The position numbers and the translations under genes were made by a program. DNA of 64,000 nucleotides from the IMG/VR virus record IMGVR_UViG_3300012683_000001, positions 1,406 through 65,405 of that record, one strand, 5' to 3'. Positions within the stretch are counted from its first letter, which is position 1, and the number at the start of each line of letters is the position of its first letter. Origin of the DNA: a virus. The notes beneath the pieces are model-generated. The model did not search any database. It had not been told where the DNA came from and saw only the letters and a list, made by a program, of their open reading frames with translations. This document shows, piece by piece, positions 1 to 64,000 of this stretch.

Positions 1-1
1 T

Positions 2-436
2 GGCGTGGATGCGAACTGTGTTTATTATAACGGTATCTACATTCGCAATAAGCATACGCGGGCGATCAATATTTCATCGACCGGAGTAGTGGGCATCGAT
101 ATCTCTAGTGCTACTTTATCTGGTTCAGCCATAAGGTTGGCAGCTACTCAGACTCTGAGTTTTACCGTCGGTGATACTAAGACACTCCGTTATGTGGGCG
201 CTTCTGCTGGAATCGTCTTTGCCTCCACTGGCACGGACGAGATCACCTTCCTTGATGCAGGTGGGATCAAGCTGAATATGTCTGGAACACCACTTGTTAT
301 TAGTGGAACAAATTCTACAGGTGCGGCTACGCCTACATTAAGTGCTAATAAACCCGGATCGAATGGCGGCGTTAGTTTTTGGATTAGTGCAACAGTAGGA
401 GGTACTCAAGTATGGATACCAGCATTCGCAAATTAA
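2..436 (+). CDS. Tail fibre / receptor-binding protein, C-terminal part. The ORF runs off the 5' edge of the window.
   Basis: The ORF is open to position 2. Its Gly/Thr/Ser-rich beta-strand composition resembles fibre proteins, and it sits next to other fibre genes. Confidence 0.45.
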   Translation, partial: GVDANCVYYNGIYIRNKHTRAINISSTGVVGIDISSATLSGSAIRLAATQTLSFTVGDTKTLRYVGASAGIVFASTGTDEITFLDAGGIKLNMSGTPLVISGTNSTGAATPTLSANKPGSNGGVSFWISATVGGTQVWIPAFAN

Positions 437-600
437 TTTTAGAGATGCCAGAGTGGTTATTGAAGACTATTGATGATGGTTTACAGATGCTTCCATATCA
501 TACTGCTGCGCCAGCTATTAATGAAATTAATCGTCAAATTGTAAAGCAAAAAGGATTATTAGGTGGGTCGCCTGTCAAATTGGCAGACGGTTCTAATTAG
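412..600 (+). CDS. Hypothetical small protein between fibre genes.
   Basis: 62-aa ORF that overlaps the upstream gene's end. No recognisable motif. Confidence 0.3.
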   Translation: MDTSIRKLILEMPEWLLKTIDDGLQMLPYHTAAPAINEINRQIVKQKGLLGGSPVKLADGSN

Positions 601-610
601 GAGATAGCTC

Positions 611-2074
611 GTGGCAGAAACTTATAGTCCTAATCTTGGCCTTACCTTAATTGGTACCGGTGACCTTGCGGGTACGTGGGGTAATACAACTAATACCAAT
701 TTAGGGACTTTGCTAGAGCAGGCTATTAGTGGTTATCAAACACAGGCCATTACGGATGGCGCAGATACTGTTATTACGATTCCTAATGGTGCGAGCGGTG
801 TGGCTCGTAATATGTATATCGAATGTACTGGTGCATTAACAGCTAATCGTAATTTAATTGTACCAGCAAGTAATAAAATATACTTTGTTTTTAATAATAC
901 AACAGGTGGTTTTGCCGTAACAGTTAAAGTATCAGGACAGACTGGTGTATCAATTCCTAATGGTAAAAAAACTTCACTTGCTTGTAATGGGACAGATATT
1001 GTTGATGCTGTTAATTATATTTCTTCTTTAAGTCTTGGTGGGGCATTTTCTGTTACTAATCTTACTGCTTCTGGTTCTATTACAGCCGGAACTACTGTTA
1101 CAGCGACGGGAGTTATTACTGGCTCGGGATTTGTTCCAACAAGTACTGCTGCACTAAGTAGCGGATTAGGGTCGTTTGGTGGAAGTGGAGTCGCACTTTC
1201 AACAGGCGGTGTAGTTCGCTTTACATTAGATGGTGGTGGAAATGAAGTTATAACAGGTTCAATGACAGCAGCGGGGGCCTGTCAGGCACTATCATTTATT
1301 CCAACAGGTGGTGCTGCTCCTACTTTGGGAATGTATGGAACAACTAATCTAAATTTTTCGACAAATACACTTTTGCGTGGGCAGATTACTTCTAATGGTA
1401 CATGGTCTATTACTGCACCTACTGCTGGCACAGCATTAACTGTTAACGGTCTTGCAGCAGCTACAACTTTTTCTCTCGTTGCTTCCGGTACAGGAACTAT
1501 TAATAGTCTTACCGACGGGACTCGTACTGCGACTGTAGCGACGGTTGCTGGTGGGTATCAATTCAAAGTAACTTCTAACCATTCTCTGGCTTTCGGTACT
1601 AATAACCTTATTAATTGGACGATTGCAGCAACAGGTGGTTTATCTAACGTTGCCCCAGCAAGTGGTGTAGCACTAACTGTTTCTGGTGTTGCTGGTACTC
1701 ATTCTACAAAAATTGATGATAGCGCTGGAAATAATTTTAATGCTGGCTTTCTTGAATTGCCTGTTAATAATCAGGCCACACCTTATACCGCTGTTTTAGC
1801 TGATGCGGGTAAATCACTTTATTACACGGGCGCTGGCGCACCCACTTTTACAATTCCAGCGAATGCTTCAGTAGCTTACATAGTAGGTACGACATTAACC
1901 TTTGAAAATGATGCAAGTGCGGCTGTGTCAATGACGATTGCGATTACATCAGATACTTTAGTGATGTCTCCGGGCGGTTTAACAGGTTCTAGAACGTTGG
2001 CTCAGTTTGGTCGTGCGACAGCACATAAAGTATCTGCAACCCGTTGGTGGATATCAGGGAGCGGTTTGACGTGA
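611..2074 (+). CDS. Tail fibre protein (487 aa).
   Basis: RBS GGAGATAG upstream of the ATG at 611. Low-complexity G/T/S/A-rich repeats typical of fibre shafts. Confidence 0.6.
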   Translation: MAETYSPNLGLTLIGTGDLAGTWGNTTNTNLGTLLEQAISGYQTQAITDGADTVITIPNGASGVARNMYIECTGALTANRNLIVPASNKIYFVFNNTTGGFAVTVKVSGQTGVSIPNGKKTSLACNGTDIVDAVNYISSLSLGGAFSVTNLTASGSITAGTTVTATGVITGSGFVPTSTAALSSGLGSFGGSGVALSTGGVVRFTLDGGGNEVITGSMTAAGACQALSFIPTGGAAPTLGMYGTTNLNFSTNTLLRGQITSNGTWSITAPTAGTALTVNGLAAATTFSLVASGTGTINSLTDGTRTATVATVAGGYQFKVTSNHSLAFGTNNLINWTIAATGGLSNVAPASGVALTVSGVAGTHSTKIDDSAGNNFNAGFLELPVNNQATPYTAVLADAGKSLYYTGAGAPTFTIPANASVAYIVGTTLTFENDASAAVSMTIAITSDTLVMSPGGLTGSRTLAQFGRATAHKVSATRWWISGSGLT

Positions 2075-2487
2075 CAGGTAACATTGCAGTTATGATGGCG
2101 TCATTTACATATAATGCTAATTATGATGGACAGGACGTATCTCACGCTAATACAGGTGGTGTATCTTCATCAGTTAATTTTATATTGGATGGAACGTGTA
2201 TTTCATCTGGTGGTGGTAGTGGAGGTAATTTTGCTGTGAATTGGTATTTACCGACGACTGCAAATATAGGAAATAGCTATTGGGTACGAGCAACATTGTT
2301 AAGTGGTAATGCATGGTCGATAGGTACGATGGGTTCATGGATAGCTATTACGAGTACTAGAACTTGGACTTTAACTGCCGGAATTCAACTTAGAAGTAAT
2401 GATACAAAGTTTGAGATCGCTGCTGATGCAGCGGGATTAAATATTGTATATACAGGACATATTACAGCAACAGCAGATGGTACTTAA
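2044..2487 (+). CDS. Tail fibre-associated protein, a distal or assembly component.
   Basis: Overlaps the upstream stop. A GTG at 2071 overlaps the TGA as GTGA. Gly/Ser-rich. Confidence 0.4.
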   Translation: MVDIRERFDVTGNIAVMMASFTYNANYDGQDVSHANTGGVSSSVNFILDGTCISSGGGSGGNFAVNWYLPTTANIGNSYWVRATLLSGNAWSIGTMGSWIAITSTRTWTLTAGIQLRSNDTKFEIAADAAGLNIVYTGHITATADGT

Positions 2488-2650
2488 GTGGGTAGTAGTA
2501 ATAGACATGGTAAACATAGGGACTTATCCAAATTAGTTCAGGAATTGAATGATTATGGCAATATAAACTCTAAACATCGAAAGATATTATTTGAAGGAAT
2601 TCAAGAGCTACGTGAAATGTTAGAAATTAGATATAAAGAAGGACTTCTTA

Positions 2651-3085
2651 ATGACTCCAGAAGATCAAGCTAGATTACTCGCCCAGTTAAAAGTGGATGA
2701 GGGATGTAGACTTTATGCTTATTCCGATTCACTTGGCTTTTTAACTATTGGTTATGGACGATTAATTGATAGGAAAAAAGGCGGTCAAATTAGTCAAGGA
2801 GAAGCTGAGTATTTATTGGGTAATGATATTAACCGTACTGAAAATGAATTATCCCAATATGGATGGTTTAATGCTCAGGATAGTGTTCGACAAGCTGCAT
2901 TGGCAGATATGGCTTTTAATCTTGGCACAATGGGTCTTCTTCACTTTCCTCATTTCCTTGGATATTTACAAGCGAAGGATTATGTCAACGCTGTAAAAGA
3001 ACTTATTGATACTCCTTGGCGCGTGCAAGTGGGGGTACGTGCAGATCGGATTATCAAACTTATTGAAACAGGAGTATGGCCATGA
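2651..3085 (+). CDS. Endolysin, T4-type lysozyme (glycoside hydrolase family 24).
   Basis: Motifs DEGCRLYAYSDSLGFLTIGYG and C-terminal RADRIIKLIETGVW align with T4 lysozyme ([21 protein letters not shown] ... RAKRVITTFRTGTW). Confidence 0.9.
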   Translation: MTPEDQARLLAQLKVDEGCRLYAYSDSLGFLTIGYGRLIDRKKGGQISQGEAEYLLGNDINRTENELSQYGWFNAQDSVRQAALADMAFNLGTMGLLHFPHFLGYLQAKDYVNAVKELIDTPWRVQVGVRADRIIKLIETGVWP

Positions 3086-3235
3086 CATTTAGAACTATTT
3101 TGGAGATTCTAGGCGCTATTATCCTTGTTGTAGGTACACTTTTAGTAGCTCGTAGAAATCCTAAAATTACTGATGAGGCACAGAAGCTTACAGATGCAGC
3201 AATTGCTGCTATTGAAAAGAAACCATCCAAATGAA
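3083..3235 (+). CDS. Small single-TM protein, holin/antiholin candidate (50 aa).
   Basis: ATGA overlap with the lysozyme stop. Hydrophobic core ILGAIILVVGTLLVA. Lies inside the lysis cassette. Confidence 0.4.
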
Positions 3236-3446
3236 AATTGCTAGTGATGATATTGCTGGAATCATTACAGCAGCAACCGGATTTATAGTTGCTATAGCTG
3301 GATCAGTAACTAGTATTGTTATATTAATACGTCAAAATAGGAAAGCTGAAGAACACAATACTGCTATTCGTTCAGATATTGCAGAATTAAAAGCTGTGAC
3401 TGGTAATTATAAAACTTTGAGTGATACTAAAAAAGATGGACCCTAA
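3231..3446 (+). CDS. TM protein, holin candidate (71 aa).
   Basis: N-terminal TM segment IAGIITAATGFIVAIAGSVTSIVILI followed by a charged tail. Confidence 0.4.
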   Translation: MKIASDDIAGIITAATGFIVAIAGSVTSIVILIRQNRKAEEHNTAIRSDIAELKAVTGNYKTLSDTKKDGP

Positions 3447-3792
3447 GTTTCAACCTATTGAACCAACGTTTGAAACTACGCTTACTGATGTAAGTGAGTT
3501 ACGACGTAAGTTTGCAGCACAGGATACTAATGATTGGCCTAGATATAAACTAATCGTTATTAATGCTGTGACTTCAGGTCAACGACTTGAACAACGTATG
3601 GCTAATGCAGAGGTACAAATAGAACATAAGTTAGCAAGGAAAACCGCAGTAGATAATCTTGCAGATGATGTAAATGTGCTAAAGAATTCAGCAGCAGGTA
3701 GAAAAAGTTTTATAAAACGGTGGGGTGGACGGCTATGGACAATTTTTTTAGTGCTATTCACCGCGTATCTTACAAAAAGGTTTGGACGATGA
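3421..3792 (+). CDS. Hypothetical protein with a C-terminal TM segment.
   Basis: 123-aa ORF with C-terminal WTIFLVLFTAYL. Translationally coupled to the next ORF. Confidence 0.35.
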   Translation: MILKKMDPKFQPIEPTFETTLTDVSELRRKFAAQDTNDWPRYKLIVINAVTSGQRLEQRMANAEVQIEHKLARKTAVDNLADDVNVLKNSAAGRKSFIKRWGGRLWTIFLVLFTAYLTKRFGR

Positions 3793-3983
3793 ATAACGAT
3801 ACTGATAAAAAATTGGACCAATTAAGTAAAGATATAAAAGAAGGCCATGCTTCTTTACAGCATCGACATGACCACGCTGATGCTGAAATGAAATATTTAC
3901 ATCATAAAACGGATCGACTTAGAAGTTTTCTTTATACCTTATGGAAGGCTGTTACAGATATTTTTAAGAAAAATCATGAATAG
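3789..3983 (+). CDS. Hypothetical His-rich small protein.
   Basis: ATGA overlap with the upstream stop. The ATG at 3789 is taken as the start rather than the longer 3720 ORF. Confidence 0.3.
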   Translation: MNNDTDKKLDQLSKDIKEGHASLQHRHDHADAEMKYLHHKTDRLRSFLYTLWKAVTDIFKKNHE

Positions 3984-4422
3984 GCTATTTATAGAGATTC
4001 TTATTGCAGCAGCTCTTTTTGGGGCTGGTATTGTATGGTTAGACCGTCATGACGCAGCCCAGCAGGCTATTGGTGAAAAGAATATTAAAGACGCGGATAA
4101 GGCTGGCGTAGAACGCCAGAAAAAGATAGATGACGTAAAGATTGCTGATGCAGGAAGGATAAAAGCCAATGAACTTCAAGAGATTAAAGATCGTTATTCA
4201 GTTGGTCCTGTTAAACTTACTTCTCATATCGTGTGCCACAGCACCGTCCCATTCAGTACCAGCATCGAGACCCAATTACACGGTAGTGAAGGTGGACCCA
4301 CCGTTGACAGGACTGGACACGATGACGTGCATCCAGACATCAGCTACGCCCTTAAAGTGTTTGCCCATCGACTGGATCAACTCAATGCCGAAGCCCGACA
4401 ATTGAATAATGAGACACATTGA
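3976..4422 (+). CDS. i-spanin (Rz-like inner-membrane spanin).
   Basis: N-terminal TM segment LFIEILIAAALFGAGIVWL followed by a charged periplasmic domain. Contains an embedded lipoprotein gene in the +1 frame. Confidence 0.65.
   Translation: MNRLFIEILIAAALFGAGIVWLDRHDAAQQAIGEKNIKDADKAGVERQKKIDDVKIADAGRIKANELQEIKDRYSVGPVKLTSHIVCHSTVPFSTSIETQLHGSEGGPTVDRTGHDDVHPDISYALKVFAHRLDQLNAEARQLNNETH
4169..4405 (+). CDS. o-spanin (Rz1-like outer-membrane lipoprotein), embedded in the i-spanin gene.
   Basis: Signal peptide MNFKRLKIVIQLVLLNLLLISC with lipobox L-I-S-C and a Pro-rich mature part. In a different frame and entirely inside 3976..4422. Confidence 0.65.
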   Translation: MNFKRLKIVIQLVLLNLLLISCATAPSHSVPASRPNYTVVKVDPPLTGLDTMTCIQTSATPLKCLPIDWINSMPKPDN

Positions 4423-4521
4423 AGTATGGAACAACGACATGGACATCATCATTATCATTATGCAGCAAGGTCGATAATACTTGCAATGACTGACGTTTTT
4501 ATTAATGTAAAGGAGAATTTT

Positions 4522-4827
4522 ATGCAGGTTAATTTGACGTGGACAACCCCATCTACACGGATTGATGGCACGCCATTAGCGCTGACTGATATTCAGGCAA
4601 CTAATGTATTTCGTAATGGTTCAGTTGTTGGTTCTCCGATTACTGTTTCTGGTGCAATGATGTTTACAGATATATCTCCATTAACAGGTTCAAATGATTA
4701 TGAAGTAGAGACAGTAACTATAGATGGATTAGTATCAGCACCATCTAATATAGTGACGATTGTTGTTATGGTGGCTAATCCCGCAGCAGCAATTACTGAT
4801 TTGGCGGGAGTTTTGGTTACTCCTTAA
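4522..4827 (+). CDS. FN3/Ig-like structural protein.
   Basis: Strong RBS AAGGAG 7 nt upstream of the ATG at 4522. Beta-rich sequence NLTWTTPSTRIDGTPL. Confidence 0.4.
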   Translation: MQVNLTWTTPSTRIDGTPLALTDIQATNVFRNGSVVGSPITVSGAMMFTDISPLTGSNDYEVETVTIDGLVSAPSNIVTIVVMVANPAAAITDLAGVLVTP

Positions 4828-4840
4828 CTGAGTTAATTTA

Positions 4841-7423
4841 ATGCCATTAGTTAAAGTTCAATTTAAGCCCGGCATAAATAAAGAAGTGACGGTTTATGCC
4901 AATGAGGGTGGCTGGGTCAATTGCGATAAGACCCGGTTTCGTGTGGGTTATCCAGAGAAGCTGGGTGGTTGGATCACTTATCCACAAGCCAACTGGAACA
5001 TGACCTATAACGGTGTGGCTCGTTCGATGTTTAATTGGGTGGATTTTAATAGTAATAATTTACTTGCATTAGGAACTAATCAAGCATTTTATGTAGAGAA
5101 TGGCGGAGCTTATTACGATATTACACCTATCGCTAACTATCAAAATAATTATTTAGGTGTAGCAACTGCAACGACTTTAGGGGCTAATCCTATTGCTACG
5201 GTGACTGGCAGTAAATTAATTACGGTTACTGATGCTACATTCCAGTCTACTATAGGTACTTATGTTGTTCTTACAATTACAAAGGCAGCGGGGGTTACAT
5301 TTGGTGCTGCAAGTCAAACTGTTACCGTACCTGATTTTTATGGTGTAGATGTTGGAGAAACTATTACCGGAACCAATATTCCCGCAGGAACGACAATTAC
5401 GGCGGTTAATACGGGCGCGAGCACTGTTACGATTTCTAATCCTACGGCGGGCGTTAATGCAGGCGCCTATGTATTTAGTGGGTTGTTTGAAATTGTTGCA
5501 TCACCCACTGCAACGACTTACAACCTAATTACAACTTATGCTCAACCTGCCACGGGTTCAGGTGGTACGACAACAACAGTGCTCTATCACATTAATGCGG
5601 GAAGTGCTACCCAAGCGACAGGTACGGGATGGGGCATTGGACCATGGGGAGCAGGCGGATGGGGGAGTGCATTAAGTGTCTCTATTCCATTGCAATTGTG
5701 GAATCAGGTGAATTACAACCAAGATTTAATCATGGCTTTACGTGGTGGAGCGATTTATTACTGGGTTAATTCAGTAGGAACTTATGTTCCTGCGATTACA
5801 ATTAATCAGTACGCAGGGGGACAGATAAAAGGTGCTGCGACTCAAACCATTACAACAGGTGGCGTGACAGCGGGTGGAAATGCAATTACGGTGACGAATT
5901 CTACTTTTATAGATATCGGGTCTTATATCAGTGGAACCAATATCACTCCCGGAACTTATGTGACTTCTGCGGGTGGTACGGCAATTACATTATCGGCAGC
6001 GACATTAGGTGCGATGTCTGGAACTTATAATTTTAGTTATTCAGGTTTGACGGCACCGAATGAGGTTTATCAAATTGTAACAAATAGTGTTTATGGATTT
6101 GTGGTTGCGATGGGGTCTACTCCTTATAGTCCAATTGTTAGCGGTAATGTTTTACAACAACCTCAATTTGATCCTATGAGAGTAAGATGGTCTGATCAGA
6201 GTCTGCCTGCTGAATGGACACCGACAACGTATAACCAATCAGGTGAGCAGCGGTTATCTAATGGATCATTTATCATTGGGTCAGTAAATACTCGGCAGGA
6301 AATCCTAATTTGGACAGATCAATCTTTGTATTCGATGCAATATATTGGACCACCTTATACATTCGGGTTTACATCCTTAATGGATAATATTTCATGTATG
6401 TCACCCAATTGTATGGTGACGATAGGTGGTGTGACTTACTGGATGGGTATCGATAAATTTTATATTTATGCTGGTACTGTTAATACTTTGCCATGTACTT
6501 TACGTAAATTTATATTCCAGAATATTAATTTTAGTCAGACTTATCAGATTGTCGCAGGATATAACGAACGGTACAACGAGATTTGGTGGTTGTATCCCTC
6601 TCTGAATAGCCAGACCAATGATAGTTATGTGGTTTATAACTACATGGAAAATTTTTGGTACTACGGCACGTTGAATCGAACTTTCTGGTTTGATTCATCG
6701 TTACGGCAATATCCGATGGCAGCTTATGGTACTCAAAGTACTTATTTGTCGTTAGCTATAAATTCTACAGCTAACTCATTTCAAGTTATTAATGCAACTA
6801 CTTATCCGAATACGCTGCAATATGGTGCAACAGTTATTGGGGTTTTACAAATTGATAATGAACTAATGACCTATACCGGAATTACAGGAAATGTATTTTT
6901 GGGTGTAACTCGTGGAGCTTATGGGACAACAGCGGCTTCACATGTTATTTATAGTAAAGTTTTAAATGCCATTCCTAATCAAGTCATGTTCCATGAATTG
7001 GGTACAGATGATCAATCTTATTCAACTGTCATAGGAACCGCATTATCTAGCCTACAACCTATTAATTCTTATATAGAATCCGCAGATTTTGCGATTGGTG
7101 ATGGTCAACATTATGGATTTGTGTGGCGGGCATTACCCGATTTCAATTTTAATATAGGTGCACCTAATGGTTCTACAGTGACTAATCCTCAAATCCTATT
7201 AACTGTTTATCCACGACAAAATTCAGGTACTACTTATCAAAGTAATGTGGATCAGCCAACTGTGACAGGCAGTTCCTCTTCTCCAGTAGAGCAGTTCACG
7301 GGGCAGATCTATACTCGCGTGCGCGGACGACAATTGGCGTTTCAAATCAATTCGTCTAATCAGGGTGTATTTTGGCAGATGGGTGCGATGCGGTTTGATA
7401 TCCGACCGGATGGCAGGCGATGA
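4841..7423 (+). CDS. Large tail protein (860 aa), tail tubular or tailspike-like.
   Basis: Size, beta-rich G/T/N composition, and position in the tail module. Confidence 0.55.
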   Translation: MPLVKVQFKPGINKEVTVYANEGGWVNCDKTRFRVGYPEKLGGWITYPQANWNMTYNGVARSMFNWVDFNSNNLLALGTNQAFYVENGGAYYDITPIANYQNNYLGVATATTLGANPIATVTGSKLITVTDATFQSTIGTYVVLTITKAAGVTFGAASQTVTVPDFYGVDVGETITGTNIPAGTTITAVNTGASTVTISNPTAGVNAGAYVFSGLFEIVASPTATTYNLITTYAQPATGSGGTTTTVLYHINAGSATQATGTGWGIGPWGAGGWGSALSVSIPLQLWNQVNYNQDLIMALRGGAIYYWVNSVGTYVPAITINQYAGGQIKGAATQTITTGGVTAGGNAITVTNSTFIDIGSYISGTNITPGTYVTSAGGTAITLSAATLGAMSGTYNFSYSGLTAPNEVYQIVTNSVYGFVVAMGSTPYSPIVSGNVLQQPQFDPMRVRWSDQSLPAEWTPTTYNQSGEQRLSNGSFIIGSVNTRQEILIWTDQSLYSMQYIGPPYTFGFTSLMDNISCMSPNCMVTIGGVTYWMGIDKFYIYAGTVNTLPCTLRKFIFQNINFSQTYQIVAGYNERYNEIWWLYPSLNSQTNDSYVVYNYMENFWYYGTLNRTFWFDSSLRQYPMAAYGTQSTYLSLAINSTANSFQVINATTYPNTLQYGATVIGVLQIDNELMTYTGITGNVFLGVTRGAYGTTAASHVIYSKVLNAIPNQVMFHELGTDDQSYSTVIGTALSSLQPINSYIESADFAIGDGQHYGFVWRALPDFNFNIGAPNGSTVTNPQILLTVYPRQNSGTTYQSNVDQPTVTGSSSSPVEQFTGQIYTRVRGRQLAFQINSSNQGVFWQMGAMRFDIRPDGRR

Positions 7424-7782
7424 TCAATACCTTAGTTCCATTACCGGTTGTTTCTCCCAATCTGCCGATACCGACGCAGGCGTATCAGAGCAGCTATCAA
7501 ACGGCGTTTAATAATATTTTACGGTTGTTTAATGATCGAGTGGCAACCACTATTAATGCCAACACCGTAGAGTTGGCCTCAATTATAGGCGGTACGGTGA
7601 CTTTCAATGCTGCCGTGACGGCGACAGTGACGTTTCTAAAGGCGATGCCCAGTACGATTTATTACATTGGGTTGGGTGGGAATGCCGCAGGGTATTGCTG
7701 GTATACCAATAAATCACTTACAGGATTCACTATTAATTGTTCAGTCGCAAATTCCAATAGTACAGATTGGATTGTTGTTTAA
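7420..7782 (+). CDS. Virion structural protein (120 aa).
   Basis: Overlaps the upstream stop (ATGA). Lies in the structural operon. Confidence 0.4.
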   Translation: MINTLVPLPVVSPNLPIPTQAYQSSYQTAFNNILRLFNDRVATTINANTVELASIIGGTVTFNAAVTATVTFLKAMPSTIYYIGLGGNAAGYCWYTNKSLTGFTINCSVANSNSTDWIVV

Positions 7783-7791
7783 GGAAATCCT

Positions 7792-10173
7792 ATGTCTAGC
7801 CATATGCTTCATCCCCAAGGCCAGTCTCAACATTTCAATATGGCGCGGGGTCTTGCAGCGCTCGGGCGTGGCCCTGACTCACAACTGGTCCACATGTCCA
7901 ATAGTGAGATCGGCGGCCTGCAACATCTGGCTCATATGCATGGGGGATCACTCACGCGGAATCCGCGAACTGGATTAGTTGAAGCAGGTTGGTTAAGCGC
8001 GATCTTACCTGATCTCATCGGTGCAGCTTTAGTCGCTACCGGCGTAGGTGCCCCCTTGGCTGGATTGATCGTCGGTGCAGGGGATACGGCGATTACAGGA
8101 GACTGGAAACAAGGTTTGATGGCGGGTCTCGGTGCATTTGGTGGTGGGCAACTCGCGGGGGGTTTAGCTGGGCTGGGAGCTACAGGTGGTGCGGGCGCTG
8201 ATGCGGCGGCAACGACAGGAGCCGGAGCCGGTGCTGCGGATGCAACGACAGGTATTGCCACTCAAACGCCGGGAACTTTTGGAAGTTTAGGCGCATTAGG
8301 GGGTACGCCCAGCGGACTTGGAACGTTGGGAACCCTCTCAGGTGATGCTGCGGCTCCCACTGCGCTTTCATCAGTAGCAAGTCAGGCGGCACCTAGTTTA
8401 GCGACCAGTGGTACAACAGGAGCTTTAGCAGATGCGTCTGCTGCAAGCGCTACACCACTTCCTACTCCAACAGCGGGTATTGCTCCAGCACCCGATCCGA
8501 ATCAGATTGTTCAGAGTGGTATTAACCCTAAAACGGGTGCTATTCAATACTCTACTCAAGCACAACTGGATGCTACCCGAGCCACTGCGGCACGGGCTGC
8601 GGCGATCAGGAATGGTGCAGCTAATCTAGGCCAAAATAGTTTTATGACTAATGTTGGAAATATGGGTAGAGGTATTGGAGATTTGGCAGGACAAGGCAGT
8701 GGAACCGCAGGCCAATCCTTGAATGCTTTAACAGGGTCAGGTATTGGTAAATTTGATATGGCGGCTGCCGCTGCGCCGGGTATCTACGGTTCAATTACAG
8801 CACAGGAAGATGCTTTGAAGGCACAGGAAAAAGCCGCGCATCCGCCTGTGACGTTAAATTACATGAAATATCATCCGGGGACACCTAACCCCGCTTATGG
8901 CACTTATGGCGTAGGTCAGCTTCCCTTAGAAGGTCAAGGTTACACTTCTGCGGGGACAGGTGTTTATCAGCCTCCTTATATTGGCATGCGTGAAGGCGGT
9001 GGGATTAGAAATCTGTCTTTTGGCGGTAGTCTTTTAAGTGCTTTGGACCCAATGAGAGGAATAGCAATTCCGGGGGTGCGTCATTGGACTGAAGATAAAT
9101 TATCTAGCATGTTAGCTAATGACTCACCAACTGTGGCTCGATTATCATCTGATTTTTTGGGGCCTACTGTAGCGGGTGAGACTCGTGGAAAAATTGATGC
9201 GAATCATGCGGCTAATGCTGCCATGTTGGGTTATGGACCTGAAACATTATATGGTCAATCGTATGATCCTGCGACGGGAAGGTTTAGTAGTACGGGGAGT
9301 AATACTTACCAACCTCCTCTTCCTAATGCTCACGGTGGAATGATTCATTACGATACGGGTGGTATTACAGCCAACCCCGCATTGACCGCTGCTAATACAG
9401 CACCTCCTCCGATGAATAACCCCAATATGGGTCCGCCACAGGCGCAACCCCAGTCATCGTTTACGCCTGCTCCTGTGATGGCTCAACAGGGTCAAAGTAT
9501 TGCACAGCCCCCTAGTCCACAAATGGCTGCGTATTATCAAGGGTTGATGCAGCCGCCTGCGCAACCGCAGGTTCCACCGGCTCCCCCCTCTACGGCATGG
9601 GATAGTTATTTATCAAGTTTAAATCAGAGATTGCAACCTCCGCCTCCACCGCCCCCGCCACCTGCGGTGGGACCGGGGAGTACGCCTCATCCTGTGATGG
9701 GTGGTGGTCATAATGGTCTTCGTATTCCTTATAGTGGTGGTGCTAGTGGTATAGGTGGTGGGGGGTCTTATTACAATCCTTCTACACAGACCTACACCCC
9801 TTACAGTCATCAGAGCACCGGTATCAGTACACCCGGCGTAGGGACCCCCGCTTATGGTGGTGGATTTGCTACAGGAGGGATGGCTCATGGAGGTCTGGGT
9901 TGCTACTCCGATGGTGGTCATTTACTTAGAGGTCCCGGTGATGGGATGAGCGATTCGATCCCTGCTGAAATTACAGGCGGTAAACCACAGCAAGCTGCAC
10001 TTGCAGACGGTGAATTTGTCATTCCTGCTGATGTGGTTTCTCACTTGGGCAATGGTTCTACAGAAGCAGGATCTAAACGACTTTATGCCATGATGGATCA
10101 TGTGCGGCGAGCGCGGACAGGCAAGGAATCTCAAGCTCCTGCGATTAAACCCAATAAGTTTATGCCCGCATGA
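7792..10173 (+). CDS. Internal virion / tail protein, Gly/Ala/Pro-rich (793 aa).
   Basis: Low-complexity G/A/T stretches, a PPPPPPPPP run, and a conserved C-terminal block. Confidence 0.5.
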   Translation: MSSHMLHPQGQSQHFNMARGLAALGRGPDSQLVHMSNSEIGGLQHLAHMHGGSLTRNPRTGLVEAGWLSAILPDLIGAALVATGVGAPLAGLIVGAGDTAITGDWKQGLMAGLGAFGGGQLAGGLAGLGATGGAGADAAATTGAGAGAADATTGIATQTPGTFGSLGALGGTPSGLGTLGTLSGDAAAPTALSSVASQAAPSLATSGTTGALADASAASATPLPTPTAGIAPAPDPNQIVQSGINPKTGAIQYSTQAQLDATRATAARAAAIRNGAANLGQNSFMTNVGNMGRGIGDLAGQGSGTAGQSLNALTGSGIGKFDMAAAAAPGIYGSITAQEDALKAQEKAAHPPVTLNYMKYHPGTPNPAYGTYGVGQLPLEGQGYTSAGTGVYQPPYIGMREGGGIRNLSFGGSLLSALDPMRGIAIPGVRHWTEDKLSSMLANDSPTVARLSSDFLGPTVAGETRGKIDANHAANAAMLGYGPETLYGQSYDPATGRFSSTGSNTYQPPLPNAHGGMIHYDTGGITANPALTAANTAPPPMNNPNMGPPQAQPQSSFTPAPVMAQQGQSIAQPPSPQMAAYYQGLMQPPAQPQVPPAPPSTAWDSYLSSLNQRLQPPPPPPPPPAVGPGSTPHPVMGGGHNGLRIPYSGGASGIGGGGSYYNPSTQTYTPYSHQSTGISTPGVGTPAYGGGFATGGMAHGGLGCYSDGGHLLRGPGDGMSDSIPAEITGGKPQQAALADGEFVIPADVVSHLGNGSTEAGSKRLYAMMDHVRRARTGKESQAPAIKPNKFMPA

Positions 10174-10628
10174 TTTTACGTAGACTCAATCCGATTGCCG
10201 CAGATTTTAATGCCATTATGGATTTCTTGAGGACCTATTTTGCGCAAGAGTTTCAGATGGGTAAGTTAAACGCTAAAAATTATGATCTCAATAAGGGGGC
10301 CGCTTGGATCGCAAAAAATATCGAATGCGCAGCGTGGGTCATCGAAGACGATCCTCATGGCATCGTTGGTTCCATTGGTTTACATCATATGACACCGTGG
10401 TATTCCAACGAAGCTTATCTAGCCGATGGATGGCTGTATGTCCGACCCGAATTTCGCCATTCGCGGACGGGGGCAGCTCTAGTGGCGGCTGCGATTAATT
10501 ATGCTGAAGGGTACAAACTCCCTCTTGTTATTAATGTATTTAACATGGAAGACACTGAAGTAAAGATTAAGGCCCTATCTAGAATGGGTCTTAAATTTAT
10601 TGGTGGTACTTTCATCGTAGGAGAATAA
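10170..10628 (+). CDS. GNAT-family N-acetyltransferase.
   Basis: Motif A-like VRPEFRHSRTGAALVAAAINYA (R-x-x-G-x-A). ATGA overlap with the upstream gene. Confidence 0.45.
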   Translation: MILRRLNPIAADFNAIMDFLRTYFAQEFQMGKLNAKNYDLNKGAAWIAKNIECAAWVIEDDPHGIVGSIGLHHMTPWYSNEAYLADGWLYVRPEFRHSRTGAALVAAAINYAEGYKLPLVINVFNMEDTEVKIKALSRMGLKFIGGTFIVGE

Positions 10629-10630
10629 CC

Positions 10631-11689
10631 ATGTGTGGCGGTGGCGGAAGCGGTCCTACAGAGACCAAGAGTACTACCAGTAATATCCCGGATTACGCCC
10701 AACCCTATGTGATGGGTAATGGGACGATCCCCGGTCTGCTACCACAAACATCAGCACTAACTGATATTAATCAAAATCCGTACAAACCTTATACGGGTCA
10801 GATGATTGCTGGGTTTAACCCGATGCAGCAACAGTCCATGAATACTGTGCAGGGTATGACACCTTCTAATCAGACCAGTCAGGCGACGGGGATGGCGGGA
10901 TTAGCGGGCCTTAATGCCGGTAACATTGGCAGTACCTATAACCCCGGACAGATTGGTTCTAGTAATGTCAACAGTCAACAGTTCAACGGAGCCAATGTTA
11001 ATCAGTACATGAACCCTTATGTACAAGATGTCGTACAACAACAGCAGAATCAGGCCGTCCGAGGTTATGCGCAGCAATTACCGGGGATGGGCGCAGTTGC
11101 GGCAGAAACAGGAAATCTCGGTGGATCGCGTCAGGCCCTTGTCCAGTCCGAAGCACAGCGGAATTTACAGGATCAATTGCAGGGGATTACTGCTCAAGGG
11201 TATGGGAATGCCTATCAGAATGCGCAGGGGCAGTTTAATACCTCTAATGCCGCGAACATGCAGGCACAACAAGCCAATCAAGGTGCTGGATTGGCGGCGC
11301 AGGGGCAAGGACTTCAGAGTCAGCAGTTTGGCTCTAATTTAGGATTGCAGGGACTCAATACTCAACTGGGTGCTGCGGGACAGTTGGGTACTTTAGGTAA
11401 TAATCAGTATCAACAGCAGGCTGGAATTGCACAAGCGCAGTTTGGATTGGGTCAGCAGGCACAGGATTTACAACAAACAGGAATGAATACTGCTTATCAG
11501 CAATTTATTAATCAGCAGAATTACCCCTATGCGCAATTGGGGTTCATGTCAGACATTCTGCATGGCACGGGTACCATCGCTCAAGGGTCAGGCACGGCAT
11601 CGACGTATCAGCAACCGCCCAATGTACTGGGTCAGGTGGCAGGTGTGGGCACAGGGTTAGCGGCGCTGTTTAACGCGGGAGCAAGTTAA
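10631..11689 (+). CDS. Q/N/G-rich internal virion protein.
   Basis: Extreme Gln/Asn/Gly low-complexity composition. Coupled within the operon. Confidence 0.45.
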   Translation: MCGGGGSGPTETKSTTSNIPDYAQPYVMGNGTIPGLLPQTSALTDINQNPYKPYTGQMIAGFNPMQQQSMNTVQGMTPSNQTSQATGMAGLAGLNAGNIGSTYNPGQIGSSNVNSQQFNGANVNQYMNPYVQDVVQQQQNQAVRGYAQQLPGMGAVAAETGNLGGSRQALVQSEAQRNLQDQLQGITAQGYGNAYQNAQGQFNTSNAANMQAQQANQGAGLAAQGQGLQSQQFGSNLGLQGLNTQLGAAGQLGTLGNNQYQQQAGIAQAQFGLGQQAQDLQQTGMNTAYQQFINQQNYPYAQLGFMSDILHGTGTIAQGSGTASTYQQPPNVLGQVAGVGTGLAALFNAGAS

Positions 11690-13677
11690 TGAGTGGTTTG
11701 AATGCATTAGACCCTGTTGTCGCTCAAGCAGAGCAGCAGATCGCACGCCAGAAATTACCGCCTGATAAGGCTGTAGATTATTTATTATCTAAGGGCGTTG
11801 ATCCTCGCTTAGCTTCGCTTGTGATGAAATATCGGACCCTTAAACAAGCCGCTGGAAACGCACCACAACAGGCTCCGGTCAAAACCGTCTCTCAGGACAT
11901 TGACGAGCAGATTAACACCATGGCCGCCCAGCGCAACAAAGGCGTAGCGGGGCTCCCCGTGCCCAATAACACATTCGGTATGGCAGGGGGTGGCATTATT
12001 GCGTTCGATGGGGGAGGCATGACCGTCCCCACGGACCCCACCGATATGGCCGCGATGCAGCAGCAACAGCTGTATCAGAACATTATGGACCAACAGGCGC
12101 AGCAGCAGAGCGGGAAAGCGGGCGGTGGCATTGTGGCCTTTGAAGAAGGCGGTGAAGCCGATGAAGAATCATTGGCCCGACAGCAGGGCGCGATCTCACA
12201 GTATTTAATGAAAAATTACTGGCGTGATGCAGCGGGGAATTATCTGGCCAAGGGGCGGCAGAAGCAATCTCAAATGGGTATTGCGCCACAGAGGAAAGGG
12301 GGAAAGATCGAGCATTTCGATGAGGGTGGTGTAAATCCTTACAGCGCGGCCTATGCAACAGATCCTCAGTTTCAAGCTCCACGCATACCCAACATTCCGG
12401 TAGCCCATGCAAGTGGGCCTATTCCTGAAGATATTAAATATGAACTTGATATGCATCAGACTCGGAACACGCCATTGACTCCTCGTGCGCAAGCCTATTT
12501 AGCAGGTAATGCTCCTCCTCAGAAGGTGCCAGCGGCTGGCCAGCAGAATGCGGGAGTTACACCCCCTCCCCCTTCTCCTACTGGCCAGCCGCCCGGCTCT
12601 CCGCAGTTTGGTCCTAATCAGAATCAGATCCCTGCGGGCGTACCCTCACCGCCTCCTCAACCTGCTCCTTCACCACAGCCCAATATGGAGATGAGCATGT
12701 CAGGTCGCGCAGGCATGGGCATGCATGTGCCAGTCGATCCACGGACGGGTGAACCTATTGTTGAAAAAGAGGCCATTGCTCAACAGCAAGCGGCGTTTGA
12801 AGCCAGCGCACCTAAGAGTATTGAGGAGAACCTACATACGATTCAGGCCCTTAATGCTTCACAAGGTATCGGTACTGCGGCTAAGCAGTACATGGGATTC
12901 TTAGATAAATTTGGTAGTGAAATTGAAGGGTTTAAGAAACAAGGCAATTGGCTGGCTTTAGCTAAAGCAGGCTTTGCTATGGCTGAAGCGGCAACTATTA
13001 ATCCTCATGGTGGATTTATTGGTGCCTTAGCTGTAGGCGGCCACGCAGGGGCGGAAGCCTATGAAGAAAACTTGAATAAATACCGCGATTTGAATATGCA
13101 ATTACAGGGTCAGAAGTATAATGTGGCCCAGTCTATTGAGAATCTAAAAATGGGTCAAACCAATGAAGCCATGAATTTATTCTTGAAACAGCAAGAGCGT
13201 CATGACGCGCTTCAGGGGCGTATGTGGACAGCGCAGGATAATATGCTGTCTCGTGTTCTACAGCGTCAAATCGCTTCAGAGACTATTGCTGCGCAGGCTA
13301 GATATCGTTCAATGTATAACCCTGCGCAGTTATTTGCAGAACAGATTATTGATACTCCTAAAAAATTATCCGATGGATCTCCAAACCCGGCTTATCAAAA
13401 TGTTTTAGATAAGGCACATGATTATTACTCTACTCAACCTTCAGTTTTGGCAGCAGAAACTAGAACAGGTCCTGCTAATACTGCGGTATTGGAGCGTTTA
13501 TTCACCAGCCCATCTTATCAGATGGCCTATAATCGATCATTGAGTAGTAATTCTAAAACAGCTCAAGAAGGTTCAGATGAGATGGTCCGGTTGGAAACCA
13601 AAGTAACAGGTAAGGGCGCAGATTTTACCCCGCCACCGGGATTTAATGCAGATTTGTTTAAAGTCAGTGGACCATAA
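11689..13677 (+). CDS. Internal virion protein (662 aa).
   Basis: ATGA overlap with the upstream gene. Pro/Gln-rich middle section. Confidence 0.45.
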   Translation: MSGLNALDPVVAQAEQQIARQKLPPDKAVDYLLSKGVDPRLASLVMKYRTLKQAAGNAPQQAPVKTVSQDIDEQINTMAAQRNKGVAGLPVPNNTFGMAGGGIIAFDGGGMTVPTDPTDMAAMQQQQLYQNIMDQQAQQQSGKAGGGIVAFEEGGEADEESLARQQGAISQYLMKNYWRDAAGNYLAKGRQKQSQMGIAPQRKGGKIEHFDEGGVNPYSAAYATDPQFQAPRIPNIPVAHASGPIPEDIKYELDMHQTRNTPLTPRAQAYLAGNAPPQKVPAAGQQNAGVTPPPPSPTGQPPGSPQFGPNQNQIPAGVPSPPPQPAPSPQPNMEMSMSGRAGMGMHVPVDPRTGEPIVEKEAIAQQQAAFEASAPKSIEENLHTIQALNASQGIGTAAKQYMGFLDKFGSEIEGFKKQGNWLALAKAGFAMAEAATINPHGGFIGALAVGGHAGAEAYEENLNKYRDLNMQLQGQKYNVAQSIENLKMGQTNEAMNLFLKQQERHDALQGRMWTAQDNMLSRVLQRQIASETIAAQARYRSMYNPAQLFAEQIIDTPKKLSDGSPNPAYQNVLDKAHDYYSTQPSVLAAETRTGPANTAVLERLFTSPSYQMAYNRSLSSNSKTAQEGSDEMVRLETKVTGKGADFTPPPGFNADLFKVSGP

Positions 13678-13680
13678 AAA

Positions 13681-16600
13681 GTGCCTACATTTTCTGTAGA
13701 TGCTCCAGACGGCAAGACCTATAAAGTAGATGGGCCGTCTGATGCGACTCATGAACAGATTGCCTATGCTGTTTATTTACAGATGCATAGACAACCGGAG
13801 CAGCCTCAGACCAGTACAGCTGGAACTCTTCTTCATGGCGCAGAGCGTGGTGTTGGACCTATGGCCGCAGGTATGGCAGGGGCGGGGTATGGTGCTGGGT
13901 TAGGTACAGCTGTATTACCCGGTATTGGTACAGTTGTAGGTGGTGTACTGGGCGCAGGTATTGCTGCATGGGCAGCTAATAAAGCACAGGATAAAGCCCT
14001 TGAGTCTATGCCCAAGGTGGCTAAAGCCATCGGTGTTGATGAAGCCCAACGGGAAGCAGAAGCCAAAGAACATCCAATAGCTTCAGTGATAGGAGATGTT
14101 GCGCCACAGCTATTGGCTATGCGTCCTAGTGTGACTAATCTGAGTCGTGCGTTTTCAACGGCTGAGAAATTTGCTGCTCGTCATGGTGAGACCATAGAAG
14201 AAGCGGCTAAAGCGATTAATGAAGCCCGTAAATTTGCCGCGATCAACGCCACGATTGGAGGAGTTCAAAATGCTGCTCAACAGGGCATGAGTGATCAGCC
14301 TGTTGATTGGGCCAGTGTAGGTGAGTCCGCGTTATTGGGTGGGTTACTCACTAAGCCTACGCGGGTGGGCAGTGCACTCTATGGTGTGGGTGAACGACTG
14401 GCACCGGGCTATGCGGCACGCCATCCTGCGCCACCGCCTGCTCCACCTCCTAAACTTTTAACTCATGAACCTAACGTATTCCATATGGGGCAGGAGACAG
14501 AACCGACTCCCCCTCCACCGGGGCCGCCACCGCAACTGACTTATCAGCCCGGTGCGCACAGTGTTTCACCAGAAGCACGGGCGTTCCCTGAGCAGGCGCC
14601 ACAACAACCCAACCCACAACAGAGCTTTCCCTTTGAGTGGGCTGGTCCTGAAGCACCGAAACCGCCCCCACCGTTTTCACCGGTTACTCCTCCTATTCAT
14701 CAACAGGGTGAGTTGGGACTAAATCAACCTAAGCAACCTGAACCTCAACCCGTAGAAGCGCAGGGTGATCTTTTTAATAAAGGTCCTAGAATCCGACCAG
14801 AAGTATCTGTACCTGAAGGCCCAGCGCCCACACAAGTCACGTTACCGTTTGAACCCGGTAGCAAGATGGAGCCAACCGTTAGAGGTCAGCGTAAACAGGC
14901 TGTGTTGAATTTTATTAAACAAACTCCTGCAACTCGTGATGAGGTGCAGACGAGCGCAGGCATTGGTAGCGCCACTGAAGTTATTGGTCATCTCAACACT
15001 CTAAAACGTGAAGGGCTTATTCAATATGACCCTGATGCAAAGAAATGGATGCTTAAGCCCGAGGAGAAGCCCAGTGACCAACCACGACAAAAACGGAGTG
15101 GGATTGGAGATCAGTCAACGGGACTTAGAGTTGGCATGGATGTGCCTGTACCACAACGACCCCCCGAGGTCACACCACCTCTTGAATCTATCACAAGAGG
15201 AGTGGTTCCTGATACGACAAACGTTACAGGAAATATTGCTAGAGAAGGCCCAGCACCAGCTCCAATAGAGCGTGATCCTGAACATCAGATTATTAAACGA
15301 CGGGCGATCATTGCCTTCCATAAAGGCAATATTGATGAAAATCAGTTGATGGTCATCAAGAGTGAGTTGGATGACCCCAACCCGGATTTTAAGCACCTAC
15401 ATAAGATGTTGGACGCCGCAACAGGGGCAAAAGATTATCAACGATTAGCATTGATCCGGAAGGCGTTTGCTAATAAAGCACCGTCTAAGCCTGCTGAAGT
15501 TACTAAGCTTGAGACTGATGAAGACCGTCAGGTTCGTGAGTACAACGAGCAGGCTAATGCAAGAGAAGCCAAACAGAAAACGCATCGTAAAGACGAAGAA
15601 GATACTGCTTTAAGGCAAGGTACATCGACTGGCGGTATGTCCAAAGATACCGCGCAGAAGATCGTTGATGAGCATACTAAGAATTGGAAGAATGCACCAA
15701 AAATAGAGGTTCATGAAACACGCCCTGATAACAAACCAGAAGACACTACGGGTTGGCATGATCATGGAGCAGTACATTTAGTTGCAGATCAGCACGCCAA
15801 TCCTGAAGAACTTAAAGCGACTCTATTCCATGAAGCTTTAGGACATTATGGATTACGGAGTAAATTTGGTGATTTTCATAATCAACTCATGCAGGATATT
15901 TATAAATCTAATCCAGCTATGCAAGAAGTCGCTGATCGCTGGATAAAAAATAAAGGAGGTCATGAATTCTATAAAAACATGACACCAGAACAGTTACAGG
16001 CTCGTGCAGTAGATGAAGTATTAGCCAATGCTTCTGAACAAGGTCCAATTAAAAATACTGGTATTCGCGCCGCGTTTAATCGTGTCATAGCTGCTGTACG
16101 TCAGTTCATTCGACAGCATTTAAGTGGTTCATTAAAGTATTCAGATAATGATGTCACTCAAATTTTACGACAGGCCCATGAGAATGTTCTTGATGGACAT
16201 GCCCGGAAAGTATTAGGTGTAGGAGATAAAGAGGATATTGCTCTTAAACAGAAAACTGTAAAAGAACCCTATGTTGAACCCAAGACGATTGAAGATATCG
16301 AAAAAACCCGTACTGAGAAAACTGACAAGCTTTATAAAAATGCTTATAGCCGACCGGGCGTAATTAAAAGTGTAGGAAAGATGTTGGGTAGCCATGAGGG
16401 TCGAGAAGAGATGATTCGACTCCTTCAGAATTATCGGCGTCCATTAGATATCCTAGAAAAGAATATTAATGCCGCAGGCGGTAACGCGGACATTGGTAGC
16501 TTTGCCAGTAGCTTATCGGCTAAAGCTGAGATGGAAAATAAAAATAATATTCAGATGATCAGTACTCAGCGGGCCAATATCGGTAAGCTGGCTCAGAAAC

Positions 16601-19479
16601 TAGGGATGACTCAAGAACAAGTTGAGAAACGGTTACAGTCTTACGCTCTGGCTTTACATGAAAAAGAGCGTCGGCATACGTTGTATACGCTGGATGTTCC
16701 ACTGGAGAACACCAAGAAATTTATGCTTGATGGTCAGAATGCTACGGCAGCGGATCATCGAGATCGTATTGTTAAGAAATATAACAGTGATAAAACTATA
16801 AAAGACCCACAGCAACTCGCTAAGGACCGTCAATTATTAGAACAATTACTAGTTCATGCTGATATTGAAGGTCATACCTCTATCAAAAGAGGTCCAAAGA
16901 GTATGTTATTGGATGAGAATTCCTTGGCCTATAACGTCGCAGGCAAATATAGCCGTAATGCCGTCAAGATCATGGAGAACACACTGGCTCAAGATCGCGC
17001 TAAGACGGGTGATTTGATTGATAAAATTATTGATACCCACCAGCAATTAGCTCAAGAGGCCCGTAGACTCAATCAAAAAGCGGGCTATGAGTCTCCGCAG
17101 GCCACCAACTGGATCGGGCTGTACAACTGGAAACATTACATGCCGTTGAAGGGCGATCCCACAGCCCATAAAAATACTGATCGATTTGACTTCGATGGTA
17201 AAGCATTGGGCGGGGCAGTGAGTGAGCGGGCTGAAGCCTTTGGTGGCCGACGGTCAGATGCGGACAATCCATTTATTCAAACCATGGCTGATGCATTAAA
17301 AGCCGGGTTTAGATCAGGACGAGATGGTTTTACTTCAAGACTGGCTAAATTAATTGATGACGGGCATATTCCCGGACGTAAGGTCGCAGAGGTTAAGTTT
17401 GAGGATCGCGCTGATAAATTAGAGAAATACGAGACTCTTAAAAATCATTTCTTTAATTATCAAAAAGATGGAACGATTGAAGTTTATAAAATCAGTACAG
17501 ACACTGCTAAAGGCAAAGCCATGAATGAAGCCATCCGAGGCTTCAACAATGACATCGCTGCACCTTACCGGTTCTTGAATGCTGTTACAGGCGGTATTGG
17601 CCAATTGCATACACGGTTTAACGTCGCCTTTCCGCCTTATAACTTCGTCCGTCATGCGATTACAAGTTCAATGATGGTGGGAATGGAAAACGATCCTATT
17701 TTAGCTGCTAAGTTCGTGGGGTCTATTACCAGTAAAATATTAGATGGAGGGTTGTTTAAAGCAGCACGAGTGGCAAGCTTATTTCATAACAATGACATGG
17801 CAGGAATTGAAAAATTAGCTAATGCCAGTCCTAATGGGTTTTATGGACAACTCCATGACTGGCTGGAGAATGGTGGCCGTGCCACATGGACTCAGGCTCA
17901 TAATATTCAGTCCCAACGGGCAGAGTTAGCAAGAGCCACAGGTCCCAAGGGCTTCATGAGTAGTCTGGATCATGTAAAACAATATTTTAATATCTGGTCT
18001 GATATGTTTGAATTTGCTTCACGTGCCGCAGGGTACGGTGTAATTAAAAATCATTACAACGAATTGGCTAAGGCCAAGGGTGAAGCTGTAGACACCGATG
18101 ACATTAAGCTCAGAGCAACCCAATATACCAAGAATCTGTTTAACTTCAGTACCGTAGGCAAGTACGGGCGTGAAGTAGGTTCTGCGTTTATGTTCCTGCG
18201 TCCCGCGATGACCACAGCGGTACGGTCCATTGATGCCTTATCGCCGTCGTTCTTATCGATGGATAAGGCTGTGAAGCGAATGGTGCAAGAGACTCCTTCT
18301 CTTGGTGATGTGAATACTGTAGCTCGGATACTGGCTAAACAGGTTAAGTCCAAGGAAATAACACCTGAAATCATGGCTCAGGCTAAAGCAAAAGTCGATC
18401 AGAACATCGAGAACTTTAAGAAAGTTCAGCTTGGTAAACAAAAAGCCGCCCGTGTCATGGCTGTAGGCATGATGGGCGCAGGCTATGGCCTATACACCAT
18501 GGCGATGTTAGCGGGTGAAGAAGATGATCAGGGCCGTAATAAAGTCGCCACTGATAACATGTCCATGTGGGCACGGAATATTCGTCTACCCGCACATGGC
18601 ATGTTGGGTAAAGGAAATGATTATTTCCAGATCCCGTGGGGTTGGGGACTCGGGACTTTCGGTGCTTTCGGTGCGCAGATGGCCGCAGCAACTATTGGAG
18701 AGAGTAATCTCAAAGAAGTCTTAGGTAATATGATCCCCATCGCTTTAGAGTCTTATTTCCCACTCCCAGTGGAAAAGTACAGCCCCATTGATCATCCTAT
18801 TGCATTTACCGTGGCATCGATCATGCCCACTTTCGCTCGACCCTTTATTGAATATGGTATGAACGTGGATGCATTCGGTCGGGAAGTCTATACTAACCGT
18901 ATGAATCAGTTCGGTGATGCCTATTCAGGTGGTGAGAACTTACCTGAATTATATGGGGCTGCAACGCGGATGCTTGCAGATGCAACTGGCAATACGGTAA
19001 ATATTTCCCCAAACACGCTCCATTTCTTCACTAATTCTTATATAGATGGGTTGGCACGACTCGCCCATAATACATATGGCACTGCCCTTACGATAACTGG
19101 ACAAAAAGACTTTGATCCTAAGCGCGACGTTGGCGGCATATTGGATTCTTTTATCGGTAAGTCCAGCAGCTACGATGCGCGTGAGTTCGCAGATATCAGG
19201 ACTCAGATCCAACGGCAACAAAATACCTTGGCCATGTATAAGGACCGACCTGAGATGCTTGATAAGTACCTCGATACTCACCCTAACGCCATCATGATCG
19301 ACAATCTCTACAATGCCGTGGTCAATGGTCAATTGAAAACTGTCCAACATCAACTCCGGGTTTTAGAAGATGATACGAGCCAAAGTTCTAAAGATAAGGC
19401 CGATGAAATTACGGATCTTAAATTACAACGAAACTGGCTCATGCGATCATTCATAGATCAGGTACGCGATTATGATTGA
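13681..19479 (+). CDS. Giant internal virion / DNA-ejection protein (1932 aa) with an HExxH zincin-like motif.
   Basis: N-terminal glycine-zipper hydrophobic segment, Pro-rich linker, HEALGH at 15829-15846, and C-terminal hydrophobic segments. The size is typical of ejection proteins. Confidence 0.55.
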   Translation: MPTFSVDAPDGKTYKVDGPSDATHEQIAYAVYLQMHRQPEQPQTSTAGTLLHGAERGVGPMAAGMAGAGYGAGLGTAVLPGIGTVVGGVLGAGIAAWAANKAQDKALESMPKVAKAIGVDEAQREAEAKEHPIASVIGDVAPQLLAMRPSVTNLSRAFSTAEKFAARHGETIEEAAKAINEARKFAAINATIGGVQNAAQQGMSDQPVDWASVGESALLGGLLTKPTRVGSALYGVGERLAPGYAARHPAPPPAPPPKLLTHEPNVFHMGQETEPTPPPPGPPPQLTYQPGAHSVSPEARAFPEQAPQQPNPQQSFPFEWAGPEAPKPPPPFSPVTPPIHQQGELGLNQPKQPEPQPVEAQGDLFNKGPRIRPEVSVPEGPAPTQVTLPFEPGSKMEPTVRGQRKQAVLNFIKQTPATRDEVQTSAGIGSATEVIGHLNTLKREGLIQYDPDAKKWMLKPEEKPSDQPRQKRSGIGDQSTGLRVGMDVPVPQRPPEVTPPLESITRGVVPDTTNVTGNIAREGPAPAPIERDPEHQIIKRRAIIAFHKGNIDENQLMVIKSELDDPNPDFKHLHKMLDAATGAKDYQRLALIRKAFANKAPSKPAEVTKLETDEDRQVREYNEQANAREAKQKTHRKDEEDTALRQGTSTGGMSKDTAQKIVDEHTKNWKNAPKIEVHETRPDNKPEDTTGWHDHGAVHLVADQHANPEELKATLFHEALGHYGLRSKFGDFHNQLMQDIYKSNPAMQEVADRWIKNKGGHEFYKNMTPEQLQARAVDEVLANASEQGPIKNTGIRAAFNRVIAAVRQFIRQHLSGSLKYSDNDVTQILRQAHENVLDGHARKVLGVGDKEDIALKQKTVKEPYVEPKTIEDIEKTRTEKTDKLYKNAYSRPGVIKSVGKMLGSHEGREEMIRLLQNYRRPLDILEKNINAAGGNADIGSFASSLSAKAEMENKNNIQMISTQRANIGKLAQKLGMTQEQVEKRLQSYALALHEKERRHTLYTLDVPLENTKKFMLDGQNATAADHRDRIVKKYNSDKTIKDPQQLAKDRQLLEQLLVHADIEGHTSIKRGPKSMLLDENSLAYNVAGKYSRNAVKIMENTLAQDRAKTGDLIDKIIDTHQQLAQEARRLNQKAGYESPQATNWIGLYNWKHYMPLKGDPTAHKNTDRFDFDGKALGGAVSERAEAFGGRRSDADNPFIQTMADALKAGFRSGRDGFTSRLAKLIDDGHIPGRKVAEVKFEDRADKLEKYETLKNHFFNYQKDGTIEVYKISTDTAKGKAMNEAIRGFNNDIAAPYRFLNAVTGGIGQLHTRFNVAFPPYNFVRHAITSSMMVGMENDPILAAKFVGSITSKILDGGLFKAARVASLFHNNDMAGIEKLANASPNGFYGQLHDWLENGGRATWTQAHNIQSQRAELARATGPKGFMSSLDHVKQYFNIWSDMFEFASRAAGYGVIKNHYNELAKAKGEAVDTDDIKLRATQYTKNLFNFSTVGKYGREVGSAFMFLRPAMTTAVRSIDALSPSFLSMDKAVKRMVQETPSLGDVNTVARILAKQVKSKEITPEIMAQAKAKVDQNIENFKKVQLGKQKAARVMAVGMMGAGYGLYTMAMLAGEEDDQGRNKVATDNMSMWARNIRLPAHGMLGKGNDYFQIPWGWGLGTFGAFGAQMAAATIGESNLKEVLGNMIPIALESYFPLPVEKYSPIDHPIAFTVASIMPTFARPFIEYGMNVDAFGREVYTNRMNQFGDAYSGGENLPELYGAATRMLADATGNTVNISPNTLHFFTNSYIDGLARLAHNTYGTALTITGQKDFDPKRDVGGILDSFIGKSSSYDAREFADIRTQIQRQQNTLAMYKDRPEMLDKYLDTHPNAIMIDNLYNAVVNGQLKTVQHQLRVLEDDTSQSSKDKADEITDLKLQRNWLMRSFIDQVRDYD

Positions 19480-19654
19480 GCCATTCTCCTAATATAATTA
19501 ACGTATCCTCCAAGTGCGGATGCCCAGTAACCCACTCTCGGTCACTGCATAACTCTTTACTTTGATCCCACATTCTTTGGCTCTTGTATCTGTTATATAA
19601 ATCAATTCCGCTGGCCGCAAGGTAGGTATGAAGAACGAATTTCCCACCAGCATT

Positions 19655-19680
19655 CCTGAAAATGGGAACAGCCATTCAGG
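19655..19680 (+). terminator. Hairpin in the convergent intergenic region, possibly a bidirectional terminator.
   Basis: CCTGAAAATGG-gaacag-CCATTCAGG followed by TTCTTG. Confidence 0.3.
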
Positions 19681-22504
19681 TTCTTGCGGAGGGTCCATTG
19701 GAAGGGTCCTTACTAAAATCAAATCTAAATCCAAAGACATCTACAGGAGCCATGTCACTCCGGGCACTCCATGCTTTAGCCATACGAAGTTTGCCATCAA
19801 ATACTAATAATCCTGTGGCATGGGCATCATCTATAAATGCCCGAGTATTAATTTGTGTCTCAGCTAGAAATTTCTTGAAGTCACGCTTAATAATATAGAT
19901 AATGTTGGTGTCTAGATCACCACGAATCATGAGTGAATTACGGGGTTCACTAATAATCTGTCCACCTTTGATTAATAAGGCATGATTGATATAACGATTC
20001 TGAAACTCGCCTAAAATACTTACGTGATCTACTATATTAATTCTAATATTACCCTTGATCTTCATCATGTTTAAAATCACCATACGGTAGATTCGTTCAA
20101 TATCGAAATTAATGATCTCAGCATTCTTAGAGATCTCAGCTCCTGCGAACGCAGCACCTATTAGATTTTCGTAAAATCGAAAGGCGGATGCTTTGCCAAA
20201 ATCTTTTGTAAACCGTTCAATCCATTTATTCCCCATGTCTTTGACCGCGTTGTCACCCATCTTTAAAACTTGCTGCATATAATTTACGCCAGCATGACCA
20301 AAATTAGCTTTTACACCTTCAAAACATCGATTACCTAAGTAGGGGTCATTGATCATAGCTATCGGAGTAGATACCTGAAATTCAACATAGCGGGCCATCT
20401 CACCATCAGGGTTACTTTTATGTGATCGTAATTTATCTTCTAATGATTGATTTTGTGTAGTCATAGCGATCATAGATCCCGACATTTCATGATCTCGCAA
20501 TGCATTTTTGCTGGCTTGCATACGCATCTTGCCGCGTCCACTGGCTACTTGATAAATCATGCGAGCCACATCTTCAGCATCACGAGTAGAGCATTCATCG
20601 AGACCCAACATGATATTTTTTAAGGCCATGTAAATTCCAATGAGGGCGTTCCCGGTGGCTTGGCTTTTATCTCCCACCACGCCCATCTCCACGGGAGAGC
20701 CAAAGATGCTTGTCGCCGCGTAGAGGGCACCCGTCTTTCCTGCACCACTGTCGCCCGTGAAGCCAAAAGTTACGCCGTTCGTTGACATGAAGCGCATAAG
20801 TGGTGAACCAAAAGCACACAGTACACTGAACGCGTGGATCTCCATCGAGGGTGTATTGAGTTCCTGTATAGACTTTTTCCATCCTGAGTATTCTCCATAA
20901 GGCCGTAATAGATTAGCAATGCTATGGATGAGCGGTGAAGCTGCTGCACGCAGAACAATTCCTGTCCGTCTGATTTCGGTACCCCCAATAACAAAAGCTT
21001 CACCATCATCAGTCCACCCCATTTGCATACGCATTTGTTCGGCGGCATCAACACTTAGCATGTGTTGACTCCATTTGACGATGTATTCCATAAAAAGCGC
21101 CGCCTTGGAGGGAGGTGAAAAGGTCAATTCATGTTCATTGAACAACTTGATCATTTCTTCGCGGCTTTGCATAAGTCGTGTCGGAGTCTGGAACTCCCTG
21201 TATTTGTCTTTTGGAAGTCTATATTTCCATTCGATGCAAGCGCCGTCTATGGGATGATAAATACGTTTAGTTGGCCAAATGGGATATTTACTGATTTCTA
21301 TATCGTCCTGATCGATCTTCTCTTTAGTTTTTTTGTCGAAGATCGGTGCATTTTCACACCAGATGCTGCCACTTTCTGACATGTAGAAGGGCCACATGGT
21401 TAACGGGAAGGTGGGTGGCAGGTCTTCGGGTTTGCTCATCAGCCTGATGGGGCTAATGGGAGAGTCTTTCTTGACGTATTCTCCGAGTTCAATGGGGCCA
21501 GTGATCTTCCCCTTGTGATGGCACTTGATACAGAGACCGGGATTGTATTCGTCAAATTTTTCACATCCATAAGCCCATTTGGCTTCAAGGGTGCCGTGGG
21601 CCTTTTTGATGGTGGCTTCTGGCGTGTAGCCGGGGTGGCCTTCGCTCATCAACTGGATGGCAGTCTCGCCATCTAAACAACGAATAGCTACGGATAAACC
21701 CGCACGCCATAAAGGTTCATTAAGTGTCTTTACGTGTTCTAGAATATATTTTATCTGAGCACACCCACTTAATCCCATTAAAGATTTCTCAACTATGACT
21801 GAAAATACATGTTCTACATCAGCTGAGAAGTTAGAAATCGCTTTGGTATCATCGTCTACACCCTTCTGTACATCTTCTAATACGTTCACAGGTGGTATAG
21901 GAAGTTCCCCACCCAAAAACTCTTTCATGTCTTTGAAATCATAAACGGGAATTTCGTCACACCAAAAGCCCGTTTGACGTGGTGGGATCACTTTGTAGTT
22001 GTACGTTTCTGGCGCACGCATGATACGAGCGCGATCAGCGGTTACTGCGGGGTCAATTTTCAGGTATTCAAGGCAGTATGCTTTAAATTTATGAGCATAA
22101 GGTGCCCATACGTTACTTGGGATATCTTCATCAAATATCCAGTAAGCATGAACTCCCGTACCTGAATTAATAATGACAGGTTGTGCTAATTCAACCGTGT
22201 CAATAAATGATACCAGTTCTCCTATCGCATCAGCTTGCGAAGGGTACTTCTTGGGTCCGTCGCCTACATCTAGATCGATGAAGAGTGATCGACAGTAAGC
22301 AGCATCGGCAGCCTTACGGGTATGGCTGTTGAAGCTATGCGGAGCTACGAATACATTGGTGTGGTCCTTTAAAACTTCTATTTGCTTTAGTACTTCAGAG
22401 ACATTTTTTACAAAGTGTTGATCAACGACACCGCTAGAGTTGATTCCTACTACGCAATAAAGTCCCTGTGCTGGTAATAATTTTCCATAGAATTGGTTTT
22501 GCAT
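19676..22504 (-). CDS. DNA primase/helicase (prim-pol N-terminus with a D5-like SF3 NTPase).
   Basis: Walker A FGFTGDSGAGKTG, Zn motif CIKCHHKGK, and an N-terminal AEP-like region. 942 aa. Confidence 0.8.
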   Translation of the reverse strand: MQNQFYGKLLPAQGLYCVVGINSSGVVDQHFVKNVSEVLKQIEVLKDHTNVFVAPHSFNSHTRKAADAAYCRSLFIDLDVGDGPKKYPSQADAIGELVSFIDTVELAQPVIINSGTGVHAYWIFDEDIPSNVWAPYAHKFKAYCLEYLKIDPAVTADRARIMRAPETYNYKVIPPRQTGFWCDEIPVYDFKDMKEFLGGELPIPPVNVLEDVQKGVDDDTKAISNFSADVEHVFSVIVEKSLMGLSGCAQIKYILEHVKTLNEPLWRAGLSVAIRCLDGETAIQLMSEGHPGYTPEATIKKAHGTLEAKWAYGCEKFDEYNPGLCIKCHHKGKITGPIELGEYVKKDSPISPIRLMSKPEDLPPTFPLTMWPFYMSESGSIWCENAPIFDKKTKEKIDQDDIEISKYPIWPTKRIYHPIDGACIEWKYRLPKDKYREFQTPTRLMQSREEMIKLFNEHELTFSPPSKAALFMEYIVKWSQHMLSVDAAEQMRMQMGWTDDGEAFVIGGTEIRRTGIVLRAAASPLIHSIANLLRPYGEYSGWKKSIQELNTPSMEIHAFSVLCAFGSPLMRFMSTNGVTFGFTGDSGAGKTGALYAATSIFGSPVEMGVVGDKSQATGNALIGIYMALKNIMLGLDECSTRDAEDVARMIYQVASGRGKMRMQASKNALRDHEMSGSMIAMTTQNQSLEDKLRSHKSNPDGEMARYVEFQVSTPIAMINDPYLGNRCFEGVKANFGHAGVNYMQQVLKMGDNAVKDMGNKWIERFTKDFGKASAFRFYENLIGAAFAGAEISKNAEIINFDIERIYRMVILNMMKIKGNIRINIVDHVSILGEFQNRYINHALLIKGGQIISEPRNSLMIRGDLDTNIIYIIKRDFKKFLAETQINTRAFIDDAHATGLLVFDGKLRMAKAWSARSDMAPVDVFGFRFDFSKDPSNGPSART

Positions 22505-22522
22505 GCCCGCATAAGTTTATGG

Positions 22523-22551
22523 GTAAAAAAGGGCGGGGCTAAACCCCGCCG
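22523..22551 (-). terminator. Rho-independent terminator.
   Basis: On the - strand, GGCGGGGTTTAGCCCCGCC followed by CTTTTTTACC. Lies directly after the 22556..22867 gene. Confidence 0.6.
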
Positions 22552-22555
22552 ACTA

Positions 22556-22867
22556 TTAGATTTTAATACCCGCTAATTGCTCAACGTAAGCTTTAGCGTC
22601 AAATCTAGTTTTAGCTGGTAATGTTCCGCTCATAAAATCCTGTTGCATGAGGTCTATGATGGCTTCGACGATCTTCCGCTTCGGGCGACGGATATCCTGT
22701 CCCCGAAACCATGAGTAAACCGTCATGCGTGTCACCCCCAGTGCCTTGGCAATATACGTCGCCGGGACATTGGCTTCAACACACAAACGACCCAACTGAA
22801 CCCCTGCTTGCTTGGGATCAGCCTGCGTTAACGTCAACAGGAACTTTTCAGAATATGAACGGGACAT
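22556..22867 (-). CDS. HTH transcriptional regulator (XRE-like).
   Basis: Helix-turn-helix ATYIAKALGVTRMTVYSWFRG. Confidence 0.6.
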   Translation of the reverse strand: MSRSYSEKFLLTLTQADPKQAGVQLGRLCVEANVPATYIAKALGVTRMTVYSWFRGQDIRRPKRKIVEAIIDLMQQDFMSGTLPAKTRFDAKAYVEQLAGIKI

Positions 22868-22870
22868 TAA

Positions 22871-23800
22871 TTATCCCTTCTTCTGCCATTTCCTAAGAAT
22901 CTCCGGAACCTCATCAACTTTATTGGATTCTGTTGCACTGCCCTGTTTTCTCAGCACAGGTTCAGGCAACGCCAACTCACTCTGTTCAGTCAATTCCTTC
23001 TTAGGCATCGGAGGTTCAGCGGGCGCAGCGACGGCAGGTGCTTCCTGCTCTTTCTTCTTGAAGATCCTCAACTCAATCGCTCGCGCCGCAGCATCCGATT
23101 TAGACTGCTTCTCAACAATGGGCAAATCCTGCGGTGAGATCGTGCCCACTGGACTGAACAACAACTTGGGTGATGCAGACTTGGTATCGAACTTCATCTT
23201 ACTGATAACACGACCGAGACTGATGTTGTTTGCGGCTAACATCTGCGCGTAGGGCTTAAACCCCCACTGCCCATTATCCTCTTTGCTCCAGCATGATGCA
23301 GAGGGGATCACCAACTGCATTACGTCACCACCGGGATGCTGCGGTAATACCACAGCAGTACGCCATGACAGGCGGCATGCAGTGCCCTGTCCATTTTGGC
23401 CTGTACCTTGGATCGCTTGTGGACACGTGTTACAAGCAGAGGCTTGCGGATTTTCTACGGACAAATCAGGAGTTATACTATCTGACGACCAGCAGACGGG
23501 CGGAATGGCCTCGCCTTCTTTAAAAGCTTGCGCATAGAACTGTCTTGACGGTGTATGGGAAGCCTTGACAAAGATCACATCCATATAACGGTCTTCAACG
23601 GTACTGACTTCTTTGCCATTGACAACGAGACGGAAGACCCCGCCTTTGATACTGATGCGCTTGCCAAAGTCGGCTCCAGCAATGGCGCGGGTATCCTCAT
23701 CGACGCCACGAGGCATATTGGCTAACTGATTTTTGATGGACTCTACGATATCGTTAGACATGTTAACTCCTTTAACTCGGTTTTCTAATGCTAATATCAA
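22871..23800 (-). CDS. Hypothetical Zn-binding protein with an acidic/Pro-rich tail. Possibly an ssDNA-binding protein.
   Basis: Cys cluster CWSSD...CNTCPQ...C, a flexible C-terminal tail, and a position in the replication module. Confidence 0.3.
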   Translation of the reverse strand: MILALENRVKGVNMSNDIVESIKNQLANMPRGVDEDTRAIAGADFGKRISIKGGVFRLVVNGKEVSTVEDRYMDVIFVKASHTPSRQFYAQAFKEGEAIPPVCWSSDSITPDLSVENPQASACNTCPQAIQGTGQNGQGTACRLSWRTAVVLPQHPGGDVMQLVIPSASCWSKEDNGQWGFKPYAQMLAANNISLGRVISKMKFDTKSASPKLLFSPVGTISPQDLPIVEKQSKSDAAARAIELRIFKKKEQEAPAVAAPAEPPMPKKELTEQSELALPEPVLRKQGSATESNKVDEVPEILRKWQKKG

Positions 23801-24167
23801 ATTCTTTTAAGACCTGTATTCCCGGTGGAATTTTGTTTTCATTCTCACTGAGATACTGCTTCATATTTCCTTGTGCTACCCGCTTTTCTAGTAAGTAAGG
23901 TAACTTATTCTCAATAATAAAACTATGGAAATTTTCCCAATCTTGTGAATAAAACCGCTCTTTTAATTGTCGGATTACGGTTCCATGTTCGGTCTTAATA
24001 CTATCTGCATGGAGACTGTTACACATGGCCAATAACTGTTGCTTAAGAATCTCCATGGACTCTTTAAGTTCCTGTTCTTCCAACTCAAATTGTCTAGTAA
24101 GGATATCTTTTTGTTCACGGATTTTCATATAAGCCGCGACAATATCATTGATGTTTAACTCGTTCAT
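23772..24167 (-). CDS. Hypothetical coiled-coil protein.
   Basis: 131-aa ORF coupled to its neighbours. Confidence 0.35.
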   Translation of the reverse strand: MNELNINDIVAAYMKIREQKDILTRQFELEEQELKESMEILKQQLLAMCNSLHADSIKTEHGTVIRQLKERFYSQDWENFHSFIIENKLPYLLEKRVAQGNMKQYLSENENKIPPGIQVLKEFDISIRKPS

Positions 24168-24355
24168 GACTTGACCTTCATCGTTTCAAACGCAAAATGA
24201 ACTACGGCTAACTCTAGTTTACTGATATATTTGGCGATCTCTTTAAACTCATTTTGGCCCACTACTACACAATTTCCACTAGGACATGTGATAGTCCAAT
24301 TAGGACTATAACTACCTAATCCTGCGATAATATCTTTAACTTTTTCAACGTCCAT
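24164..24355 (-). CDS. Hypothetical small protein.
   Basis: 63-aa ORF with ATGA-type coupling. Confidence 0.3.
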   Translation of the reverse strand: MDVEKVKDIIAGLGSYSPNWTITCPSGNCVVVGQNEFKEIAKYISKLELAVVHFAFETMKVKS

Positions 24356-24357
24356 GT

Positions 24358-25923
24358 TTACTCCATGACCTGTTTATATAACTCAGTTAACTGGATATGA
24401 CCATCGATTTTACCTCGTAATGCAGCATAAGTTTTACGTTCAATATCAGAGCCCTGTAGCATTACGACAAGTACCTTATTAACTTGCCCGACACGATCAA
24501 CTCTTCCAATGCACTGTAAGAAAGTTTCGACGCTGAGGACGGGGCTCCAAAAGACAAGTGTGTCGGCGGCGGTAAGTGTAATACCATGTGACGCAGCCTG
24601 CGGTTGGAGCACAAGTACTCGCGGGTCTGTATCACGTTGGAACTTATCGATAATGTCAGCACGAGCCTTCGCGCCCACATCCCCTTTAATGACAGCGTTA
24701 GTGTATCCATGGGCGTCCAGATGCTTTGTAACCACCTCAATCGTATGTAAATAGGGGACGAAAACTATACACTTATTGGTTGTCTCTTCAAGCACTTCTT
24801 CTAGAACCGTCAGACGTGGTGAAATATCGAATTCAACGATATCGTGTTTATCGGTGTAAACCGCACCTCCACTGATCTGCAATAGTTTAGACATGCTTGC
24901 CGCAGCGTTAACCGCTGAAATCTCTTCACCTGCCGCCTCAATCAGCATCTGCGCTTTAAGTTTTTTGTAGTAATTGGCGACTTGTGGAGTCAATGGCACA
25001 TCTCTTGTTTCATAGACTACAGGAGGTAGGTCTAAACATTCTTTTTTAGTGAATCGGATTGCCGGTTGTAAAGCATAAAATACATCAGATTTGGCCGTAG
25101 GCTTAGGGACCCACTTAAATCGGCTCACTTGATATAAGACTTTATCGCGCCAAGCTGTCATGAACTTGGGAACACGATAACTAGAAACTAATTTAGCCAG
25201 ACCGAAGGCATCAACAGGTGATTGTGATGCGGGTGTACCCGTCATCATCCAAATTCGCGTTGATGGACTAACAAGTTTCGCAATAGTCTTCCAGCGACGA
25301 GTAGAGGTGTTTTTATAGGCATTTGCTTCATCAATAATAATAAGGTCGAATCCTGCGTTCGATATAGCATCTGCGACCACGTTAACCCCGTCGTAATTGA
25401 TAATAACGAACGAATAGCTTCCAGTGATAATCTTTGTTCGTCTGTCAGCGGTTCCATAGGCCACCCCACAACTACGATGCATGGCGGTCTTGAGTACTTC
25501 AGCCTGCCATGCGGTATACATGATTGATAATGGGCAAACGACTAATACCCGATTAACTAATCCCATGTTCATGAGATAATCTGCCGCCCAAATGGCCGCT
25601 GAAGTTTTACCAGTTCCCGCTTCATTAAAACAAAAGGCGCGAGTTCTTAAACTTAAGAAACTTGCAGTAGTTTTCTGATGTTCAAATGGCGTCAGAATCC
25701 CCGGCCACTTATAATCTCGTAGCATCGGGGAGGGCACTTGTGGGATCTCATTGGGCGCTTTCTGATCAATGAAGTGAGCCAACCACATGGCCTCTTCATA
25801 ACCCCAATAGATCATTACATCATTATCTGGATGACGCTGACTCTTAAATATTCTAGCCAGCACGTCCTCTGCCATGGCTTTGGGCAGTGATGCTTTGATA
25901 GCCGTATCAGCGATAATTTCCAT
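24358..25923 (-). CDS. SNF2-family (SF2) helicase.
   Basis: Walker A NEAGTGKTS, DEAH-like LIIIDEANAYKN, and motif VI CIGRVDRVGQ. Confidence 0.8.
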   Translation of the reverse strand: MEIIADTAIKASLPKAMAEDVLARIFKSQRHPDNDVMIYWGYEEAMWLAHFIDQKAPNEIPQVPSPMLRDYKWPGILTPFEHQKTTASFLSLRTRAFCFNEAGTGKTSAAIWAADYLMNMGLVNRVLVVCPLSIMYTAWQAEVLKTAMHRSCGVAYGTADRRTKIITGSYSFVIINYDGVNVVADAISNAGFDLIIIDEANAYKNTSTRRWKTIAKLVSPSTRIWMMTGTPASQSPVDAFGLAKLVSSYRVPKFMTAWRDKVLYQVSRFKWVPKPTAKSDVFYALQPAIRFTKKECLDLPPVVYETRDVPLTPQVANYYKKLKAQMLIEAAGEEISAVNAAASMSKLLQISGGAVYTDKHDIVEFDISPRLTVLEEVLEETTNKCIVFVPYLHTIEVVTKHLDAHGYTNAVIKGDVGAKARADIIDKFQRDTDPRVLVLQPQAASHGITLTAADTLVFWSPVLSVETFLQCIGRVDRVGQVNKVLVVMLQGSDIERKTYAALRGKIDGHIQLTELYKQVME

Positions 25924-25946
25924 GCAGACTCCTTGAACTTAATTAA

Positions 25947-26417
25947 CTAACGATATTTACTTTGTTTCCAATATTTATGATTAACAATCATCCATATAGT
26001 TTTTTTATGAACACCATATTGTGTAGCTAGTTTTTGTAATGAAATACCATGTGATGATTTCAATCGTATGCGTTCAGCGATATGGAAATTTAACTTTGCT
26101 GTGTTATGCCTACCCTTTTTTACGCAATCAATGGTATTTACTGATCTATTTCCTACGAATAAATGGTCGGGGCGACAACAGGCTGGGGTATCACATTTAT
26201 GTAATATATGCTTTACAGTATCTAAATCTTTTACTAACCCACTTAACCATGCTGCAATACGATGTGTGCGGCGATTCCGTATTCCATGCCATCCTACACA
26301 TCCGTAACCCCAGTAATCTAATGTTCCAGTCCATAACCAACAACCATTACTTCGTTGTACTCTCGCCCAAAATTTTTCTGGCGTATTACTATTACCGTTC
26401 ATAAAAACCCTTATCAC
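25947..26417 (-). CDS. HNH homing endonuclease.
   Basis: Cys/His HNH core CDTPACCRPDHLFVGNRSVN with an NUMOD-like tail. Confidence 0.7.
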   Translation of the reverse strand: MIRVFMNGNSNTPEKFWARVQRSNGCWLWTGTLDYWGYGCVGWHGIRNRRTHRIAAWLSGLVKDLDTVKHILHKCDTPACCRPDHLFVGNRSVNTIDCVKKGRHNTAKLNFHIAERIRLKSSHGISLQKLATQYGVHKKTIWMIVNHKYWKQSKYR

Positions 26418-26550
26418 GATTGGGGAATACGCCGTTAGCCTAACTTAAAGCAAACATGTAAAAAAAGTTAGCTAACAGATGCGGGGTTTAGTTTAAGCTC
26501 CCACTGGCCGCATGACAGAGCGGCTGTTGGATCAGCGGGTCTATTATACC

Positions 26551-26849
26551 TCATCTTCCTTTTCGCTTGAAATGCGGATCAGTGGCGGATTTTGGTTTGT
26601 GATCAGATCTTCGGGCGTAAGCACGATTTGCATGTGCGGATTCAAGTTGAACGCCATCTTTATTAGAGCCACCCTCACTAATAGCCTTTCGGTGAGCCAC
26701 ATCCATTCCTCGACGGTCAACTCCTTTTGCATCCAATGCTCGTCTGGCTCTTTGCCGCTCAGCTCTAGCAGGATTTTCCTTGCGTTTTTTCTGCTCGGCG
26801 TAATCATGTTTATAATTCCTATCTGCTGGATTCTTATAAGGCATCATCC
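26551..26849 (-). CDS. Small basic HNH-like nuclease.
   Basis: DVAHRKAISEGGSNKDGVQLESAHAN. The ATG is coupled to the upstream stop (ATGA) and preceded by RBS GGAGAGG. Confidence 0.4.
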
Positions 26850-27509
26850 TCTCCCATGGTGTTCGCAGGTTGCAACAACGCAGTGTCTCTTGCATAACCC
26901 CGATGGGTTCGGGGGCCAATAATTTTCCTTAATGCTTTGTTCAAGTCTTACCAAGTCGCCATAAAAAGCCAGCCAGAGCTTATTTAAATCTTTTCTATCG
27001 TATTCTTCATTGATAAAACTATTTTTGGTTATAAATAGCAATCCAGCTTTGATGTGGTTTACTTCAGGAAAATAAATAAACATCATGGCAGACATGAGTT
27101 TTAGTTGATTCACATCAGCGTATCTATCATTACCTGTTTTATAATCAATATAATATCCATCAGTATTATCAATAATAATCAGATCACCAATTCCACGAAC
27201 CCAGTAATCTTCATCCTCGAAATCACATGGTATTTTATCTTCTTTAAGAGCCATCTGCATTTCAGGGTATTTAACACCGGGAATCTCTTTGATCACATCC
27301 ATGTACTTTTGATAAGGCGCGTAATTAGAAGGTAACGGTACCCCATCAATCACATACTCTTCTAAAGCGGTATGAACATTCTTGCCATAGGCCATCGCAG
27401 GCGATTCCTGCTCAATAAAATTCTTCTTGATTCGTACTTCATTGTATTGTCTTGCGCAAGTAGCGAATTTCTTCAAGCTGGAGTACGACCACTTCATTAG
27501 AAACCCCAA
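26844..27509 (-). CDS. PD-(D/E)XK nuclease with a 4-Cys cluster (Cas4/RecB-like exonuclease).
   Basis: GDLIIID...IDYK motif, N-terminal C plus C-terminal CxxxC...C (CKRHCVVATCEHH). Confidence 0.65.
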   Translation of the reverse strand: MGFLMKWSYSSLKKFATCARQYNEVRIKKNFIEQESPAMAYGKNVHTALEEYVIDGVPLPSNYAPYQKYMDVIKEIPGVKYPEMQMALKEDKIPCDFEDEDYWVRGIGDLIIIDNTDGYYIDYKTGNDRYADVNQLKLMSAMMFIYFPEVNHIKAGLLFITKNSFINEEYDRKDLNKLWLAFYGDLVRLEQSIKENYWPPNPSGLCKRHCVVATCEHHGRG

Positions 27510-27850
27510 TCATTAAATTTTGGCCAGTCTTTAAATTCTTTAGTCCATATTGCTTTATATTTATCAGCTTCATATTTCTGTTTTTCTTTTTCTATTTCTA
27601 ATCGTCTTTTCATCGCTTCAAGTTCAGTCACTGCCTCTTTCTTAGCTTTAATAGTTTCTTCATTATTTAATACATCCCATAATGCGCTTCCATTTTTATG
27701 TAATTTTTTAAAGAGTAGGAATTCTCTATAAGCGTTTCTGACAGCGACCTTATTATCTTCTAAACCTAAAATAGCTATGATTTGACCGCCAAACCAAAGT
27801 AAATCTTCTTCACTAAATTCTTTAACTACATTCGGCATAAGTGTCTCCAT
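27497..27850 (-). CDS. Hypothetical protein.
   Basis: 117-aa ORF coupled to the polymerase gene. Confidence 0.35.
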   Translation of the reverse strand: METLMPNVVKEFSEEDLLWFGGQIIAILGLEDNKVAVRNAYREFLLFKKLHKNGSALWDVLNNEETIKAKKEAVTELEAMKRRLEIEKEKQKYEADKYKAIWTKEFKDWPKFNDWGF

Positions 27851-29672
27851 GTTTGATTTTTACGGCGATAGGAAGATTCAACGCCCATGGTGGTGGGGTA
27901 ATCATGGTATCTTCCACAAATGCCTTGGCTTCGTCAAGTTGCGCTTTACGCACAACCATCAGCAAGGCATCATGGACCGTCAACGCAATGGGGAACTGAG
28001 GCCGGATCTTAATCATGGCATCGGTCATCACAATGCGAGCCAGCGCTTGCACCACATTCTCGGTCACAACCCCACCCCAAATAGGAAGAGGGCCTTTGCG
28101 AGAATCATGAATCATCTGTCCCTTGTTTTCTCTGAGGTTGCTGTACCTTAAATACAAACTATTAGGCAAAGAAATCCCATAGGGAGTGACAGGTAAAATT
28201 TCATGTTCACCAAAATAAAAAGTATTACCATCAGGTGGCCATGCCATGAGTTGTTTTAATAAATAATTACCATGATCCCAGAGTTTAGTAATTCTTTGGT
28301 TATTTCTACGCCAGCTTTGAACCAAAATCGCGCACTCATTATAATTTATCTCCGCACCACCTTGTTTCAGGGTCATGGTCAATTTAGCGGCACCAGTTCC
28401 GTACCCCAAACCCAACCGCATGGTCTTGCCAATAAACCGTTCTTTTATATCAGCTTTAGTAATTGTTCTGCCGAACGCTAAAGTCGCGTCGTAGCAATAA
28501 ACGTCCTCACCTTTCCTAAACTGCTCTAGTACGTCCTCTTGACCGGCCAACCATGCCAGTATCCGAGCCTCTATCTGTGAGAGGTCGGCGGCAAGTAACG
28601 CGTATCCGGTCGGTGCCCTGATAGACGCTTTAAGCGTTCTTTTCTTCTGATCTCTTTCAGGGAGGTTCTGGAGGTTGATGGCGTCCATTCCCCCCCAACG
28701 TCCGGGGTGAGCGGCATAATATTTGAGCGGGACTGGTAATAGTCCCTTGTTACGTTGGCCCACTTCAATAAACCGATTAATTCGTGCCTCTTCAATGGTG
28801 GATTTGGTGCCGAGGCGAGCGGCACAGAGTTGCTGGATGAATGGGTCAGGGTGTTCCTCCAATGCAATGAATCCGAGGTCTGTCTTGGCAAACGCAGTGA
28901 TGAGTTTGCCGTCTTTGTTGGCCTTGAGAGGGGGTGTGATGCCATAATCTTCTAATACCTCAGCAAATTTAGGGTTACTTGCTAATTTTACTCTAACTTC
29001 TTCCTCAGTTTTACATTCTAGTTTTATCATTAGATCAGATAAAAGCTTAGATTTTTCTAGTTTTATTTCTTTAAGACGAGCCTGTAAAACTGGAACATCA
29101 AGTTCAAGAGTTGGGGAGACAAACATACGAACAGTTTGATCAACCAATTCCATTTCGGACGCCGGGAAATCACTCGCCAGCGTTTTGAAAAGTGAGTATG
29201 TGAGTTCCGTATCCGTTTTACAGTAATCTCCGTATCGTACCAACTCGGTGCTTGTAAAATCCTTAAGTCTTTTTCCGACAGCTTGATAAACTTCGTCCCC
29301 TTTGGTTCCCAAATGATACATTCTTGTGAGGTTGGCAAGAGATGCACTCGTATCGGGTCCATTTAAAGCCCTCGCCATGCAAAGAGTGTCAGCGTAAAAA
29401 GCAGGAGTGATGCCAAAATACCACGCAAGGATCGTTGCATCAAAGAGGGCGTTGTGAGTAATGAGGATGCTCGTGGACCATTCATATGCACATAAAGATT
29501 TCTGGAGTTCCTGCTTAGTACCACTGACCCACACCACAGGTGCAGTGTCACATTTGATACTGTATCCGATGACCTCGAATCGTTCATCTTGTATATACTC
29601 TTCTATAGTTAATTTACTTAAAGAATAATCTTTATCATAAAATGTTTCAAAATCTAGAGTCAGAATGCTCAT
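27822..29672 (-). CDS. DNA polymerase, family A, with a 3'-5' exonuclease domain.
   Basis: Exo I LTLDFETF, motif A LLAADLSQIEARILAWL, motif B RFIGKTMRLGLGYGTG, and motif C TVHDALL. Confidence 0.9.
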   Translation of the reverse strand: MSILTLDFETFYDKDYSLSKLTIEEYIQDERFEVIGYSIKCDTAPVVWVSGTKQELQKSLCAYEWSTSILITHNALFDATILAWYFGITPAFYADTLCMARALNGPDTSASLANLTRMYHLGTKGDEVYQAVGKRLKDFTSTELVRYGDYCKTDTELTYSLFKTLASDFPASEMELVDQTVRMFVSPTLELDVPVLQARLKEIKLEKSKLLSDLMIKLECKTEEEVRVKLASNPKFAEVLEDYGITPPLKANKDGKLITAFAKTDLGFIALEEHPDPFIQQLCAARLGTKSTIEEARINRFIEVGQRNKGLLPVPLKYYAAHPGRWGGMDAINLQNLPERDQKKRTLKASIRAPTGYALLAADLSQIEARILAWLAGQEDVLEQFRKGEDVYCYDATLAFGRTITKADIKERFIGKTMRLGLGYGTGAAKLTMTLKQGGAEINYNECAILVQSWRRNNQRITKLWDHGNYLLKQLMAWPPDGNTFYFGEHEILPVTPYGISLPNSLYLRYSNLRENKGQMIHDSRKGPLPIWGGVVTENVVQALARIVMTDAMIKIRPQFPIALTVHDALLMVVRKAQLDEAKAFVEDTMITPPPWALNLPIAVKIKHGDTYAECS

Positions 29673-29673
29673 A

Positions 29674-29874
29674 TTAATTGCTATACGGGATCAACCCGCC
29701 GTGTTCCTTCAGCATGAATGCAGGAACTTCGTCTAGCGCGTCTGTCGGCTGTGTCGAAGATGCATTACCGGCGACGCGGCAACCTAAAGGCCACCCTAAG
29801 CAGGCAATAGCTCCCGCCCTCACGGTTAAAGGGTTCTTAGTTCTAATGATCTTACGATCTCCTACGGCCTCCAC
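29674..29874 (-). CDS. Hypothetical small protein.
   Basis: 66-aa ORF directly upstream of the polymerase gene. Confidence 0.3.
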   Translation of the reverse strand: MEAVGDRKIIRTKNPLTVRAGAIACLGWPLGCRVAGNASSTQPTDALDEVPAFMLKEHGGLIPYSN

Positions 29875-29917
29875 AGCCCCTCCATTTTCCGAGTGTAGCG
29901 CGACTACACCGATAGCA

Positions 29918-30097
29918 AATCCTATGTCTTAGGTATTTCTCGTACCGATAAAGCCTTACCGTCATGCCAAAGATAGACCTCATGCGACTCGCCGGGTTTA
30001 AGAACGCGCTCAATAGTTCCATCAGGCAGCATTAATTCCACATCCCAATCAGCATAGGGCGGACCTTGGTTTTCATTTTTAACAGTAACCTTGGTAG
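29918..30097 (-). CDS. Hypothetical small protein (59 aa), not in the ORF track.
   Basis: ATG with RBS GTGAGGA; MTTKVTVKNENQGPPYADWDV... Confidence 0.3.
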
Positions 30098-30110
30098 TCA
30101 TTGTGAATCC

Positions 30111-30311
30111 TCACTTATTTAATTCTTCCAATAGTGCATCAGCGGCTTGTACAGACCACCGAGCCGCATCCGGTATTGATTCTATAGCTTCTATACTACA
30201 TACACCCTGCATAACTAAAGCAGCGAAATACTCTCGTTTAGTAAGACCTTCTTCATCATCCCCTGATGGGAATGCAGGCGAATGCATTTCTTTTATTGTT
30301 TCGTTATTCAT
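30111..30311 (-). CDS. Hypothetical small acidic protein.
   Basis: 66-aa ORF. Confidence 0.35.
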   Translation of the reverse strand: MNNETIKEMHSPAFPSGDDEEGLTKREYFAALVMQGVCSIEAIESIPDAARWSVQAADALLEELNK

Positions 30312-30312
30312 T

Positions 30313-30579
30313 TCATTCTCCCTTATTTAAAGTCGCCAGTTCCTCGCGTATAATTTTCCTAATCTCTTCCTGCATACACTTCTGTACCGCAGCGAAAATA
30401 AGATCAGTGGCCATGTCCATATTGATGACTTGTATAGGATGAGGAGGATGATAAGGAGTCTGCGTGAACCTGCTTGCCATCTGCGCTTGACCTAACCCTC
30501 CTTGATTTATTTGATTAGCCGCTGCATTTTGCATTGAATGTTGAGAGGCTCCAAATATAGATGCCCAATTAGCGGTCAT
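30313..30579 (-). CDS. Hypothetical protein, paralog of 30569..30862.
   Basis: Shared C-terminal helix DLIFAAVQKCMQEEIRKIIREEL. Confidence 0.4.
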   Translation of the reverse strand: MTANWASIFGASQHSMQNAAANQINQGGLGQAQMASRFTQTPYHPPHPIQVINMDMATDLIFAAVQKCMQEEIRKIIREELATLNKGE

Positions 30580-30862
30580 CTTTCTTCTCCAGTTCTTCTT
30601 TAATAATCCTACGTAGATGGGCTTCGACTGCGGCGAAGATAAAGTCTACGACCATTTCCAATGTCTTAGGTGATTCATAAGGGTTGATTGCCGATGGCCA
30701 CGGTACCGTCACAGTTGAAGTACCCGCGCAACCACCGCTACCAATCGTAACCCATGGAATAGCATTTGATGTACCCGTTGTAGTAAGAGTGGTTCCGGGT
30801 GGGAAGTAAATTCCGGTTGATCCACCACCAGCAGATCCGCTACCAGAAGATGAAATACTCAT
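30569..30862 (-). CDS. Hypothetical Gly/Ser/Thr-rich protein, paralog of 30313..30579.
   Basis: C-terminal DFIFAAVEAHLRRIIKEEL. An operator lies 16 nt upstream. Confidence 0.4.
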   Translation of the reverse strand: MSISSSGSGSAGGGSTGIYFPPGTTLTTTGTSNAIPWVTIGSGGCAGTSTVTVPWPSAINPYESPKTLEMVVDFIFAAVEAHLRRIIKEELEKKDDR

Positions 30863-30877
30863 AGTACTAATTCCTTT

Positions 30878-30891
30878 CCATCAACTGATGG
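30878..30891. promoter_or_regulatory. Palindromic operator copy 1 (CCATCA-AC-TGATGG).
   Basis: Member of the seven-copy CATTCCATCA-NN-TGATGGAATG family. Lies in the 5' UTR of 30569..30862. Confidence 0.6.
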
Positions 30892-30921
30892 AATGCTAAT
30901 AGCCAAGTTGCATAGAGTTTT

Positions 30922-31269
30922 TTATATAGCCTTGTCCAATTCCTTAATGATATTTTCGATCTCAGTGCTCTCCGGGTTCTCTCGTGTCCAATTACCCTTA
31001 CCCCAACACTCTACACATAATGTTTTAATCCAAGCTAAAGGGCGAGGTTCACCCGGCTGACCACATTCTTCACAGATGGTGTAAGACTCTTTCTCGGCAC
31101 GTTGTATTTCTTGAAAAACTTCATTAGAAGCAACAGCAACATAAAATCTTAGCCCACCAAACTTCTCTTTAACTTGTAATATTCCTACATTATTTATTTC
31201 GCATAGGTTTACTAATCTCGTAACTAAAGGTCGCCAACCTTCGCCTATACCCGTACACCAGTCAGTCAT
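30922..31269 (-). CDS. Zn-ribbon protein.
   Basis: CxxC...CxxC: CEECGQPG...CVECWGKG. Confidence 0.4.
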   Translation of the reverse strand: MTDWCTGIGEGWRPLVTRLVNLCEINNVGILQVKEKFGGLRFYVAVASNEVFQEIQRAEKESYTICEECGQPGEPRPLAWIKTLCVECWGKGNWTRENPESTEIENIIKELDKAI

Positions 31270-31601
31270 TTTAATTCCTCAATCTTCTCTAACAATTCTG
31301 TTATGTCATCGGGCTCTAGTCCAACAATCACATCTTCTGTGATTCCAGAGTCATAACACAACTCATCGTTCTTGAGTACTGCTAACTCAAATCCATGGAT
31401 CATGGGGCCAAAGATCACGCTGGCCCCATAATTATTTTTAAACTTGACATGCGCTCGCATGAAACCCGTGACCTTAAAGCGGTCGTCAAGCTCGTGCCAA
31501 TTCGTAAACTGAAGATCAGTAAACTTCACTTCTTCTCGCCTACATTCAGAAACGGTATCGGCGCACCCGCATAGATCGCTTCCGGTAATGTCCCACTCCA
31601 C
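31266..31601 (-). CDS. Hypothetical protein.
   Basis: 111-aa ORF overlapping its neighbours. Confidence 0.35.
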   Translation of the reverse strand: MEWDITGSDLCGCADTVSECRREEVKFTDLQFTNWHELDDRFKVTGFMRAHVKFKNNYGASVIFGPMIHGFELAVLKNDELCYDSGITEDVIVGLEPDDITELLEKIEELK

Positions 31602-32470
31602 TTCTGTGCCTGCACAAGCGAGACTTCAATCCGCTTCAACTCCAGCACTTGTGGATTGGTCGAAATGGCGTGAGCCGTCACTTCCAATGCCCGAGCGTTG
31701 GCTTCTGCGTTTTTAATTGTGGCATAGGCAGAACCATCTGCTGTTGCTTTAACTGCTGATGCTTCTGCTTCTGCGATGGCCACCTTCTGTTTCTGCTCTG
31801 ATTCAACAGTCTTTAGTTTATTGTCAGCCGCTTGGCGTAGCTGCTCTTGCGTGACCTTCTCATTAATGGCTTTCATATATGATTCACTGAAAGCAAAATT
31901 CCGCATGTCGATGTTCACGACATGAGCACCATATAGTTCCAGCTTCTTACCCAAGGCCGCATAAATATCCGATGAGACCAATGCTCGTTTTGCAATCAGG
32001 TCAGGAGCGTTGTATTTAGCTGTGACTGCTTTAAAGATTTCATGCGTGGCGGTTTGGACATAGCTGGACAGATCACCGTCATGGCTATACTTTTCATAAA
32101 CCTCTGCCACCTTATCGGTCTCGATGGCATACCGTACCGTGAGGCTAACGGCCACTGGCTGTGTATCACTTGTTGCGCCTTGCGCATTCTCAACATCAGC
32201 CTGCTCTGATCTAATACTAAATAATGCCAACTTACGCCATGGGGGTAGGACTGCTAAACCTTCACCCTCAATACCTACAATCTTGCCGAATTGCGTGACG
32301 ACGCCACGGCTACCTGTAGGGACTGAATAGAAAGGCCAAAGAATAGCCACAAGAATCCAGATGCCAATGACACTCCCTATATCTTTAAAAATAGCAAACC
32401 AATTAGGGACAGTTTCTTTTCCGTAACTCCTTGTAACAACTTGTGTCCAACGATCTTTGATGTTCATCAT
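31526..32470 (-). CDS. SPFH / band-7 (stomatin/prohibitin-like) membrane protein.
   Basis: N-terminal TM segment GIWILVAILWPFY, an SPFH core VVTQFGKIVGIEGEGLAVLPPW, and a C-terminal coiled coil. Confidence 0.7.
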   Translation of the reverse strand: MMNIKDRWTQVVTRSYGKETVPNWFAIFKDIGSVIGIWILVAILWPFYSVPTGSRGVVTQFGKIVGIEGEGLAVLPPWRKLALFSIRSEQADVENAQGATSDTQPVAVSLTVRYAIETDKVAEVYEKYSHDGDLSSYVQTATHEIFKAVTAKYNAPDLIAKRALVSSDIYAALGKKLELYGAHVVNIDMRNFAFSESYMKAINEKVTQEQLRQAADNKLKTVESEQKQKVAIAEAEASAVKATADGSAYATIKNAEANARALEVTAHAISTNPQVLELKRIEVSLVQAQKWSGTLPEAIYAGAPIPFLNVGEKK

Positions 32471-32580
32471 TTTTCATCCTTTGCTTTAGGTATAAACCCG
32501 TACTTTACTCCGAACCAATAAGCGACTCTTACTAATCCATACGTTGTAAGAGCCAGTATAAGAATGTCTACAATAATCAT
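32467..32580 (-). CDS. Tiny TM peptide (37 aa) coupled to the SPFH gene.
   Basis: MIIVDILILALTTYGLVRVAYWFGVKYGFIPKAKDEK. Its TGA overlaps the SPFH ATG. Confidence 0.3.
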   Translation of the reverse strand: MIIVDILILALTTYGLVRVAYWFGVKYGFIPKAKDEK

Positions 32581-32582
32581 AA

Positions 32583-33707
32583 TTATTCATCCGTATCAAA
32601 AGAAACAGCCGCCGGCTGCGCCGTTACTGGGCGAATGCCGTGCTTTTTACGATTAATCGAATCAATCAGTTTCTCAGTTGCGCCCCCATGCTTACGATGA
32701 ATGGCATAAACTTTAGCGACTGTAATAGACCCTGATTCTCTCTCTAGTTCCTGCATCGCCATGAAGCTACCCCCTACTTTCGTCATCAATGCCTTGGCTT
32801 CTTGCTTGTCTAAATTCCGAGTGAACATATGCATGAAGCACCGACCGGGACGAACGAGTGCGTCATCGACACTATTAATGCTTGGCAGATTCGTAGAGAA
32901 GATAATCTTTCTACCCTGCGCCTGTGCAATACCATCAGAGATATTAAGAAATCGATGTAGATGCTTGTTGCCTGATGATCTGGGTGTGATCATATGATCC
33001 GCATCTTCAATCAACAGTACATCGTAACTGCCTGAAATAAAGTGGATAAAAACCTCGTCGGACTCCCATACTGTAGCATCACCTGAATAAATAGCGCTTG
33101 CCCGCTCACCCTTACGAACGGTCATTTCACGCAAAATGGCTCGCACCAACCGAGTCTTACCCATACCCGGTGGACCTTGAAGAATCAAAATAGTCTCTTC
33201 GGCTTCTAGATAATCATTAATAAACTTATCGACACCATTCTTAAGAGTGGGGTAAGCCTCATCAAGAACACTAGTCGGCTGCTCAACTGTCGAGGTACCT
33301 TGCAATTTACCATTAACAGTGAACCGCCATTCTAGATCAAAAAGGATTGTGTCGATCTTGAAAGGGAGGATTTGATCCATGAAGAACTTGAACTCAGTCT
33401 CAAGAACTTCCTTGTCTCCTGCCCACATTTTAATAAAGAAATTAGCGTAGCTTGGTTTACCGCTTGCGGTAATGACAGCAAACGCGCCATCACGTTGAAG
33501 AATGACTTCCCCAAGTCCCGCATGTTGTACTTCCCATTTACTTGTATTAAGTGAATCAATACAAATTTTAGGATCTTGTTTAATAACCACCCGCTCATCG
33601 CGGTAGAATTTACACTGATCTTTATGATCAATTAGAAACTGATGACGCCGAATTTCTTCTACATCATCAGATCTTAATCCCAAACTAACTTTCGTGGGAT
33701 CAGTCAC
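32583..33707 (-). CDS. AAA+ ATPase (classic AAA clade).
   Basis: Walker A ILQGPPGMGKTRL, Walker B LLIEDADH, and arginine finger VRPGRCF. Confidence 0.75.
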   Translation of the reverse strand: MTDPTKVSLGLRSDDVEEIRRHQFLIDHKDQCKFYRDERVVIKQDPKICIDSLNTSKWEVQHAGLGEVILQRDGAFAVITASGKPSYANFFIKMWAGDKEVLETEFKFFMDQILPFKIDTILFDLEWRFTVNGKLQGTSTVEQPTSVLDEAYPTLKNGVDKFINDYLEAEETILILQGPPGMGKTRLVRAILREMTVRKGERASAIYSGDATVWESDEVFIHFISGSYDVLLIEDADHMITPRSSGNKHLHRFLNISDGIAQAQGRKIIFSTNLPSINSVDDALVRPGRCFMHMFTRNLDKQEAKALMTKVGGSFMAMQELERESGSITVAKVYAIHRKHGGATEKLIDSINRKKHGIRPVTAQPAAVSFDTDE

Positions 33708-33727
33708 TTGATTAACTCCTGTAACGA

Positions 33728-34594
33728 TTACAACACCATCAATCGATCCGCTTCGTTGGGTCCGATGGTAATGGCCTGACGTGCAGCATCATCCCCACGA
33801 CCCCGACGAACCAAATTCCATGCCTTGACCATCATCTTTAATTTAAGTTCTATTGGATATGTAGTTAGACGCTGAGCGTCCCTGATAAGTAAATTCCGAA
33901 GGATATATTCAGCATCCTTGGAGTGCAGCCCCTCGCCTGTATAGAATCTTCGCATGAACGCATCAGACTTATCTTCATCCTTGCGTTGAAAAATTTCATA
34001 ACAGGCCGTAGTCGCACTCAACGACAAAGGCCGAGCATCCCGAGGGAAACCCATCAATAACTCAGCACACCGCCAAAGACTTTTATGTTTGGCCACATAA
34101 GTCAATACATCAGTATTGCCAATCTTCTTACGGTCGCCATAAAAACCCGCTTCAATACGGTGACAATACCCAACCGCTGATCCCACGGCGTTAACAATAC
34201 CTTTTGCAACATCTGGATACCACAACGACAGAGCATCAGCAGGCCCACGCACACGTCCAGTATCTATTGTTTTAAAGGCATCGCGCTTAATCCCATAGAT
34301 CACCAGACTATCGATAGTTTCACCCGAATCAATCACTGCCAAGAGTCGATGCTGGCCGTCCAGTACATCCTCATTGTCACTGATAATGATGGCCTGCCCA
34401 TTCAGTTGCCAGTTCCCTAATGTCATTTCACGCCCAAGAAACTCTACGTGACGTTTTTTGATGGGACGATTATGTGTATTGGCTTTTAACCACAATGCCG
34501 CAATATTGGGTGTGATCGATTGAACTTCAATGATCAAATCTGGCGCACCGAGTATTTGATTGGATTTGCTTTTCAGTTGGATGATCTTAGGCAT
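33728..34594 (-). CDS. ParB/Srx-like nuclease-domain protein.
   Basis: ParB N-terminal motif DGQHRL. Confidence 0.6.
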   Translation of the reverse strand: MPKIIQLKSKSNQILGAPDLIIEVQSITPNIAALWLKANTHNRPIKKRHVEFLGREMTLGNWQLNGQAIIISDNEDVLDGQHRLLAVIDSGETIDSLVIYGIKRDAFKTIDTGRVRGPADALSLWYPDVAKGIVNAVGSAVGYCHRIEAGFYGDRKKIGNTDVLTYVAKHKSLWRCAELLMGFPRDARPLSLSATTACYEIFQRKDEDKSDAFMRRFYTGEGLHSKDAEYILRNLLIRDAQRLTTYPIELKLKMMVKAWNLVRRGRGDDAARQAITIGPNEADRLMVL

Positions 34595-34603
34595 AATAAT
34601 CTC

Positions 34604-35125
34604 TTAAGGCATTTTACCTTGTAGTGTATAAAGTGCTAATGACACCAACATATAACCGGCGGAGTCCTTGTTTGCGATAGCGGCTCGCGCATGGTTTAAA
34701 TAAATGATGGCATCCCCTGTCGGTCCTGCTTCACGCTTCTTATAAGTCCGTTTTTCATCAGCGAGATATTCTTTGGCTTTCTCAACCACTGTTTTCTGCG
34801 AAGGCCCTGCTTTATTAAGCTGATACTTCCCCGGCGTCACCCGAGTGAGAAATCCTTTCTGACAGGATTGTGTTACTGCTTGATAAACTGACAGTGTATT
34901 TTTATCGGGAAAACGATCCGCAACGTCCTGACGTGAGAATACCCTGTCAGGAAAAGCAGTAAAATATTCTCGGATTTGTTCTGCGTTAGTTTTAGGTTTA
35001 ACTGGATTTAACTTTACTTTAGTCATGTTTGTTTCCTTATTTACCGAAGAAATACATCCAATCGTTGTGCTTGAGCTTGAGCCTCGCTTCCGAATTGGCG
35101 TTGAGTACCTGTATCCACCCATCAT
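34604..35125 (-). CDS. Hypothetical protein. The internal MTKVKLNP at 35026 is the likely start.
   Basis: ORF with a basic N-terminal region. Confidence 0.35.
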   Translation of the reverse strand: MMGGYRYSTPIRKRGSSSSTTIGCISSVNKETNMTKVKLNPVKPKTNAEQIREYFTAFPDRVFSRQDVADRFPDKNTLSVYQAVTQSCQKGFLTRVTPGKYQLNKAGPSQKTVVEKAKEYLADEKRTYKKREAGPTGDAIIYLNHARAAIANKDSAGYMLVSLALYTLQGKMP

Positions 35126-35444
35126 AAGACTTAGAAGCTTCCCGATGTTGCTCGATCTTGGTCATGCATTCATCCATATCTCTTTGTAACATGGGGTCTA
35201 CCATCACCGTCACACCGCGTCCCATCGCTCGCGTATTATAATTATTCGATGCAGTACTTAACTTCTCACCGGGACTTTCATGAACAGTCAATCCACTGTC
35301 CTTGATCTTGGTCATGATCTCCGCTTTCTTTTCTTCCCACACTTTGACACGACCGTCACGATAATCTTTCTGAGCCTGTGCGGCCTCAGAGAGTTTATTA
35401 GCCGTGTATTCAAACTCCCACTGATCACGATTCATAAATTCCAT
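35037..35444 (-). CDS. Hypothetical protein.
   Basis: 135-aa ORF. Confidence 0.4.
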   Translation of the reverse strand: MEFMNRDQWEFEYTANKLSEAAQAQKDYRDGRVKVWEEKKAEIMTKIKDSGLTVHESPGEKLSTASNNYNTRAMGRGVTVMVDPMLQRDMDECMTKIEQHREASKSYDGWIQVLNANSEARLKLKHNDWMYFFGK

Positions 35445-35446
35445 GT

Positions 35447-35656
35447 TTACTTCCTTTTAGACATAGGTGGAGTTCTGCTCTCAACGACCTTCTGCATCCT
35501 GTGATCATACATATGCAATTTTCTACGTCGTTCAAGAACTTCTGCGGGTCTGCGCCTGAGCCATGAGCCAATATTCCTACGACACAGAGGGCAGATGGGT
35601 AACTTAGATCCATCTGGTGTGTCATTGACACACTCAGGGATTGCACACTTAGCCAT
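35447..35656 (-). CDS. Small Zn-finger protein.
   Basis: CAIPEC...CPLC. Confidence 0.35.
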   Translation of the reverse strand: MAKCAIPECVNDTPDGSKLPICPLCRRNIGSWLRRRPAEVLERRRKLHMYDHRMQKVVESRTPPMSKRK

Positions 35657-36059
35657 TTGCTTTTAACTCCTTAATATAAGTCTCACATTCACGAATGACT
35701 TTACTGACAGGTCTAGGATCATCATTATAAAAAATGCGACTTGTTCCCTGATTACCGAAAAAATCTGAAGGATCAGTACTTAAACTTTCATTCCAATAGT
35801 CTTGTGAAAGTCCCAAAGAATCTATCCATTTCACATGGTTAAAATCTAATTTAAATCCTCGTCGTCGAAACCATGAGTTCAATCCACAATGTCCTGCGGC
35901 ACAGGCAATCGTACCGCAAGCTGTTTTTTCTCCCCATGTACTCATGTTCCAATGTTTTCTTCGTTGATGCGGTGTCAGTTTCTTAAGTACCATGACCACA
36001 TGATCCCAACGTTCGATTTTTTCTTTAAGTTTCAAATCATCAAAATGCTTTGCTTCCAT
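35649..36059 (-). CDS. Hypothetical protein.
   Basis: 136-aa ORF. Confidence 0.4.
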   Translation of the reverse strand: MEAKHFDDLKLKEKIERWDHVVMVLKKLTPHQRRKHWNMSTWGEKTACGTIACAAGHCGLNSWFRRRGFKLDFNHVKWIDSLGLSQDYWNESLSTDPSDFFGNQGTSRIFYNDDPRPVSKVIRECETYIKELKANG

Positions 36060-36194
36060 GTTTGTTCTCCTAGTAATTAAAATAATGGGGAAAGGGGACG
36101 GTTAGATTACCTATCTGCCGCCCCCTTCCTTTCATTATGGGACTCCGCGTTTACACTAACGATATAATTCTGGTGTACTAGGCCACTATACGAC

Positions 36195-36240
36195 TCTCCC
36201 ATCGATGGAGGGAGAGGTTGGATTTGAACCAACGTTTCCA
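36195..36240 (-). other. tRNA 3'-end-like element: T-arm, acceptor 3' strand and CCA, with no 5' half.
   Basis: The - strand reads GTTGG-TTCAAAT-CCAAC-CTCTCCC-T-CCA. No matching 5' acceptor strand is found upstream. Confidence 0.35.
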
Positions 36241-36373
36241 GAAAGTTATATTGCTTCATCCCATACCTCACGCTATCAATCGTTGGCGATACTGGTCCCG
36301 TTCACTGTTGCATGCAGCAGGGAACCGACGATACTCAGTAACAATCACAACAACGATAACGCCAGCCAACTCC

Positions 36374-37144
36374 TTAAGACTTTAACGGTTCAAGCAAGAG
36401 TTTCACGAGGGCACTTGCCACAGTCCCGGTTTCCGCGACCGTTTCATTGGCCCGCATCCGCGCTTGCTTGATTTCAATTAACAGTTCATCCACTCGCTTG
36501 ATGGCCTCAGACTTCTGAACAGCAGAAGCCGCGCCACTTCGCTTAATGGTTGTAAATTTGCCCACCACAATGTCCTTGTTCACAGCCTGAACCTGAGCAG
36601 GGTGTTCCTTGGTGGCTTCCTTAAGCGTGACAGGAATCATTTGCTTCTCAGTCTTGGTCGTTTCCTCGGGAAACTCCGTGGCATAAACATAAGGACTGAT
36701 ACCCGCATCCACCCGCCAATGCTTCGTGGCGTCCAGCGTGGGGATGGCATCGTACAATTCCCGAATCTTCACCAGCCGTGCCTCCAGCCCAAGCAGTTCA
36801 TCCACTGGCATTTCAGCCAATAAAATCTCCCCCTTCCACATCACGGTGCCGGTGGCTTTACGGTTCGTTGCATTCTTTTGATACTGCAAGTTCTCCGCAC
36901 GACTAAAGATATCTAATGCATACTCTAGCGTTTCGTACACATTAGTCGTGACCGGCTTCTCTTCGCGTGCTTGATCCTCTACCGCTTTATTAGCTGGATT
37001 ATCGTCCAGCATATGAAGCGACTTGGAATGTCCATCAAAGAAGTGGGTGGGATTCTTGAACTTCTTCAAGGTATCTGCTAACAGCGTATTCCACGCACCG
37101 GTCGGCGTTTTTTCTGCCGCCAGCAGTTCATGTAACTTGGTCAT
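36374..37144 (-). CDS. Hypothetical protein (256 aa).
   Basis: An operator lies upstream. Confidence 0.45.
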   Translation of the reverse strand: MTKLHELLAAEKTPTGAWNTLLADTLKKFKNPTHFFDGHSKSLHMLDDNPANKAVEDQAREEKPVTTNVYETLEYALDIFSRAENLQYQKNATNRKATGTVMWKGEILLAEMPVDELLGLEARLVKIRELYDAIPTLDATKHWRVDAGISPYVYATEFPEETTKTEKQMIPVTLKEATKEHPAQVQAVNKDIVVGKFTTIKRSGAASAVQKSEAIKRVDELLIEIKQARMRANETVAETGTVASALVKLLLEPLKS

Positions 37145-37179
37145 GTTTGTTTCCTCTAGTTTATAACTCTAATAACAAT

Positions 37180-37193
37180 CCATCATGTGATGG
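37180..37193. promoter_or_regulatory. Palindromic operator copy 2 (CCATCA-TG-TGATGG).
   Basis: Same family. Lies upstream of 36374..37144. Confidence 0.55.
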
Positions 37194-37195
37194 AA

Positions 37196-37414
37196 TTAAA
37201 CTAACAACGCAAGTCCTTTCCTCAAATGCTTGATTGCACGAGTCAGTACCGCAGTATTAGCTGCGCCACTTGAACTCTTCCCTTTCTTCTTCCCATTCTG
37301 GTCCTTCCACCTGATCTGGTAGACGTAACCCGGTTTGATCTTGAGCCGCTTGGCAATAGCCGTTGGCTTAAGACCTTTCTTAAGAAGCGAGCGGATCTTT
37401 TCTGAATTGGTCAT
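37196..37414 (-). CDS. Small HTH DNA-binding protein.
   Basis: LKPTAIAKRLKIKPGYVYQIRW. Confidence 0.45.
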   Translation of the reverse strand: MTNSEKIRSLLKKGLKPTAIAKRLKIKPGYVYQIRWKDQNGKKKGKSSSGAANTAVLTRAIKHLRKGLALLV

Positions 37415-37736
37415 ACGGTCCTCTATTTAGTACTAGCCAAAGTAAATAACCCGGTAACTCATCGACGTTCTCTTCGTTCAATACCAACGCAACTCCACCA
37501 TGAACACTAATGTGGTGCAAATGTTTCCACTGTAAATCAGTGGGCTTAATTGTCCTCGACTTACACTCAATACCCATGAATTTCCCTAGAAAACATACTA
37601 TGAAGTCCGGAGCGCCTGAGTCACCATAGCCTCCAGAATTAGGCATCGTATAGTAAGCGTAAAATTGTTTCAAGTACAACTTTACTCTGGCTTTCACCAG
37701 CCGTTCTCTTTGAGATTTATCCTTTAGCAGACTCAC
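37380..37736 (-). CDS. VRR-NUC domain nuclease.
   Basis: GAPDFIVCF...GIECKS (D...ExK). Confidence 0.7.
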   Translation of the reverse strand: MSLLKDKSQRERLVKARVKLYLKQFYAYYTMPNSGGYGDSGAPDFIVCFLGKFMGIECKSRTIKPTDLQWKHLHHISVHGGVALVLNEENVDELPGYLLWLVLNRGPYDQFRKDPLAS

Positions 37737-38208
37737 TGGCGGCTTTCGCTTTTGCCTTTGTCACCTTATCAGTCGATTCCTCTTTGCTTTCCTGACCGGC
37801 TCTTACCGACGCCAGTTCCTCTTCACTCAGCACAACCACATAATAATATTTATTATATTGCCAACCGATATCCTCGTAGACCTTATCGAACATACCACTC
37901 TTGAAAATCTCTTCCTGCGTCACCCCGTTGGCCATATTGATATCGGTCATTTCCTTCTGGTTTAACTCTGCGGCCTTGGGCGAGTTCATGATGATCCCCA
38001 AAGGGATACGTACTTCATTTGGAAGGGTTTCTTCTGAGAAATACCGCACCACGTTATCGCCGGTCCAGACCACAAACACGTTGCCTTTCTTGAATACCGG
38101 AACTTTCCACACTTTTTTACCAGCCACGTCACTTTCTCCTTTAACTGGATTGAACGAAGTCATAGGTAATCCGATCCACTCATCATCATAAGATATTTCA
38201 TTACTCAT
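37717..38208 (-). CDS. Hypothetical protein with an acidic/Lys-rich C-terminal tail.
   Basis: 163-aa ORF. Confidence 0.4.
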   Translation of the reverse strand: MSNEISYDDEWIGLPMTSFNPVKGESDVAGKKVWKVPVFKKGNVFVVWTGDNVVRYFSEETLPNEVRIPLGIIMNSPKAAELNQKEMTDINMANGVTQEEIFKSGMFDKVYEDIGWQYNKYYYVVVLSEEELASVRAGQESKEESTDKVTKAKAKAASESAKG

Positions 38209-39233
38209 GGTACCTTATCGCACACAAACCACGATTGCTGTCCCGCTGTGTACGCCATGGAATCTGTGTCACTCCAAAATTCATTGGTAATAGGGATTAG
38301 ATGTGTCTTGTCTAAATGATCTAATTTCTTATTGAGGTTTTCCCTGTTTACCTTACACAAGCCCAAAGAGGCCATTAGATTATCTCTAAAAGAATTGGGT
38401 ATGTTGTCTAATCCATCATAAACCCCAAACGGAACGACAGCATGATCTATTGCATCTTTAGAAAAGAGACTGGGGAGATACCTCCCATTGTGATAGGTTT
38501 CTCTAAATACTTTTACAAATGAAGCGCAGTGGAGCGCCCCAACGAGTAATCCCTTTTGTCCCCCTGCTCTAGCAATAAAATACTTTTCACGATCAAACAT
38601 TTGCGCTGCGTCTTTCAGATACTTCTCGAAAGCCTTTTCTTGCTTCTCGACCCGCTGCCATGTCAGCAAAATATCGTTCTGATAATCCGTAGGCACATCA
38701 GCCATCGTCTTACCACCCAATAGAATATGAAGTAGCCATTCCTGAGAGATTCGATGTAGATTCATGTCCTCATGGCTGTACTTGTTATAGTTATCCAAAT
38801 AAGTCCTAACGAGAGTATCAATAACATCAGGCAATTTTCTTAGCTCTGCATCATCTATCATTTGTTTTACAGTTAATCCAGCGCCCTTAGTCTCATCTCT
38901 GAGCTTTTGTGCGATATACCGAATACTTTTACTCTCGATGACCGTATCCGTTGCGGGTAAAGCCCTAATAGAATCCGACAGGCCAAGAATAGAATAGGCT
39001 TTCTCACTCCCACCACCTGTGACTTTTAAGTACACCGCTTGTACGCCCGCTGCCGTTCCCATAATGACGCTTTTAGCGATTGTGGGCCCACTTTGGTCCC
39101 AATACGTTGCAAAAAGTTTGCCTCCACTGTTGTAGTACAGAGTCAACACCAAGGGCCAGAGATCAGACTGCTTCATCTTATCTTTACTGGCTTGTAAGAT
39201 ATTTCCATAGGGATAAAACACCGCATCAGTCAT
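38205..39233 (-). CDS. Hypothetical protein (342 aa).
   Basis: Long ORF with ATGA coupling. Confidence 0.45.
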   Translation of the reverse strand: MTDAVFYPYGNILQASKDKMKQSDLWPLVLTLYYNSGGKLFATYWDQSGPTIAKSVIMGTAAGVQAVYLKVTGGGSEKAYSILGLSDSIRALPATDTVIESKSIRYIAQKLRDETKGAGLTVKQMIDDAELRKLPDVIDTLVRTYLDNYNKYSHEDMNLHRISQEWLLHILLGGKTMADVPTDYQNDILLTWQRVEKQEKAFEKYLKDAAQMFDREKYFIARAGGQKGLLVGALHCASFVKVFRETYHNGRYLPSLFSKDAIDHAVVPFGVYDGLDNIPNSFRDNLMASLGLCKVNRENLNKKLDHLDKTHLIPITNEFWSDTDSMAYTAGQQSWFVCDKVP

Positions 39234-39423
39234 GTTTGTCTACTCCGTAAGCGATTTCAACAAATTTATGGAAAAATGTGGGATTAGCAAACTGCATAAA
39301 CCAACCATGTTCTCTGTCATGAACATAACCTTCATTGAGTATCTTCCATAAAGTCATCAATGAATTATCGATCATGGCCCTCGCTATGATCTGAGTCTTT
39401 ATCATTGGTATATAACAAGTCAC
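39226..39423 (-). CDS. Small protein, 'TLxxLWxxLN' family member.
   Basis: SLMTLWKILNEGY. Confidence 0.4.
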   Translation of the reverse strand: MTCYIPMIKTQIIARAMIDNSLMTLWKILNEGYVHDREHGWFMQFANPTFFHKFVEIAYGVDKHD

Positions 39424-39434
39424 GTCGCCAGTTC

Positions 39435-39650
39435 CTAATACCGTTCCACCACATGATGGAGTTCTATTAACTCACTCGGGATATTATCCATCCACGCTGA
39501 TGATGCTTCTACAGAAAGATTAAACCGGTAGTCCGCGTTATCAAAGATATAATTTTCATTTAGTATTTTCCACAGCACTGTCAGTGAACTGACAATAATA
39601 GATTTAGCGAAATACTGATTCATGATCAATGGCAGTAAGGAATTACTCAA
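39435..39650 (-). CDS. Small protein, 'TLxxLWxxLN' family member.
   Basis: SLTVLWKILNENY. Paralog of 39226..39423. Confidence 0.4.
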   Translation of the reverse strand: MSNSLLPLIMNQYFAKSIIVSSLTVLWKILNENYIFDNADYRFNLSVEASSAWMDNIPSELIELHHVVERY

Positions 39651-40900
39651 TGTCGCTTACTCCTGAAGTTCACCTTCTTCCCCATCGGTGGATTAAAACT
39701 TTCATTCTGTGTCACCAGCCATAGTGTAGGAACTCGGATGGCCCATTGCACATCACTTTCCACATATCCATCGGTAAAGACCACGACACAATCCGCGTCG
39801 ATCTTCCGCTTAGACAAGTATTGGCTGACGCTACTCACACACGTCCCACCACCGCCTTTTGGTTTCAGCAAAGTTCTGATGTTCGCAAAGCTCGCTTCTT
39901 CAAAGACTTGCTCGCCATGAACCTTAGTGTCCCACCACAACACTCTCACTCGATCCGGCTTGCTGAGTTCACAGATGCCCGCGATTTCGCCAGCAAATTC
40001 ATCCAACTGTTCCTGTCCAATAGACCCTGATGTATCGATGGCAATGATGACCTCACCTATTTTTTCGTTCTCCGTTGAAGGCAGGTAGTAATCATCCACC
40101 AGCCTTCGCTTGTTATATTTCTTATAGGTGTACTCGTCCGTGCCTTTGGTCGTTGTCGTTACAAAATCCCGCGTCTCATCTGCCCAATCAACCTCCGGCT
40201 CCATCGCATCCCGCAGTGCCCGTGGGATTTCCATGCCCATCCGGCCCGCGAGTAATCCACCTTGCTGGATCGCTTCTGTAATCTTCGCCATAATTTCCTG
40301 AACCTGTTCGGGTGTCGCTCCAGAAAGCGTACTTCCATCGTGTTCATCGTGGCCCTCCAGTCCGTATTGCTTGTCTCCAATCTGTACTCCATCGATCTCT
40401 CGACCGCCCACTTTAATCTTGATCTTCTTCGGTTTCCCTTTTTGTGAGCCTTGATTGGTCTGCCCTTTCTTAAGAAAGTTATAGACCTCACGCACTGACC
40501 AATTCCTAAACTGTGAATCATGTAACCCATTGTCGGGAAGATTCACTAATTGAGCATCCTGCTCTTTAGTCAGTACGATCAAATCATTGACTACATAGTC
40601 CATGGCTGCATTGGCCAGTTGCTGATCTTCACGCATTAAATCCAGATGCCTTGGGATATGCTTTAAGAACACGTGAAGATTTTCATGCAATACCCCACCA
40701 CACATCTTGGGCATGTCCTGATCATCGACCCACTTCCTGCCGTAATGTTTGTTCACACCATCCGTACAGGCCGTCGGGAATTTCTCATCGATTGTACTTT
40801 CACCGAGCATCATGGCCCCAATGAATGGGGCCGTGAGCCTGTGTTTCATTAAGCGCACGTGGGCCTTCTTGAGTTTAAGTTCTGCTACTTCTTTGGACAT
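39647..40900 (-). CDS. vWA-domain protein with an N-terminal DUF2201-like putative metallopeptidase domain.
   Basis: MIDAS DxSxS (IIAIDTSGSIG) and N-terminal His-rich helices (ENLHVFLKHIPRH). Confidence 0.65.
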   Translation of the reverse strand: MSKEVAELKLKKAHVRLMKHRLTAPFIGAMMLGESTIDEKFPTACTDGVNKHYGRKWVDDQDMPKMCGGVLHENLHVFLKHIPRHLDLMREDQQLANAAMDYVVNDLIVLTKEQDAQLVNLPDNGLHDSQFRNWSVREVYNFLKKGQTNQGSQKGKPKKIKIKVGGREIDGVQIGDKQYGLEGHDEHDGSTLSGATPEQVQEIMAKITEAIQQGGLLAGRMGMEIPRALRDAMEPEVDWADETRDFVTTTTKGTDEYTYKKYNKRRLVDDYYLPSTENEKIGEVIIAIDTSGSIGQEQLDEFAGEIAGICELSKPDRVRVLWWDTKVHGEQVFEEASFANIRTLLKPKGGGGTCVSSVSQYLSKRKIDADCVVVFTDGYVESDVQWAIRVPTLWLVTQNESFNPPMGKKVNFRSKRH

Positions 40901-41153
40901 GTTTGGTTTCCTCTAATTTTTCAATTTCAAAAGTTCGCTGCATACACCTAGTATAACAAGTACACATAGAACCCTTATTAAGACTATCCCATAAACATTC
41001 TAATGCAATTACTATTACGTCTTTACTTGCAAGTTGATCACTCTGCTTTGAGTTGGCTGAGTATGTCATTGACTTGTCCATAGACGACATATTTACAGGC
41101 GTAATGTGATGCGATCCCTGCGAAGAATCCGAGTATGTTTCCGCCCATATCAT
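40875..41153 (-). CDS. Small protein, 'LWxxLN' family member.
   Basis: ALECLWDSLNKG. Confidence 0.3.
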   Translation of the reverse strand: MIWAETYSDSSQGSHHITPVNMSSMDKSMTYSANSKQSDQLASKDVIVIALECLWDSLNKGSMCTCYTRCMQRTFEIEKLEETKHVQRSSRT

Positions 41154-41265
41154 TGAGTTTAGAAGCAGCGTAGCCTAAGAAAAAGAATCCTATGAATGCC
41201 ATCGAGTACTTAAACTTGATGGGCTTTGCAATGATCTGCTTGATTGTAAAAGTTTTTTCAGCCAT
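41038..41265 (-). CDS. Small two-TM membrane protein.
   Basis: RBS GAGGAAAGCAAAC, then MAEKTFTIKQ... with two hydrophobic helices. Confidence 0.35.
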   Translation of the reverse strand: MAEKTFTIKQIIAKPIKFKYSMAFIGFFFLGYAASKLNDMGGNILGFFAGIASHYACKYVVYGQVNDILSQLKAE

Positions 41266-41440
41266 GTTTGCTTTCCTCATACTCGAATAACTTGATCCAC
41301 TTTAGATCACTGCTGAATATAGATAGTATTGTATTAGTCGCAAAACCACGAGTATTATTCTCATTAAGAATATGCCAGATAATATGCAATGTCGTCGTGA
41401 TTTCCCAATGTGCATGCTTGGCTTTATTAAAGTCAGCCAT
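41258..41440 (-). CDS. Small protein, family member and tandem duplicate.
   Basis: HAHWEITTTLHIIWHILNENN. C-terminal LFEYEESKHG is shared with 41437..41611. Confidence 0.45.
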   Translation of the reverse strand: MADFNKAKHAHWEITTTLHIIWHILNENNTRGFATNTILSIFSSDLKWIKLFEYEESKHG

Positions 41441-41611
41441 GTTTGCTTTCCTCATACTCGAATAACTCGATCCACTTTTCATCGTACTTAAATATCCCAG
41501 GCCAATTTCTGTCTCGTGTTTCACCATTATTAAGCTCTGCCCACAATAAACTGAGCGTCTGCTTAATTTCCCAATGAGCGTGTCTAATATCAGATTTAGG
41601 ATCGATACTCA
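41437..41611 (-). CDS. Small protein, family member and tandem duplicate.
   Basis: HAHWEIKQTLSLLWAELNNG. The ATGGCTGA overlap makes its stop coincide with the next gene's start. Confidence 0.45.
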
Positions 41612-41613
41612 TA

Positions 41614-41850
41614 TCAATGATAGAAACGCCTAGCTTTCATTCTTTCCCACTTCATATTTAACAGCTCATCTCTACGACCTCCGAATATACGAAAAGAATT
41701 ATACATATATGAGGCTGCTATTTCACAGTGATAGTAATAGTAATTACTCCGCTTTCGCCTGTCTTTTCTGTTCAACAATCGGCCTAGACTATTCAAGGTA
41801 GGTTCGACGTAATGTTTATAGATCAACCGCATTTTTACTTTCCAATTCAA
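41614..41850 (-). CDS. Small basic protein, possible family member.
   Basis: TLNSLGRLLNRK. Confidence 0.3.
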   Translation of the reverse strand: MNWKVKMRLIYKHYVEPTLNSLGRLLNRKDRRKRSNYYYYHCEIAASYMYNSFRIFGGRRDELLNMKWERMKARRFYH

Positions 41851-42037
41851 AAGTTCGGTTCATGAAATGATAAAATGATCGAGTCGATACAGGGACATGA
41901 TGATTCAAATAAAACCACAGATGACTCAATGCCCGTTCTCTAACCCACTGTTGGTAAACTTGACTGGTCGTTTCATGACCCCTTATAAAATCCGTAATTG
42001 GGTATGAAATTGTATGTCTCACTGTTTGGGATTCCAA
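41816..42037 (-). CDS. Small protein, family member.
   Basis: ALSHLWFYLNHH. Confidence 0.35.
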   Translation of the reverse strand: MESQTVRHTISYPITDFIRGHETTSQVYQQWVRERALSHLWFYLNHHVPVSTRSFYHFMNRTFELESKNAVDL

Positions 42038-42204
42038 AATGCTAAAGCTGTATCCTTCATACCATCTAAAACTTCAAGGCCATCGTGATCCCACTTGTAC
42101 CACTGCTGAGGATGATTGATTTGATCCTTTCTGTACTTCGTATTTAAAAATAACCACATAGCCCTCAAAGTCTTGGCTACAGTAGTTGTATAAACTCTTC
42201 TCAC
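42019..42204 (-). CDS. Small protein, family member.
   Basis: TLRAMWLFLNTKY. Confidence 0.35.
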   Translation of the reverse strand: MRRVYTTTVAKTLRAMWLFLNTKYRKDQINHPQQWYKWDHDGLEVLDGMKDTALAFWNPKQ

Positions 42205-42428
42205 TTTCTAATCTCAATTAAATCAGCCCACTGAAGATCAAATCTAAATATTCTTCCCCAACGCTCGTTGTCATAGCCCAAAGTCACTCCATTCAATTCT
42301 CTCGCCAAAAGCTCAAGCGTTTTCATGATCTCGATGCGGGCCTGTTCTTTATCCTGTTCCATAGTAAACTCTACACGTCCACGAGAACGACTCGGAATAC
42401 TAATCACGTCTATAACCTCATTACTCAT
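42201..42428 (-). CDS. Small protein, family member.
   Basis: TLELLARELNGV. Confidence 0.35.
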   Translation of the reverse strand: MSNEVIDVISIPSRSRGRVEFTMEQDKEQARIEIMKTLELLARELNGVTLGYDNERWGRIFRFDLQWADLIEIRK

Positions 42429-42609
42429 GTTCTAATCTGTCTCTTAATCTCTCGCTCAGTATCTCGCGCGTTTCCATCTGAGAAGAAACATAATCCATCC
42501 ATAGACGAGCATGATGAAAAAGAGGGTCTGGTTTATTTAACTGTGAACTTAAACGTATAAGACTGGTCTTGACTGCACTCATCAGACTAAGTGGGATTTC
42601 TTTATTCAC
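42421..42609 (-). CDS. Small protein, family member.
   Basis: SLIRLSSQLNK. Confidence 0.3.
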   Translation of the reverse strand: MNKEIPLSLMSAVKTSLIRLSSQLNKPDPLFHHARLWMDYVSSQMETREILSERLRDRLEHE

Positions 42610-42838
42610 GCTCTATTTCTTTCGATGCCATATATATCCAATACCCTAAAGTTTCACGGTAATAAGCGATATAGCCCATGCCATGTTCATCAGTTACACC
42701 ATTCAGATACATAAAAAGATACTTTAGACTTAGATCAGTAGGAGTAAATCCGTCGTGTACAGTTTTCATCCAACGAGGAACCATATCGATTATCCAACGA
42801 GAAATCATGTAAACAACGCAAAGTTCTTGATCATCCAA
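42602..42838 (-). CDS. Small protein, family member.
   Basis: SLKYLFMYLNGV. Confidence 0.3.
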   Translation of the reverse strand: MDDQELCVVYMISRWIIDMVPRWMKTVHDGFTPTDLSLKYLFMYLNGVTDEHGMGYIAYYRETLGYWIYMASKEIERE

Positions 42839-43926
42839 TCTGACAACATCTTATTACTCTTGGCCAGTCGTACCGTCTTTTTAGACTGGCACACACTGGC
42901 ATAGAAGATCGCCTGCATTTCAGAGTTCTTCATGCGAACCACAAACTTCATGAACTGAGATAAATCATCCTGCGTCTCAATCTCATCTATGGCGTTAAAC
43001 AAAATCATGAGAAGCGCGCCAATGTTGGTCGGCATGGCCACAGACTCTGGATTGGTCATGATCACACTCACGGGCACCAAGTCTTTCTCGATGAGAAAGA
43101 AACTCGCCATCGCTTCTGCTGCCGCTTGCCCTACTGTCCCGGCCATCGCTGCCCGCGTAACCAGTTCCCCTAGACCGTTCCTGTTACGCACGATCACATC
43201 GTTCTTGACCAATGAACGAGGACTGACAAAACTCAACACAGTCTTGGCCGGATTAAAGATGTACGGATTGTCTTTGAGTTCATCGTCCGTCAGTTCAGTG
43301 TAGCTATTCAAACATTTGGTATTCATAGCCACCCACGCTCTTGTGAGAGCCGATACCCCATTATCAGTAGCCCATACGTTCCACGACTTATGGTCGGGCT
43401 TGCGCATGTTGAGCAACATGACGCGATTGCCTGCATGAGCCAGCATGGTGTCACCTACACCATCAGTTGTATTGTTAGACGTTGCGAACACAATGGAATG
43501 ATCAGGCAATGGCACGTCACCAATAGTCCGCTCTAGCATCAGGCGAGTACCGATGATCTGAAGCATCTTCGGGCCTTTCATGAATTCATCCAGCATGATC
43601 ACTTTAGGCCGTGGATCATCAGTAGCGAATAGCCCAGACACATAACTGATCAGCTGTTTTGTTGCATGATCCGGTATGCGCATGACGATATCGGACAGGT
43701 CCAACACGGGCCAGTCCGCGTAGATGTAGACGTACTTGTCTTTAGCAAAGCGTTGCCCCGGCACTCGCCACTGATCCCCGTGCAGTTCTGCAATCATTCC
43801 CAACATGCTGGACTTGCCACAGCCCGGCTCACTCCTGATCACTGGAGTCAGCTGATCACCCACGGTCATGATCAACTTGACGCACTGATCAATCGAAATC
43901 TTTTCACTGAGATTCAACTTAGCCAT
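42805..43926 (-). CDS. MoxR-like AAA+ ATPase (AAA_5).
   Basis: Walker A EPGCGKSS, Walker B VIMLDEF, sensor FATSN. Start MAKLNLS with RBS AAAGGAAAC. Confidence 0.7.
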   Translation of the reverse strand: MAKLNLSEKISIDQCVKLIMTVGDQLTPVIRSEPGCGKSSMLGMIAELHGDQWRVPGQRFAKDKYVYIYADWPVLDLSDIVMRIPDHATKQLISYVSGLFATDDPRPKVIMLDEFMKGPKMLQIIGTRLMLERTIGDVPLPDHSIVFATSNNTTDGVGDTMLAHAGNRVMLLNMRKPDHKSWNVWATDNGVSALTRAWVAMNTKCLNSYTELTDDELKDNPYIFNPAKTVLSFVSPRSLVKNDVIVRNRNGLGELVTRAAMAGTVGQAAAEAMASFFLIEKDLVPVSVIMTNPESVAMPTNIGALLMILFNAIDEIETQDDLSQFMKFVVRMKNSEMQAIFYASVCQSKKTVRLAKSNKMLSDWMIKNFALFT

Positions 43927-43937
43927 GTTTGTTTCCT

Positions 43938-44162
43938 TTATAGGACGATTAAAACTCTCTTTACAATCCAACCCTCTTCTTTAAGATCCTCTACTGATCT
44001 ACTCCCACTCCATAAAGAGCTTGATGCTAGTGCATACAATTCTTCCGGTGGGGTGTCATAATTAGCTAATCGATAAGCAATGTTAGTACCATCATCTTTA
44101 GTCAAGATCGTACAGACATGGGCCACACCCAACATTTCATCAGGATAATCTGGTTTAGTCAT
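43938..44162 (-). CDS. Small protein, one of three tandem paralogs.
   Basis: C-terminal EEGWIVKRVLIVL. Confidence 0.4.
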   Translation of the reverse strand: MTKPDYPDEMLGVAHVCTILTKDDGTNIAYRLANYDTPPEELYALASSSLWSGSRSVEDLKEEGWIVKRVLIVL

Positions 44163-44356
44163 ACAATCACCATGACCCTACCTAAAGTATAGCCTTCTAT
44201 CTTCAATTTATTTCTTGATTCTAAACTACGCTCATCAAACATATGAACAGCATCTTCAGGTGTATGAAAAAGTTTCATTATAAAATGCCCTTGAGGATTC
44301 ACGTATGTCCACATGATATGAGCCCGACATATAGGCTCCGTTGCAGGGATATCCAT
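44159..44356 (-). CDS. Small protein, one of three tandem paralogs.
   Basis: C-terminal EGYTLGRVMVIV. Confidence 0.4.
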   Translation of the reverse strand: MDIPATEPICRAHIMWTYVNPQGHFIMKLFHTPEDAVHMFDERSLESRNKLKIEGYTLGRVMVIV

Positions 44357-44614
44357 TTAAATCACCAACAAAGCCCGTCTGATACGCCAACCATTTTTAA
44401 TCAACTCTTCTTTAGTAGTGCCGTATTCACTCTTAAAACTTTCCAGTACTTTCCACATGATTTCACCACCATGTTGCGTCCCCAATATCCGATAAATAAT
44501 GGCCGATGATTTATCTTCTTGATAGCCGCCCTTCTTCCACGCGATCCACACCACAAAGACCTCTCCTAACGGCGGACCTTCAATCGGTACACCGTGATCA
44601 ATCGGCTTGGTCAC
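44357..44614 (-). CDS. Small protein, one of three tandem paralogs.
   Basis: C-terminal KNGWRIRRALLVI. Confidence 0.4.
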   Translation of the reverse strand: MTKPIDHGVPIEGPPLGEVFVVWIAWKKGGYQEDKSSAIIYRILGTQHGGEIMWKVLESFKSEYGTTKEELIKNGWRIRRALLVI

Positions 44615-44616
44615 GA

Positions 44617-45519
44617 TTAAACCCCTTGAAATTTGCTTAGAATATCGTCCACTTCAGACTTGACTGACATCCTCATGTGATCACTTTCTCGTAACGCATC
44701 CAGACTTATACTCCGTAGAGTTTTGTCTAGCCTAGCGCGTGCATCCTCCAGTGATTGATTGGCTGTCACGTTGAATGACTTAAAAGAATCACACAACTCC
44801 AAGGCCCGCGTGATGGTGCTGTCATACAACTTGTGGCGTCGGGTTTTAATACTCCCATCAGCGGCTGTGACTTGCTCAACGTTACACGTGGAACTGATCG
44901 ACTGCATGACCTTGATCAGTTGTTCAGTCTGCTTAGTTAAAATCCCATTGACTATATTATTAGACTGCCGTTCATAATGATTATACAAATCATCTGCCAA
45001 GTCTTTACTCAGCTGAACACGAAAATCCCCCTCGGGCACTTCTGAAGTGTATAAATCCACACCAAACTTGTGGAAAAGCTCCTGCGGCGTGGGATAAAAC
45101 GCGGCATTAAACAGCGCACCCATCTTGAATGCAATGCCTGAAACAATGGTCGGGTATTCATCAATGAAGTCTGCCGCGAGCTTATTAAAATTCGTCTCAT
45201 GCTCGTTATATTCTTTCATGAACTGCGGATAATCAGCGACAGGCAGGATTTCCATGCCCGCTCTAAACGGATAGGTGCGCAGTTCCTTCCAGTTATAGAT
45301 CGTCTGTCGGTAATTCAGCACGGCTTTATGCCGGGCGTTCCCGGCCAGCAAGTGCTGTGTGATGCTCGCGGCCTCACGGTCCGCTTTTTTACCATCCGTG
45401 AATTCTTTAGAAGAATCTTTATCTTGCTTGGTGAGTGTACAGACCCGCACATCAATGTTTAGAAGGATACAAGAGGTCGCCAATGAAGTGATGTGTGCGG
45501 GCTTACTGAGCATGGTCAT
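44617..45519 (-). CDS. Hypothetical protein (300 aa), first gene of an operator-controlled unit.
   Basis: An operator lies 14 nt upstream and a promoter about 80 nt upstream. Confidence 0.45.
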   Translation of the reverse strand: MTMLSKPAHITSLATSCILLNIDVRVCTLTKQDKDSSKEFTDGKKADREAASITQHLLAGNARHKAVLNYRQTIYNWKELRTYPFRAGMEILPVADYPQFMKEYNEHETNFNKLAADFIDEYPTIVSGIAFKMGALFNAAFYPTPQELFHKFGVDLYTSEVPEGDFRVQLSKDLADDLYNHYERQSNNIVNGILTKQTEQLIKVMQSISSTCNVEQVTAADGSIKTRRHKLYDSTITRALELCDSFKSFNVTANQSLEDARARLDKTLRSISLDALRESDHMRMSVKSEVDDILSKFQGV

Positions 45520-45532
45520 ATGAACTTCCTTT

Positions 45533-45546
45533 CCATCACGTGATGG
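45533..45546. promoter_or_regulatory. Palindromic operator copy 3 (CCATCACGTGATGG).
   Basis: Perfect 14-mer directly 5' of RBS AAAGGAAG. Confidence 0.6.
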
Positions 45547-45602
45547 ATCGTTAATAACTGTATTGACTACAATGAGTTAGGAGACGAGGCTCTAGTGTAT
45601 AT

Positions 45603-45631
45603 AGTATAACGCAACTAGACAGCGGTGTCTA
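45603..45631 (-). promoter_or_regulatory. Sigma70-like promoter (-35 TAGACA, 17-bp spacer, -10 TATACT).
   Basis: Read on the - strand. Shares the 16-mer TGTATATAGTATAAC with the 49.42 kb promoter. Confidence 0.5.
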
Positions 45632-45658
45632 CAAATCATTTATTTAGAGTCATTCTAA

Positions 45659-45943
45659 TTAAATTTGGACAACCCGGCGATGCTGTTCACGCCGAGCCTT
45701 GATGAGTTCCTCGGCCCAATCCGGGTGCATCTCGATGTTGGTCAGCAGTTTGTTCACCGTCGCCAGTTCCTTATTAAGCCTCTCTATCTCATTGAGAGCA
45801 TCAGGCAAAGTGTAGTCCTCCACACTGATGATCAAAGAGCGAGACTCGTGGTCATCATTGTGATCATGAGGCACGATTAATGCTTTATCGCTCATATCTA
45901 TTTCCCCACTGATGCAATGAAGGTTGCGAGACTCTCTTGCCAC
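45659..45943 (-). CDS. Hypothetical protein.
   Basis: 94-aa ORF. Confidence 0.3.
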   Translation of the reverse strand: MARESRNLHCISGEIDMSDKALIVPHDHNDDHESRSLIISVEDYTLPDALNEIERLNKELATVNKLLTNIEMHPDWAEELIKARREQHRRVVQI

Positions 45944-46365
45944 TCTTCGCGTGGTGGGTTGAGTAACACCACCGTAAAGTCAAACATAGAGCCTGCCCGC
46001 TCATATGTTTTAAACTGCGCCCAGTTTAACCAATGGGCAATTTCTATCTCAGGGAGGTTCTCTTTGATCCACAGGCTTTGAGAGTCATTGGCGATCCATT
46101 GCTTGACGCTGTTATCGTAAAGCAAGACCAACTCTTCTTTGATCACAGAAGGTTTGGCGTATCGATTGACACCATACTTAGAATGATACGGGCCTATCAA
46201 CTGCACCCGATAGACAGAATAAAGATTACCCCGTAGTCCCTTGCTGCCATTCCATACCGCTTCCATGGTCGTGCCCTTGAAAGCAGCGAGGCGCTTGATG
46301 AATTTCTTAGCATGGGCTGGATTAAGTCTCATGTTGTTATCCTTTGGGCAGTTCGCGTCGAGCAA
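45898..46365 (-). CDS. Hypothetical protein.
   Basis: 155-aa ORF. Confidence 0.4.
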   Translation of the reverse strand: MLDANCPKDNNMRLNPAHAKKFIKRLAAFKGTTMEAVWNGSKGLRGNLYSVYRVQLIGPYHSKYGVNRYAKPSVIKEELVLLYDNSVKQWIANDSQSLWIKENLPEIEIAHWLNWAQFKTYERAGSMFDFTVVLLNPPREEWQESLATFIASVGK

Positions 46366-46582
46366 ATTCTACTAGACCACACCACATACACTTTCGAGAT
46401 TGAACCAAATAAGGATTACCCAAGATTGATTTGTCTGTTTTAGATTGAAGATAGTGATCATAGTTGGTGTGCCTGATTCCTTCTTGCACGTTTTCCCATT
46501 TAAACCAGCTGTGACCGAAGAAATTATTATGGCAACCGAAGGCCATGATTATTTCTTCCATTCCCTCAAAGTAATCACACAC
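46337..46582 (-). CDS. Hypothetical Cys/His-rich small protein.
   Basis: 81-aa ORF. Confidence 0.3.
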   Translation of the reverse strand: MCDYFEGMEEIIMAFGCHNNFFGHSWFKWENVQEGIRHTNYDHYLQSKTDKSILGNPYLVQSRKCMWCGLVEFARRELPKG

Positions 46583-46752
46583 TCCCCTATTCCAAATAAT
46601 ACAAGCAAAGCACCAACAATTGTAAATACAATATCTATTGCGATATTGAAGTTAAGTGTGAATAGGTTAATCAATACAAGTGCTGATCCTATTATTCCTA
46701 TAGCTATCAATACTACAGAAAGTCCCACAAGGATTCGTCTGATGATATACAT
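46549..46752 (-). CDS. Small two-TM membrane protein.
   Basis: Strongly hydrophobic 67 aa. Confidence 0.35.
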   Translation of the reverse strand: MYIIRRILVGLSVVLIAIGIIGSALVLINLFTLNFNIAIDIVFTIVGALLVLFGIGECVITLREWKK

Positions 46753-46755
46753 GAG

Positions 46756-46977
46756 CTAGTCCTTCTTGATCTGATACGCCGCAAACTGTTCTGTGAAGAA
46801 GTTCCGTATCGCTACCCTCACTTTAAAAGCATGCTGCATGGTGTAGAAGTCCCGCCGTGCCGACTTGGTTGTCGCTGTGTCCTGACTCTTTAAGTGAGAC
46901 TGACCGAGCGGGCCTTGCAGGTGAGAGGCCCACTGATCGCCGTGCTTACGCACGGCTTTTGCGATTTCATTAGACAT
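46756..46977 (-). CDS. Hypothetical small protein.
   Basis: 73-aa ORF. Confidence 0.3.
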   Translation of the reverse strand: MSNEIAKAVRKHGDQWASHLQGPLGQSHLKSQDTATTKSARRDFYTMQHAFKVRVAIRNFFTEQFAAYQIKKD

Positions 46978-47561
46978 TGACCTTCTCCAACGCAGCGACC
47001 CGTGCCTGCTCTTCTAACACGGCCTTCTCACGGCTCTCAGGAAATCCTTTCTTCAGTGCATGCTCGACTGAACGCTTGGTGCGGGCCAGCTTCTGCCCCT
47101 CGTCATAGGCTTTGACCAACTCATCCTTGGTCGGCTTCTTGGCTGGTGCAGCGGGCTTGATCAGTAGTTTCTTGAGGCCCGGATCGACCATATCGTCCCC
47201 CCCGTACAGCCATATCGTCCTCACTCTTGGGCGCACGACCTGTGGCTTTGGGCAAGTCCGCTTCAGTCAGGATGAGTTTCTGCTCATTACGCTTGAAGTA
47301 GTCCCGGTACCGACTGTCCTTGTTCAGTTCCTCGCGCTTGGCATTGACTTGCGTGAGGTCCACCACATGCTCCTCCGGATGCCACGCCCGGAGGTTCCGG
47401 ATGGTATTGGCAATGTCCTGCGGATTGTACGCATCACAGTGATAGGCTTCCTGAAATCTCAACGTCCCCGGCTCCCGCATGATGATCACGGATTTATTCT
47501 TGTCATGCCGTGCTGCGTAATGGAGGTATTCTTTCATCTCTCTCTGACTGTGATAGCACAT
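46970..47561 (-). pseudogene. Gene split by a frameshift at a G7 homopolymer (C-run at 47197-47203 on the + strand). The two ORFs are 47121..47561 and 46970..47236.
   Basis: The two overlapping ORFs would fuse if one G were removed. The downstream ORF begins with GTG only 30 nt before the tract. GACGATATGG is repeated either side of the tract. Confidence 0.45.
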
Positions 47562-47569
47562 GTTCTATT

Positions 47570-47942
47570 TCCTATTAACGATGTGGATAAGTTGGACTGT
47601 GGCATGGGCAGAATGCCAAAGGATATTGCCCCAATAAACCAACACGACAAGAATGAAAGCAACCCAGATGATCTTCTTAGTCACGGTTAAATCTCTCCTC
47701 AATCCACTTGTAAGCAATGGCGAGGAGCATCAGTGGCAGCAGCAAATACCAGAGCCACCTTGCACCATCGGGTTCATTGTTCATGTTTTGTCCTTTTGTT
47801 TGCGTAATGTAATCTGTAGTTTCCTTCTCTCCCATACCCGCTGTTCCCAGTAGTCCTGCCAGCCCAATATAAGAAGGAGGATTTGCAGGCTGATTAGAAC
47901 TACGGCGAGTACCTGCAAAGCAATGATGAGTAGTTTAATCAT
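47570..47942 (-). CDS. Cluster of three tiny hydrophobic peptides (about 35-53 aa each), all below the ORF-track size cutoff.
   Basis: MIKLLIIALQVLAVVLISLQILLLILGW... and MNNEPDGARWLWYLLLPLMLLAIAYKW..., with coupled stops and starts. Confidence 0.3.
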
Positions 47943-48312
47943 CAATGGATCACCCCTGTGACCAATAAAATAGGCACGGTATCCTCAGCCGTGGTGCTCA
48001 TGTCGATCTCTGTATTGACCAGCGTGAGCATCTGCTCCATGGCTTTGGCAATCTCGTAGTCTTTTAGTGCGCCCTCTCTGATGAGCTTGATCTCATAGTC
48101 ACGCAAAGCGTGCCCGATGGTGCGCAGTTCAGTCATGGCGTCGGCCTGTGAGATAATCCAACTCAGCGTCCATCCCGGCATTGTCGTCCGGACAATGAAT
48201 CGGAATGTGCAGTGCCGTGATGACACCGGCTTTATCAAGATCCTCCATGAGTTCCTCAAATGTGGGTCGTGAAAGCTCAAGAGAGCTGAGACTCATGAAC
48301 TCATCGAGTTTG

Positions 48313-48642
48313 TTAAATGTTCTCTTTTGCTTTGGTGATTGCTGGCTCATGTGAACTCCAGATGGTGAGTGCTTTGCCGTCGGTGTCGTAAGCGTGGGTA
48401 AAATCTTCTTGAAGATTGTATCTCCGTAGCGCTTCTGTGAATGCCGGGTCTGTTGCAAAAGTTTTTCCTGATTTATAGATCACTTCTTTTTCAATGTCGA
48501 TGACCACATGAATGCCTGAGATATCTGCACCGACGACCACGCCTCGTAGTTTATGTTTACCGGATAATATAATGATTTCACCGACCCTGAAAATAAGATC
48601 AGGTTTATCAGGAGTATCCCACTCTGGATTAAATTCTGTCAC
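48313..48642 (-). CDS. Small beta-rich protein, paralog pair member.
   Basis: RVGEIIILSGKHKLRGVVVGADISGIHVVIDIE. Confidence 0.4.
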   Translation of the reverse strand: MTEFNPEWDTPDKPDLIFRVGEIIILSGKHKLRGVVVGADISGIHVVIDIEKEVIYKSGKTFATDPAFTEALRRYNLQEDFTHAYDTDGKALTIWSSHEPAITKAKENI

Positions 48643-48946
48643 GTGATGGAACCTTATGGCGTCCAGCGATCAGAGGATAATTTCTTCCCGTATTGGTTCT
48701 GACATGCTCGAATTTATGTTCCACTAATGGCCACCGGATAATGAAATCTCTTTCGATATCGATGATCACATGGATTGCTGCATGGGAAGCCCCCACGACG
48801 ACACCGATTTCTCCAGCGTATATCGGTCCTCGTTTTCGGGTCAGGACTGTCTCGCTGAATTTGATCACATGCCCCACGCGGTAGGTCAGTCGTGTTCTCT
48901 TCGATCCTGTTCTCTTGGGATTACTCATGGGCCAGCGGGGTGTCAC
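48629..48946 (-). CDS. Small beta-rich protein, paralog pair member.
   Basis: RVGHVIKFSE...GEIGVVVGASHAAIHVIIDIE. Confidence 0.4.
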   Translation of the reverse strand: MTPRWPMSNPKRTGSKRTRLTYRVGHVIKFSETVLTRKRGPIYAGEIGVVVGASHAAIHVIIDIERDFIIRWPLVEHKFEHVRTNTGRNYPLIAGRHKVPSRDRI

Positions 48947-49337
48947 TTAAGCTGTCACGCGCTGCTGCGTTCTTCTGCTCGTCCGTCCACGTGATGGCCG
49001 GAGGGCTCGTCACCGGGTCACGCGGCGGGTTGCTCTTGTCCCACTGCGCCCACCGTGCCGCCAGCTGCTTGGCCTTGGCACGGGCTTTGGCTTTGAGTGC
49101 GAGCTTGCGCTTGGCCTGTGAAGTGGCGTTGGTCACGTGTCCCGTGGCAGGGCCTTTGTTGACCTCGTAGGCGGTGATGGCCTGCGAGTCGGTGGGGTGG
49201 TGGCGGATGTGTCGGCCCAGTTTCTTTTTCTTGTTGTCCTCGGTGGTGAGGAACTGCATCTTGTAGTAGGAGCGGTTCCTTGGGATGACTTTGAGTTTCT
49301 TGGCCCCTTTCGGGGTCTTGACGGTGGCCTCTGGCAT
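48921..49337 (-). CDS. Basic Lys/Ala-rich protein, probably DNA-binding.
   Basis: KRKLALKAKARAKAKQLAARWAQW. An operator and promoter lie upstream. Confidence 0.45.
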   Translation of the reverse strand: MPEATVKTPKGAKKLKVIPRNRSYYKMQFLTTEDNKKKKLGRHIRHHPTDSQAITAYEVNKGPATGHVTNATSQAKRKLALKAKARAKAKQLAARWAQWDKSNPPRDPVTSPPAITWTDEQKNAAARDSLSDTPLAHE

Positions 49338-49365
49338 GGGAGCGGTTCCTTGTGCTGTTAGCGTT

Positions 49366-49379
49366 CCATCACGTGATGG
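49366..49379. promoter_or_regulatory. Palindromic operator copy 4 (CCATCACGTGATGG).
   Basis: Perfect 14-mer followed by GAGTGCTAATAGG. Confidence 0.6.
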
Positions 49380-49427
49380 AGTGCTAATAGGCGTTGGGCT
49401 GGTTTTGGGTAGACCTCCATTGTATAT

Positions 49428-49456
49428 AGTATAACATAACTATATATTTAGAGCAA
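49428..49456 (-). promoter_or_regulatory. Sigma70-like promoter (-35 TTGCTC, 17-bp spacer, -10 TATACT).
   Basis: Read on the - strand. Shares the 16-mer with the 45.6 kb promoter. Confidence 0.5.
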
Positions 49457-49473
49457 CCTTTTAATAAACTATT

Positions 49474-50034
49474 TTATTGAGGCACGTGCTGGTATTCCCA
49501 TCGCCATGGGTCGGTTTCCCACGTCTGATAGAGCGTTGTGCCTCTTTTGTTGGAGGGGTTGGTAAAAGCTTTAGCGGTGGGGTTGTAGCAGTCGATAATG
49601 AGGGCGATCAACGTAGGGCTGATGAACTCGTGCTGGTCGATCAGGGTGGCAAGGGGGGTCCTGAGCTTCGTGTAGGCGTTAAAGATCAATGAGGCGGTAG
49701 CGTGGTCGATGCGGTGTTTAATGCGTGGGTTGAGTGGTTTATAGGTATCCTTGAAGGGTAAATAATTTATTTTACGGTGTGATTTGTATTTTAAGGCCAT
49801 GTAAACCTTATAATTTTTCTTTATAAGTACTTGACTTTCATGGGCACGAATATCCCGAGACAGATCTACTTCGTCTTTTTTACGTTTACCCCTAACGATG
49901 CTGGCTATTGTGCGGTAGCTGACGTTGTATTTCTTTTGTAGTGATTTAAGTGTGGTTTTGTTGGTGGGTGTGCGACGAGCGTATTCATTACGAATGATAC
50001 GTGCAGCGGGTGTACTGATACGTTTGTTACTCAT
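49474..50034 (-). CDS. Early protein with an N-terminal HTH.
   Basis: LQKKYNVSYRTIASIVRG. Confidence 0.45.
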   Translation of the reverse strand: MSNKRISTPAARIIRNEYARRTPTNKTTLKSLQKKYNVSYRTIASIVRGKRKKDEVDLSRDIRAHESQVLIKKNYKVYMALKYKSHRKINYLPFKDTYKPLNPRIKHRIDHATASLIFNAYTKLRTPLATLIDQHEFISPTLIALIIDCYNPTAKAFTNPSNKRGTTLYQTWETDPWRWEYQHVPQ

Positions 50035-50255
50035 AGGGTTTTCCCCTTTTTCTTTTTCTTCTGAGGTCTGCGCCTGAGTGGTTTATGGTAGGCAAGCCTG
50101 AAAAATGTATTTTCAGTAATCCCATATTTATCTAATAATTCATCTAGTGGGATACCGTCGTGTAGATGTTCTGTGAGTATGACTGGGACCAACGCTGAGA
50201 GACGATACCCTTTCTTACTACGTGTATAATACTTTTTATATCCATAGTCGGACAT
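50031..50255 (-). CDS. Small basic HTH protein, first early gene.
   Basis: GIPLDELLDKYGITENTFFRL and a poly-Lys tail. Confidence 0.4.
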   Translation of the reverse strand: MSDYGYKKYYTRSKKGYRLSALVPVILTEHLHDGIPLDELLDKYGITENTFFRLAYHKPLRRRPQKKKKKGKTL

Positions 50256-50285
50256 GAGTTTACCTTTTGCTTAAATGGAGGTTTT

Positions 50286-50433
50286 TGTACGTTTGTACGG
50301 GCCTGTACGACTAAAAATTGATGGTAGTCTAGAATAAAATTGTAGGTTGTGGGTCAGCTATTTGTCAAGTACGTTTTCTCTAAGTCCCTAATAATAATAA
50401 TAATAATTTTATAATAGATAGTAGTAGTAGTAG
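50286..50433. repeat. Repeat cluster: three TGTACG copies at about 9-bp spacing, (TAA)6 at 50389-50407, and (TAG)5 at 50419-50433.
   Basis: Read directly from the sequence. Confidence 0.8.
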
Positions 50434-50677
50434 AGGATTTAGGAGTATTTAATTTGTACGCAGAAATTTCGAGAGTATATGCCTACCCTTTAGACTTTCG
50501 GATAAAATTTTTTCCGTTTTGCACGACACATGCCGAACCCCAAAAACCCTTCTGGGAATACATATACTCTTCGGATTTCTTGGTACAATTCAAATTGATC
50601 TAATTAACTGCGTAAACGATGTAATAATCAATCACTTAGGTAGTATATTCGTACAGCATTACCATCAATTTTTAATC
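50311..50677. repeat. Long-range inverted repeat: TAAAAATTGATGGTA at 50312-50326 pairs with TACCATCAATTTTTA at 50660-50674.
   Basis: 15-bp perfect inverted match bracketing the microsatellites. Confidence 0.7.
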
Positions 50678-50697
50678 TAATTTTGTTCCATTTTTAC

Positions 50698-50779
50698 CAT
50701 CTAAGCAAACGGTAATAGCATTCCATCACACGATGGAGTGTTAATACCTTTGATGTTCACATCATCTAAGCAAACGGTA
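50698..50779. repeat. Direct repeats CATCTAAGCAAACGGTA at 50698-50714 and 50763-50779.
   Basis: 17-bp perfect direct repeat. The first copy abuts operator copy 5. The second is followed by a CACGTG box. Confidence 0.7.
50723..50736. promoter_or_regulatory. Palindromic operator copy 5 (CCATCACACGATGG, imperfect).
   Basis: Flanked by TAATAGCATT on the 5' side and AGTGTTAATACC on the 3' side. Confidence 0.5.
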
Positions 50780-50860
50780 TTGCCACGTGCTATCGTGCGC
50801 ACGCACACAAATCGGGAACTGGTTTCAAGCAGCCGCGTGGACTGTAATAACATTCCATCA

Positions 50861-50882
50861 CGTGATGGAATGGTAAAGACAA
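50861..50882. promoter_or_regulatory. Palindromic operator copy 6, a perfect 22-bp palindrome CATTCCATCACGTGATGGAATG.
   Basis: Its reverse complement equals itself. Confidence 0.65.
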
Positions 50883-50910
50883 AAAAACCCGCCTTACGGC
50901 GGGTTTAATA
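50881..50910 (-). terminator. Rho-independent terminator after 50926..51573.
   Basis: On the - strand, ACCCGCCGTAAGGCGGGT followed by TTTTTTT. It is A-rich on the other side and could work in both directions. Confidence 0.6.
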
Positions 50911-50925
50911 GTTGGATGGTGAGGC

Positions 50926-51573
50926 TTACTTGGTCGCGTAGGCGGCGCTGATCCGCTTGGTGACCGTGGCAAGCAAGGTTTCGAGTTCTACCTTGTCCTT
51001 GCGGTTCCGCTTGCAGATGGCATCAACGTGCTGAGCCGTGAACTGATCCGTGGTTGCCGGATCGCCGCGCTCCCGCTTGGCGTCATTGGCCATGCGTTCC
51101 CACCGGTCGTAGCGTGTCGAGAAGAAGGAACTGCACACTTTCCGCATGTCCCGCACTTTCCCGCGCAGCGTGGCGATCTGATCCGGCTTCCCGGCCAGCT
51201 TCTGCGCGTCCTCTTTCGAGAGTCCGATGGCCCATGCCGCAGTCAACACATGCGCGCCCTTGTCATGGACTCGAATCGTGCCGTCGGCCTGACTGAGTAC
51301 ATCGTAACGCGTGTCCACCTGTCCGGGCAGTGCGCACCAGTAGTTCTCAACTGCACTGCGGAATGCAGCCTTAGCCTCCGGGTCGGCTGCTTCGATCTTG
51401 GTCACACCATCCGGAAGCTTGGTCGTGATAGTGAACACTTTCAGCACCTTGCACTCGCCGATCCTCTCGGACAGGTGTTGTTCCGTTTGCAGCATGTCGT
51501 GCGCCAGTGCGCCGATGCGCTGCGACACGGGCAGTACGTTGCGTACCGCGTCTGCGATTACCTTGTTAATCAT
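50926..51573 (-). CDS. Hypothetical protein (215 aa) in a GC-rich island.
   Basis: Visibly higher GC than its neighbours. Has its own operator upstream and a terminator downstream. Confidence 0.45.
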   Translation of the reverse strand: MINKVIADAVRNVLPVSQRIGALAHDMLQTEQHLSERIGECKVLKVFTITTKLPDGVTKIEAADPEAKAAFRSAVENYWCALPGQVDTRYDVLSQADGTIRVHDKGAHVLTAAWAIGLSKEDAQKLAGKPDQIATLRGKVRDMRKVCSSFFSTRYDRWERMANDAKRERGDPATTDQFTAQHVDAICKRNRKDKVELETLLATVTKRISAAYATK

Positions 51574-51659
51574 GTTTGCTCTCTCCTAGATCACTAGAGA
51601 CATTCTCTAGCGTGGTAAGAGTATGCGCCTTATTCCTGTCACTGTCTAGTTTTACTTTA

Positions 51660-51681
51660 CATTCCATCAGGTGATGGAATG
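51660..51681. promoter_or_regulatory. Palindromic operator copy 7 (CATTCCATCA-GG-TGATGGAATG).
   Basis: Lies about 90 nt upstream of 50926..51573 in the divergent region. Confidence 0.55.
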
Positions 51682-52073
51682 CTAACCCCACAGGTACCCT
51701 ATGCACCGCTTTTGATGAAAGCATGCTTGCCCATTACGCCGTCTTGGTTCTGGTCATACGATGCTGAAAATACAGAGAGGGCCCCGTCATGTTTAAAGAT
51801 ACTATCTACCCACTCTATTTTATAAAGTACGGGTAGCTGCCGGTAGCTACTTAATATCATTTAAAATACTATCTACCCAACTAAATTCTTTTAAAGTATT
51901 CTAGAATTTTCTCGTCACACCCCCCTCTCAAGTCCTATGAAAATAGCCCCCTCAGCACAAGCTGGATAATTTTGGAAAATTTCTTCGAGTAATTCCCCTC
52001 TTTTCATCACTTTCTCATACTTCCCTAATTCCTTTCATTGCAAATTATTGATTAATTGATCTATATTCGGAAG

Positions 52074-52631
52074 ATGCCTGAGACTTTATATGTCCCCGAG
52101 ATCGATATAGACATCCCTTTACCCAAAGGGGCTGTGGAGGCTTTTCCAGAGTTATCCCCCGCGCAGGAACTCTCGATGAGAGCCCGCACGGTGAAATTAA
52201 TCAGTGATTTATCAGGCATACCGATCATCCCTGATCAAGAGAACAAAGATCAGGCGATGATGATTGCCAAGGCTATGATGGAAAATCCTAAACTCAGACC
52301 AGAATTTAGTAAATACGCCAATGAGACCATGGCGTTCTTGGCAGGTTTAGTCCAACAGACTAATTGTCAGATCGTAGATGAACTCAGTGAATTAAAAAAT
52401 TACGTTGTGAACAAGCTCTTGATGGAAGTCGAGAATGCATCTTCTAGTAAAGATCGCATCGCAGCGCTTCGCATCCTTGGTGAAGTGGATGGCGTAGACG
52501 CCTACAAGCGTCGCAGTGAAGTGACGATGCAAGTCAAACCGATAGCAGAAGTTGAACAAGAGTTAAAATCGTACATTGATGCTCTAGAAGTCCGGGTACT
52601 GGAGCATCAAGTTGAACCCATCAAGCATTGA
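52074..52631 (+). CDS. Putative small terminase subunit.
   Basis: Position directly 5' of, and overlapping, the large terminase gene. The ATG at 52074 follows GGAAG. Confidence 0.4.
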   Translation: MPETLYVPEIDIDIPLPKGAVEAFPELSPAQELSMRARTVKLISDLSGIPIIPDQENKDQAMMIAKAMMENPKLRPEFSKYANETMAFLAGLVQQTNCQIVDELSELKNYVVNKLLMEVENASSSKDRIAALRILGEVDGVDAYKRRSEVTMQVKPIAEVEQELKSYIDALEVRVLEHQVEPIKH

Positions 52632-54147
52632 CCTCACACCCGCTTCGCTCGCTAAGCTTCGCTCAGCCCTGCCGACGATGCAGGACAAAGACAAGCGGGA
52701 GATCGCCGAGCTACTCAAGGCTTATCAGGCACAGATTACCAAGACTCTAGGCAAAGACAACTTCCTAGACTTTATAAAGCATGTTTATACAGGCTATAAA
52801 GTCGGCCCCCATCACAAGACGCTGGCCCGGATCTTTGAGGACATAGAAGCAGGGCGTAAGAAACGGGTTATTGTCAACATCGCACCACGTCACGGCAAGA
52901 GTGAGATGATCTCTTACCTTGCTCCAGCGTGGTTCTTGGGGAGGAACCCCCAAAAGAAGGTGATCATTGCCTCACACACCGCCGACCTCGCCGTTGATTT
53001 CTCCCGCCGCGTTCGCAATCTGGTCAGCAGCGATCAGTTTAGGGATATATTCCCCAACGTGGAGCTGCAAACAGACTCTAAATCTGCTGCTCGATGGGGA
53101 ACCAATTTTAACGGTGAATATTTCGCCATCGGAGTGGGAGGCGCTCTTGCGGGACGAGGCGCAGATTTGCTCGTTATTGATGATCCTCATTCTGAGCAAG
53201 AAGCTAAACAAAATCGACCCGAAGTTTTCAACCCCGTTTATGAATGGTATCAGTCAGGACCTCTCCAGCGCCTGATGCCGGGCGGATCGGTCATTATTGT
53301 GATGACCCGGTGGTCTAAAATGGACCTTACAGGCCAAATTATTGACCACATGACCCGCAACGACGATGCGGATCAGTATGAGATCGTCGAATTTCCAGCC
53401 ATTTTGGATGATGGGACGAGTTTATGGCCGGAATTTTGGCCCGTGGAGGAGCTTTTAGCGAAGAAAAACAGTTTAGACATCCGGTATTGGCAGTCCCAGT
53501 ACATGCAGAACCCCACTTCAGAGGAAGGGGCCTTAATTAAACGGGAGTGGTGGAAAATATGGGAAAAAGAAACGCCACCGGACTGTAGTTTCGTGATTAT
53601 GAGCTTGGACAGTGCCCAAGAGGCCCATAATCAGGCCGATTACAATGCATTATTGACATGGGGCGTGTTCTTTAATGAAGAAATCAATAATTACAATATT
53701 ATTTTACTCAATGCGATCAAACAAAGGCTGGAATTTCCTGAACTCAAGAAGCTCGTGTATGAGCAATACACCGAGTGGAAGCCCGACGCCTTCATTGTTG
53801 AGAAAAAGTCGTCCGGTTCAGCTCTTTATCAAGAAATGCGGCGCATGGGTCTGCCCATTGGGGAATTTACCCCCTCTAAAGGCCAAGACAAGATAGCCAG
53901 AGTCAACGCGGTGAGCGACCTCTTTAATTCCGGCATCGTGTGGGCACCGGACCGGCGCTGGGCGCATGAGGTCATCGAGGAGTGTAACGACTTCCCGAGC
54001 GGGAAAAATGATGACCTTGTTGACGCGACCACTTTAGCCTTGATCCGCTTCCGGCAAGGCGGGTTTTTAAAACTCCCGAGCGATGAGCCTGACCCCATAC
54101 AGATGTTCAGAGGCAAGCGGGGCAAGGGGTACTACCATGTCATCTAG
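52612..54147 (+). CDS. Terminase large subunit.
   Basis: Deviant Walker A VNIAPRHGKSE, Walker B LLVIDDPHSE, and a C-terminal nuclease region with acidic residues. Confidence 0.85.
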   Translation: MNPSSIDLTPASLAKLRSALPTMQDKDKREIAELLKAYQAQITKTLGKDNFLDFIKHVYTGYKVGPHHKTLARIFEDIEAGRKKRVIVNIAPRHGKSEMISYLAPAWFLGRNPQKKVIIASHTADLAVDFSRRVRNLVSSDQFRDIFPNVELQTDSKSAARWGTNFNGEYFAIGVGGALAGRGADLLVIDDPHSEQEAKQNRPEVFNPVYEWYQSGPLQRLMPGGSVIIVMTRWSKMDLTGQIIDHMTRNDDADQYEIVEFPAILDDGTSLWPEFWPVEELLAKKNSLDIRYWQSQYMQNPTSEEGALIKREWWKIWEKETPPDCSFVIMSLDSAQEAHNQADYNALLTWGVFFNEEINNYNIILLNAIKQRLEFPELKKLVYEQYTEWKPDAFIVEKKSSGSALYQEMRRMGLPIGEFTPSKGQDKIARVNAVSDLFNSGIVWAPDRRWAHEVIEECNDFPSGKNDDLVDATTLALIRFRQGGFLKLPSDEPDPIQMFRGKRGKGYYHVI

Positions 54148-54156
54148 GAATTCTTT

Positions 54157-57024
54157 ATGAGTATAGATCGCGGCATCATGCAGGCTCCGCAGGGGATCGA
54201 GAGTCTTGCCAACGGGCTCGACCCCATCGTGATCGAGATCGTCGAGGAGGGGGCGGAGCCTAAGAAGGAGGAGAAAGAGGAAGAAGACTTCGATGAGAAT
54301 TTAGCCGAGAAGATCGACGCAGGCCAACTCTCCACTCTAGCCGGTGAATTGATCGCTGACTATGACACCGACTGCCGCGACAGGCAGGAGTGGCTAAAGA
54401 CTTATATAGAGGGTTTAAAGTTACTGGGGTTGAAGTATGACGACGTGACCGAACCATGGGCAGGAGCCTGTGGCGTGTTTCATCCGCTACTCATGGAGTC
54501 AGCCACTAAGTTCCAGTCCGAGACCATCATGGAGACTTTTCCGGCGGCTGGGCCGGTCAAGACCACGATCATCGGCAAAGAGACGCCCGAGAAAATAGAG
54601 GCGTCGATCCGTGTCAAGAATGACATGAACTACGAGCTGACAGAGTGTATGCCGGAGTACAGGCCCGAGCATGAACGGATGTTACTGACCCTGTGTCTAT
54701 CGGGCAACGCGTTCAAAAAGATCTACTTTGACCCCTCTTTAAATCGTCAGACCGCCCCTTACATTGGCAGTGAAGACATTGTGGTCCCTTACGGAGCGAC
54801 CAGTATTGAGGCATCCGAGCGGGTCACCCATCGGATGCGCAAAACCCCTAACGAGGTGAAACGCCTTCAGGTCGCGGGGTTTTATCGTGAAAAAGACCTC
54901 GGTACGCCACTTCTTGTGATGGATGACGTAGAGAAGCAGAAAGCCAAAGAGACCGGGTTCAGTGCCACTGCCATAGACAGCCGGTTTCAGTTACTAGAAA
55001 TGCACGTCAACTTGGACCTAATAGGCTACGAGGATAAAGACAAGTCCGGACACCCCACGGGGATCGAGCTGCCTTATGTGGTTACAATCGAGAAAGGTAC
55101 CAACACTGTCCTTGCGATACGAAGGAATTGGCTCAGGGAAGATCCGCTTAAACTCCGACGGCAGCATTTCGTCCACTACGGCTATATACCGGGTTTCGGA
55201 TTCTACTACTTCGGTCTTATTCATCTTATCGGGGGTCACGCTCGCTCAGCTACAAGCCTTCTTAGACAGCTTATCGACGCGGGAACTCTCAGCAATCTGC
55301 CGGGCGGGTTTAAAGCCAATGGAATGCGAATTAAAGGAGACGACACTCCCGTCAGTCCCGGAGAGTGGCGCGATATAGACCTCCCCAGCGGGACGATCAA
55401 AGATAATATTCTGCCACTCCCTTATAAAGAACCGAGCCAAGTCTTACTGGCTCTGATGAATCAAGTGATAGAAGACGGTCGCCGGTTCGCCGCTGTGGCT
55501 GATCTTAAAGTCTCTGACATGTCTTCACAATCCCCGGTCGGTACGACGCTCGCCATCCTAGAGCGGGTACTCAAGGTGATGAGCGCAGTGCAGGCTCGCA
55601 TTCACTATACGATGAAACAAGAGTTCAAGCTCCTCGCTGCCATCATCAGGGACAACACACCAGAGGACTACGACTATGAGCCAGAGGTCGGGGTGGCGAC
55701 TGCTAAAAGAGCGGACTACGACTGTTGTGATGTCATCCCGGTGTCGGACCCGAACGCCAGCACTATGTCCCAGCGCGTGGTCCAGTATCAGGCTGTACTT
55801 CAACTATCACAATCTGCGCCTCAGATCTACGATCTTCCGTTTCTTCACCGGCAAATGATCGAGACACTGGGGGTAAAGAACTCCCAGAAGATCGTGCCAA
55901 TGAAGACCGACATGCTGCCCCTTGATCCGGTCAGCGAAAATATGACTATCCTCATGGGCAAGCCGGTGAAAGCCTTCTTGTATCAAGACCATGAAGCCCA
56001 CTTACATGTCCACATGGCCGCACTACAAGATCCTAAGATCATGCAGATCGCGGGCCAAAATCCACAGGCCCCCATCATTATGGCGGCTGCTCAAGCACAC
56101 ATTATGGAGCATGTGGCTTATGCATATCGCAAGCAGCTTGAGACGCAACTCGGTGCCTCGTTGCCGCCGCCACCGGACTTTGGCGGGGAGGACTTGGACG
56201 TTGGGCACATGCCGCCTGACGTGGAGGTACGGATTTCTGCACTTGCCGCTCAAGCCGCTGCCAAGTTGTTGCAGAAGGACAAGCAGGAGGCTCAGGCTCA
56301 GCAGGCCCAGCAGCAACAACAGGACCCACTGATCCAGATGCAGCAGCAGGAGCTACAGCTCAAGGCTCAGGAATTGCAGCTCAAGCAGCAGGACATGCAG
56401 ATGAAGCAGCAGCTGGCACAACAGGAGATGCAGATTGCGCAACTCGAAAGTAAAAACAAGATGCAGGTGGCTCAGGCTGAAGCGATGCGGAAGGGTCGTA
56501 AAGATATTATCGACGCGGCGGCCAAGAAGGATGAGCAGGACCTGAAAGAGAAGGACATGCGCATGCGTGCTCATCAGGCTGGTGCGCAGTTGGGGTTACA
56601 AGCCGCTCAGCAGAAAGCGCAGGCTGCACAGGCTCAACAGCAGGCTGAACAGACCCGGCGACAGACCGCCAGTCAACAGCAGTTAGAGGGAGCCAAGCTG
56701 GGGGCAGATATTGCCAAGACTCACAAGGAGCATCAGATCGACCTACACAAGCATGCCATTGATACCGTGGCTGACTTGCATAAGAACCAGCTGGAGCATC
56801 AGCGTGAGCACTTCCATCAGGGACAGGATCGGAACGTGGACTTACGCAAGCACGCGGCGAGTTTAAATACTGAGCTGCACAAGCATGAGACCCAGCAAGA
56901 CTTGGACCTCCACAAGCATGAGACTTTATTGGAGCATCAGAAGGAGATGGAGAAGATGAAAGCGGAAGCCGCAAAAGAAGCGGCCAAGAACAGGCCAAAA
57001 CCTGCACCGGGAGCTAAGAAATGA
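54157..57024 (+). CDS. Portal protein with a roughly 330-aa Q-rich coiled-coil and (D)LHKH-repeat C-terminal extension.
   Basis: Position after TerL and size. The C-terminus holds QQQ tracts and six or more LHKH(E/A) repeats. Confidence 0.7.
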   Translation: MSIDRGIMQAPQGIESLANGLDPIVIEIVEEGAEPKKEEKEEEDFDENLAEKIDAGQLSTLAGELIADYDTDCRDRQEWLKTYIEGLKLLGLKYDDVTEPWAGACGVFHPLLMESATKFQSETIMETFPAAGPVKTTIIGKETPEKIEASIRVKNDMNYELTECMPEYRPEHERMLLTLCLSGNAFKKIYFDPSLNRQTAPYIGSEDIVVPYGATSIEASERVTHRMRKTPNEVKRLQVAGFYREKDLGTPLLVMDDVEKQKAKETGFSATAIDSRFQLLEMHVNLDLIGYEDKDKSGHPTGIELPYVVTIEKGTNTVLAIRRNWLREDPLKLRRQHFVHYGYIPGFGFYYFGLIHLIGGHARSATSLLRQLIDAGTLSNLPGGFKANGMRIKGDDTPVSPGEWRDIDLPSGTIKDNILPLPYKEPSQVLLALMNQVIEDGRRFAAVADLKVSDMSSQSPVGTTLAILERVLKVMSAVQARIHYTMKQEFKLLAAIIRDNTPEDYDYEPEVGVATAKRADYDCCDVIPVSDPNASTMSQRVVQYQAVLQLSQSAPQIYDLPFLHRQMIETLGVKNSQKIVPMKTDMLPLDPVSENMTILMGKPVKAFLYQDHEAHLHVHMAALQDPKIMQIAGQNPQAPIIMAAAQAHIMEHVAYAYRKQLETQLGASLPPPPDFGGEDLDVGHMPPDVEVRISALAAQAAAKLLQKDKQEAQAQQAQQQQQDPLIQMQQQELQLKAQELQLKQQDMQMKQQLAQQEMQIAQLESKNKMQVAQAEAMRKGRKDIIDAAAKKDEQDLKEKDMRMRAHQAGAQLGLQAAQQKAQAAQAQQQAEQTRRQTASQQQLEGAKLGADIAKTHKEHQIDLHKHAIDTVADLHKNQLEHQREHFHQGQDRNVDLRKHAASLNTELHKHETQQDLDLHKHETLLEHQKEMEKMKAEAAKEAAKNRPKPAPGAKK

Positions 57025-57227
57025 CACCAGACGCATTAAGAATATGGGAGCAGATGACTAAACAGATTAATGATGGTCGAGATCGCTTGACCATTACGAT
57101 GCAAAACGGAAATTTCACAACTTTTGAGGATTATAAGTATGTAGTGGGTCAGTACAGAGGACTAACAATAGCATTGAACATGCTAGATGAAATCGGTACA
57201 AAAATAGAAGGAACTGACGATGAGTGA
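57021..57227 (+). CDS. Hypothetical small protein.
   Basis: ATGA-coupled to the portal gene. Confidence 0.3.
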   Translation: MTPDALRIWEQMTKQINDGRDRLTITMQNGNFTTFEDYKYVVGQYRGLTIALNMLDEIGTKIEGTDDE

Positions 57228-57603
57228 GGTTGCAATTAAAGAAACTAAAGATTTAGCAGAAGAAAGAGCTAAGCAGCTTCCAGATCCGGTTGGATGGAAG
57301 ATTTTATGTATGGTTCCAGCAGTTCAAGACACTTATGGTGAAAGTAAGTTATTTAAGCCTGAAAAAGAAAAATTTATTGAAGAACAGACATCTGTAGTTT
57401 TATTTGTCTGCAAGATAGGTCCAGAAGCTTATAAGGATAAAAATAAATTTCCTAATGGGCCGTGGTGTAAAGAAGGTGATTTTGTAGTTGTCCGTGCATA
57501 TTCAGGCACGCGCCTGAAGATCCATGGTAGAGAATTTAGAATCATCAACGACGACACAGTAGAAGGTGCTGTGCAAGACCCCCGAGGAATCGGGCGAGCA
57601 TAA
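57220..57603 (+). CDS. Hypothetical protein.
   Basis: 127-aa ORF. Confidence 0.35.
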   Translation: MSEVAIKETKDLAEERAKQLPDPVGWKILCMVPAVQDTYGESKLFKPEKEKFIEEQTSVVLFVCKIGPEAYKDKNKFPNGPWCKEGDFVVVRAYSGTRLKIHGREFRIINDDTVEGAVQDPRGIGRA

Positions 57604-57606
57604 CTT

Positions 57607-58035
57607 ATGCTTAATGAATTACAAAAAGCTAAACATAGAGCTTATATGCGGGAATATTCTAAACGTCCTGAAGTTAAAGCTAGAGTAAAAGCTTACTATA
57701 AAAAATTTATTACTGATAAAGATCATAGAGATCAGCATAATTTTTTACAGCGAAGTTATTATCGTAAACGATATAAACAACGACGAGCAGAAATAATTGA
57801 GCGCGTTCGTAGACGAACAGATAGAATTAGAGGAGTTAATTGGTTAACTAACACTGATCGTATTGAAATTCAAAAATTATATGATTTTTGTAAGGTAAAT
57901 AAAGGATATGAAGTAGATCACATCATTCCTTTATATGGTGAACGGGTCTCGGGATTACACGTCCTGAGTAACTTGCAAGTACTGCCTAAACGAGAAAATC
58001 GAGCAAAAGGCAGCAAATGGACACAGGAGAATTAA
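57607..58035 (+). CDS. HNH endonuclease, possibly packaging-associated.
   Basis: EVDHIIPL...NLQVLPKRENRAKG. Confidence 0.75.
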   Translation: MLNELQKAKHRAYMREYSKRPEVKARVKAYYKKFITDKDHRDQHNFLQRSYYRKRYKQRRAEIIERVRRRTDRIRGVNWLTNTDRIEIQKLYDFCKVNKGYEVDHIIPLYGERVSGLHVLSNLQVLPKRENRAKGSKWTQEN

Positions 58036-58036
58036 G

Positions 58037-58966
58037 ATGGCCGTTTCAGAGGTACATGAGTTTGAGTTTCCTGATGAGGTCAAGAGAAAACAGGACGCTA
58101 AAGATAAATTGGAGGTAGAGGTTGTCGATGACACTCCACCAGAGGACCGTGGCCGTGAGCCCATGCCCAAGGAAGTGGTGGAGGATATTGATAAAGATGA
58201 TCTATCTGAATACTCAGAAAAGGTCCGACTGCGGATGTCGCAGTTACGTAAAGTATTTCATGATGAAAGACGTTTAAAAGAAGCTGAAGTCCGTGAAAAG
58301 AATGAGGCTTTGAAATTCGCTCAGACTCAATTTGAAGAAGTGAAACAACTAAGACAAAGACTTAATACTGGTGAGAAGATCTTTATCAAAGAAGTGGGCG
58401 ATGCAGCCAAGCAGGCGATTGAGACCGCACGTACTCGATTGAAGGCCGCTTATGAGTCTGGAGATGCGGGTCAGATCACTGAAGCTCAGGAGCTGATGAC
58501 AGACGCCAAATTGAAAATGCGTGAAGTCGAAGGGTTTAAGCCTTCTTTACAATCGGAAGAATCAGGTGTACAAACAACTCAACAGCCCCAACCTCCTGCT
58601 CCACGCACGGACCCAAAAGCCGATGCATGGAAATCAAAAAATGGTTGGTTCGGGTCTGATCCGGAGATGACCGCCTCCGCACTGGGCTTACATGAGAAGC
58701 TGGTCAAACAGGGTGTAGACCCCGCAAGCGATGAGTACTATCAAAGAATTGATAGTACGATGCGTAAACGCTTCCCCGAAAATTTCGAGGAATCCGCTCC
58801 AGAACCTGTTCGTAGAAACAGCACCGTAGTTGCCTCCGCGTCACGCTCATCCGCGCCGCGCCAAATCCGCCTTACGACGACAGAAGTGGCCATAGCTAAG
58901 AAGCTGGGGCTCACTCCTGAAGCGTATGCGCGTGAAAAAATTAAGCTGGAGAACGTCAATGGCTGA
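58037..58966 (+). CDS. Scaffolding protein.
   Basis: Acidic coiled-coil, 309 aa, lying between the portal and capsid genes. Confidence 0.55.
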   Translation: MAVSEVHEFEFPDEVKRKQDAKDKLEVEVVDDTPPEDRGREPMPKEVVEDIDKDDLSEYSEKVRLRMSQLRKVFHDERRLKEAEVREKNEALKFAQTQFEEVKQLRQRLNTGEKIFIKEVGDAAKQAIETARTRLKAAYESGDAGQITEAQELMTDAKLKMREVEGFKPSLQSEESGVQTTQQPQPPAPRTDPKADAWKSKNGWFGSDPEMTASALGLHEKLVKQGVDPASDEYYQRIDSTMRKRFPENFEESAPEPVRRNSTVVASASRSSAPRQIRLTTTEVAIAKKLGLTPEAYAREKIKLENVNG

Positions 58967-59432
58967 TGCAATCGCTGGGCGCATAGCCCGTCAGTTGGAA
59001 GATCGGGACGCTTCATTACGTAAACAAGAGTGGAGACCCCCGCAACTTTTACCGACCCCTGATCCACAAGAAGGATGGGAGTTCAAATACGTCCGAGTGT
59101 CGATAATGGGTCAATTAGATCCCACTAACGCCTCCGCAATGTTCAGGGAAGGATGGGAGCCAGTGAAGGCCCTTGACCATCCAGAGATTCACCACACCGC
59201 TGATCCCAACAGTCGTTATAAGGACAACATTGAGATCGGGGGGCTACTGCTCTGCAAGTCCCCCAAGGAAAAGGTGGAAGCGCGGCGTGAGTATTACGCC
59301 CGACAGACTGAGGCCCAGATAGAGGCCGTGGATAATAGTTTTCTACGTTCTAAGGACGCGCGGTCAAATATGGATTTGTTCAGTGAGAAGAAATCCACGG
59401 TGACGAAGGGATTCGGAAAAGGTTCTAAGTAA
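58960..59432 (+). CDS. Hypothetical head protein.
   Basis: ATGA overlap with the scaffold stop (MADAIAGR). Confidence 0.35.
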
Positions 59433-59445
59433 TTAGGAGATTTAA

Positions 59446-60384
59446 ATGGCTTATCCTACTGTTTCAGCCCCTTATGGGTTTAAGCCGATTAATCTGATTG
59501 GCGGGCAGGTATTTGCAGGGTCTACCCGTGCTTTGCCAATTGCCTATGGATATGCGACGAGTATTTTCTATGGGGATTTTGTCTCCATTTCTCGTGGTCA
59601 GATTAACCGGGTAGCGATTACTACTGCGGGCGCCTTTAACTGGGCTGGCACTATCACCGCCGCTGCGGGTTCATCTTATTCAACGGGTGCTGGTGCGATT
59701 GTGGGTGGTACCACCGGTACCGTAGGTGTATTCCTTGGATGCACTTACACTGACCCATCAACCAAACAGAAGCGTTATGCGCAGTACTGGCCTGCTTCAA
59801 CGCTGGCTGGTGACGCCTTTGCTTATGTCAGTGATGATCCAGATGCTGCTTATAGGGCAGCGGTTGTAACCACGCAGGGTGGTACCACGATTGGTTCAGT
59901 GTCTCCTGCGATGGTGGGGCAGAATCTTACGGGTTCTGATCTCGCTGGTAACATTAATACTGGCAACTCATCGAACGGGTTGCTGTATACGGCAATCACT
60001 CAGACGATTGCTGGTGAATTGACGGCGAGCGCCGATCCTTTCCGAATCATTGATATTGTTCGTGATACGGCGGTTGTTTTGGGTACGGCAACGTATTCAA
60101 GTGGCGGCGCCAGTACAACGGTTGTGGCATCAGCAAACTTGACATTCGCAGTACCAGTAGGTGCGCAACTGTCATGGATTGTTCCTAATGGTCAGATTGT
60201 TGATACGGGTTCGTTTGTAACGACAGCCATTACGGCTAACAACACGGCGAACATTGTGATTAGTAATGCTCCATTAACCAGCATTACAGGTACCCCTACT
60301 TTAATATTGACTCAGTATCCAGAGGCCATTGTTAAATTTAACATGGGCACTCATGGGTATTACACGTCAATCTCTATCGTGTAA
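59446..60384 (+). CDS. Capsid-associated beta-rich protein, decoration or minor capsid (312 aa).
   Basis: RBS TTAGGAGA. G/T/A-rich beta composition. Directly 5' of the MCP gene. Confidence 0.4.
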   Translation: MAYPTVSAPYGFKPINLIGGQVFAGSTRALPIAYGYATSIFYGDFVSISRGQINRVAITTAGAFNWAGTITAAAGSSYSTGAGAIVGGTTGTVGVFLGCTYTDPSTKQKRYAQYWPASTLAGDAFAYVSDDPDAAYRAAVVTTQGGTTIGSVSPAMVGQNLTGSDLAGNINTGNSSNGLLYTAITQTIAGELTASADPFRIIDIVRDTAVVLGTATYSSGGASTTVVASANLTFAVPVGAQLSWIVPNGQIVDTGSFVTTAITANNTANIVISNAPLTSITGTPTLILTQYPEAIVKFNMGTHGYYTSISIV

Positions 60385-60401
60385 TTAAGGAGTAATGACA
60401 C

Positions 60402-61304
60402 ATGGCTATCTCACGGGCACAGCTCCTTAAAGAACTACTGCCGGGTTTAAATGCCCTGTTCGGTATGGAGTACGCCACCTATGGTGAAGAACACAAGGAA
60501 CTCTATGAAACAGAGACTTCCGAGCGTTCTTTTGAAGAAGAGACCAAGCTGGCAGGTTTTAATGCCGCTCCGGTTAAAAACGAGGGCAATGCGATTGCGT
60601 ATGATAATGCGCAGGAAGCATGGACCGCTCGTTATAATCACGAGACCATTGCGTTGGGATTTGCCATTACTGAGGAAGCTATTGAGGATAACCTCTATGA
60701 CTCACTTAGTAAGCGTTATACCAAGTCTCTGGCTCGTGCAATGGCTTATACCAAGCAGGTGAAAGCAGCGTATATCATCAATAACGGCTTTAGTGCCTCA
60801 GCCGTAGGTGGTGATAACGTGTCACTGTTTAGCACAGCGCATCCGCTGGTTAGTGGTGGTACAAACAATAATACGTTCAGCACTTCACCGGATTTGAATG
60901 AAACGTCGCTGGAAGCGGCGGTCATTCAGATTGCGGCATGGACAGATGAGCGTGGCCTTTTGATTGCAGCTAAGCCCCGTAAGCTGGTGGTCCCACCGAA
61001 TAACATGTTTGTTAGCAAGCGTCTGCTTGATACGGAACTGCGTGTTGGAACGACTGATAACGACATCAATGCCCTGAAATCGATGGGCGCAATTCCTGAA
61101 GGATTTAAGGTCAACCACTTCCTTACTGATACCCATAGTTGGTATCTGTTGACTGATGTACCTAACGGTCTAAAGCACTTTTCACGTGTTCCGCTTCAGA
61201 ATTCAATGGATGGTGACTTCGACACGGGTAACGTGCGGTACAAGAGCCGCGAGCGTTATTCGTTCGGTTGGTCAGATCCGCTGGGCGTTTTTGGCGTAGC
61301 TTAA
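60402..61304 (+). CDS. Major capsid protein (HK97-fold-like).
   Basis: RBS AAGGAG. 300 aa. Position after scaffold. A downstream stem-loop follows. Confidence 0.6.
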   Translation: MAISRAQLLKELLPGLNALFGMEYATYGEEHKELYETETSERSFEEETKLAGFNAAPVKNEGNAIAYDNAQEAWTARYNHETIALGFAITEEAIEDNLYDSLSKRYTKSLARAMAYTKQVKAAYIINNGFSASAVGGDNVSLFSTAHPLVSGGTNNNTFSTSPDLNETSLEAAVIQIAAWTDERGLLIAAKPRKLVVPPNNMFVSKRLLDTELRVGTTDNDINALKSMGAIPEGFKVNHFLTDTHSWYLLTDVPNGLKHFSRVPLQNSMDGDFDTGNVRYKSRERYSFGWSDPLGVFGVA

Positions 61305-61330
61305 GCGCGACTTGCTATCTAGGATTTTGA

Positions 61331-61393
61331 GCTGTACTGACCGACCTAGCGGACGATACACAGACAGTACAGCGAATTTCCCCGTGTATGGGG
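61331..61393 (+). terminator. Stem-loops after the MCP gene: GCTGTACTG...CAGTACAGC and CCCCgtgtatGGGG.
   Basis: 9-bp and 4-bp inverted repeats. Possible attenuator. Confidence 0.3.
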
Positions 61394-61405
61394 TAGGAGT
61401 TTGAC

Positions 61406-61966
61406 ATGGGCTTACGTACATTTCTTGGCCCTCTACTGGTTGGTACTGTAAAAAATACAACAGGTACCACACCCGGTACTGTTCGTAATACAGGCGCAGT
61501 CATCTGTAATAGTGATTTACAGGTTGATTACACGACTTCGGCTTTTAACGTTACCGCTCAGAATTTTATTGGGGCTATCCCAGCGGGCGCCACAATTATT
61601 CAGATTAATATTGATACGTTAACAGGGTTTACGGGATCTACGGCTGCTAACATGACTATTGGTACGATTGCGACCCCAGCTTTGCTGTGGGCTTCTACTG
61701 ATATTACGACACAGGGCAGGCTGGCTAATACAGGTGCTGCCACTAAATTAGTGGCGTGGTGTGGATTGGCGACTACCGCATCACCTGATGGTATTGGTAT
61801 TGGAACGACAGATATTCTGGTTTATGCCTTCCTGACTCCAACAGTAGCGAACGTGACTGCTGGTAAGGTTCAGTACAATATTATCTATACGCCCAATAAC
61901 GTAGATGGTACAGATTATCCGCAGACCCCGCCGTTCCCGAATACAACGTTCCCGGCGACTTATTAA
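61406..61966 (+). CDS. Virion structural protein.
   Basis: RBS TAGGAG. Beta-rich. Confidence 0.4.
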   Translation: MGLRTFLGPLLVGTVKNTTGTTPGTVRNTGAVICNSDLQVDYTTSAFNVTAQNFIGAIPAGATIIQINIDTLTGFTGSTAANMTIGTIATPALLWASTDITTQGRLANTGAATKLVAWCGLATTASPDGIGIGTTDILVYAFLTPTVANVTAGKVQYNIIYTPNNVDGTDYPQTPPFPNTTFPATY

Positions 61967-61978
61967 TAGTTTACTTCA

Positions 61979-62287
61979 GTGGCTACACAAACTGATGTTA
62001 AGGCCAAGACAGTCTCTGCTACTGGGGCATTAGCTATTGGAGGTATTGCTGCTGGTGGTATGGGAGGAGGATTCCCTCGTATTAAAGGAATCTATTATTC
62101 TTGTACTACGGGTGGTACTGTAGCGATTACAGATGGTAGTTCAAGTGGACCTACCTTGATATCAATTATTGTTCCGGTAGGTGCTCAGAATGTGGTTATT
62201 CCGGGTGAAGGTATTCGTTGTAATGTTGGCGATCCCTATTTAACACTGACTACAACTGTAGGATCTATTACAGTATTTTATGGTTAA
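61979..62287 (+). CDS. Virion structural protein.
   Basis: 102-aa ORF. Confidence 0.35.
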   Translation: MATQTDVKAKTVSATGALAIGGIAAGGMGGGFPRIKGIYYSCTTGGTVAITDGSSSGPTLISIIVPVGAQNVVIPGEGIRCNVGDPYLTLTTTVGSITVFYG

Positions 62288-62289
62288 AT

Positions 62290-62817
62290 ATGCCAAGTAC
62301 ATCTCCAGCGCAAAAACGGACGATGGCAGCGGCGGCTCACAATCCAGCTTTCGCCAAGAAAATGGGCATTCCAGTTTCTGTAGCGAAAGAATTTAATCAA
62401 GCAGATAAGGGTAAGCATATGAAGAAGGGTGGACATATGAAATCTGTAAAGCCCCGTTTACCGGCGGCATTGATGGCAGCGGCTGAACAAGCCCCTCCAC
62501 CTAACGCTTCTGCGGGTCCCATTACTTCAGGTCAGCCCGGTGGTATGCCTCCCGGCGCACCCGGCATGAAACATGGTGGAGGAGTTAAGAAAATGGCTGC
62601 TGGTGGTGAAACGGTTAAGAGTGAAGAAGGACATACTAAAAAGTGGAGTCTTAAGGGCGAAGATAAAGATGCTCATGGTGAGAAAGTCTCCATGAAGCGT
62701 GGTGGTAAGGCTCGCGGTTTTGGTATTGCTCGTAAAGGTTATTCGGGTGGTGGCGGTGTTCGTTCTGGTGCAGATGGTATTGCAGAACGTGGCCATACTC
62801 GCGGTAAGTTTATTTAA
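62290..62817 (+). CDS. Basic Gly/Lys/His-rich protein.
   Basis: KKGGHMK...GGGVKKMAAGG composition. Confidence 0.35.
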   Translation: MPSTSPAQKRTMAAAAHNPAFAKKMGIPVSVAKEFNQADKGKHMKKGGHMKSVKPRLPAALMAAAEQAPPPNASAGPITSGQPGGMPPGAPGMKHGGGVKKMAAGGETVKSEEGHTKKWSLKGEDKDAHGEKVSMKRGGKARGFGIARKGYSGGGGVRSGADGIAERGHTRGKFI

Positions 62818-62828
62818 AGGAGTTTAGA

Positions 62829-63014
62829 ATGGCTAAGCATCATAAGATGGGCGGTCGTGTCGTAAAGACCCCGCATTCACCGCAGCATTATGAGGAACAT
62901 GAGACACCTCCTCAAGAACATGGAATGTCTGATTCTGGCCCTCATCATGGTTCTCATCCCGAGCATTACGCTCCGCATCAGGAACATACTCGGAAGCATT
63001 TTCACGGGAAATAA
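62829..63014 (+). CDS. His-rich small protein (about 13 His in 61 aa).
   Basis: RBS AGGAG. HHKMGG...PHHGSHPEHYAPHQEH. Confidence 0.4.
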   Translation: MAKHHKMGGRVVKTPHSPQHYEEHETPPQEHGMSDSGPHHGSHPEHYAPHQEHTRKHFHGK

Positions 63015-63041
63015 CTCCCTGATAGTTGGGGAGGCCCATGT

Positions 63042-63782
63042 ATGACTACGCCGACCTACCCCACATCAGGGACAACTAATTTTAATCTTGACACCTCTAC
63101 TCTTGTTGAAGAGGCATATGAGAGGTGTGGTACTGAACTTCGCTCAGGTTACGATTTCCGGTCCGCCCGGCGTAGCCTGAGTTTAATGTTTTTGGAATGG
63201 GCGAACCGGGGTATTAATCTCTGGACGGTAGACGGCCCGTACAGCATTACCTTGGTTCAGGGTACTGCGACCTATAATTTACCTGTCGATACCATTGATA
63301 TTCTTGATATGGTAATTCGCACAGGCGCAGGAAGCGTCAGTACTCAACAGGATATTGCCATTACGCGGATTTCTGAATCCACGTATATGACGTTACCTAA
63401 TAAGTTGACACAAGGTCGTCCAATCCAGTGTTGGATTAATCGGCAGGGGGGCATTAATAACACTGCGATGGGTGGAGTTAACCCACCTAATATCACGTTA
63501 TGGCCTATTCCTGATGGTTCAACGACGTGGGTATTCGTGTATTACCGGTTGCGTCAGATTCAAGACGCGGGAACTGGTGTCGGCGGTCAGGATTTACCGG
63601 ATCGGTTTTTACCAGCAGCAGTGGCAGGGCTGGCTTATTACATGTCATTGAAGATCCCTTCAGCTCAGATTCGCATCCCCATGCTCAAGCAAGCTTATGA
63701 GGAAGAGTGGATGCGGGCAGCCAACGAGGATCGTGAAAAAGCCACAATGCGGATAGTGCCGCGTAGGATGTTCCTTGGGTAA
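63042..63782 (+). CDS. Tail / head-tail adaptor protein.
   Basis: 246-aa ORF in the structural block. Confidence 0.4.
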   Translation: MTTPTYPTSGTTNFNLDTSTLVEEAYERCGTELRSGYDFRSARRSLSLMFLEWANRGINLWTVDGPYSITLVQGTATYNLPVDTIDILDMVIRTGAGSVSTQQDIAITRISESTYMTLPNKLTQGRPIQCWINRQGGINNTAMGGVNPPNITLWPIPDGSTTWVFVYYRLRQIQDAGTGVGGQDLPDRFLPAAVAGLAYYMSLKIPSAQIRIPMLKQAYEEEWMRAANEDREKATMRIVPRRMFLG

Positions 63783-63786
63783 TAAA

Positions 63787-64000
63787 TACTCAAGTGGCAA
63801 GAATGCTATTGCAGAATGCGATGTCTGCGGTTTCCGTTATAAATTGTCTGAGCTACGGGAACTTATAGTAAAGACTAAAAAGACTAATATTCTGGCTTGT
63901 AATGAGTGCTGGGACCCTGATCATCCACAGTTGCAATTAGGAATGTATCCTGTCGATGATCCACAGGCAGTGATGAACCCACGCCCTGATAGTGCAGGGT
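63787..64000 (+). CDS. Partial ORF running off the 3' edge, Zn-ribbon-like. Start unclear.
   Basis: ECDVCGFRYKLS...LACNECWDPDHP. No in-frame ATG is seen. Confidence 0.25.

Follow-up and report, generated by a model that had tools for sequence, protein, structure and literature searches.

The window analyzed here covers 64,000 nt of a 70.9-kb source contig from an uncultured phage of ~71 kb. It contains eight copies of a 22-bp palindrome, for which the most probable role is that of a binding site for a sequence-specific regulator and not that of a simple RNA hairpin. The reading that we favor, and to which we would give about an even chance on the basis of the sequences, is that the copies are putative recognition sites of one sequence-specific protein and function as DNA operators or roadblocks.

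A search with CATTCCATCAnnTGATGGAATG, in which up to three mismatches were allowed, yielded exactly seven matches in the window, with the 22-mers beginning at positions 30874, 37176, 45529, 49362, 50719, 50851, and 51660. None was found in 100 dinucleotide-preserving shuffles. The seven copies of the original prediction are thus all present and non-random; the positions given for them were the starts of the 14-bp core, and that of copy 6 should read 50855 rather than 50865. A position weight matrix derived from the seven copies revealed an eighth clear copy on the minus strand at 39442-39463 (AACTCCATCATGTGGTGGAACG), which scored 35.7 bits versus a maximum of 9.1 bits in 20 shuffles. A decayed ninth copy scored 13.7 bits with the same matrix. 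All of the copies are confined to the leftward early/replication module, and the matrix scan showed none across the structural genes (~38 kb). Beyond the window, the source contig (6.8 kb) likewise contains no copy. Copy 6 is indeed a perfect 22-bp palindrome, as had been claimed, and copy 7 is perfect apart from its center. Only two deviations from the core are observed in the window, those in copies 5 and 8, both of which are G.U-compatible on the transcribed strand, and the CACGTG center varies even among the window copies. Most copies are flanked on both sides by TATTA-like sequences, and the extended element spans ~36 bp and is oriented, upstream of genes. Listed here are the copies and the elements that surround them.

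30874-30895, minus strand: copy 1, between two cistrons 59 bp apart, with a 3′ arm that overlaps the SD
37176-37197, minus strand: copy 2, overlapping the stop codon of the 72-aa helix-turn-helix (HTH) gene, with the DUF7873 gene 32 nt downstream
37196-37414, minus strand: 72-aa HTH protein, the sole DNA-binding candidate conserved across the phage family
39442-39463, minus strand: copy 8, 184 nt past the DUF2201 gene, with the SD of the small ORF 39226-39423 7 nt downstream
45529-45550, minus strand: copy 3, beginning 52 nt past the -10 hexamer of TAGACA-17-TATACT
45603-45631, minus strand: sigma70-like promoter TAGACA-17-TATACT, upstream of copy 3
48632-48653, minus strand: probable decayed copy, GGTTCCATCACGTGACAGAATT, left arm intact and right arm with three changes, at the junction of ORFs 48629-48946 and 48313-48642
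49362-49383, minus strand: copy 4, beginning 44 nt past the -10 hexamer of TTGCTC-17-TATACT, 24 nt from the ATG of gene 48921-49337
49428-49456, minus strand: sigma70-like promoter TTGCTC-17-TATACT, upstream of copy 4, with GTTATACTATATACA in common with the copy 3 promoter
50256-50925, minus strand: non-coding control region (670 bp), housing copies 5 and 6
50719-50740, minus strand: copy 5, inside the non-coding region
50851-50872, minus strand: copy 6; gene 50926-51573 ends in an intrinsic terminator whose T-run lies 8 nt upstream
50885-50906, minus strand: intrinsic terminator (9-bp stem with six G-C pairs, T7 run) that ends the first leftward gene, directly before copy 6
51660-51681, minus strand: copy 7, the first in the direction of transcription, within a divergent control region; a promoter-like TAGACA-17-CATACT lies 11 nt downstream and the first leftward gene (50926-51573) 87 nt downstream

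The copies lie in non-coding gaps, but the intergenic 5′ placement described for all of them does not extend to copy 2, given its overlap with a stop codon, or to copies 5 and 6, which are not directly 5′ of a gene. The proposed fusion of copies 1 and 3 to ribosome-binding sites is evident. In both, the 3′ arm continues into AAGGAA, with the ATG of gene 30569-30862 positioned 11 nt past the 22-mer of copy 1 and that of a conserved 300-aa gene (44617-45519, SD AAGGAAG) 9 nt past that of copy 3. Copies 3 and 4 were correctly placed downstream of sigma70-like promoters, and the 15-mer common to these, TGTATATAGTATAAC, is exact at both 45596 and 49421. The claim that the palindrome heads every minus strand transcription unit is not supported. 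Copies occur in only 6-7 of the ~22 gaps of at least 25 bp, no sigma70-like promoter was found upstream of copies 1, 2, and 8, all three of which reside in intercistronic gaps, and the strongest such promoter (TTGACA-18-TACAAT, 50368-50339), which lies within the 670-bp control region, has no palindrome downstream. The 670-bp control region is characterized by (ACT)n/(ATT)n AT-rich tracts and short inverted and direct repeats, and is syntenic with an iteron-rich, origin-like non-coding region in related phages.

For the comparative analysis, 83 related loci were retrieved via the 300-aa protein encoded downstream of copy 3, which together with the window gave 84 sequences. At least three identical copies of one short palindrome, and up to 10-12, are present in 60 of the 84. 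The palindrome is lineage-specific, with CGTATTAnnTAATACG, CGTATCAnnTGATACG, CCTATCAagTGATAGG, TCCAC-N6-GTGGA, and others being observed, and these motifs are found at the same places as the window copies, namely at the 5′ end of the 300-aa gene, where relatives carry their own motif at the position of copy 3, after the DUF2201 gene, and on either side of the first early gene. Copy 8, for example, is the positional homologue of the second palindrome of locus L236 and of the post-DUF2201 sites of the CGTATTA phages. The sites of the relatives are restricted to -5.6 to +6.1 kb around the 300-aa gene. The first copy adjoins a -35-like TTGCGA hexamer, some copies are located directly 5′ of terminators, and the upstream stop codon often abuts the palindrome. 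Both the window and its relatives have good sigma70-type promoters where early promoters would be expected. Taken together, the sequence comparisons demonstrate sites that are non-random, confined to one module, and conserved in position despite sequence turnover among related phages.

Within one genome the half-sites are near-invariant and the two central bases are free, and the center is likewise free in ~200 perfect copies. Core positions 2-6 are essentially invariant. Deviations gather at the ends of one arm, in its innermost and outermost positions, without compensation (C.U, A.G, A.C); indeed, only one compensated pair was observed among 72 deviating positions. By type, the mismatches comprise 10 sense G.U, 29 sense A.C, and 31 others, with no overall wobble bias. 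Between lineages both arms switch jointly (TCCATCA/TGATGGA, CCTATCA/TGATAGG, CGTATTA/TAATACG). The commonest variant has a predicted RNA hairpin of only -2.6 to -4.0 kcal/mol. Of the eight copy regions in the window, three have predicted folds that clearly surpass those of shuffles (z -2.3 to -5.6; the top-scoring region takes in the adjacent terminator), and five do not (z -0.3 to -1.8). These comparisons show that the constraint is on the sequence of each half-site and not on base-pairing. The half-site constancy, the free center, the uncompensated deviations, the joint change of the arms, and the weak fold are in keeping with a sequence-specific, probably dimeric recognition that co-evolves with the site, and not with a generic hairpin. 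The original prediction had left the choice between a repressor site and a 5′-UTR hairpin. The element is a genuine cis element of the early/middle module, and since it is recognized by sequence, "operator" fits better than "hairpin," with the balance leaning toward DNA.

We infer that the ligand, phage- or host-encoded, is a DNA-binding dimer that represses, and its identity is likewise a matter of inference. It would most likely be a homodimer bound to double-stranded DNA, in which either subunit recognizes a half-site (TTCCATCA) and neither reads the central 2 bp. In most lineages the outer pentamers are separated by approximately one helical turn (7-nn-7 or 5-N6-5), as in the operators of dimeric HTH proteins. 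The sites are distributed over a single leftward early/middle operon. Some stand beside the first gene's promoter, around its terminator, and in the origin-like leader; others lie at approximately +40 to +65 relative to two early promoters of sigma70 type; and at several gene junctions a site fills the narrow space from the stop codon to the ribosome-binding site. The bound protein may repress or block the host RNA polymerase at many points simultaneously, as do the mycobacteriophage "stoperators," and thereby shut off or tune the early and middle genes in a coordinated manner. That no phage RNA polymerase or sigma factor to serve the palindromes as promoters was detected in the ORFs scanned also favors sites in DNA. 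So does the placement of the first copy next to promoter-like sequence, namely the TTGCGA hexamer in relatives and the site 11 nt past copy 7 in the window. Several features count against them. A DNA site has no need of an adjacent SD, although genome compaction could produce such adjacency. Positions at +40 to +65 and within the operon are not those of classical operators, both core deviations in the window are G.U-compatible, and neither an integrase nor an immunity repressor was seen. Additionally, the central dinucleotide is strand-biased, with AC outnumbering GT 24 to 4, AG outnumbering CT 19 to 6, and CC outnumbering GG 19 to 3, which a symmetric site does not predict; many of the copies are positional orthologues, and thus these counts are not independent.

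The same features form much of the case for an element acting in the mRNA, which we consider possible but rather unlikely. Here a short stem-loop in the leader or 5′ of the ribosome-binding site would be read by a sequence-specific RNA-binding protein or endoribonuclease that governs the start of translation or cleaves the polycistronic early mRNA into units, comparable to T4 RegA/RegB, Cas6-type hairpin recognition, or the speculated SAS system of Cluster K phages. An SD tetramer is fused in fixed phase, at -1 to +4 from the palindrome end, in 35% and 44% of the copies of the relatives versus 5% and 16% on the mirror side, and an SD association is also seen at window copies 1, 3, and 8 and at both L236 copies. 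The frequently adjoining stop codon, the asymmetric central dinucleotide, the two G.U deviations on the sense strand, the single direction of transcription of all copies, and, in the relatives, the fusion of the family HTH to DUF3310 are consistent with such a role. A conserved stem with a variable "loop," however, is the reverse of what known hairpin-binding proteins read. Moreover, ~200 copies display no covariation and no overall wobble bias, the commonest variant is a marginal hairpin, some copies adjoin a -35-like hexamer or precede terminators far from translation starts, and the window genome carries the palindromes yet has no DUF3310 domain.

It is improbable that the copies are recombination or mobility junctions, that is, either module-exchange cassettes, a role proposed for the PeSL elements that T4-like phages carry, or a very small mobile palindrome that duplicates its target, in both cases with no dedicated binding factor. 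Copy 2 does lie at the 5′ border of a 1.5-kb block that includes DUF7873, a widely mobile gene, and is missing in the closest relative, L235; an exact 17-bp direct repeat, CATCTAAGCAAACGGTA, brackets copy 5 (50698-50714 and 50763-50779); TATTA-like sequences stand on either side of most copies; and in the Ga0214917/23 relatives two of three distinct sites lie no more than ~135 nt from a contig end, as is often the case for repeats. Yet an indel boundary could be detected at just one of the eight window copies, the opposite edge of that block has no copy, and the half-sites are exact while centers and flanks have diverged to randomness. Furthermore, positions are conserved across lineages with wholly different motif sequences, which requires selection on function and not the spread of one element.

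Three further explanations are very unlikely. Promoters, or N4-like hairpin promoters, for a phage-encoded or virion-borne RNA polymerase are suggested by the oriented ~36-bp element upstream of genes, by a perfect TATAAT directly after the palindrome in L167, and by a candidate 1932-aa protein (13681-19479) whose giant gene adjoins ejection-protein genes, a place where virion RNA polymerases occur in N4-like and crAss-like phages. That protein, however, matches LPD38 only, with no sequence match in the PDB, and no ORF scanned gave an RNA polymerase or sigma signal. The good sigma70-type promoters are already in place, just 9-11 nt separate the end of the element from the ATG at copies 1 and 3, and some copies in the relatives directly precede terminators. 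The second takes the copies as generic RNA structures that nothing reads specifically, be they intrinsic terminators, attenuators, RNase III sites, or 5′ stabilizers: every copy can form a stem of 6-9 bp with a 4-nt loop, the placement is intercistronic, and copy 2 was flagged in the terminator scan, but seven of the eight copies have no following U-run, the stems fall far below the ~20 bp that RNase III requires, energies predicted for the relatives are marginal, an Rfam search returned no family match, and identical copies lacking covariation are the opposite of structure-only selection. Finally, centromere-like (parS-type) or replication-related sites for a partition or replication protein are scarcely to be expected, for although the core TCACGTGA of a 16-22 bp palindrome with a CACGTG center resembles the center of bacterial parS (TGTTNCACGTGAAACA) and several copies cluster in or around the origin-like, iteron-rich region in the window and in relatives, no ParA/ParB-like protein was detected in the ORFs scanned, the center is unconserved within the window and different in relatives, and most copies are at gene junctions distant from that region.

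As for the protein that might bind these sites, four HTH candidates had been put forward. The 72-aa protein is conserved in the relatives, where its counterpart is the N-terminal domain of a DUF3310 protein; its recognition helix fails to track the motif type, and it is a weak candidate. At least six different recognition helices occur among phages sharing CGTATTA, and L257, a CGTATCA phage, has a helix type common to phages lacking that motif. ORFs 49474-50034 and 50031-50255 have no homologue in the related loci, most of which cover that early region. The ORF at 22556-22867 likewise has no homologue there, but it is beyond the reach of nearly all related loci, which makes the absence uninformative.

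Among global plasmid and phage regulators with sites dispersed over a replicon, P1 C1 with its operators and RK2 KorB with its palindromic OB sites each act at ~10-20 positions, some at promoters and some far from them, and the sites described here are dispersed in a like manner. SD association is not known to be a feature of those systems, and no C1, KorB, or ParB homologue was detected in the window. The closest known analogues are the ESAS/SAS motifs and the stoperators of mycobacteriophages. The ESAS of Cluster K phages are imperfect repeats of 15-17 bp, 4-14 bp apart, that enclose a SigA-like promoter; a distinct, asymmetric 13-bp SAS is coupled with them (Pope et al. 2011, PMC3203893; Adephagia study 2024, PMC11373665). 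In both cases, inverted repeats recur directly 5′ of ribosome-binding sites and only in the non-structural half of the genome, sub-lineages differ in consensus, conservation is higher in the left repeat than in the right one, departures give no support to RNA pairing, and a DUF3310 protein is present in the phage group. The palindrome here, in contrast, is compact and near-perfect (16-22 bp with a 2-bp center), with no internal promoter and no separate SAS, and its phages are unrelated to Cluster K, with hosts using GGAGG-type SDs and neither integrase nor repressor seen.

The stoperators of mycobacteriophage L5 and Cluster A, recognized by the repressor gp71, are many copies of a short site, placed at promoters and in the narrow spaces between genes of an operon; they share with the present sites a consensus and specificity that vary by sub-lineage and a proposed blocking of elongating RNA polymerase (PMC9283540; see also PMC6550527). 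Stoperators are 13 bp in length, asymmetric, bound by a monomer, and strictly orientation-dependent, in temperate phages with a known immunity repressor. The sites here, in contrast, are palindromes, there are 8-12 of them as opposed to more than 20, and neither a repressor nor a lysogeny module is known for them. The PeSL (promoter-early stem-loop) cassettes of T4-like phages are repeated, indel-associated composites of promoter, stem-loop, and SD between early genes (PMC4122927). In a PeSL the stem-loop comes before the promoter and serves as a terminator, whereas here the palindrome is 44-52 nt downstream of the promoter or the promoter is absent, and PeSL stems vary in sequence, whereas here the sequence and not the structure is conserved. 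The resemblance lies in copies 3 and 4, which follow near-identical sigma70 promoters, and in copy 2 at its indel edge.

The 22-bp palindrome, originally described in seven copies, proved to be a genuine and slightly more numerous feature of the window. A search of the whole stretch with the pattern CATTCCATCAnnTGATGGAATG, allowing up to three mismatches, yielded seven matches (30874, 37176, 45529, 49362, 50719, 50851, and 51660) versus none in 100 dinucleotide-preserving shuffles. A weight matrix trained on these seven copies and their 8-nt flanks recovered an eighth at 39442-39463, which scored 35.7 bits as compared to 9.1 bits for the best shuffle, and a decayed ninth at 48632-48653 (13.7 bits). 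Isolated half-sites, with 14 found and 8 expected, were uninformative. The positions first reported for the seven copies correspond to the starts of the 14-bp core, except that 50865 should be 50855. Also upheld were the promoters predicted for copies 3 and 4. A 15-mer, TGTATATAGTATAAC, is exactly repeated at 45596 and 49421, and TAGACA-17-TATACT was detected by a scan. The distances from the -10 hexamers of these two sigma70-type promoters to the palindrome starts are 52 nt and 44 nt, and the copies lie at about +40 to +65 in the leaders. The features concerned are as follows.

30874 (-): copy 1, short intercistronic gap, no recognizable promoter
37176 (-): copy 2, short intercistronic gap, no recognizable promoter
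37196-37414 (-): helix-turn-helix (HTH) ORF, 72 aa
39442-39463 (-): copy 8, short intercistronic gap, no recognizable promoter
44617-45519 (-): 300-aa gene, downstream of copy 3
45529 (-): copy 3, leader of a sigma70-type promoter
49362 (-): copy 4, leader of a sigma70-type promoter
50719 (-): copy 5, 110 nt beyond copy 6, inside a non-coding region of 670 bp that carries AT-rich (ACT)n/(ATT)n tracts
50851 (-): copy 6, 8 nt past the intrinsic terminator of the first gene
50926-51573 (-): first early (leftward) gene
51660 (-): copy 7, divergent control region, ending 11 nt before a promoter-like -35

Although every one of the eight copies does lie in a non-coding gap of the leftward module, no more than 6-7 of about 22 such gaps are occupied, and the claim that the palindrome heads every leftward transcription unit was thus too broad. 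The copies extend over 21 kb, replication genes included, and many of them occupy short intergenic spaces within operons in addition to the promoter-side positions. The practical yield for this window is a corrected regulatory map, which now shows eight sites, one terminator, and an origin-like leader in addition to two to three sigma70 early promoters.

The window matches the 70,927-bp metagenomic contig k141_2248389 in circularly permuted form, with window position 1 corresponding to about 10762 and position 64000 to about 3975 of the contig. The remaining 6.8 kb beyond the window encodes structural proteins and contains no copies. The leftward genes, from 19.6 to 51.9 kb, code for a primase-helicase, an SNF2-type helicase, a family A DNA polymerase, an exonuclease, a VRR-NUC-type endonuclease, an AAA ATPase, a DUF2201 metallopeptidase/VWA protein, and many small ORFs, whereas the rightward genes encode the terminase, portal, capsid, adaptors, ejection proteins, and a 1932-aa LPD38 polyvalent protein. 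Neither an RNA polymerase, a sigma factor, an integrase, nor ParB was detected among the ORFs scanned. A megablast search with window 44.0-52.5 kb gave no match to cultured phages, the DNA polymerase shows no more than 36% identity to that of Rhizobium phage RHph_TM3_14A, and the 300-aa protein gave no tblastn match; by these comparisons the phage is without a close cultured relative. No match was obtained in Rfam and tRNA scans, which covered the window and four or five relatives. The 1932-aa ORF (13681-19479, + strand) closes the structural block, where it adjoins an ejection-protein homologue. Its only domain match is to the LPD38 "large polyvalent protein" domain, together with a weak LexA-type DNA-binding match at residues 404-453, and its product is probably an injected multifunctional protein. 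Assignment of this giant virion protein as an RNA polymerase was rejected on the basis of the sole LPD38 match and the lack of a PDB match. Between the genes for the helicase and the exonuclease is an ORF (25947-26417, - strand) that resembles an HNH homing endonuclease, has a C-terminal HTH, and probably represents a mobile insertion within the replication module.

The DUF7873 gene adjoining copy 2 (36374-37144, - strand) proved on sequence comparison to be both unusually conserved and mobile. Its homologues, 70-80% identical, occur in unrelated phages without the motif, and for this reason it was of no use as an anchor for finding relatives. Indeed, the protein displays 70-81% identity across phages of quite different genome architecture (loci L229-L234), its gene adjoins the capsid genes in L233, and the block containing it and copy 2 is missing from the closest relative of the window, L235. 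The 300-aa protein, on the other hand, led to syntenic relatives, namely L235 (69% identity), L236, and L237, and 80 of the 369 IMG/VR loci confirmed with its homologue profile were fetched. Not one of the fetched loci contains TCCATCAnnTGATGGA; most have a palindrome of their own instead.

CGTATTAnnTAATACG: about 25 loci, up to 10 perfect copies in 7.2 kb (12 at one mismatch)
CGTATCAnnTGATACG: about 12 loci
CCTATCAagTGATAGG: L236
TTCGACAnnTGTCGAA, TTCACCAnnTGGTGAA, TCCAC-N6-GTGGA, TTCAC-N6-GTGAA, and CCCAG-N6-CTGGG: other loci

At least three identical copies of one pentamer palindrome are present in 60 of 84 sequences (83 loci plus the window), as compared to an expectation of about 0.01. 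On this sequence evidence, the window palindromes belong to a family-wide system of lineage-specific palindromes. If so, the window represents one member of a large uncultured phage family, with at least 369 related stretches in IMG/VR alone, in which homologous early-operon positions are occupied by an exact palindrome peculiar to each lineage. Such a natural series of matched site variants, with regulators presumably matched to them, would provide material for studying how regulatory specificity diversifies in lytic-type phages and a possible source of orthogonal protein/operator pairs. In one locus, L244, the resident motif is CGTATCAnnTGATACG, yet a single perfect CGTATTAggTAATACG site, with both arms in the sister specificity, is fused to a Shine-Dalgarno (SD) sequence at 2642-2657.

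A scan of IMG/VR with a 14-base pattern gave single-copy chance matches only, and a scan of metagenomes and genomes with an 18-base pattern gave mostly chance matches. The exceptions were the 2,660-bp soil-metagenome contig Ga0137412_10079924 (L166), which is 100% identical to window 49750-52409, and contigs L143, L158/L167, and L175 from the Ga0214917/23 samples. In these samples the exact window motif is found on four contigs at three distinct sites (two 5' of genes, two near contig ends). Of these contigs, L167 (the same as L001) is the only one with relatedness shown by protein similarity, its structural gene being 60-69% identical to that of the window. A match in L174/L165 lies inside an ATPase gene and is probably due to chance.

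Relatives are referred to here as CGTATTA or CGTATCA phages according to the half-site of their own palindrome. Comparison of the window with its relatives revealed four homologous positions, at each of which every lineage has its own motif.

Position 1: immediately 5' of the 300-aa gene
Position 2: right after the DUF2201 gene (window copy 8, copy 2 of L236, and the CGTATTA sites behind "...QIND*")
Position 3: both sides of the first early gene, about 200 aa
Position 4: non-coding region 3' of the first early gene, with repeated copies

In the relatives, the sites extend no farther than -5.6 to +6.1 kb from the 300-aa gene, with none in the structural genes of opposite orientation, and the first copy abuts a -35-like TTGCGA. 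Note that in L235 the leader of the 300-aa gene lacks the palindrome and contains instead an unrelated 36-nt nested hairpin, GCATCGGGCATTTACGAATGTAAATCGTCCCGATGC, at 1330-1380; fragments of this hairpin, ATCGGGACGA and GTAAAT, reappear near 120-160 of the same contig.

To judge from its sequence, the non-coding region following the first early gene looks like a replication origin. In the relatives it contains numerous TTGTTCCA/TGGAACAA and CCAGTTC iterons along with an (ACT)n AT-rich stretch. Origin-like regions with (ACT)n/(ATT)n tracts are located as follows.

50256-50700: window
4860-5410: related locus L258
7257-8072: L237

The repeats in the window are unlike those of the relatives. They include an inverted pair of TACCATCAATTTTTA at 50309-50326 and 50660-50677 and a 42-nt imperfect inverted repeat at 50447-50488 and 50554-50595. 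Copy 5 lies between the two units of an exact 17-bp direct repeat, CATCTAAGCAAACGGTA (50698-50714 and 50763-50779), and a third near-copy, inverted, is positioned at 50260-50278, just before the gene at 50031-50255. In L258, the interval from a promoter-like box to the first early ORF contains three ORF-free, G+C-rich segments of 165-240 nt (5590-6180), each with a palindrome ahead of it. These segments match nothing in Rfam or the tRNA scan and could be structured non-coding RNAs. Finally, a duplicated 20-mer, TTAAAGATACTATCTACCCA/TTTAAAATACTATCTACCCA, is observed at window 51793-51812 and 51860-51879, within the divergent region that separates the leftward from the rightward module. The two copies may be tandem promoters, with a - strand -10 of TAGTAT, or binding sites.

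The element itself extends beyond the 22-mer and has a slight polarity, reading G-n-TATTA-r, the 22-mer, and y-TATTA-s on the transcribed strand. Since TATTA is present on both sides, the flanks are near-direct rather than inverted repeats. The window site is built of 10+2+10 bp with a variable center, whereas those of the relatives are 7-nn-7 with invariant half-sites. In the window copies the outer three arm positions vary freely and without compensation (T.T, A.A, C.T), and the 7-bp core is altered only in copies 5 and 8, where both changes are G.U-compatible on the sense strand but too few for significance. The two large classes together supply about 200 perfect copies, and in these the variation is confined to the two central bases, the half-sites being constant. 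Imperfect copies deviate at the innermost position (right arm CAATACG 22 times, left arm CGTATTG five times) or at the outermost, again without compensation; positions 2-6 are essentially never altered, and degeneracy is greater in the right arm than in the left. The mismatches comprise 10 sense G.U, 29 sense A.C, and 31 others, with one compensated pair, and thus give no sign of selection for pairing. The calculated RNA fold energies are -2.6 to -4.0 kcal/mol for the CGTATTA element, -5.3 to -6.7 kcal/mol for CGTATCA, and -7.8 to -11.3 kcal/mol for the window, and five of the eight window copy regions fold no better than shuffled sequence. Both arms switch jointly between lineages. The polarity of the sites is limited to the center dinucleotide and the SD-side flank, and there is neither an internal promoter nor a conserved RBS motif separate from the palindrome. 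Such a pattern of constraint is consistent with half-site recognition by the subunits of a symmetric protein whose specificity co-evolves with its sites, and inconsistent with a hairpin selected for structure only, with a terminator, and with an RNase III site. The TATTAG flank was also considered as a -10 element or MerR-type spacer operator, but its spacing to any -35-like hexamer is wrong, and as part of a promoter it would leave no space for a leader at copies 1 and 3. An NtcA-like GTA-N8-TAC reading of the CGTATTA and CGTATCA sites is disfavored by the strong SD usage of these phages and by the different motif of the window.

Our preferred interpretation, in which we place about even confidence, is that the palindromes are dispersed putative binding sites, within the early/middle operon, of a sequence-specific and probably dimeric DNA-binding regulator. 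In site architecture, both the window and its relatives match the classical operator of a dimeric repressor, which is a dyad-symmetric site of ~14-22 bp with conserved half-sites and an unread center. A classical operator also overlaps or abuts its promoter (-35 to +20). In this respect the copies are divided: copy 7 ends 11 nt before a promoter-like -35, and the first copy in the relatives abuts TTGCGA, whereas copies 3 and 4 lie at about +40 to +65 and copies 1, 2, and 8 are without a promoter. Finally, a classical operator has its cognate DNA-binding protein encoded nearby. Here the candidate counterpart is the family-conserved 72-aa HTH, whose helix does not follow the motif type.

The main rival, which is possible but rather unlikely, is an element acting at the level of the mRNA, namely a translational operator or a processing signal with a sequence-specific protein as its reader. 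Of 94 CGTATTA copies, 33 have an SD-like tetramer that begins at -1 to +4 relative to the palindrome end, as do 19 of 43 CGTATCA copies, in comparison to 5 and 7, respectively, on the mirror side; many of these copies are positional orthologues, so that this count and that of the center dinucleotides overstate the evidence. The latter are strand-biased (AC 24 versus GT 4, AG 19 versus CT 6, and CC 19 versus GG 3). The commonest SD junction in the relatives is ...TAATACGGAGG, with the last G common to both, and the same SD fusion is found in copies 1 and 3 of the window and in both L236 copies. An upstream A-G is conserved in the relatives (79% and 86%), often within or beside a stop codon. Compaction alone, however, could pack the palindrome tightly between the stop codon and the SD sequence.

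With respect to the regulator, four HTH proteins had originally been put forward, and of these only the 72-aa protein has homologues in the relatives, where it constitutes the N-terminal domain of a DUF3310 protein. The DUF3310 domain is absent from the window genome, and a word-based homologue search with the 72-aa sequence returned only itself. A single-sequence AF2 model (pLDDT 75) displays a three-helix HTH (residues 3-40, pLDDT 80-89) followed by a C-terminal helix. The top Foldseek matches are all HTH DNA-binding domains (resolvase, NarL/GerE, and IstA), with E values of 0.28 or greater that are not significant. The HTH head is hypervariable across the family, which is suggestive of a binding factor. 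However, the recognition helices found among the CGTATTA phages are of at least six different kinds, and L257, a CGTATCA phage, has a helix type common to phages without that motif. Because the recognition helix does not track the motif type, the 72-aa protein is only a weak candidate and is unlikely to be the binding factor. No other DNA-binding domains were found among the early ORFs of the window or L258, and the factor could be an unrecognized phage protein or a host protein. The first early gene was rejected as the regulator: it shows no similarity to its positional counterpart in L258 and has no Pfam match, and its single-sequence AF2 model (pLDDT 44) was unusable.

The closest description of the window system is, by analogy, that of the SAS/ESAS elements of Cluster K mycobacteriophages. 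Both consist of inverted repeats immediately 5' of the RBS, are associated with non-structural genes, and have a lineage-specific consensus (PMC3203893). The ESAS repeats lie just 5' of RBS-associated motifs in the non-structural half of the genome only, their consensus is subcluster-specific, the left repeat is better kept than the right, and RNA pairing is unsupported; their function was still unexplained in 2024-25 (PMC3203893, PMC11373665, PMC12699233). They are composed of 15-17-bp imperfect repeats separated by a 4-14 bp spacer enclosing the -35 and -10 hexamers, with a 13-bp SAS at the RBS (PMC11373665). The window palindrome differs in its 2-bp center and in having no internal promoter and no separate RBS motif. 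A further parallel is provided by DUF3310, given that the authors of the Adephagia study speculate that its own DUF3310 protein acts on SAS-bearing genes (PMC11373665), and the relatives of the window carry DUF3310 fusions. If the likeness is real, the family would represent an independent second system for these long-unexplained start-associated repeats. A more elaborate proposal, which we regard as quite improbable, is a control system in which the hypervariable HTH head, usually fused to DUF3310, would be targeted to RBS-abutting palindromes, with site recognition on DNA or nascent mRNA coupled to translation initiation or mRNA processing of the early genes. The same logic, of independent origin, may apply to Cluster K with its SAS/ESAS and the DUF3310 protein gp51. 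Were it true, the natural specificity variants could be used to solve the function of both the motifs and DUF3310.

The stoperators of phage L5 share with the window sites their many copies in the short intergenic spaces of operons and at promoters, as well as the proposed action as roadblocks. They are 13-bp asymmetric sites bound by a monomer in a temperate phage (PMC9283540). Their orientation is tied to transcription, whereas the window sites are palindromic, and L5 has an immunity repressor, whereas neither an integrase nor a CI-like repressor was found among the window ORFs scanned, which included some but not all of the small ones. The PeSL cassettes, in which a stem-loop of variable sequence precedes a promoter (PMC4122927), exhibit a similar promoter/stem-loop/SD theme and an association with indels. 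One of the eight window copies lies at an indel edge. The PeSL order is stem-loop/terminator, sigma70 early promoter, and SD, whereas in the window the promoter is upstream of the palindrome. Lambda-type nut/boxB sites have a conserved loop, a variable stem, and about two copies located directly behind the early promoters, whereas a variable loop, a conserved stem, and 8-12 copies are observed here. A T7-type RNase III site requires double-stranded RNA of about 20 bp, in many cases interrupted by an internal loop, and the stems here are 6-9 bp. An intrinsic terminator, with its G+C-rich stem and U-run, is not matched; copy 2 alone was flagged, weakly, and the true terminator at 50885-50906 is separate. 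N4-type hairpin promoters (a 5-7 bp stem with a 3-nt loop, at early promoters only) go with a virion RNA polymerase gene not detected here, and a parS centromere would call for a 16-bp palindrome and a ParB-family protein, whereas the CACGTG center is not conserved and no ParB/ParA match was found in the scanned ORFs.

A distinct and much denser system is present in Rhizobium phage RHph_TM3_14A (L228; MN988472.1, 11630-53531), in which approximately 54 copies of GTTACCT-N3-5-AGGTAAC, at up to three mismatches, are spread over 42 kb of coding and non-coding sequence in both gene orientations. One copy is about 30 nt downstream of the annotated attL, and many are positioned 2-6 nt 5' of start codons, such that the 3' arm serves there, too, as the SD sequence.

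Follow-up and report, generated by a model that had tools for sequence, protein, structure and literature searches.

Gene content of the locus

The window, that is, the whole 64,000-nucleotide stretch of phage DNA analysed here, holds a tight array of 11 small genes (53-75 aa) that, according to the ORF list of the window, tile positions 39226-42808 on the minus strand. The array is set in a conserved phage module encoding a 300-aa protein, a MoxR-class ATPase, a DUF2201 protein with a zincin-like and a vWA domain, and a 342-aa protein. The first-pass annotation, made from the letters alone, had described 11 minus-strand ORFs lying on both sides of the vWA gene, and all of them are present and arranged in this way; its size range of 60-90 aa, on the other hand, does not survive the choice of realistic start codons. 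From the highest coordinate downwards, the genes are as follows.

42805..43926, minus strand, AAA+ ATPase assigned to the MoxR class by structure, 373 aa; first conserved gene of the module
42602..42808, minus strand, o12, 68 aa, motif SLKYLFMYLN; weakly supported member
42421..42609, minus strand, o11, 62 aa, GTG start, motif SLIRLSSQLN; weakly supported member
42201..42428, minus strand, o10, 75 aa, motif TLELLARELN; leave-one-out E 9e-5, rank 1
42019..42204, minus strand, o9, 61 aa, GTG start, motif TLRAMWLFLN; leave-one-out E 0.07, rank 1
41816..42022, minus strand, o8, 68 aa, GTG start at 42022 (alternatively TTG at 42037, giving 73 aa), motif ALSHLWFYLN; leave-one-out E 0.03, rank 1
41614..41832, minus strand, o7, 72 aa, very basic (pI 10.2), motif TLNSLGRLLN; leave-one-out E 0.007, rank 1
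41433..41612, minus strand, o6, 59 aa, motif TLSLLWAELN
41258..41440, minus strand, o5, 60 aa, motif TLHIIWHILN
41038..41265, minus strand, o4b, 75 aa, hydrophobic (GRAVY +0.39); 12th array gene, unrelated to the family
40875..41069, minus strand, o4, 64 aa, motif ALECLWDSLN; leave-one-out E 4e-4
39647..40900, minus strand, DUF2201 protein, N-terminal zincin-like domain (HENLH) and C-terminal vWA domain (DTSGS MIDAS motif)
39435..39650, minus strand, o2, 71 aa, TTG start, motif SLTVLWKILN
39226..39423, minus strand, o1, 65 aa, GTG start, motif SLMTLWKILN; leave-one-out E 6e-6

Neighbouring genes of the array are joined by stop/start overlaps of 4 or 8 nt, by a 1-nt gap or by overlaps of 20-32 nt. 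The ATG of o12 overlaps the ATPase stop codon (ATGA), o11 meets its two neighbours in GTGAATAA and ATGAGTAA, and the o9/o10 and o8/o9 overlaps both read GTGA. Further along, o5 starts within GAGGAAAGCAAAC-ATG-GCTGA and overlaps the end of o6, while the last codons of o4 hold the ribosome-binding site and start of the vWA gene (junction GAGGAAACCAAAC-ATG). The ribosome-binding site of o2 (AGGAG) lies inside the end of the vWA gene, whose stop codon it overlaps as TTGA, and the end of o1 holds the start of the conserved 342-aa gene (GACAAAC-ATG-ACTGA). Public assemblies annotate o12 as a gene, an ENA contig does the same for o4b, and o11 is absent from public gene calls. Promoter- and terminator-like sites are not in excess inside the array, and none of them is convincing; this, together with packing of the kind expected for coupled translation, suggests that the array, ATPase and vWA genes form one transcription unit. 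The ATPase and vWA genes share one tightly coupled block, which is probably a single operon.

The ATPase matches PHROG 1297 (‘ATPase’, E 8e-40) and has no match in Pfam or NCBIfam; a few of its homologues carry PF07728 (AAA_5), and a profile of the homologues matches the AAA modules of midasin, each only weakly. Walker A (EPGCGKSS) and Walker B (VIMLDEF) motifs are present and invariant in homologue alignments of 21 and 32 sequences. The AF2 model (pLDDT 84.7, pTM 0.78) has NorQ (E 8e-9, TM 0.61-0.64), CbbQ (6l1q, 5c3c) and CHU_0153 (2r44) as its top Foldseek matches in the PDB. Judged by this model, the product of 42805-43926 is an ATPase of the MoxR class at the structural level only, and it is at that level, with Pfam silent, that the MoxR-like call of the first-pass annotation can be kept.

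The vWA protein matches PF13203 (1e-23) and PF09967 (2e-19), its DUF2201_N and DUF2201 domains scoring 84.6 and 70.7 bits, both above the gathering cut-offs of 23.2 and 26.4. These are its only Pfam domains, and Pfam finds nothing in the neighbouring genes. Both the HExxH zincin motif and the DxSxS MIDAS motif can be read intact from the translation. The protein also matches PHROG 1314; the label ‘HNH endonuclease’ given by this PHROG and by RefSeq finds no support in the domain content.

The two proteins resemble NorQ/NorD and CbbQ/CbbO in the closest structural matches of the ATPase, in the vWA domain and DxSxS MIDAS motif of the partner, and in the pairing of the genes, which are adjacent in nearly all relatives of this phage. 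They differ from these systems in that the phage ATPase is too divergent to be detected by Pfam, the vWA domain of the partner is preceded at the N-terminus by a zincin-like one (DUF2201_N), and in this phage 1.9 kb of small genes separate the two genes of the pair.

A shared helix in a diverging family

Translated in all six frames, the window contains 13 matches to the pattern [STA]L..[LIM]...LN, of which 11 fall in the array, one per ORF and always in the ORF’s own frame. Residue shuffles of the 11 proteins gave a mean of 0.011 matching proteins, and an unsupervised Gibbs motif search returned the same block in 10 of the 11 (z = 8.4 versus shuffles). The helix that the first-pass annotation had seen in each ORF is therefore well above the level of shuffled controls. 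As all six leucine codons occur at the conserved leucine positions, conservation acts at the protein level.

Outside the helix the sequences differ widely, and the pI ranges from 4.8 to 10.2. Significant pairwise similarity links o5 with o6 (52 bits), o1 with o2 (29 bits) and o6 with o10 (22 bits). Leave-one-out profiles were tested on the complete set of 1073 ORF segments in the window, and nine members passed: o1, o2, o4, o5, o6, o7 and o10 ranked first at E<0.01, and o8 and o9 followed with the weaker values listed above. The profile of the other members failed to recover o11 (rank 5, E 2.3) and o12 (rank 44, E 26), whose membership is based only on the motif (chance expectation about 0.001 per ORF) and on position. 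The earlier proposal of one family thus holds for nine members by profile and for these two by motif and position. No match of the family profiles to o4b extends beyond the shared junction. From their sequences, the array ORFs are a diverging tandem paralog family.

Predicted with the family alignment, the AF2 model of o6 has three helices (5-29, 34-40 and 45-58; pLDDT 76), a result of moderate confidence given an alignment of nine sequences, and no structural neighbour was found for it at E<1. In this model the motif, which is not C-terminal in the window proteins, lies inside the longest predicted helix and shows the hydrophobic i, i+3/4, i+7 pattern typical of a buried face.

Searches of 5.8 billion clusters and of 1.84 billion representative proteins revealed no homologue of the family; against Pfam, PHROGs and PDB sequences, the array proteins gave nothing better than E 0.03. 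The first-pass annotation had called such a family undescribed. This is correct insofar as very large databases contain no detectable homologue, but it was overstated, as related bacterial systems have been reported (PMC7159879).

Related phages and possible roles of the small proteins

N4-like phages (Schitoviridae) and other phages carry the same two protein families (PHROG 1297 and PHROG 1314) in the same order, in a block of replication genes; the identity to vWA proteins of cultured phages is only 25-29%. The ATPase/DUF2201 pair is conserved in N4-like and in many uncultured phages. No small-gene array lies between or around the pair in the N4-like and other cultured phages, and in one N4-like phage the two genes are 7 nt apart. 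In 80 IMG/VR relatives the distance from ATPase to vWA gene is 15-320 nt, with no gene or one unrelated small gene in between, and the array family is absent from all of them. It is also absent from the closer relatives L092, L093 and L095; in the closest relatives (ATPase 57-71% identical) the gap holds either 0-1 small gene or a different tandem family. In total, more than 100 phages keep the pair without the array family.

This means that the pair works without the family and that the site behaves as a hot spot for insertion and duplication, so that the idea of a family embedded in the pair as one of its components is not supported. We consider it fairly probable that the array arose by tandem expansion in this lineage, at a hot spot for accessory genes, and is not part of the ATPase/vWA pair. 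The gap within the pair is a place where small accessory genes have landed and duplicated repeatedly. With its 11 copies, the family is among the larger tandem small-protein expansions in a phage of about 71 kb.

As to function, the reading that we favour, with somewhat better than even confidence, is that the array arose when a new family of small, soluble and mainly helical proteins expanded in this lineage; for this family a role in host interaction is the likeliest. The Leu/Trp/Leu face conserved among the copies would, together with the Asn cap, probably make up the hydrophobic core of a small fold of three helices, and through the variable surfaces each copy may bind a partner of its own. 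By analogy with the amplified counter-defence genes of T-even phages, the copies would most likely be host-interaction proteins, serving host takeover or anti-defence. If so, the array would preserve the natural record of a long arms race, and new inhibitors could be drawn from it. It is improbable that the small proteins belong to the ATPase/vWA machine, although their co-translation with the ATPase and the zincin and vWA protein could reflect a functional link.

A sister phage (L090/L098) offers a different view of the helix. It has its own tandem arrays and about 17 small ORFs that end in a similar helix, h..hh[W]..LN followed by a tail of 1-11 aa. These belong to several unrelated-looking types: 44-aa mini-proteins, Trp-rich proteins of 63-75 aa and Cys-rich proteins of 86-91 aa. 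When a profile of this C-terminal motif was searched against the 1073 window segments, its top five matches, all of them motif-bearing, were an outlying ORF and then o2, o5, o1 and o7. The outlying ORF is also the best match of the family profiles outside the array:

19451..19675, minus strand, possible outlying relative, 74-aa ORF after the primase gene, motif near the C-terminus (TLIILGEWLNHNRVPDL)

It was the top window match of the sister-phage-only profile with E 0.0016 (hhalign P = 0.02).

One could thus suppose that the helix is a portable docking motif and not a fold core, bringing unrelated small proteins to one partner, be it a host hub or a phage machine. In its favour, many dissimilar ORFs of the sister phage end in the helix, and profile-profile comparison finds nothing in common beyond the motif. 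However, hhalign finds only weak similarity between the two phages (P = 0.004-0.09), the sister-phage motif overlaps the ribosome-binding site and start of the next gene, which in itself favours such sequences, and in the window the position and buried-face pattern of the motif fit a fold core better. We regard this explanation as unlikely.

Another candidate role is suggested by bacterial MoxR-vWA ‘ternary’ conflict systems, in which a zincin peptidase occurs with small, rapidly diverging precursors or with multi-copy DUF397 proteins (Kaur et al. 2020, PMC7159879). As in those systems, MoxR, vWA and zincin-like domains are found here beside several small fast-diverging proteins; the precursors have their conserved part at the C-terminus, as do the small proteins of the sister phage. 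In contrast to them, the zincin here is fused to the vWA protein, in which Pfam shows no effector domain, there is no VMAP/iSTAND component, and the small proteins are missing from almost all phages with the pair. Nor do the array proteins show sequence similarity to FxSxx or DUF397 proteins.

On this precedent, the ATPase and the zincin and vWA protein might act on the small proteins as substrates or precursors, or work with them as adaptors, in a phage counterpart of the bacterial systems. The small genes are translationally coupled to those of the pair, HExxH and MIDAS motifs are both intact, and ATPases of the NorQ/CbbQ class act through vWA adaptors. We nevertheless find it quite unlikely, given the many phages with the pair alone, the missing VMAP or iSTAND third component and a motif that is not C-terminal in the window. 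Furthermore, most motif-bearing ORFs of the sister phage lie 1-5 kb upstream of the ATPase gene, and its ATPase-vWA gap holds mainly another family. It is also conceivable, though very unlikely, that the LN helix is a portable recognition tag on diversifying phage proteins (11 here and about 17, with the tag C-terminal, in the sister phage), delivering them to one machine, possibly the phage’s own MoxR ATPase and zincin and vWA protein, for remodelling or cleavage; the peptide-processing MoxR-vWA conflict systems of bacteria would then have a viral counterpart.

Gene junctions and growth of the array

Genes of the array start from a common initiation consensus, GGAAAnCAAAC-ATG, which is used by the ATPase, vWA and downstream 342-aa genes too. 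Because of it, the proteins have similar ends (LFEYEESKHG, K-H): the shared LFEYEESKHG end of the first-pass annotation does exist, but it reflects translation initiation. The initiation region of o4b is exactly that of o5. The RTFELES end of o8 is like the RTFEIEK of o4, a likeness visible in the DNA as repeat D2.

It might then be asked whether the helix itself is mainly a shadow of such a nucleic-acid signal, the ribosome-binding site and start of an overlapping downstream gene, and not a selected protein feature. In the sister phage TTA-AAT-GAA (Leu-Asn-Glu) often contains the ATG of the next gene, and Trp/Gly/Ala-Glu codons rich in G precede it by about 8 nt; in the window the C-terminal K-H(G/D) likeness clearly has this cause. 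The LN helix of the window proteins, however, is separated by 30-40 codons from the start of the next gene, no meaningful reading frame opens at the motif, and the varied Leu codons speak for the protein, which makes this account highly improbable. That some of the small ORFs, or even all of them, stay open merely by chance in a non-coding spacer, as the absence of o11, o9 and o8 from some public assemblies and the GTG/TTG starts and weak ribosome-binding sites of several members might hint, is almost certainly wrong: 12 same-strand ORFs fill the region without gaps, the motif is always in frame, paralog scores reach 52 bits and shuffle tests are strongly significant. The array genes are real.

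A recent tandem duplication of about 170 bp had been proposed for o5 and o6. The two units are only 63% identical overall (shuffles 52 +/- 2%), and what remains of the claim is their last 51 nt, a direct repeat that comprises the ribosome-binding site and start codon of the next gene. Its two copies are 94% identical and spaced by 175 nt:

41258..41308, copy 1 of the 51-nt direct repeat, at the o5/o4b junction
41433..41483, copy 2 of the 51-nt direct repeat, at the o6/o5 junction

Under the favoured reading of a lineage-specific expansion, the array may have grown through repeated rounds of unequal recombination in which gene junctions delimited the duplicated units. The preferred ribosome-binding site and start at each junction would keep the 3' ends alike while the remainder drifts, and through the junction repeat around o5 copies could still be gained or lost. 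The array would thus illustrate how conserved gene junctions can potentially serve as recombination handles.

A known parallel is the ‘accordion’ amplification of counter-defence genes in T-even phages, such as that of tifA against toxIN, or that driven by SegB (PMC9391042, PMC13096335). There, as we infer for this phage, small accessory genes gain tandem copies via recombination at short repeats, and the expected outcome is an array of diverging paralogs like the present one. The T-even copies are recent and near-identical, were seen to arise in the laboratory and have a known target, whereas those described here are old and highly diverged; they constitute a well-documented small-protein family from an uncultured soil phage. 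The array is identical in all public copies of this phage, with no change of copy number among them. One public contig, L082, terminates inside the repeat copy at 41433-41483.

Layout of the array and its junctions

All 11 small ORFs claimed in the first-pass annotation are present on the minus strand in a translation of the window. They (o1-o12 without o3, numbered upwards from o1 at 39226..39423) occupy 39226-42808, on both sides of the gene for a DUF2201 zincin+vWA protein (39647..40900, minus strand) and next to a MoxR-class AAA+ ATPase gene (42805..43926, minus strand). Read directly from the sequence, the tiling is gap-free; it begins at the ATPase stop codon and continues as far as the start of a 342-aa conserved gene. 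The proposed sizes of 60-90 aa needed correction, as the proteins measure 53-75 aa once start codons are assigned at the junctions.

Gene junctions of the array and the additional gene o4b
ATPase/o12, minus strand: ATGA
o12/o11, minus strand: GTGAATAA
o11/o10, minus strand: ATGAGTAA
o10/o9 and o9/o8, minus strand: GTGA
o8/o7, minus strand: overlap of 20 nt
o7/o6, minus strand: gap of 1 nt
o6/o5 and o5/o4b, minus strand: GAGGAAAGCAAAC-ATG-GCTGA
o4b (41038-41265), minus strand: 12th gene, encoding a hydrophobic 75-aa protein, not a family member
o4b/o4, minus strand: overlap of 32 nt
o4/vWA, minus strand: GAGGAAACCAAAC-ATG
vWA/o2, minus strand: TTGA, with AGGAG in front
o2/o1, minus strand: gap of 11 nt
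o1/342-aa gene, minus strand: GACAAAC-ATG-ACTGA

Because of this tiled layout, and because promoter- and terminator-like sites are not enriched in the array region, the arrangement is consistent with one translationally coupled operon. No array was visible at the DNA level to Tandem Repeats Finder. We considered o4b as a divergent member (FLGYAASKLN) and rejected it, as the family profile matches only the shared junction.

The idea that o5 and o6 arose by recent duplication holds for the last 51 nt of the two units, which are 94% identical (41258-41308 at o5/o4b and 41433-41483 at o6/o5), whereas the units as a whole are only 63% identical (52 +/- 2% for shuffles). This 51-nt stretch encodes LFEYEESKHG in one frame, while another frame contains the next gene's ribosome-binding site and start codon; the pattern indicates that the units of duplication extend from junction to junction. 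A public contig, L082, ends within the same repeat. The consensus GGAAAnCAAAC-ATG precedes the ATPase gene, o5, o4b, the vWA gene and the 342-aa gene. Its core CAAACATG (the CAAAC-ATG context, often with GGAAA in front) occurs at 11 sites on the minus strand, including 51578, 43931, 40905, 39238, 37149, 36064 and 27855, versus one on the plus strand. Gene starts account for at least eight of these minus-strand sites, namely those of the five genes just listed and of genes starting at 51573, 37144 and 27850, and the context appears to be a phage-specific translation-initiation consensus. Since the junctions have this consensus in common, we ascribe the C-terminal K-H(G/D) likeness of o1, o4, o5 and o6 to a DNA-level constraint.

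The LN helix and the family that carries it

The pattern [STA]L..[LIM]...LN has 13 matches in the six-frame translation of the window, 11 of them in the array, one per ORF and in its own frame; shuffling the residues of the 11 proteins gave a mean of 0.011 matching proteins. A Gibbs motif search without a supplied pattern returned the same block in 10 of the 11, at 8.4 standard deviations above shuffles. The proposed shared helix motif is significant against both controls, and the tandem small-ORF and motif observation is real and statistically solid. The conserved leucine positions use all six leucine codons, with 30-40 codons between the motif and the next gene start, so the constraint acts on the protein.

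Pairwise phmmer comparison linked o5 with o6 (52 bits), o1 with o2 (29 bits) and o6 with o10 (22 bits). No other paralog pair in the window is significant, save for their antisense shadows, a sense/antisense pair at 50.45-50.68 kb and an adjacent pair near 48.3-48.9 kb. When leave-one-out profiles were searched against all 1073 ORF segments of the window, o1, o2, o4, o5, o6, o7 and o10 ranked first at E<0.01, and o8 and o9 ranked first at E 0.03 and 0.07; o11 and o12 were not recovered (ranks 5 and 44). Judged from these profiles, nine members count as secure and two (o11 and o12) as probable. The C-terminal helix of a VRR-NUC-like nuclease (LWLVLN here, LMFLILN in the sister phage described below) is likely a coincidental match and was left uncounted.

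The AlphaFold model of o6, built on a nine-member alignment (pLDDT 76), has three helices (residues 5-29, 34-40 and 45-58), with the motif at the end of the long first one. The L, L/I-W, L spacing (i, i+3/4, i+7) would form a buried face and the Asn, with Gly, Glu, Asn or Lys after it, a helix cap. The model had no Foldseek match in BFVD or PDB at E<1. Members range in pI from 4.8 to 10.2.

The small proteins have no match in Pfam or PHROG scans, nor has the family profile among PDB sequences. Neither in 5.8 billion protein clusters nor, with full HMMER, in 1.84 billion representatives did the profile return anything but the phage's own proteins and three eukaryotic repeat translations, discarded as artefacts. 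A wider motif profile found proteins of this phage and the sister phage and no others. Scans of IMG/VR with o6 and o2 gave no match, the JGI metagenome scan with the ATPase gave only fragments of the same phage, and no further members came from IMG/VR, the JGI metagenomes or the GTDB genomes.

The ATPase/vWA pair and its intergenic gap

The pairing of a MoxR-like ATPase with a vWA protein was identified correctly. The vWA protein matches Pfam DUF2201_N (zincin-like, HENLH present) and DUF2201 (vWA, DTSGS present) far above thresholds. The ATPase has no match in Pfam, NCBIfam or PDB sequences; a profile of its homologues matches the AAA modules of midasin, and its AlphaFold model (pLDDT 84.7, pTM 0.78) is nearest to NorQ, CbbQ and CHU_0153, MoxR-class ATPases which act with vWA partners. 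PHROG 1314 and many RefSeq N4-like records name the DUF2201 zincin+vWA protein 'HNH endonuclease', for which its domain content gives no support and which looks like a propagated mis-annotation.

A link between the small family and this pair had been proposed, and comparative genomics does not support it. In 80 IMG/VR loci (vWA 44-52% identical) the order 300-aa gene, ATPase, vWA, nuclease is preserved, with ATPase and vWA 15-320 nt apart and the gap either empty or holding one small ORF from one of several unrelated families; none of their 14,880 ORF segments matches the family profile. In an N4-like Vibrio phage, 7 nt separate the ATPase gene from the vWA gene. Among closer relatives, located through the ATPase, L092 (71% identity) has a 68-aa gene ahead of the vWA gene and an 86-aa gene behind it, L095 (57%) a single 87-aa gene in the gap, and L093 (65%) none. 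Going by these gene arrangements, the pair does not need the array family, and the gap site is a hot spot at which small accessory genes are found.

In L092 (2600-2640 and 4105-4145), the small genes on the two sides of the vWA gene are alike only in their first ~10 codons (MVRG...) and share a palindromic upstream element, AACTAGATTCCCCTC-ATG-GTGAGGGGAA, possibly a hairpin signal or a recombination site around the vWA gene. A genome scan with the vWA protein found one MAG fragment without the array family: L089 (MAG Terrimicrobiaceae, JBMOHW010000284.1), a 2.7 kb contig in a Verrucomicrobiota bin, where the conserved downstream genes come directly after the end of a related vWA gene (residues 307-410, 60% identity). 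The fragment either hints weakly at the host or reflects a binning artefact.

Origin and possible role of the array

A sister phage (L090/L098; ATPase 69% identical) is known from a contig of 68 kb, which is also in NCBI under QGNH01001256.1. Its gap holds five small genes: three tandem paralogs (L090 9124-9743, MEFK...IRNFHGV, 70-91 bits pairwise) of a family other than that of the array, an 83-aa protein with TLISFAKLLNE and a 79-aa protein. The paralogs have a junction sequence in common with the following 83-aa gene, and a 28-nt indel in the first of them sets the NCBI copy of the contig apart. The early region (L090 2665-8017, equivalent to L098 8641-13971) consists mostly of tandem clusters of small paralogs. 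It includes five genes for proteins of 44-48 aa, four or five for Trp-rich proteins of 63-75 aa and a Cys-rich pair (126 bits). About 17 small early-region ORFs end in h..hh[W]..LN plus 1-11 residues, and a strict pattern has nine matches against ~0.3-0.5 expected. Ten sister-phage proteins had no match in Pfam or PHROG scans. A profile of the sister C-terminal motifs alone ranked the ORF at 19451-19675, o2, o5, o1 and o7 as the top five of 1073 window segments, and all five bear the motif. Because profile-profile comparison aligns the motif alone (P = 0.004-0.09), the link between the two phages is suggestive but unproven.

In the best supported explanation, a new family of small helical proteins has undergone lineage-specific tandem expansion at a hot spot of accessory genes. 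The array would have grown by unequal recombination between the conserved junctions of its genes and would be co-expressed with the middle (replication-block) genes. T-even phages amplify small counter-defence genes (PMC9391042, PMC13096335), and because of this analogy, host interaction or counter-defence seems the most likely role. The family itself is new; its kind, fast-evolving tandem accessory genes of phages, is already known.

One rival, less likely, is a portable docking helix common to unrelated small proteins, which the motif-only alignment with the sister phage would favour. Another, less likely still, holds that the small proteins are substrates or adaptors of the MoxR/zincin+vWA pair. 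It goes against the relatives' gaps, and yet bacteria offer a precedent: in the MoxR-vWA systems described by Kaur et al. 2020 (PMC7159879), the coupled partners are a zincin peptidase together with small precursors that diverge rapidly but have a conserved peptide at the C-terminus, and also DUF397 proteins in multiple copies. The earlier statement that such an association has not been described is therefore too strong. A nucleic-acid origin of the motif was rejected for the window on its codon usage and distance from the next start; in the sister phage, where the next gene's ATG often lies within TTA-AAT-GAA (Leu-Asn-Glu) with G-rich codons 8 nt upstream, dual coding may be behind part of the LN conservation. 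Chance ORFs are hard to reconcile with the motif statistics.

Besides the expansion itself, the genome is that of a tailed phage, with terminase, portal and virion genes on the plus strand and a long minus-strand block of primase, helicase, DNA polymerase and many small genes. The window sequence is contained, identical, in the 70,927-bp metagenomic contig k141_2248389 (ENA ERZ27253174), and fragments at 99.9-100% identity occur in Logan SRR6267154 and the JGI soil samples Ga0137412 and Ga0137413. Among 50,697 deposited phage genomes, neither the whole window nor the 5 kb array region (near and distant modes) has a DNA match. A 1932-aa protein (13681-19479, plus strand) combines an LPD38 'large polyvalent protein' domain with a HEALGH zincin motif and long linkers rich in Pro; it is probably a virion protein, either internal or ejected. 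In the replication block (31526-33707, minus strand) a second ATPase gene (PF00004 AAA in the ENA gene call) adjoins a Band_7/'lipoprotein' gene (PHROG 200). Two adjacent 105-109 aa ORFs at 48313-48946 (minus strand) are paralogs (18.5 bits); outside the array, no other adjacent ORFs of the window that lie on the same strand form a significant pair. Upstream of the ATPase gene (43938-44614, minus strand), three small genes (74, 65 and 85 aa) with a common MTKP start and EGW.h.Rhhhh end look like another weak paralog trio, their best pair scoring ~10 bits.

Follow-up and report, generated by a model that had tools for sequence, protein, structure and literature searches.

A conserved noncoding control module in an uncultivated soil phage, a candidate replication origin combined with an early promoter region

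The largest noncoding gap within the 64-kb stretch of phage DNA that we analyzed, a 670-bp hub at 50256-50925, appears to be a conserved control module, and all of the related phage contigs that allowed inspection have it too. We consider it reasonably likely that this hub is a replication origin combined with an early promoter region.

Results

Setting and content of the hub

The analyzed stretch (hereafter the window) represents 64 kb of the circularized 70,786-bp genome of an uncultivated soil phage. Host inference via metagenome-assembled genomes returned mixed taxa, most likely reflecting binning noise. The initial annotation described the hub as noncoding, which agrees with the absence of any gene call inside 50256-50925 across independent assemblies. 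A 49-aa open reading frame (50454-50603; AGGAG, TTG start) was dismissed because it has no gene-caller support and sits within the conserved DNA core. All of the elements first listed for the hub were confirmed, each lying where it had been put or no more than a few bases off, and they exceed chance: every motif count was above the count in shuffled sequences. The features are the following (window coordinates):

50260-50278, minus strand: 19-nt repeat, third copy, in inverted orientation (CCATTTAAGCAAAAGGTAA, 2 mismatches), spanning the ribosome-binding region of the 74-aa gene
50284-50309, plus strand: outer-left array of three forward boxes, TTTGTACG, TTTGTACG and CCTGTACG, in the 5' UTR of the early transcript
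50309-50326: left arm of the 18-nt inverted repeat, GACTAAAAATTGATGGTA, which includes AAATTGAT
50339-50368, minus strand: predicted early promoter, TTGACA, 18-nt spacer, TACAAT, with an inferred start near 50332
50389-50433: AT-only tract, (TAA)6 + TTTTATAATAGA + (TAG)5, candidate DNA-unwinding element
50437-50601, plus strand: conserved core, 165 nt (nhmmer E = 1.7e-18), found in 22 relatives and always in the same orientation
50455 (start; within 50453-50460), plus strand: inner forward box TGTACG, in the left arm of the core
50582-50587: degenerate reverse box GGTACA, in the right arm of the core
50626-50638, plus strand: perfect IHF consensus AATCAATCACTTA (WATCAANNNNTTR), 25 nt right of the core
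50650-50655, minus strand: outer-right reverse box, CGTACA on the plus strand
50660-50677: right arm of the 18-nt inverted repeat, TACCATCAATTTTTAATC
50697-50715 and 50762-50780, plus strand: two direct 17-19-nt repeats, 65 nt apart, on either side of palindrome copy 1
50721-50738: palindrome copy 1, TTCCATCACACGATGGAG (extended palindrome 50709-50747)
50781-50829, plus strand: family-conserved block with GCCACGTGC, GTGCGCACGCACACA and GAACTGGTTTC
50848-50875: palindrome copy 2 with its extended arms (perfect TTCCATCACGTGATGGAA at 50853-50870)
50885-50906, minus strand: intrinsic terminator of the 215-aa gene
50926-51573, minus strand: 215-aa gene of a fast-evolving family, always the neighbor of the hub on the terminase side
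19676-22504, minus strand: fused primase-helicase of 942 aa, proposed to recognize the boxes

The first genes downstream of the hub, starting with a 74-aa early gene (ATG at 50255), code for small helix-turn-helix-like proteins found in this phage alone. The 215-aa gene on the other side is GC-rich, as initially described, but it is not foreign; its family occupies the corresponding position in relatives. Homologues of the 215-aa protein were recovered by exhaustive search. Word-indexed searches with the 74-, 186- and 215-aa proteins matched each protein to itself alone, and the flanking small proteins had no match in Pfam, PHROGs, PADLOC or NCBIfam. The single-sequence structure model of the 215-aa protein was unusable (pLDDT 44).

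Conservation among related phages

The phage family is large and uncultivated: about 600 IMG/VR contigs possess a close TerL relative. We compared the hub with 22 TerL-related contigs (TerL 73-79% identical) that have at least 3.6 kb of flank, and 23 loci were counted in the tallies of AT tracts and IHF sites. The same multi-part layout was found downstream of a homologue of the 215-aa gene in 22 of the 22 relatives. Box arrays and an AT-only, least-stable tract recur there in the same order, as do IHF-consensus sites, which stand beside the core in 17 of the 23 loci against a background rate of 0.012 per 250 nt. The parts conserved across the family include T-tract/GGTAGGG modules. None of this conservation was visible to blastn, which gave no match between the hub and 80 relatives because the conservation is too patchy for BLAST. 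Among the GenBank phages searched with the hub at the nucleotide level, both near and distant ones, none resembled it, and the cultured distant relatives HTVC027P and DSL-LC04 present a different gene layout in which the core element is absent.

Early promoter, terminator and AT tract

The predicted early promoter, which is of host type and close to the consensus, is the sole sigma-70 match of at least 11/12 in the 64 kb, and it points leftward into the early operon. Leftward promoters scoring 11-12/12 were also found at the left end of the hubs of three relatives (L041, L077 and L083). At the other end of the hub, the terminator proposed in the initial annotation was recovered as a strong one, a hairpin of 9 pairs followed by a T7 run. 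In the 17 relatives with displayed sequence, this position is likewise taken by a similar hairpin and an A/T run. At the level of sequence, the early-control role can be regarded as established by these two elements: the best sigma-70 match of the window, aimed at the early operon, and the terminator of the upstream unit.

Both microsatellites reported earlier exist, as (TAA)6.3 at 50389-50407 and (TAG)5 at 50419-50433, and they are the only period-3 arrays that TRF detected in the 64 kb. The tract that they form is the lowest-stability DNA of the window over 40, 60 and 100 bp, and at 23 of 23 loci the 40-mer of lowest stability is an equivalent tract, a simple repeat made of A and T only. The microsatellites represent the version of a conserved AT tract that is present at this locus. 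The length variation that might be expected of microsatellites was not seen in six near-identical spanning contigs from other samples, a near-clonal population in which this check has little power; these contigs are gap-free relative to the window over the shared region, one of them (L005) with a single mismatch.

The conserved core

The real symmetric element of the hub is an inverted repeat with 42-nt arms spanning 50447-50595, which the initial annotation overlooked. Its arms (50447-50488 and 50554-50595) are 74% complementary and enclose a 65-nt spacer that carries CCCCAAAAA at 50538-50546.

TGTACG boxes and the 18-nt inverted repeat

Three TGTACG copies at a spacing of about 9 bp had been described. 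These copies were found, with starts at 50286, 50294 and 50304 (spacing of 8 and 10 bp), but the count was too low: two further copies and a degenerate one had been missed, so the total is six boxes in two orientations. Five of the 22 TGTACG copies of the window fall within these 670 bp (Poisson p = 1.4e-6). The boxes form two opposed sets, with four forward boxes to the left and two reverse boxes (one of them degenerate) to the right. The core spacer separates these sets, which point toward each other, and the AT tract sits between the outer-left and inner-left sets.

Relatives have 3-4 tandem forward boxes at the matching relative position and 7-14 copies in total of their own box type, again with forward boxes to the left and reverse boxes to the right; overall, hubs contain 5-14 copies each. 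The box types are TGTTCC, TGTTCT, TGTGCC, TGTGTC and TGTACG, the last being shared by the window and the relative L037. The box sequence is phage-specific and changes together on both arms, with double changes in 11 of 16 pairs.

An inverted repeat of 15 bp with arms about 330 bp apart had also been noted. The repeat is real and its arms are 333 nt apart, but each arm is 18 nt long, with one mismatch. The sequence AAATTGAT/ATCAATTT occurs three times in the hub and six times in the whole window.

Palindromes, direct repeats and the right-hand block

The two 17-bp direct repeats reported at first were retrieved as CATCTAAGCAAACGGTA at 50698 and 50763, and the 19-nt repeat has 3 matches in the window against 0.02 expected. 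The two copies of a so-called operator were likewise retrieved, as palindromes at 50721-50738 and 50853-50870. They belong to a family with 9 copies in the window, relative to 0.47 expected, and GTTATACTATATACA together with the palindrome is common to the promoters P2 and P3 of the window. Searches of viral contigs with exact and degenerate forms of the palindrome returned single copies only, at chance level. L037 possesses a right-hand palindrome of its own, flanked by the same repeat core, CATCTAAGCAAAC.

The extra CACGTG box of the initial annotation is present (GCCACGTGC at 50782-50790), but rather than an operator it marks the left edge of the family-conserved block; CACGTG as such shows no enrichment (14 copies in 64 kb). 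The block continues with GTGCGCACGCACACA, an alternating purine-pyrimidine run at 50795-50809, and with the invariant box GAACTGGTTTC at 50816-50826, which is about 100-fold enriched in the 450 nt to the right of the core, on the plus strand only.

A candidate protein for box recognition

The 942-aa primase-helicase matches DUF927, the SCCmec Cch1 model and PDB 5DGK (E = 3e-8); a PolA is encoded at 27822-29672. A Foldseek search with the modeled C-terminal region of the primase-helicase placed 5DGK (Cch) and 8TCH (SaPIbov1 Rep) first, with E of about 3e-4, and winged-helix DNA-binding domains next; this model is of moderate confidence (pLDDT 64) and the TM-scores are low. A profile of the C-terminal domain had no match among PDB sequences. 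Going by these models, the protein is a sequence and fold relative of the SaPI Rep and SCCmec Cch self-loading helicases, with a predicted winged-helix tail. Only three contigs are common to the 60 helicase loci and the box-bearing loci, and two of these are of one box type.

Discussion

The hub as a candidate origin

The hedged proposal of an origin or early-control region is supported by our analysis. We infer the origin part, which is strengthened by the layout shared among relatives and by the Rep/Cch-type primase-helicase. Three observations point to an origin: the boxes, the AT-only least-stable tract and the IHF sites recur in order across 22 relatives; the phage-specific boxes change together on both arms; and the genome encodes a primase-helicase of the self-loading Rep/Cch type. 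Several others count against it. The helicase gene and the hub are 28 kb apart, symmetry in the hub is centered on the core spacer with the AT tract off to one side, and the hub of the window has only five perfect boxes, its inner arms carrying single rather than paired ones. Whole-genome GC skew is compatible with an origin here but not discriminating, since it also tracks gene orientation; it reaches its minimum at 47,865, 2.4 kb from the left edge of the hub, and its maximum at 18,732. DnaA boxes (TTATCCACA, at most one mismatch) were not found in the hub; the window contains 22, scattered elsewhere.

If the hub is an origin, the primase-helicase would recognize the boxes through its C-terminal winged-helix domain and would assemble on the two opposed sets, assisted by IHF-type bending from the host. 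The assembled enzyme would then open the adjoining AT tract. The promoter would fire away from this tract, and the negative supercoiling left behind the polymerase would favor melting. The 18-bp palindromes would constitute a separate, genome-wide regulatory motif, probably read by a different phage factor.

A broader proposal, which we advance tentatively and think rather improbable, is that the hub is an undescribed composite cis-element uniting replication start, early transcription and packaging recognition in about 700 bp. Its parts may be a symmetric platform for a PriRep-type helicase, phage-specific boxes fused to the invariant T-tract/GGTAGGG modules, a microsatellite unwinding element with a repeat unit that drifts from lineage to lineage, two insulating copies of a phage-specific palindrome and, as a possible packaging signal, the second, invariant repeat RAACTGGNNTC.

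Alternative readings

It is conceivable, although we find it unlikely, that the hub controls transcription and nothing else. The boxes would then be operators through which a phage-encoded regulator shuts off or boosts early transcription, and the AT tract would be a promoter-upstream element, with no replication start. The boxes do adjoin the strongest promoter, the small HTH-like proteins encoded downstream are unique to the phage, which fits a phage-specific box, and the promoter-plus-palindrome cassettes indicate a region rich in regulatory DNA. However, the order of boxes and promoter is variable: the boxes are upstream of the promoter in L041, L077 and L083 and inside the 5' UTR in the window, and such a spread of positions, between roughly 100 nt ahead of the -35 element and +46, is ill suited to a classical operator. 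The boxes moreover occupy a stretch of 400-700 bp that extends to both sides of a promoterless core. L037 has the TGTACG box and yet lacks any homologue of the 74-aa or 186-aa proteins, and the sole small early protein family common to many relatives does not sort by box type.

The invariant RAACTGGNNTC box, which is present in 3-5 tandem copies in several relatives and matches the conservation of the small terminase, raises another alternative, which we judge distinctly improbable. The hub or its right-hand block could be a packaging or genome-end element, that is, a terminase site, a terminal repeat or a pause signal for DNA entry between the first-entering gene and the rest. The hub is located 1.2-3.5 kb from the terminase genes, there is an accumulation of contig ends in relatives directly upstream of the small terminase gene, and cosB of lambda also has IHF sites. 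This accumulation is nevertheless about 1.1 kb from the hub and coincides with poly-C runs, which commonly break assemblies, and the genome assembles as a circle. TerS and the type of the phage-specific boxes also disagree: L081 and L078 present different boxes with TerS proteins that are 86% identical, whereas L081 and L033 present the same box at 55% identity. Finally, we know of no packaging feature that consists of a least-stable AT tract.

A structured noncoding RNA, in which the 171 nt at 50436-50606 fold into a long hairpin and act as RNA, is disfavored and seems to us very improbable. Such an RNA would account for a folding of both strands of this segment that clearly beats shuffled sequences (z = -4.3 on the plus strand and -4.8 on the minus strand) and for an element that keeps a fixed orientation in the 22 relatives. 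However, the mismatches between the arms are without wobble bias, 33 being G-U-compatible on the plus strand and 32 on the minus strand, with 115 transversions. The consensus fold pairs the boxes only, the A-tract of L083 is not inverted between the arms, the Rfam search was without match, and the element has no convincing promoter or terminator to bracket it.

Repeats that arose by chance, or a small mobile element, non-autonomous and delimited by the 18-nt inverted repeat, can practically be set aside: the arms bracket about 370 bp, but they show no target-site duplication, neither 15-nt arm core is found elsewhere in the window, the layout is syntenic in all relatives with all motif counts above shuffles, and the window contains no second copy of the 370-bp unit (other genomes were searched with the whole 670-bp hub). 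Nothing was found in support of a site-specific recombination locus, as had also been suggested.

If the hub is an origin module, as we favor, it would provide a cis-element for building replicons, its box types could serve to assign initiator specificity, and self-loading helicases of the SaPI Rep/Cch type could be studied in a full-size phage. The microsatellites, an oddity within one phage genome, become interpretable once positional homologues are compared.

Comparison with known systems

Like the left end of T7, the hub is a long noncoding stretch with a strong early promoter before the first genes. T7 combines strong early promoters in this stretch with an origin made of a promoter and an AT-rich segment, and it is not known to have iteron arrays. 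Unlike in T7, a scan of the 20 largest leftward-strand ORFs returned no phage RNA polymerase. The PeSL elements of T4-type phages, reportedly described by Arbiol et al. in 2010, are said to consist of an early promoter followed by a conserved palindrome, before fast-evolving small genes. P2 and P3 of the window, each a promoter with a palindrome, are similar, a likeness that covers the palindromes and not the boxes or the core. The palindromes of the hub differ in being perfect, phage-specific dyads of 18-20 bp, for which a dimeric protein site fits at least as well.

The origin of the satellite phage P4 (ori/crr) requires two separated cis regions, and its alpha protein, a fused primase-helicase, binds octamer iterons via a C-terminal winged-helix domain. 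Two box types of relatives, TGTTCC and TGTTCT, are similar to the P4 iteron, TGTTCACC; the box of the window is TGTACG. In pSC101, R6K gamma and ori-lambda, origins reviewed by Rajewska et al. in 2012 (a review cited in PMC7145576), repeated sites for the initiator occur together with an AT-rich unwinding element and IHF sites, and nearby transcription can activate them. The hub likewise combines repeated sites, an AT-rich element and an IHF-consensus site. The origins of iteron plasmids and lambda, however, use tandem direct repeats of 17-22 bp and a dedicated Rep or O, whereas the hub has opposed sets of 6-8 bp; its sole 17-nt repeat, with two direct copies 65 nt apart, is unlike classical tandem iterons.

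In the Staphylococcus aureus pathogenicity islands (SaPIs), which are satellites, the origin is read by the self-loading helicases Rep or PriRep. Rep recognizes 6-12 iterons of 5-6 nt, a minimum of two to either side of an AT-rich center, with the two sides oriented in opposite directions. This initiator, a helicase to which a primase is fused in some cases, has a winged-helix domain at its C terminus (PMC9371898). The hub shares with the SaPI origin its short boxes (five perfect and one degenerate, 7-14 in relatives, compared with 6-12 copies of 5-8 nt in SaPI), its opposed box sets and its AT-rich, easily melted DNA, and the phage encodes a Rep/Cch-family helicase with a predicted C-terminal winged helix. 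The SaPI origin lies directly downstream of rep, whereas 28 kb separate the hub from the helicase gene, and the center of symmetry of the hub is a conserved spacer of about 65-100 nt with the AT tract aside. The hub additionally contains IHF-consensus sites, T-tract/GGTAGGG modules, the AACTGG box and flanking palindromes and, unlike the SaPI satellites, it belongs to a lytic-type phage of about 71 kb.

Genomic setting and elements of the hub

The window corresponds, in rotated form, to a MEGAHIT contig (ENA ERZ27253174, 70,927 nt) that was circularised; its ends overlap by 141 nt, so the genome is 70,786 bp long; several other metagenome samples yield near-identical contigs. The nearest GenBank phages by large terminase (TerL) are only ~50% identical (among them pelagiphages HTVC027P and HTVC023P, and phage DSL-LC04), and ~600 IMG/VR contigs carry a TerL 73–79% identical to that of the window. 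The − strand genes encode a family-A DNA polymerase, an SNF2 helicase, a PD-(D/E)XK nuclease and a 942-aa DUF927 primase-helicase; a scan of the 20 largest ORFs on this strand turned up no phage RNA polymerase.

The hub, a gene-free stretch (50256–50925), is the largest noncoding gap of the window. The initial annotation had proposed it as an origin or early-control region, and every feature listed there proved present and non-random when coordinates and statistics were checked. The list was incomplete for the boxes (the repeated hexamer TGTACG), the inverted repeats, the early-control elements and a 19-nt repeat, which has a third, inverted copy at the ribosome-binding site of the first early gene. 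The other overlooked elements are included below.

Elements of the hub and its surroundings (window coordinates)
52056 through the window end, on to 19479, + strand: structural genes
50255 down to 19676, − strand: early and DNA-metabolism genes
50368–50339, leftward: near-consensus promoter (overlooked)
50437–50601: core, a conserved 165-nt element
50447–50488 / 50554–50595: inverted repeat with 42-nt arms (overlooked)
50455 forward, 50650 reverse, 50582 degenerate: further boxes (overlooked)
50626–50638: IHF-consensus copy, AATCAATCACTTA
50816–50826, + strand: RAACTGGNNTC, single copy
50926–51573: 215-aa gene
30876, 37178, 39444, 45531, 48634, 49364, 50721, 50853, 51662: copies of an 18-bp palindrome

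We computed the cumulative GC skew of the complete genome, a check suggested for the origin proposal. It reaches its minimum at 47,865, stays on a plateau until about 49,000 and peaks at 18,732; the left edge of the hub is 2.4 kb from the minimum and ~1.3 kb from the plateau end. An origin close to the hub would agree with this pattern; because gene orientation influences skew as well, the pattern is not discriminating. The minimum falls at 47.9–49 kb rather than at the orientation switch because the leftward genes at 49001–50255 (including the 138-, 186- and 74-aa genes) have a + strand skew of +0.17 to +0.32, opposite in sign to most leftward genes.

Conservation of the hub across relatives

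Using a profile built from the small 215-aa family recovered by exhaustive search, we found members on the − strand, 0.3–3 kb upstream of the small terminase (TerS) gene, in 20 of 80 related loci. Many of these loci have a long low-GC noncoding gap directly downstream of the gene (400–820 bp in eight of them), and repeat analysis and inspection showed that the parts follow one another there as they do in the window.

Order of parts in the gaps, read from the early genes towards the terminase
Part 1: phage-specific palindrome (early-gene end)
Part 2: strong leftward promoter (12/12 in L041; 11/12 in L077 and L083)
Part 3: three or four forward boxes in tandem, spaced 8–11 bp
Part 4: IHF-consensus motif
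Part 5: AT-only simple-repeat tract
Part 6: two forward boxes
Part 7: T-tract/GAG/GGTAGGG module
Part 8: spacer of ~65–100 nt
Part 9: mirror-image module carrying two reverse boxes
Part 10: second IHF-consensus motif, then further boxes
Part 11: second occurrence of the palindrome
Part 12: GC-rich alternating purine-pyrimidine block ending in RAACTGGNNTC
Part 13: terminator of the 215-aa-family gene (terminase end)

A core profile matches 22 distinct relatives as well as the window, in constant orientation relative to TerL. Five loci that have 3.6 kb or more of flank upstream lack a profile match and carry the same box arrays; the hub is thus present in all 22 loci with such a flank. Of 23 loci, 17 have a match to the IHF consensus WATCAANNNNTTR (conserved form TAAGTNNTTGATT) next to the core, against a background of 0.012 per 250 nt. 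In sum, the hub is a conserved cis-regulatory module made of several parts; chance or a mobile element is a barely credible explanation of it.

The (TAA)6/(TAG)5 tract starts 21 bp upstream of the −35 element and forms the least stable 40-, 60- and 100-bp DNA of the window (~4 sd off the mean). In all 23 loci, no 40-mer of the entire locus is less stable than that in the tract immediately left of the core (z 3.5 to 5.9); this tract is usually made of simple repeats whose unit varies by lineage (TAG, TTA, GATA, GAA or TA). The microsatellites therefore represent the form that a conserved AT element takes in the window, and are no isolated oddity. The suggested check for length variation between isolates showed none in repeat number: six tract-spanning contigs from other samples align gap-free with the window over the shared region, one with a single mismatch, a weak test because they represent one near-clonal population.

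Boxes and their candidate reader

Each phage uses one hexamer type, TGTNNN, in 5–14 copies: TGTTCC in 17 loci, TGTTCT in six, TGTGCC in two, TGTGTC in one, and TGTACG in the window and L037. The type is always identical on the left and right arms, with double changes in 11 of 16 aligned pairs, and the boxes appear to behave as protein sites of changing specificity. L037 (IMGVR_UViG_3300042542_001504, 2745–3330), the sole relative with TGTACG, has nine copies. It shares with the window the direct-repeat core CATCTAAGCAAAC, which flanks its right palindrome; the palindrome itself (TCCTGACAnTGTCAGGA) is unlike that of the window. Box and direct repeat thus travel together, and the palindrome apart.

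The core element is absent from the cultured distant relatives HTVC027P (L450) and DSL-LC04 (L449). Upstream of their TerL genes, AAGCTTG occurs seven times in HTVC027P (about 1750–2350) and CTGCAGC eight times in DSL-LC04 (about 3750–4300); these clusters might be analogous site arrays.

Three candidate box readers were rejected. TerS is 86% identical in L081 and L078 yet their boxes differ, whereas L081 and L033, with TerS 55% identical, have a box in common. The 74-aa and 186-aa proteins have no homologues in L037 despite its TGTACG box. A zinc-ribbon small early protein (CxxC...CxxCGE...VVPMHKSNY), encoded 0.2–1.9 kb left of the cores, occurs in 13 relatives (L018, L028, L047, L050, L052, L055, L057, L072, L077, L080, L083, L085, L087) without sorting by box type; in the window, no copy was found among the ORFs up to 2.6 kb to the left of the core.

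The remaining strong candidate is the 942-aa primase-helicase (19676–22504, − strand). Its helicase region matches SCCmec Cch (PDB 5DGK, E = 3e-8) and NCBIfam Cch1. In a Foldseek search, a model of its last 243 residues (pLDDT 64 overall, 70–90 over the last ~100 ordered residues) hits Cch and the replication initiator of SaPIbov1 (E ~3e-4), then winged-helix DNA-binding domains. The most probable additional function of the hub, which we favor with some reserve, would be an origin at which this Rep/Cch-type enzyme initiates replication, aided by bending of the IHF type and by transcription that runs away from the AT tract. No DnaA boxes were found in the hub.

Transcription signals and palindromes

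Promoter and terminator functions of the hub are directly readable in its sequence. TTGACA-18-TACAAT, the sole sigma-70 match of at least 11/12 in 64 kb, is aimed at the 74-aa and 186-aa genes, and its position and direction place the three tandem boxes in the 5′ UTR. The two products look like small DNA-binding proteins; homologue searches recovered no relatives anywhere. The palindrome TTCCATCAnnTGATGGAA (extended flanks TTAGCA...TGCTAA) lies mostly 12–34 nt upstream of start codons in leftward genes, and this spread of nine copies assigns it to a genome-wide regulatory system rather than to the hub alone. Two leftward promoters (45596–45631 and 49421–49452, − strand) share an identical 15-mer, GTTATACTATATACA (−10 TATACT), each followed ~45 nt on by the palindrome and then a gene, a cassette that recalls the T4-type PeSL elements. 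Relatives have their own palindromes at the same positions (e.g., TTTCCACGTGTACGTGGAAA in L052 and TCCCACGCATGCGTGGGA in L077), and TATGTTATACTTATA occurs at the hubs of L052 and L050. The palindromes could bind a dimeric phage factor or form hairpins in 5′ UTRs. That the whole hub is a transcription-only operator array is a tenable, if minority, reading.

Terminase side of the hub

A packaging or genome-end element is unlikely, and owes what probability it has mainly to the invariant AACTGG block and to contig ends clustered near the TerS gene. RAACTGGNNTC is invariant in the family, restricted to the + strand and ~100-fold enriched just ahead of the 215-aa-family terminator, with 3–5 tandem copies at a 15–16-bp period in several relatives (L055 1282–1340; L047 6160–6220; L037 3453–3498); it is a candidate packaging signal.

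Contig ends of relatives cluster within ~100 nt of the TerS start (window 51900–52055), among them L013, L020, L022, L024, L044, L059, L076 and others, which start there; the 54.6-kb MAG contig JBAXRQ010000003.1 has an end there as well. The ends coincide with blocks of poly-C (ACACCCCCCG; in the window, CACACCCCCC) and with TTTGGTWCCATGC-N-TATATA, a conserved motif that resembles a late promoter. The cluster could be a homopolymer assembly artefact, a transition from variable to conserved DNA, or a true end of the genome. At 51800–51900, the direct repeat ATACTATCTACCCA has two copies 68 nt apart, each ~20 nt before an ATG on the − strand (one starting a called 53-aa gene), and may be a duplicated translation-start or promoter region.

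The 215-aa gene looked foreign because it is GC-rich (its region in the window is at ~0.53, unusually high against 0.46 for the window) and without homologues in the indexed search, an idea dropped once the exhaustive search had recovered its family. The family is fast-evolving and always borders the hub; two paralogues are present in each of L041, L057, L077 and L089, and those of L077 and of L089 lie on opposite strands.

A structured RNA is very improbable. Both strands of the 42-nt-arm inverted repeat fold far better than shuffles, but RNA pairing as the source of arm symmetry was rejected, since non-box arm differences comprise 115 transversions, 33 G-U (+) and 32 G-U (−). The A-tract of L083, which lacks inversion between arms, also counts against pairing, and Rfam gave no match. 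A 49-aa ORF inside the core (50454–50603, +; TTG start, AGGAG 8 nt before) was likewise rejected: no gene caller reports it, and what is conserved in this region is DNA symmetry rather than a coding frame.

Comparison with SaPI-type origins

The SaPI counterparts of the primase-helicase are self-loading helicases whose C-terminal winged helix reads 5–6-nt iterons, and SaPI origins contain 6–12 iterons, with two or more on either side of an AT-rich centre and in opposed directions (PMC9371898). Primase and Rep are fused in SaPI5, as in the 942-aa protein. The hub would work alike, but SaPI-type origins adjoin rep whereas the hub does not, and its AT tract corresponds only loosely to their AT centre. 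For these two reasons, we regard the hub, read as an origin, as a variant of the SaPI type.
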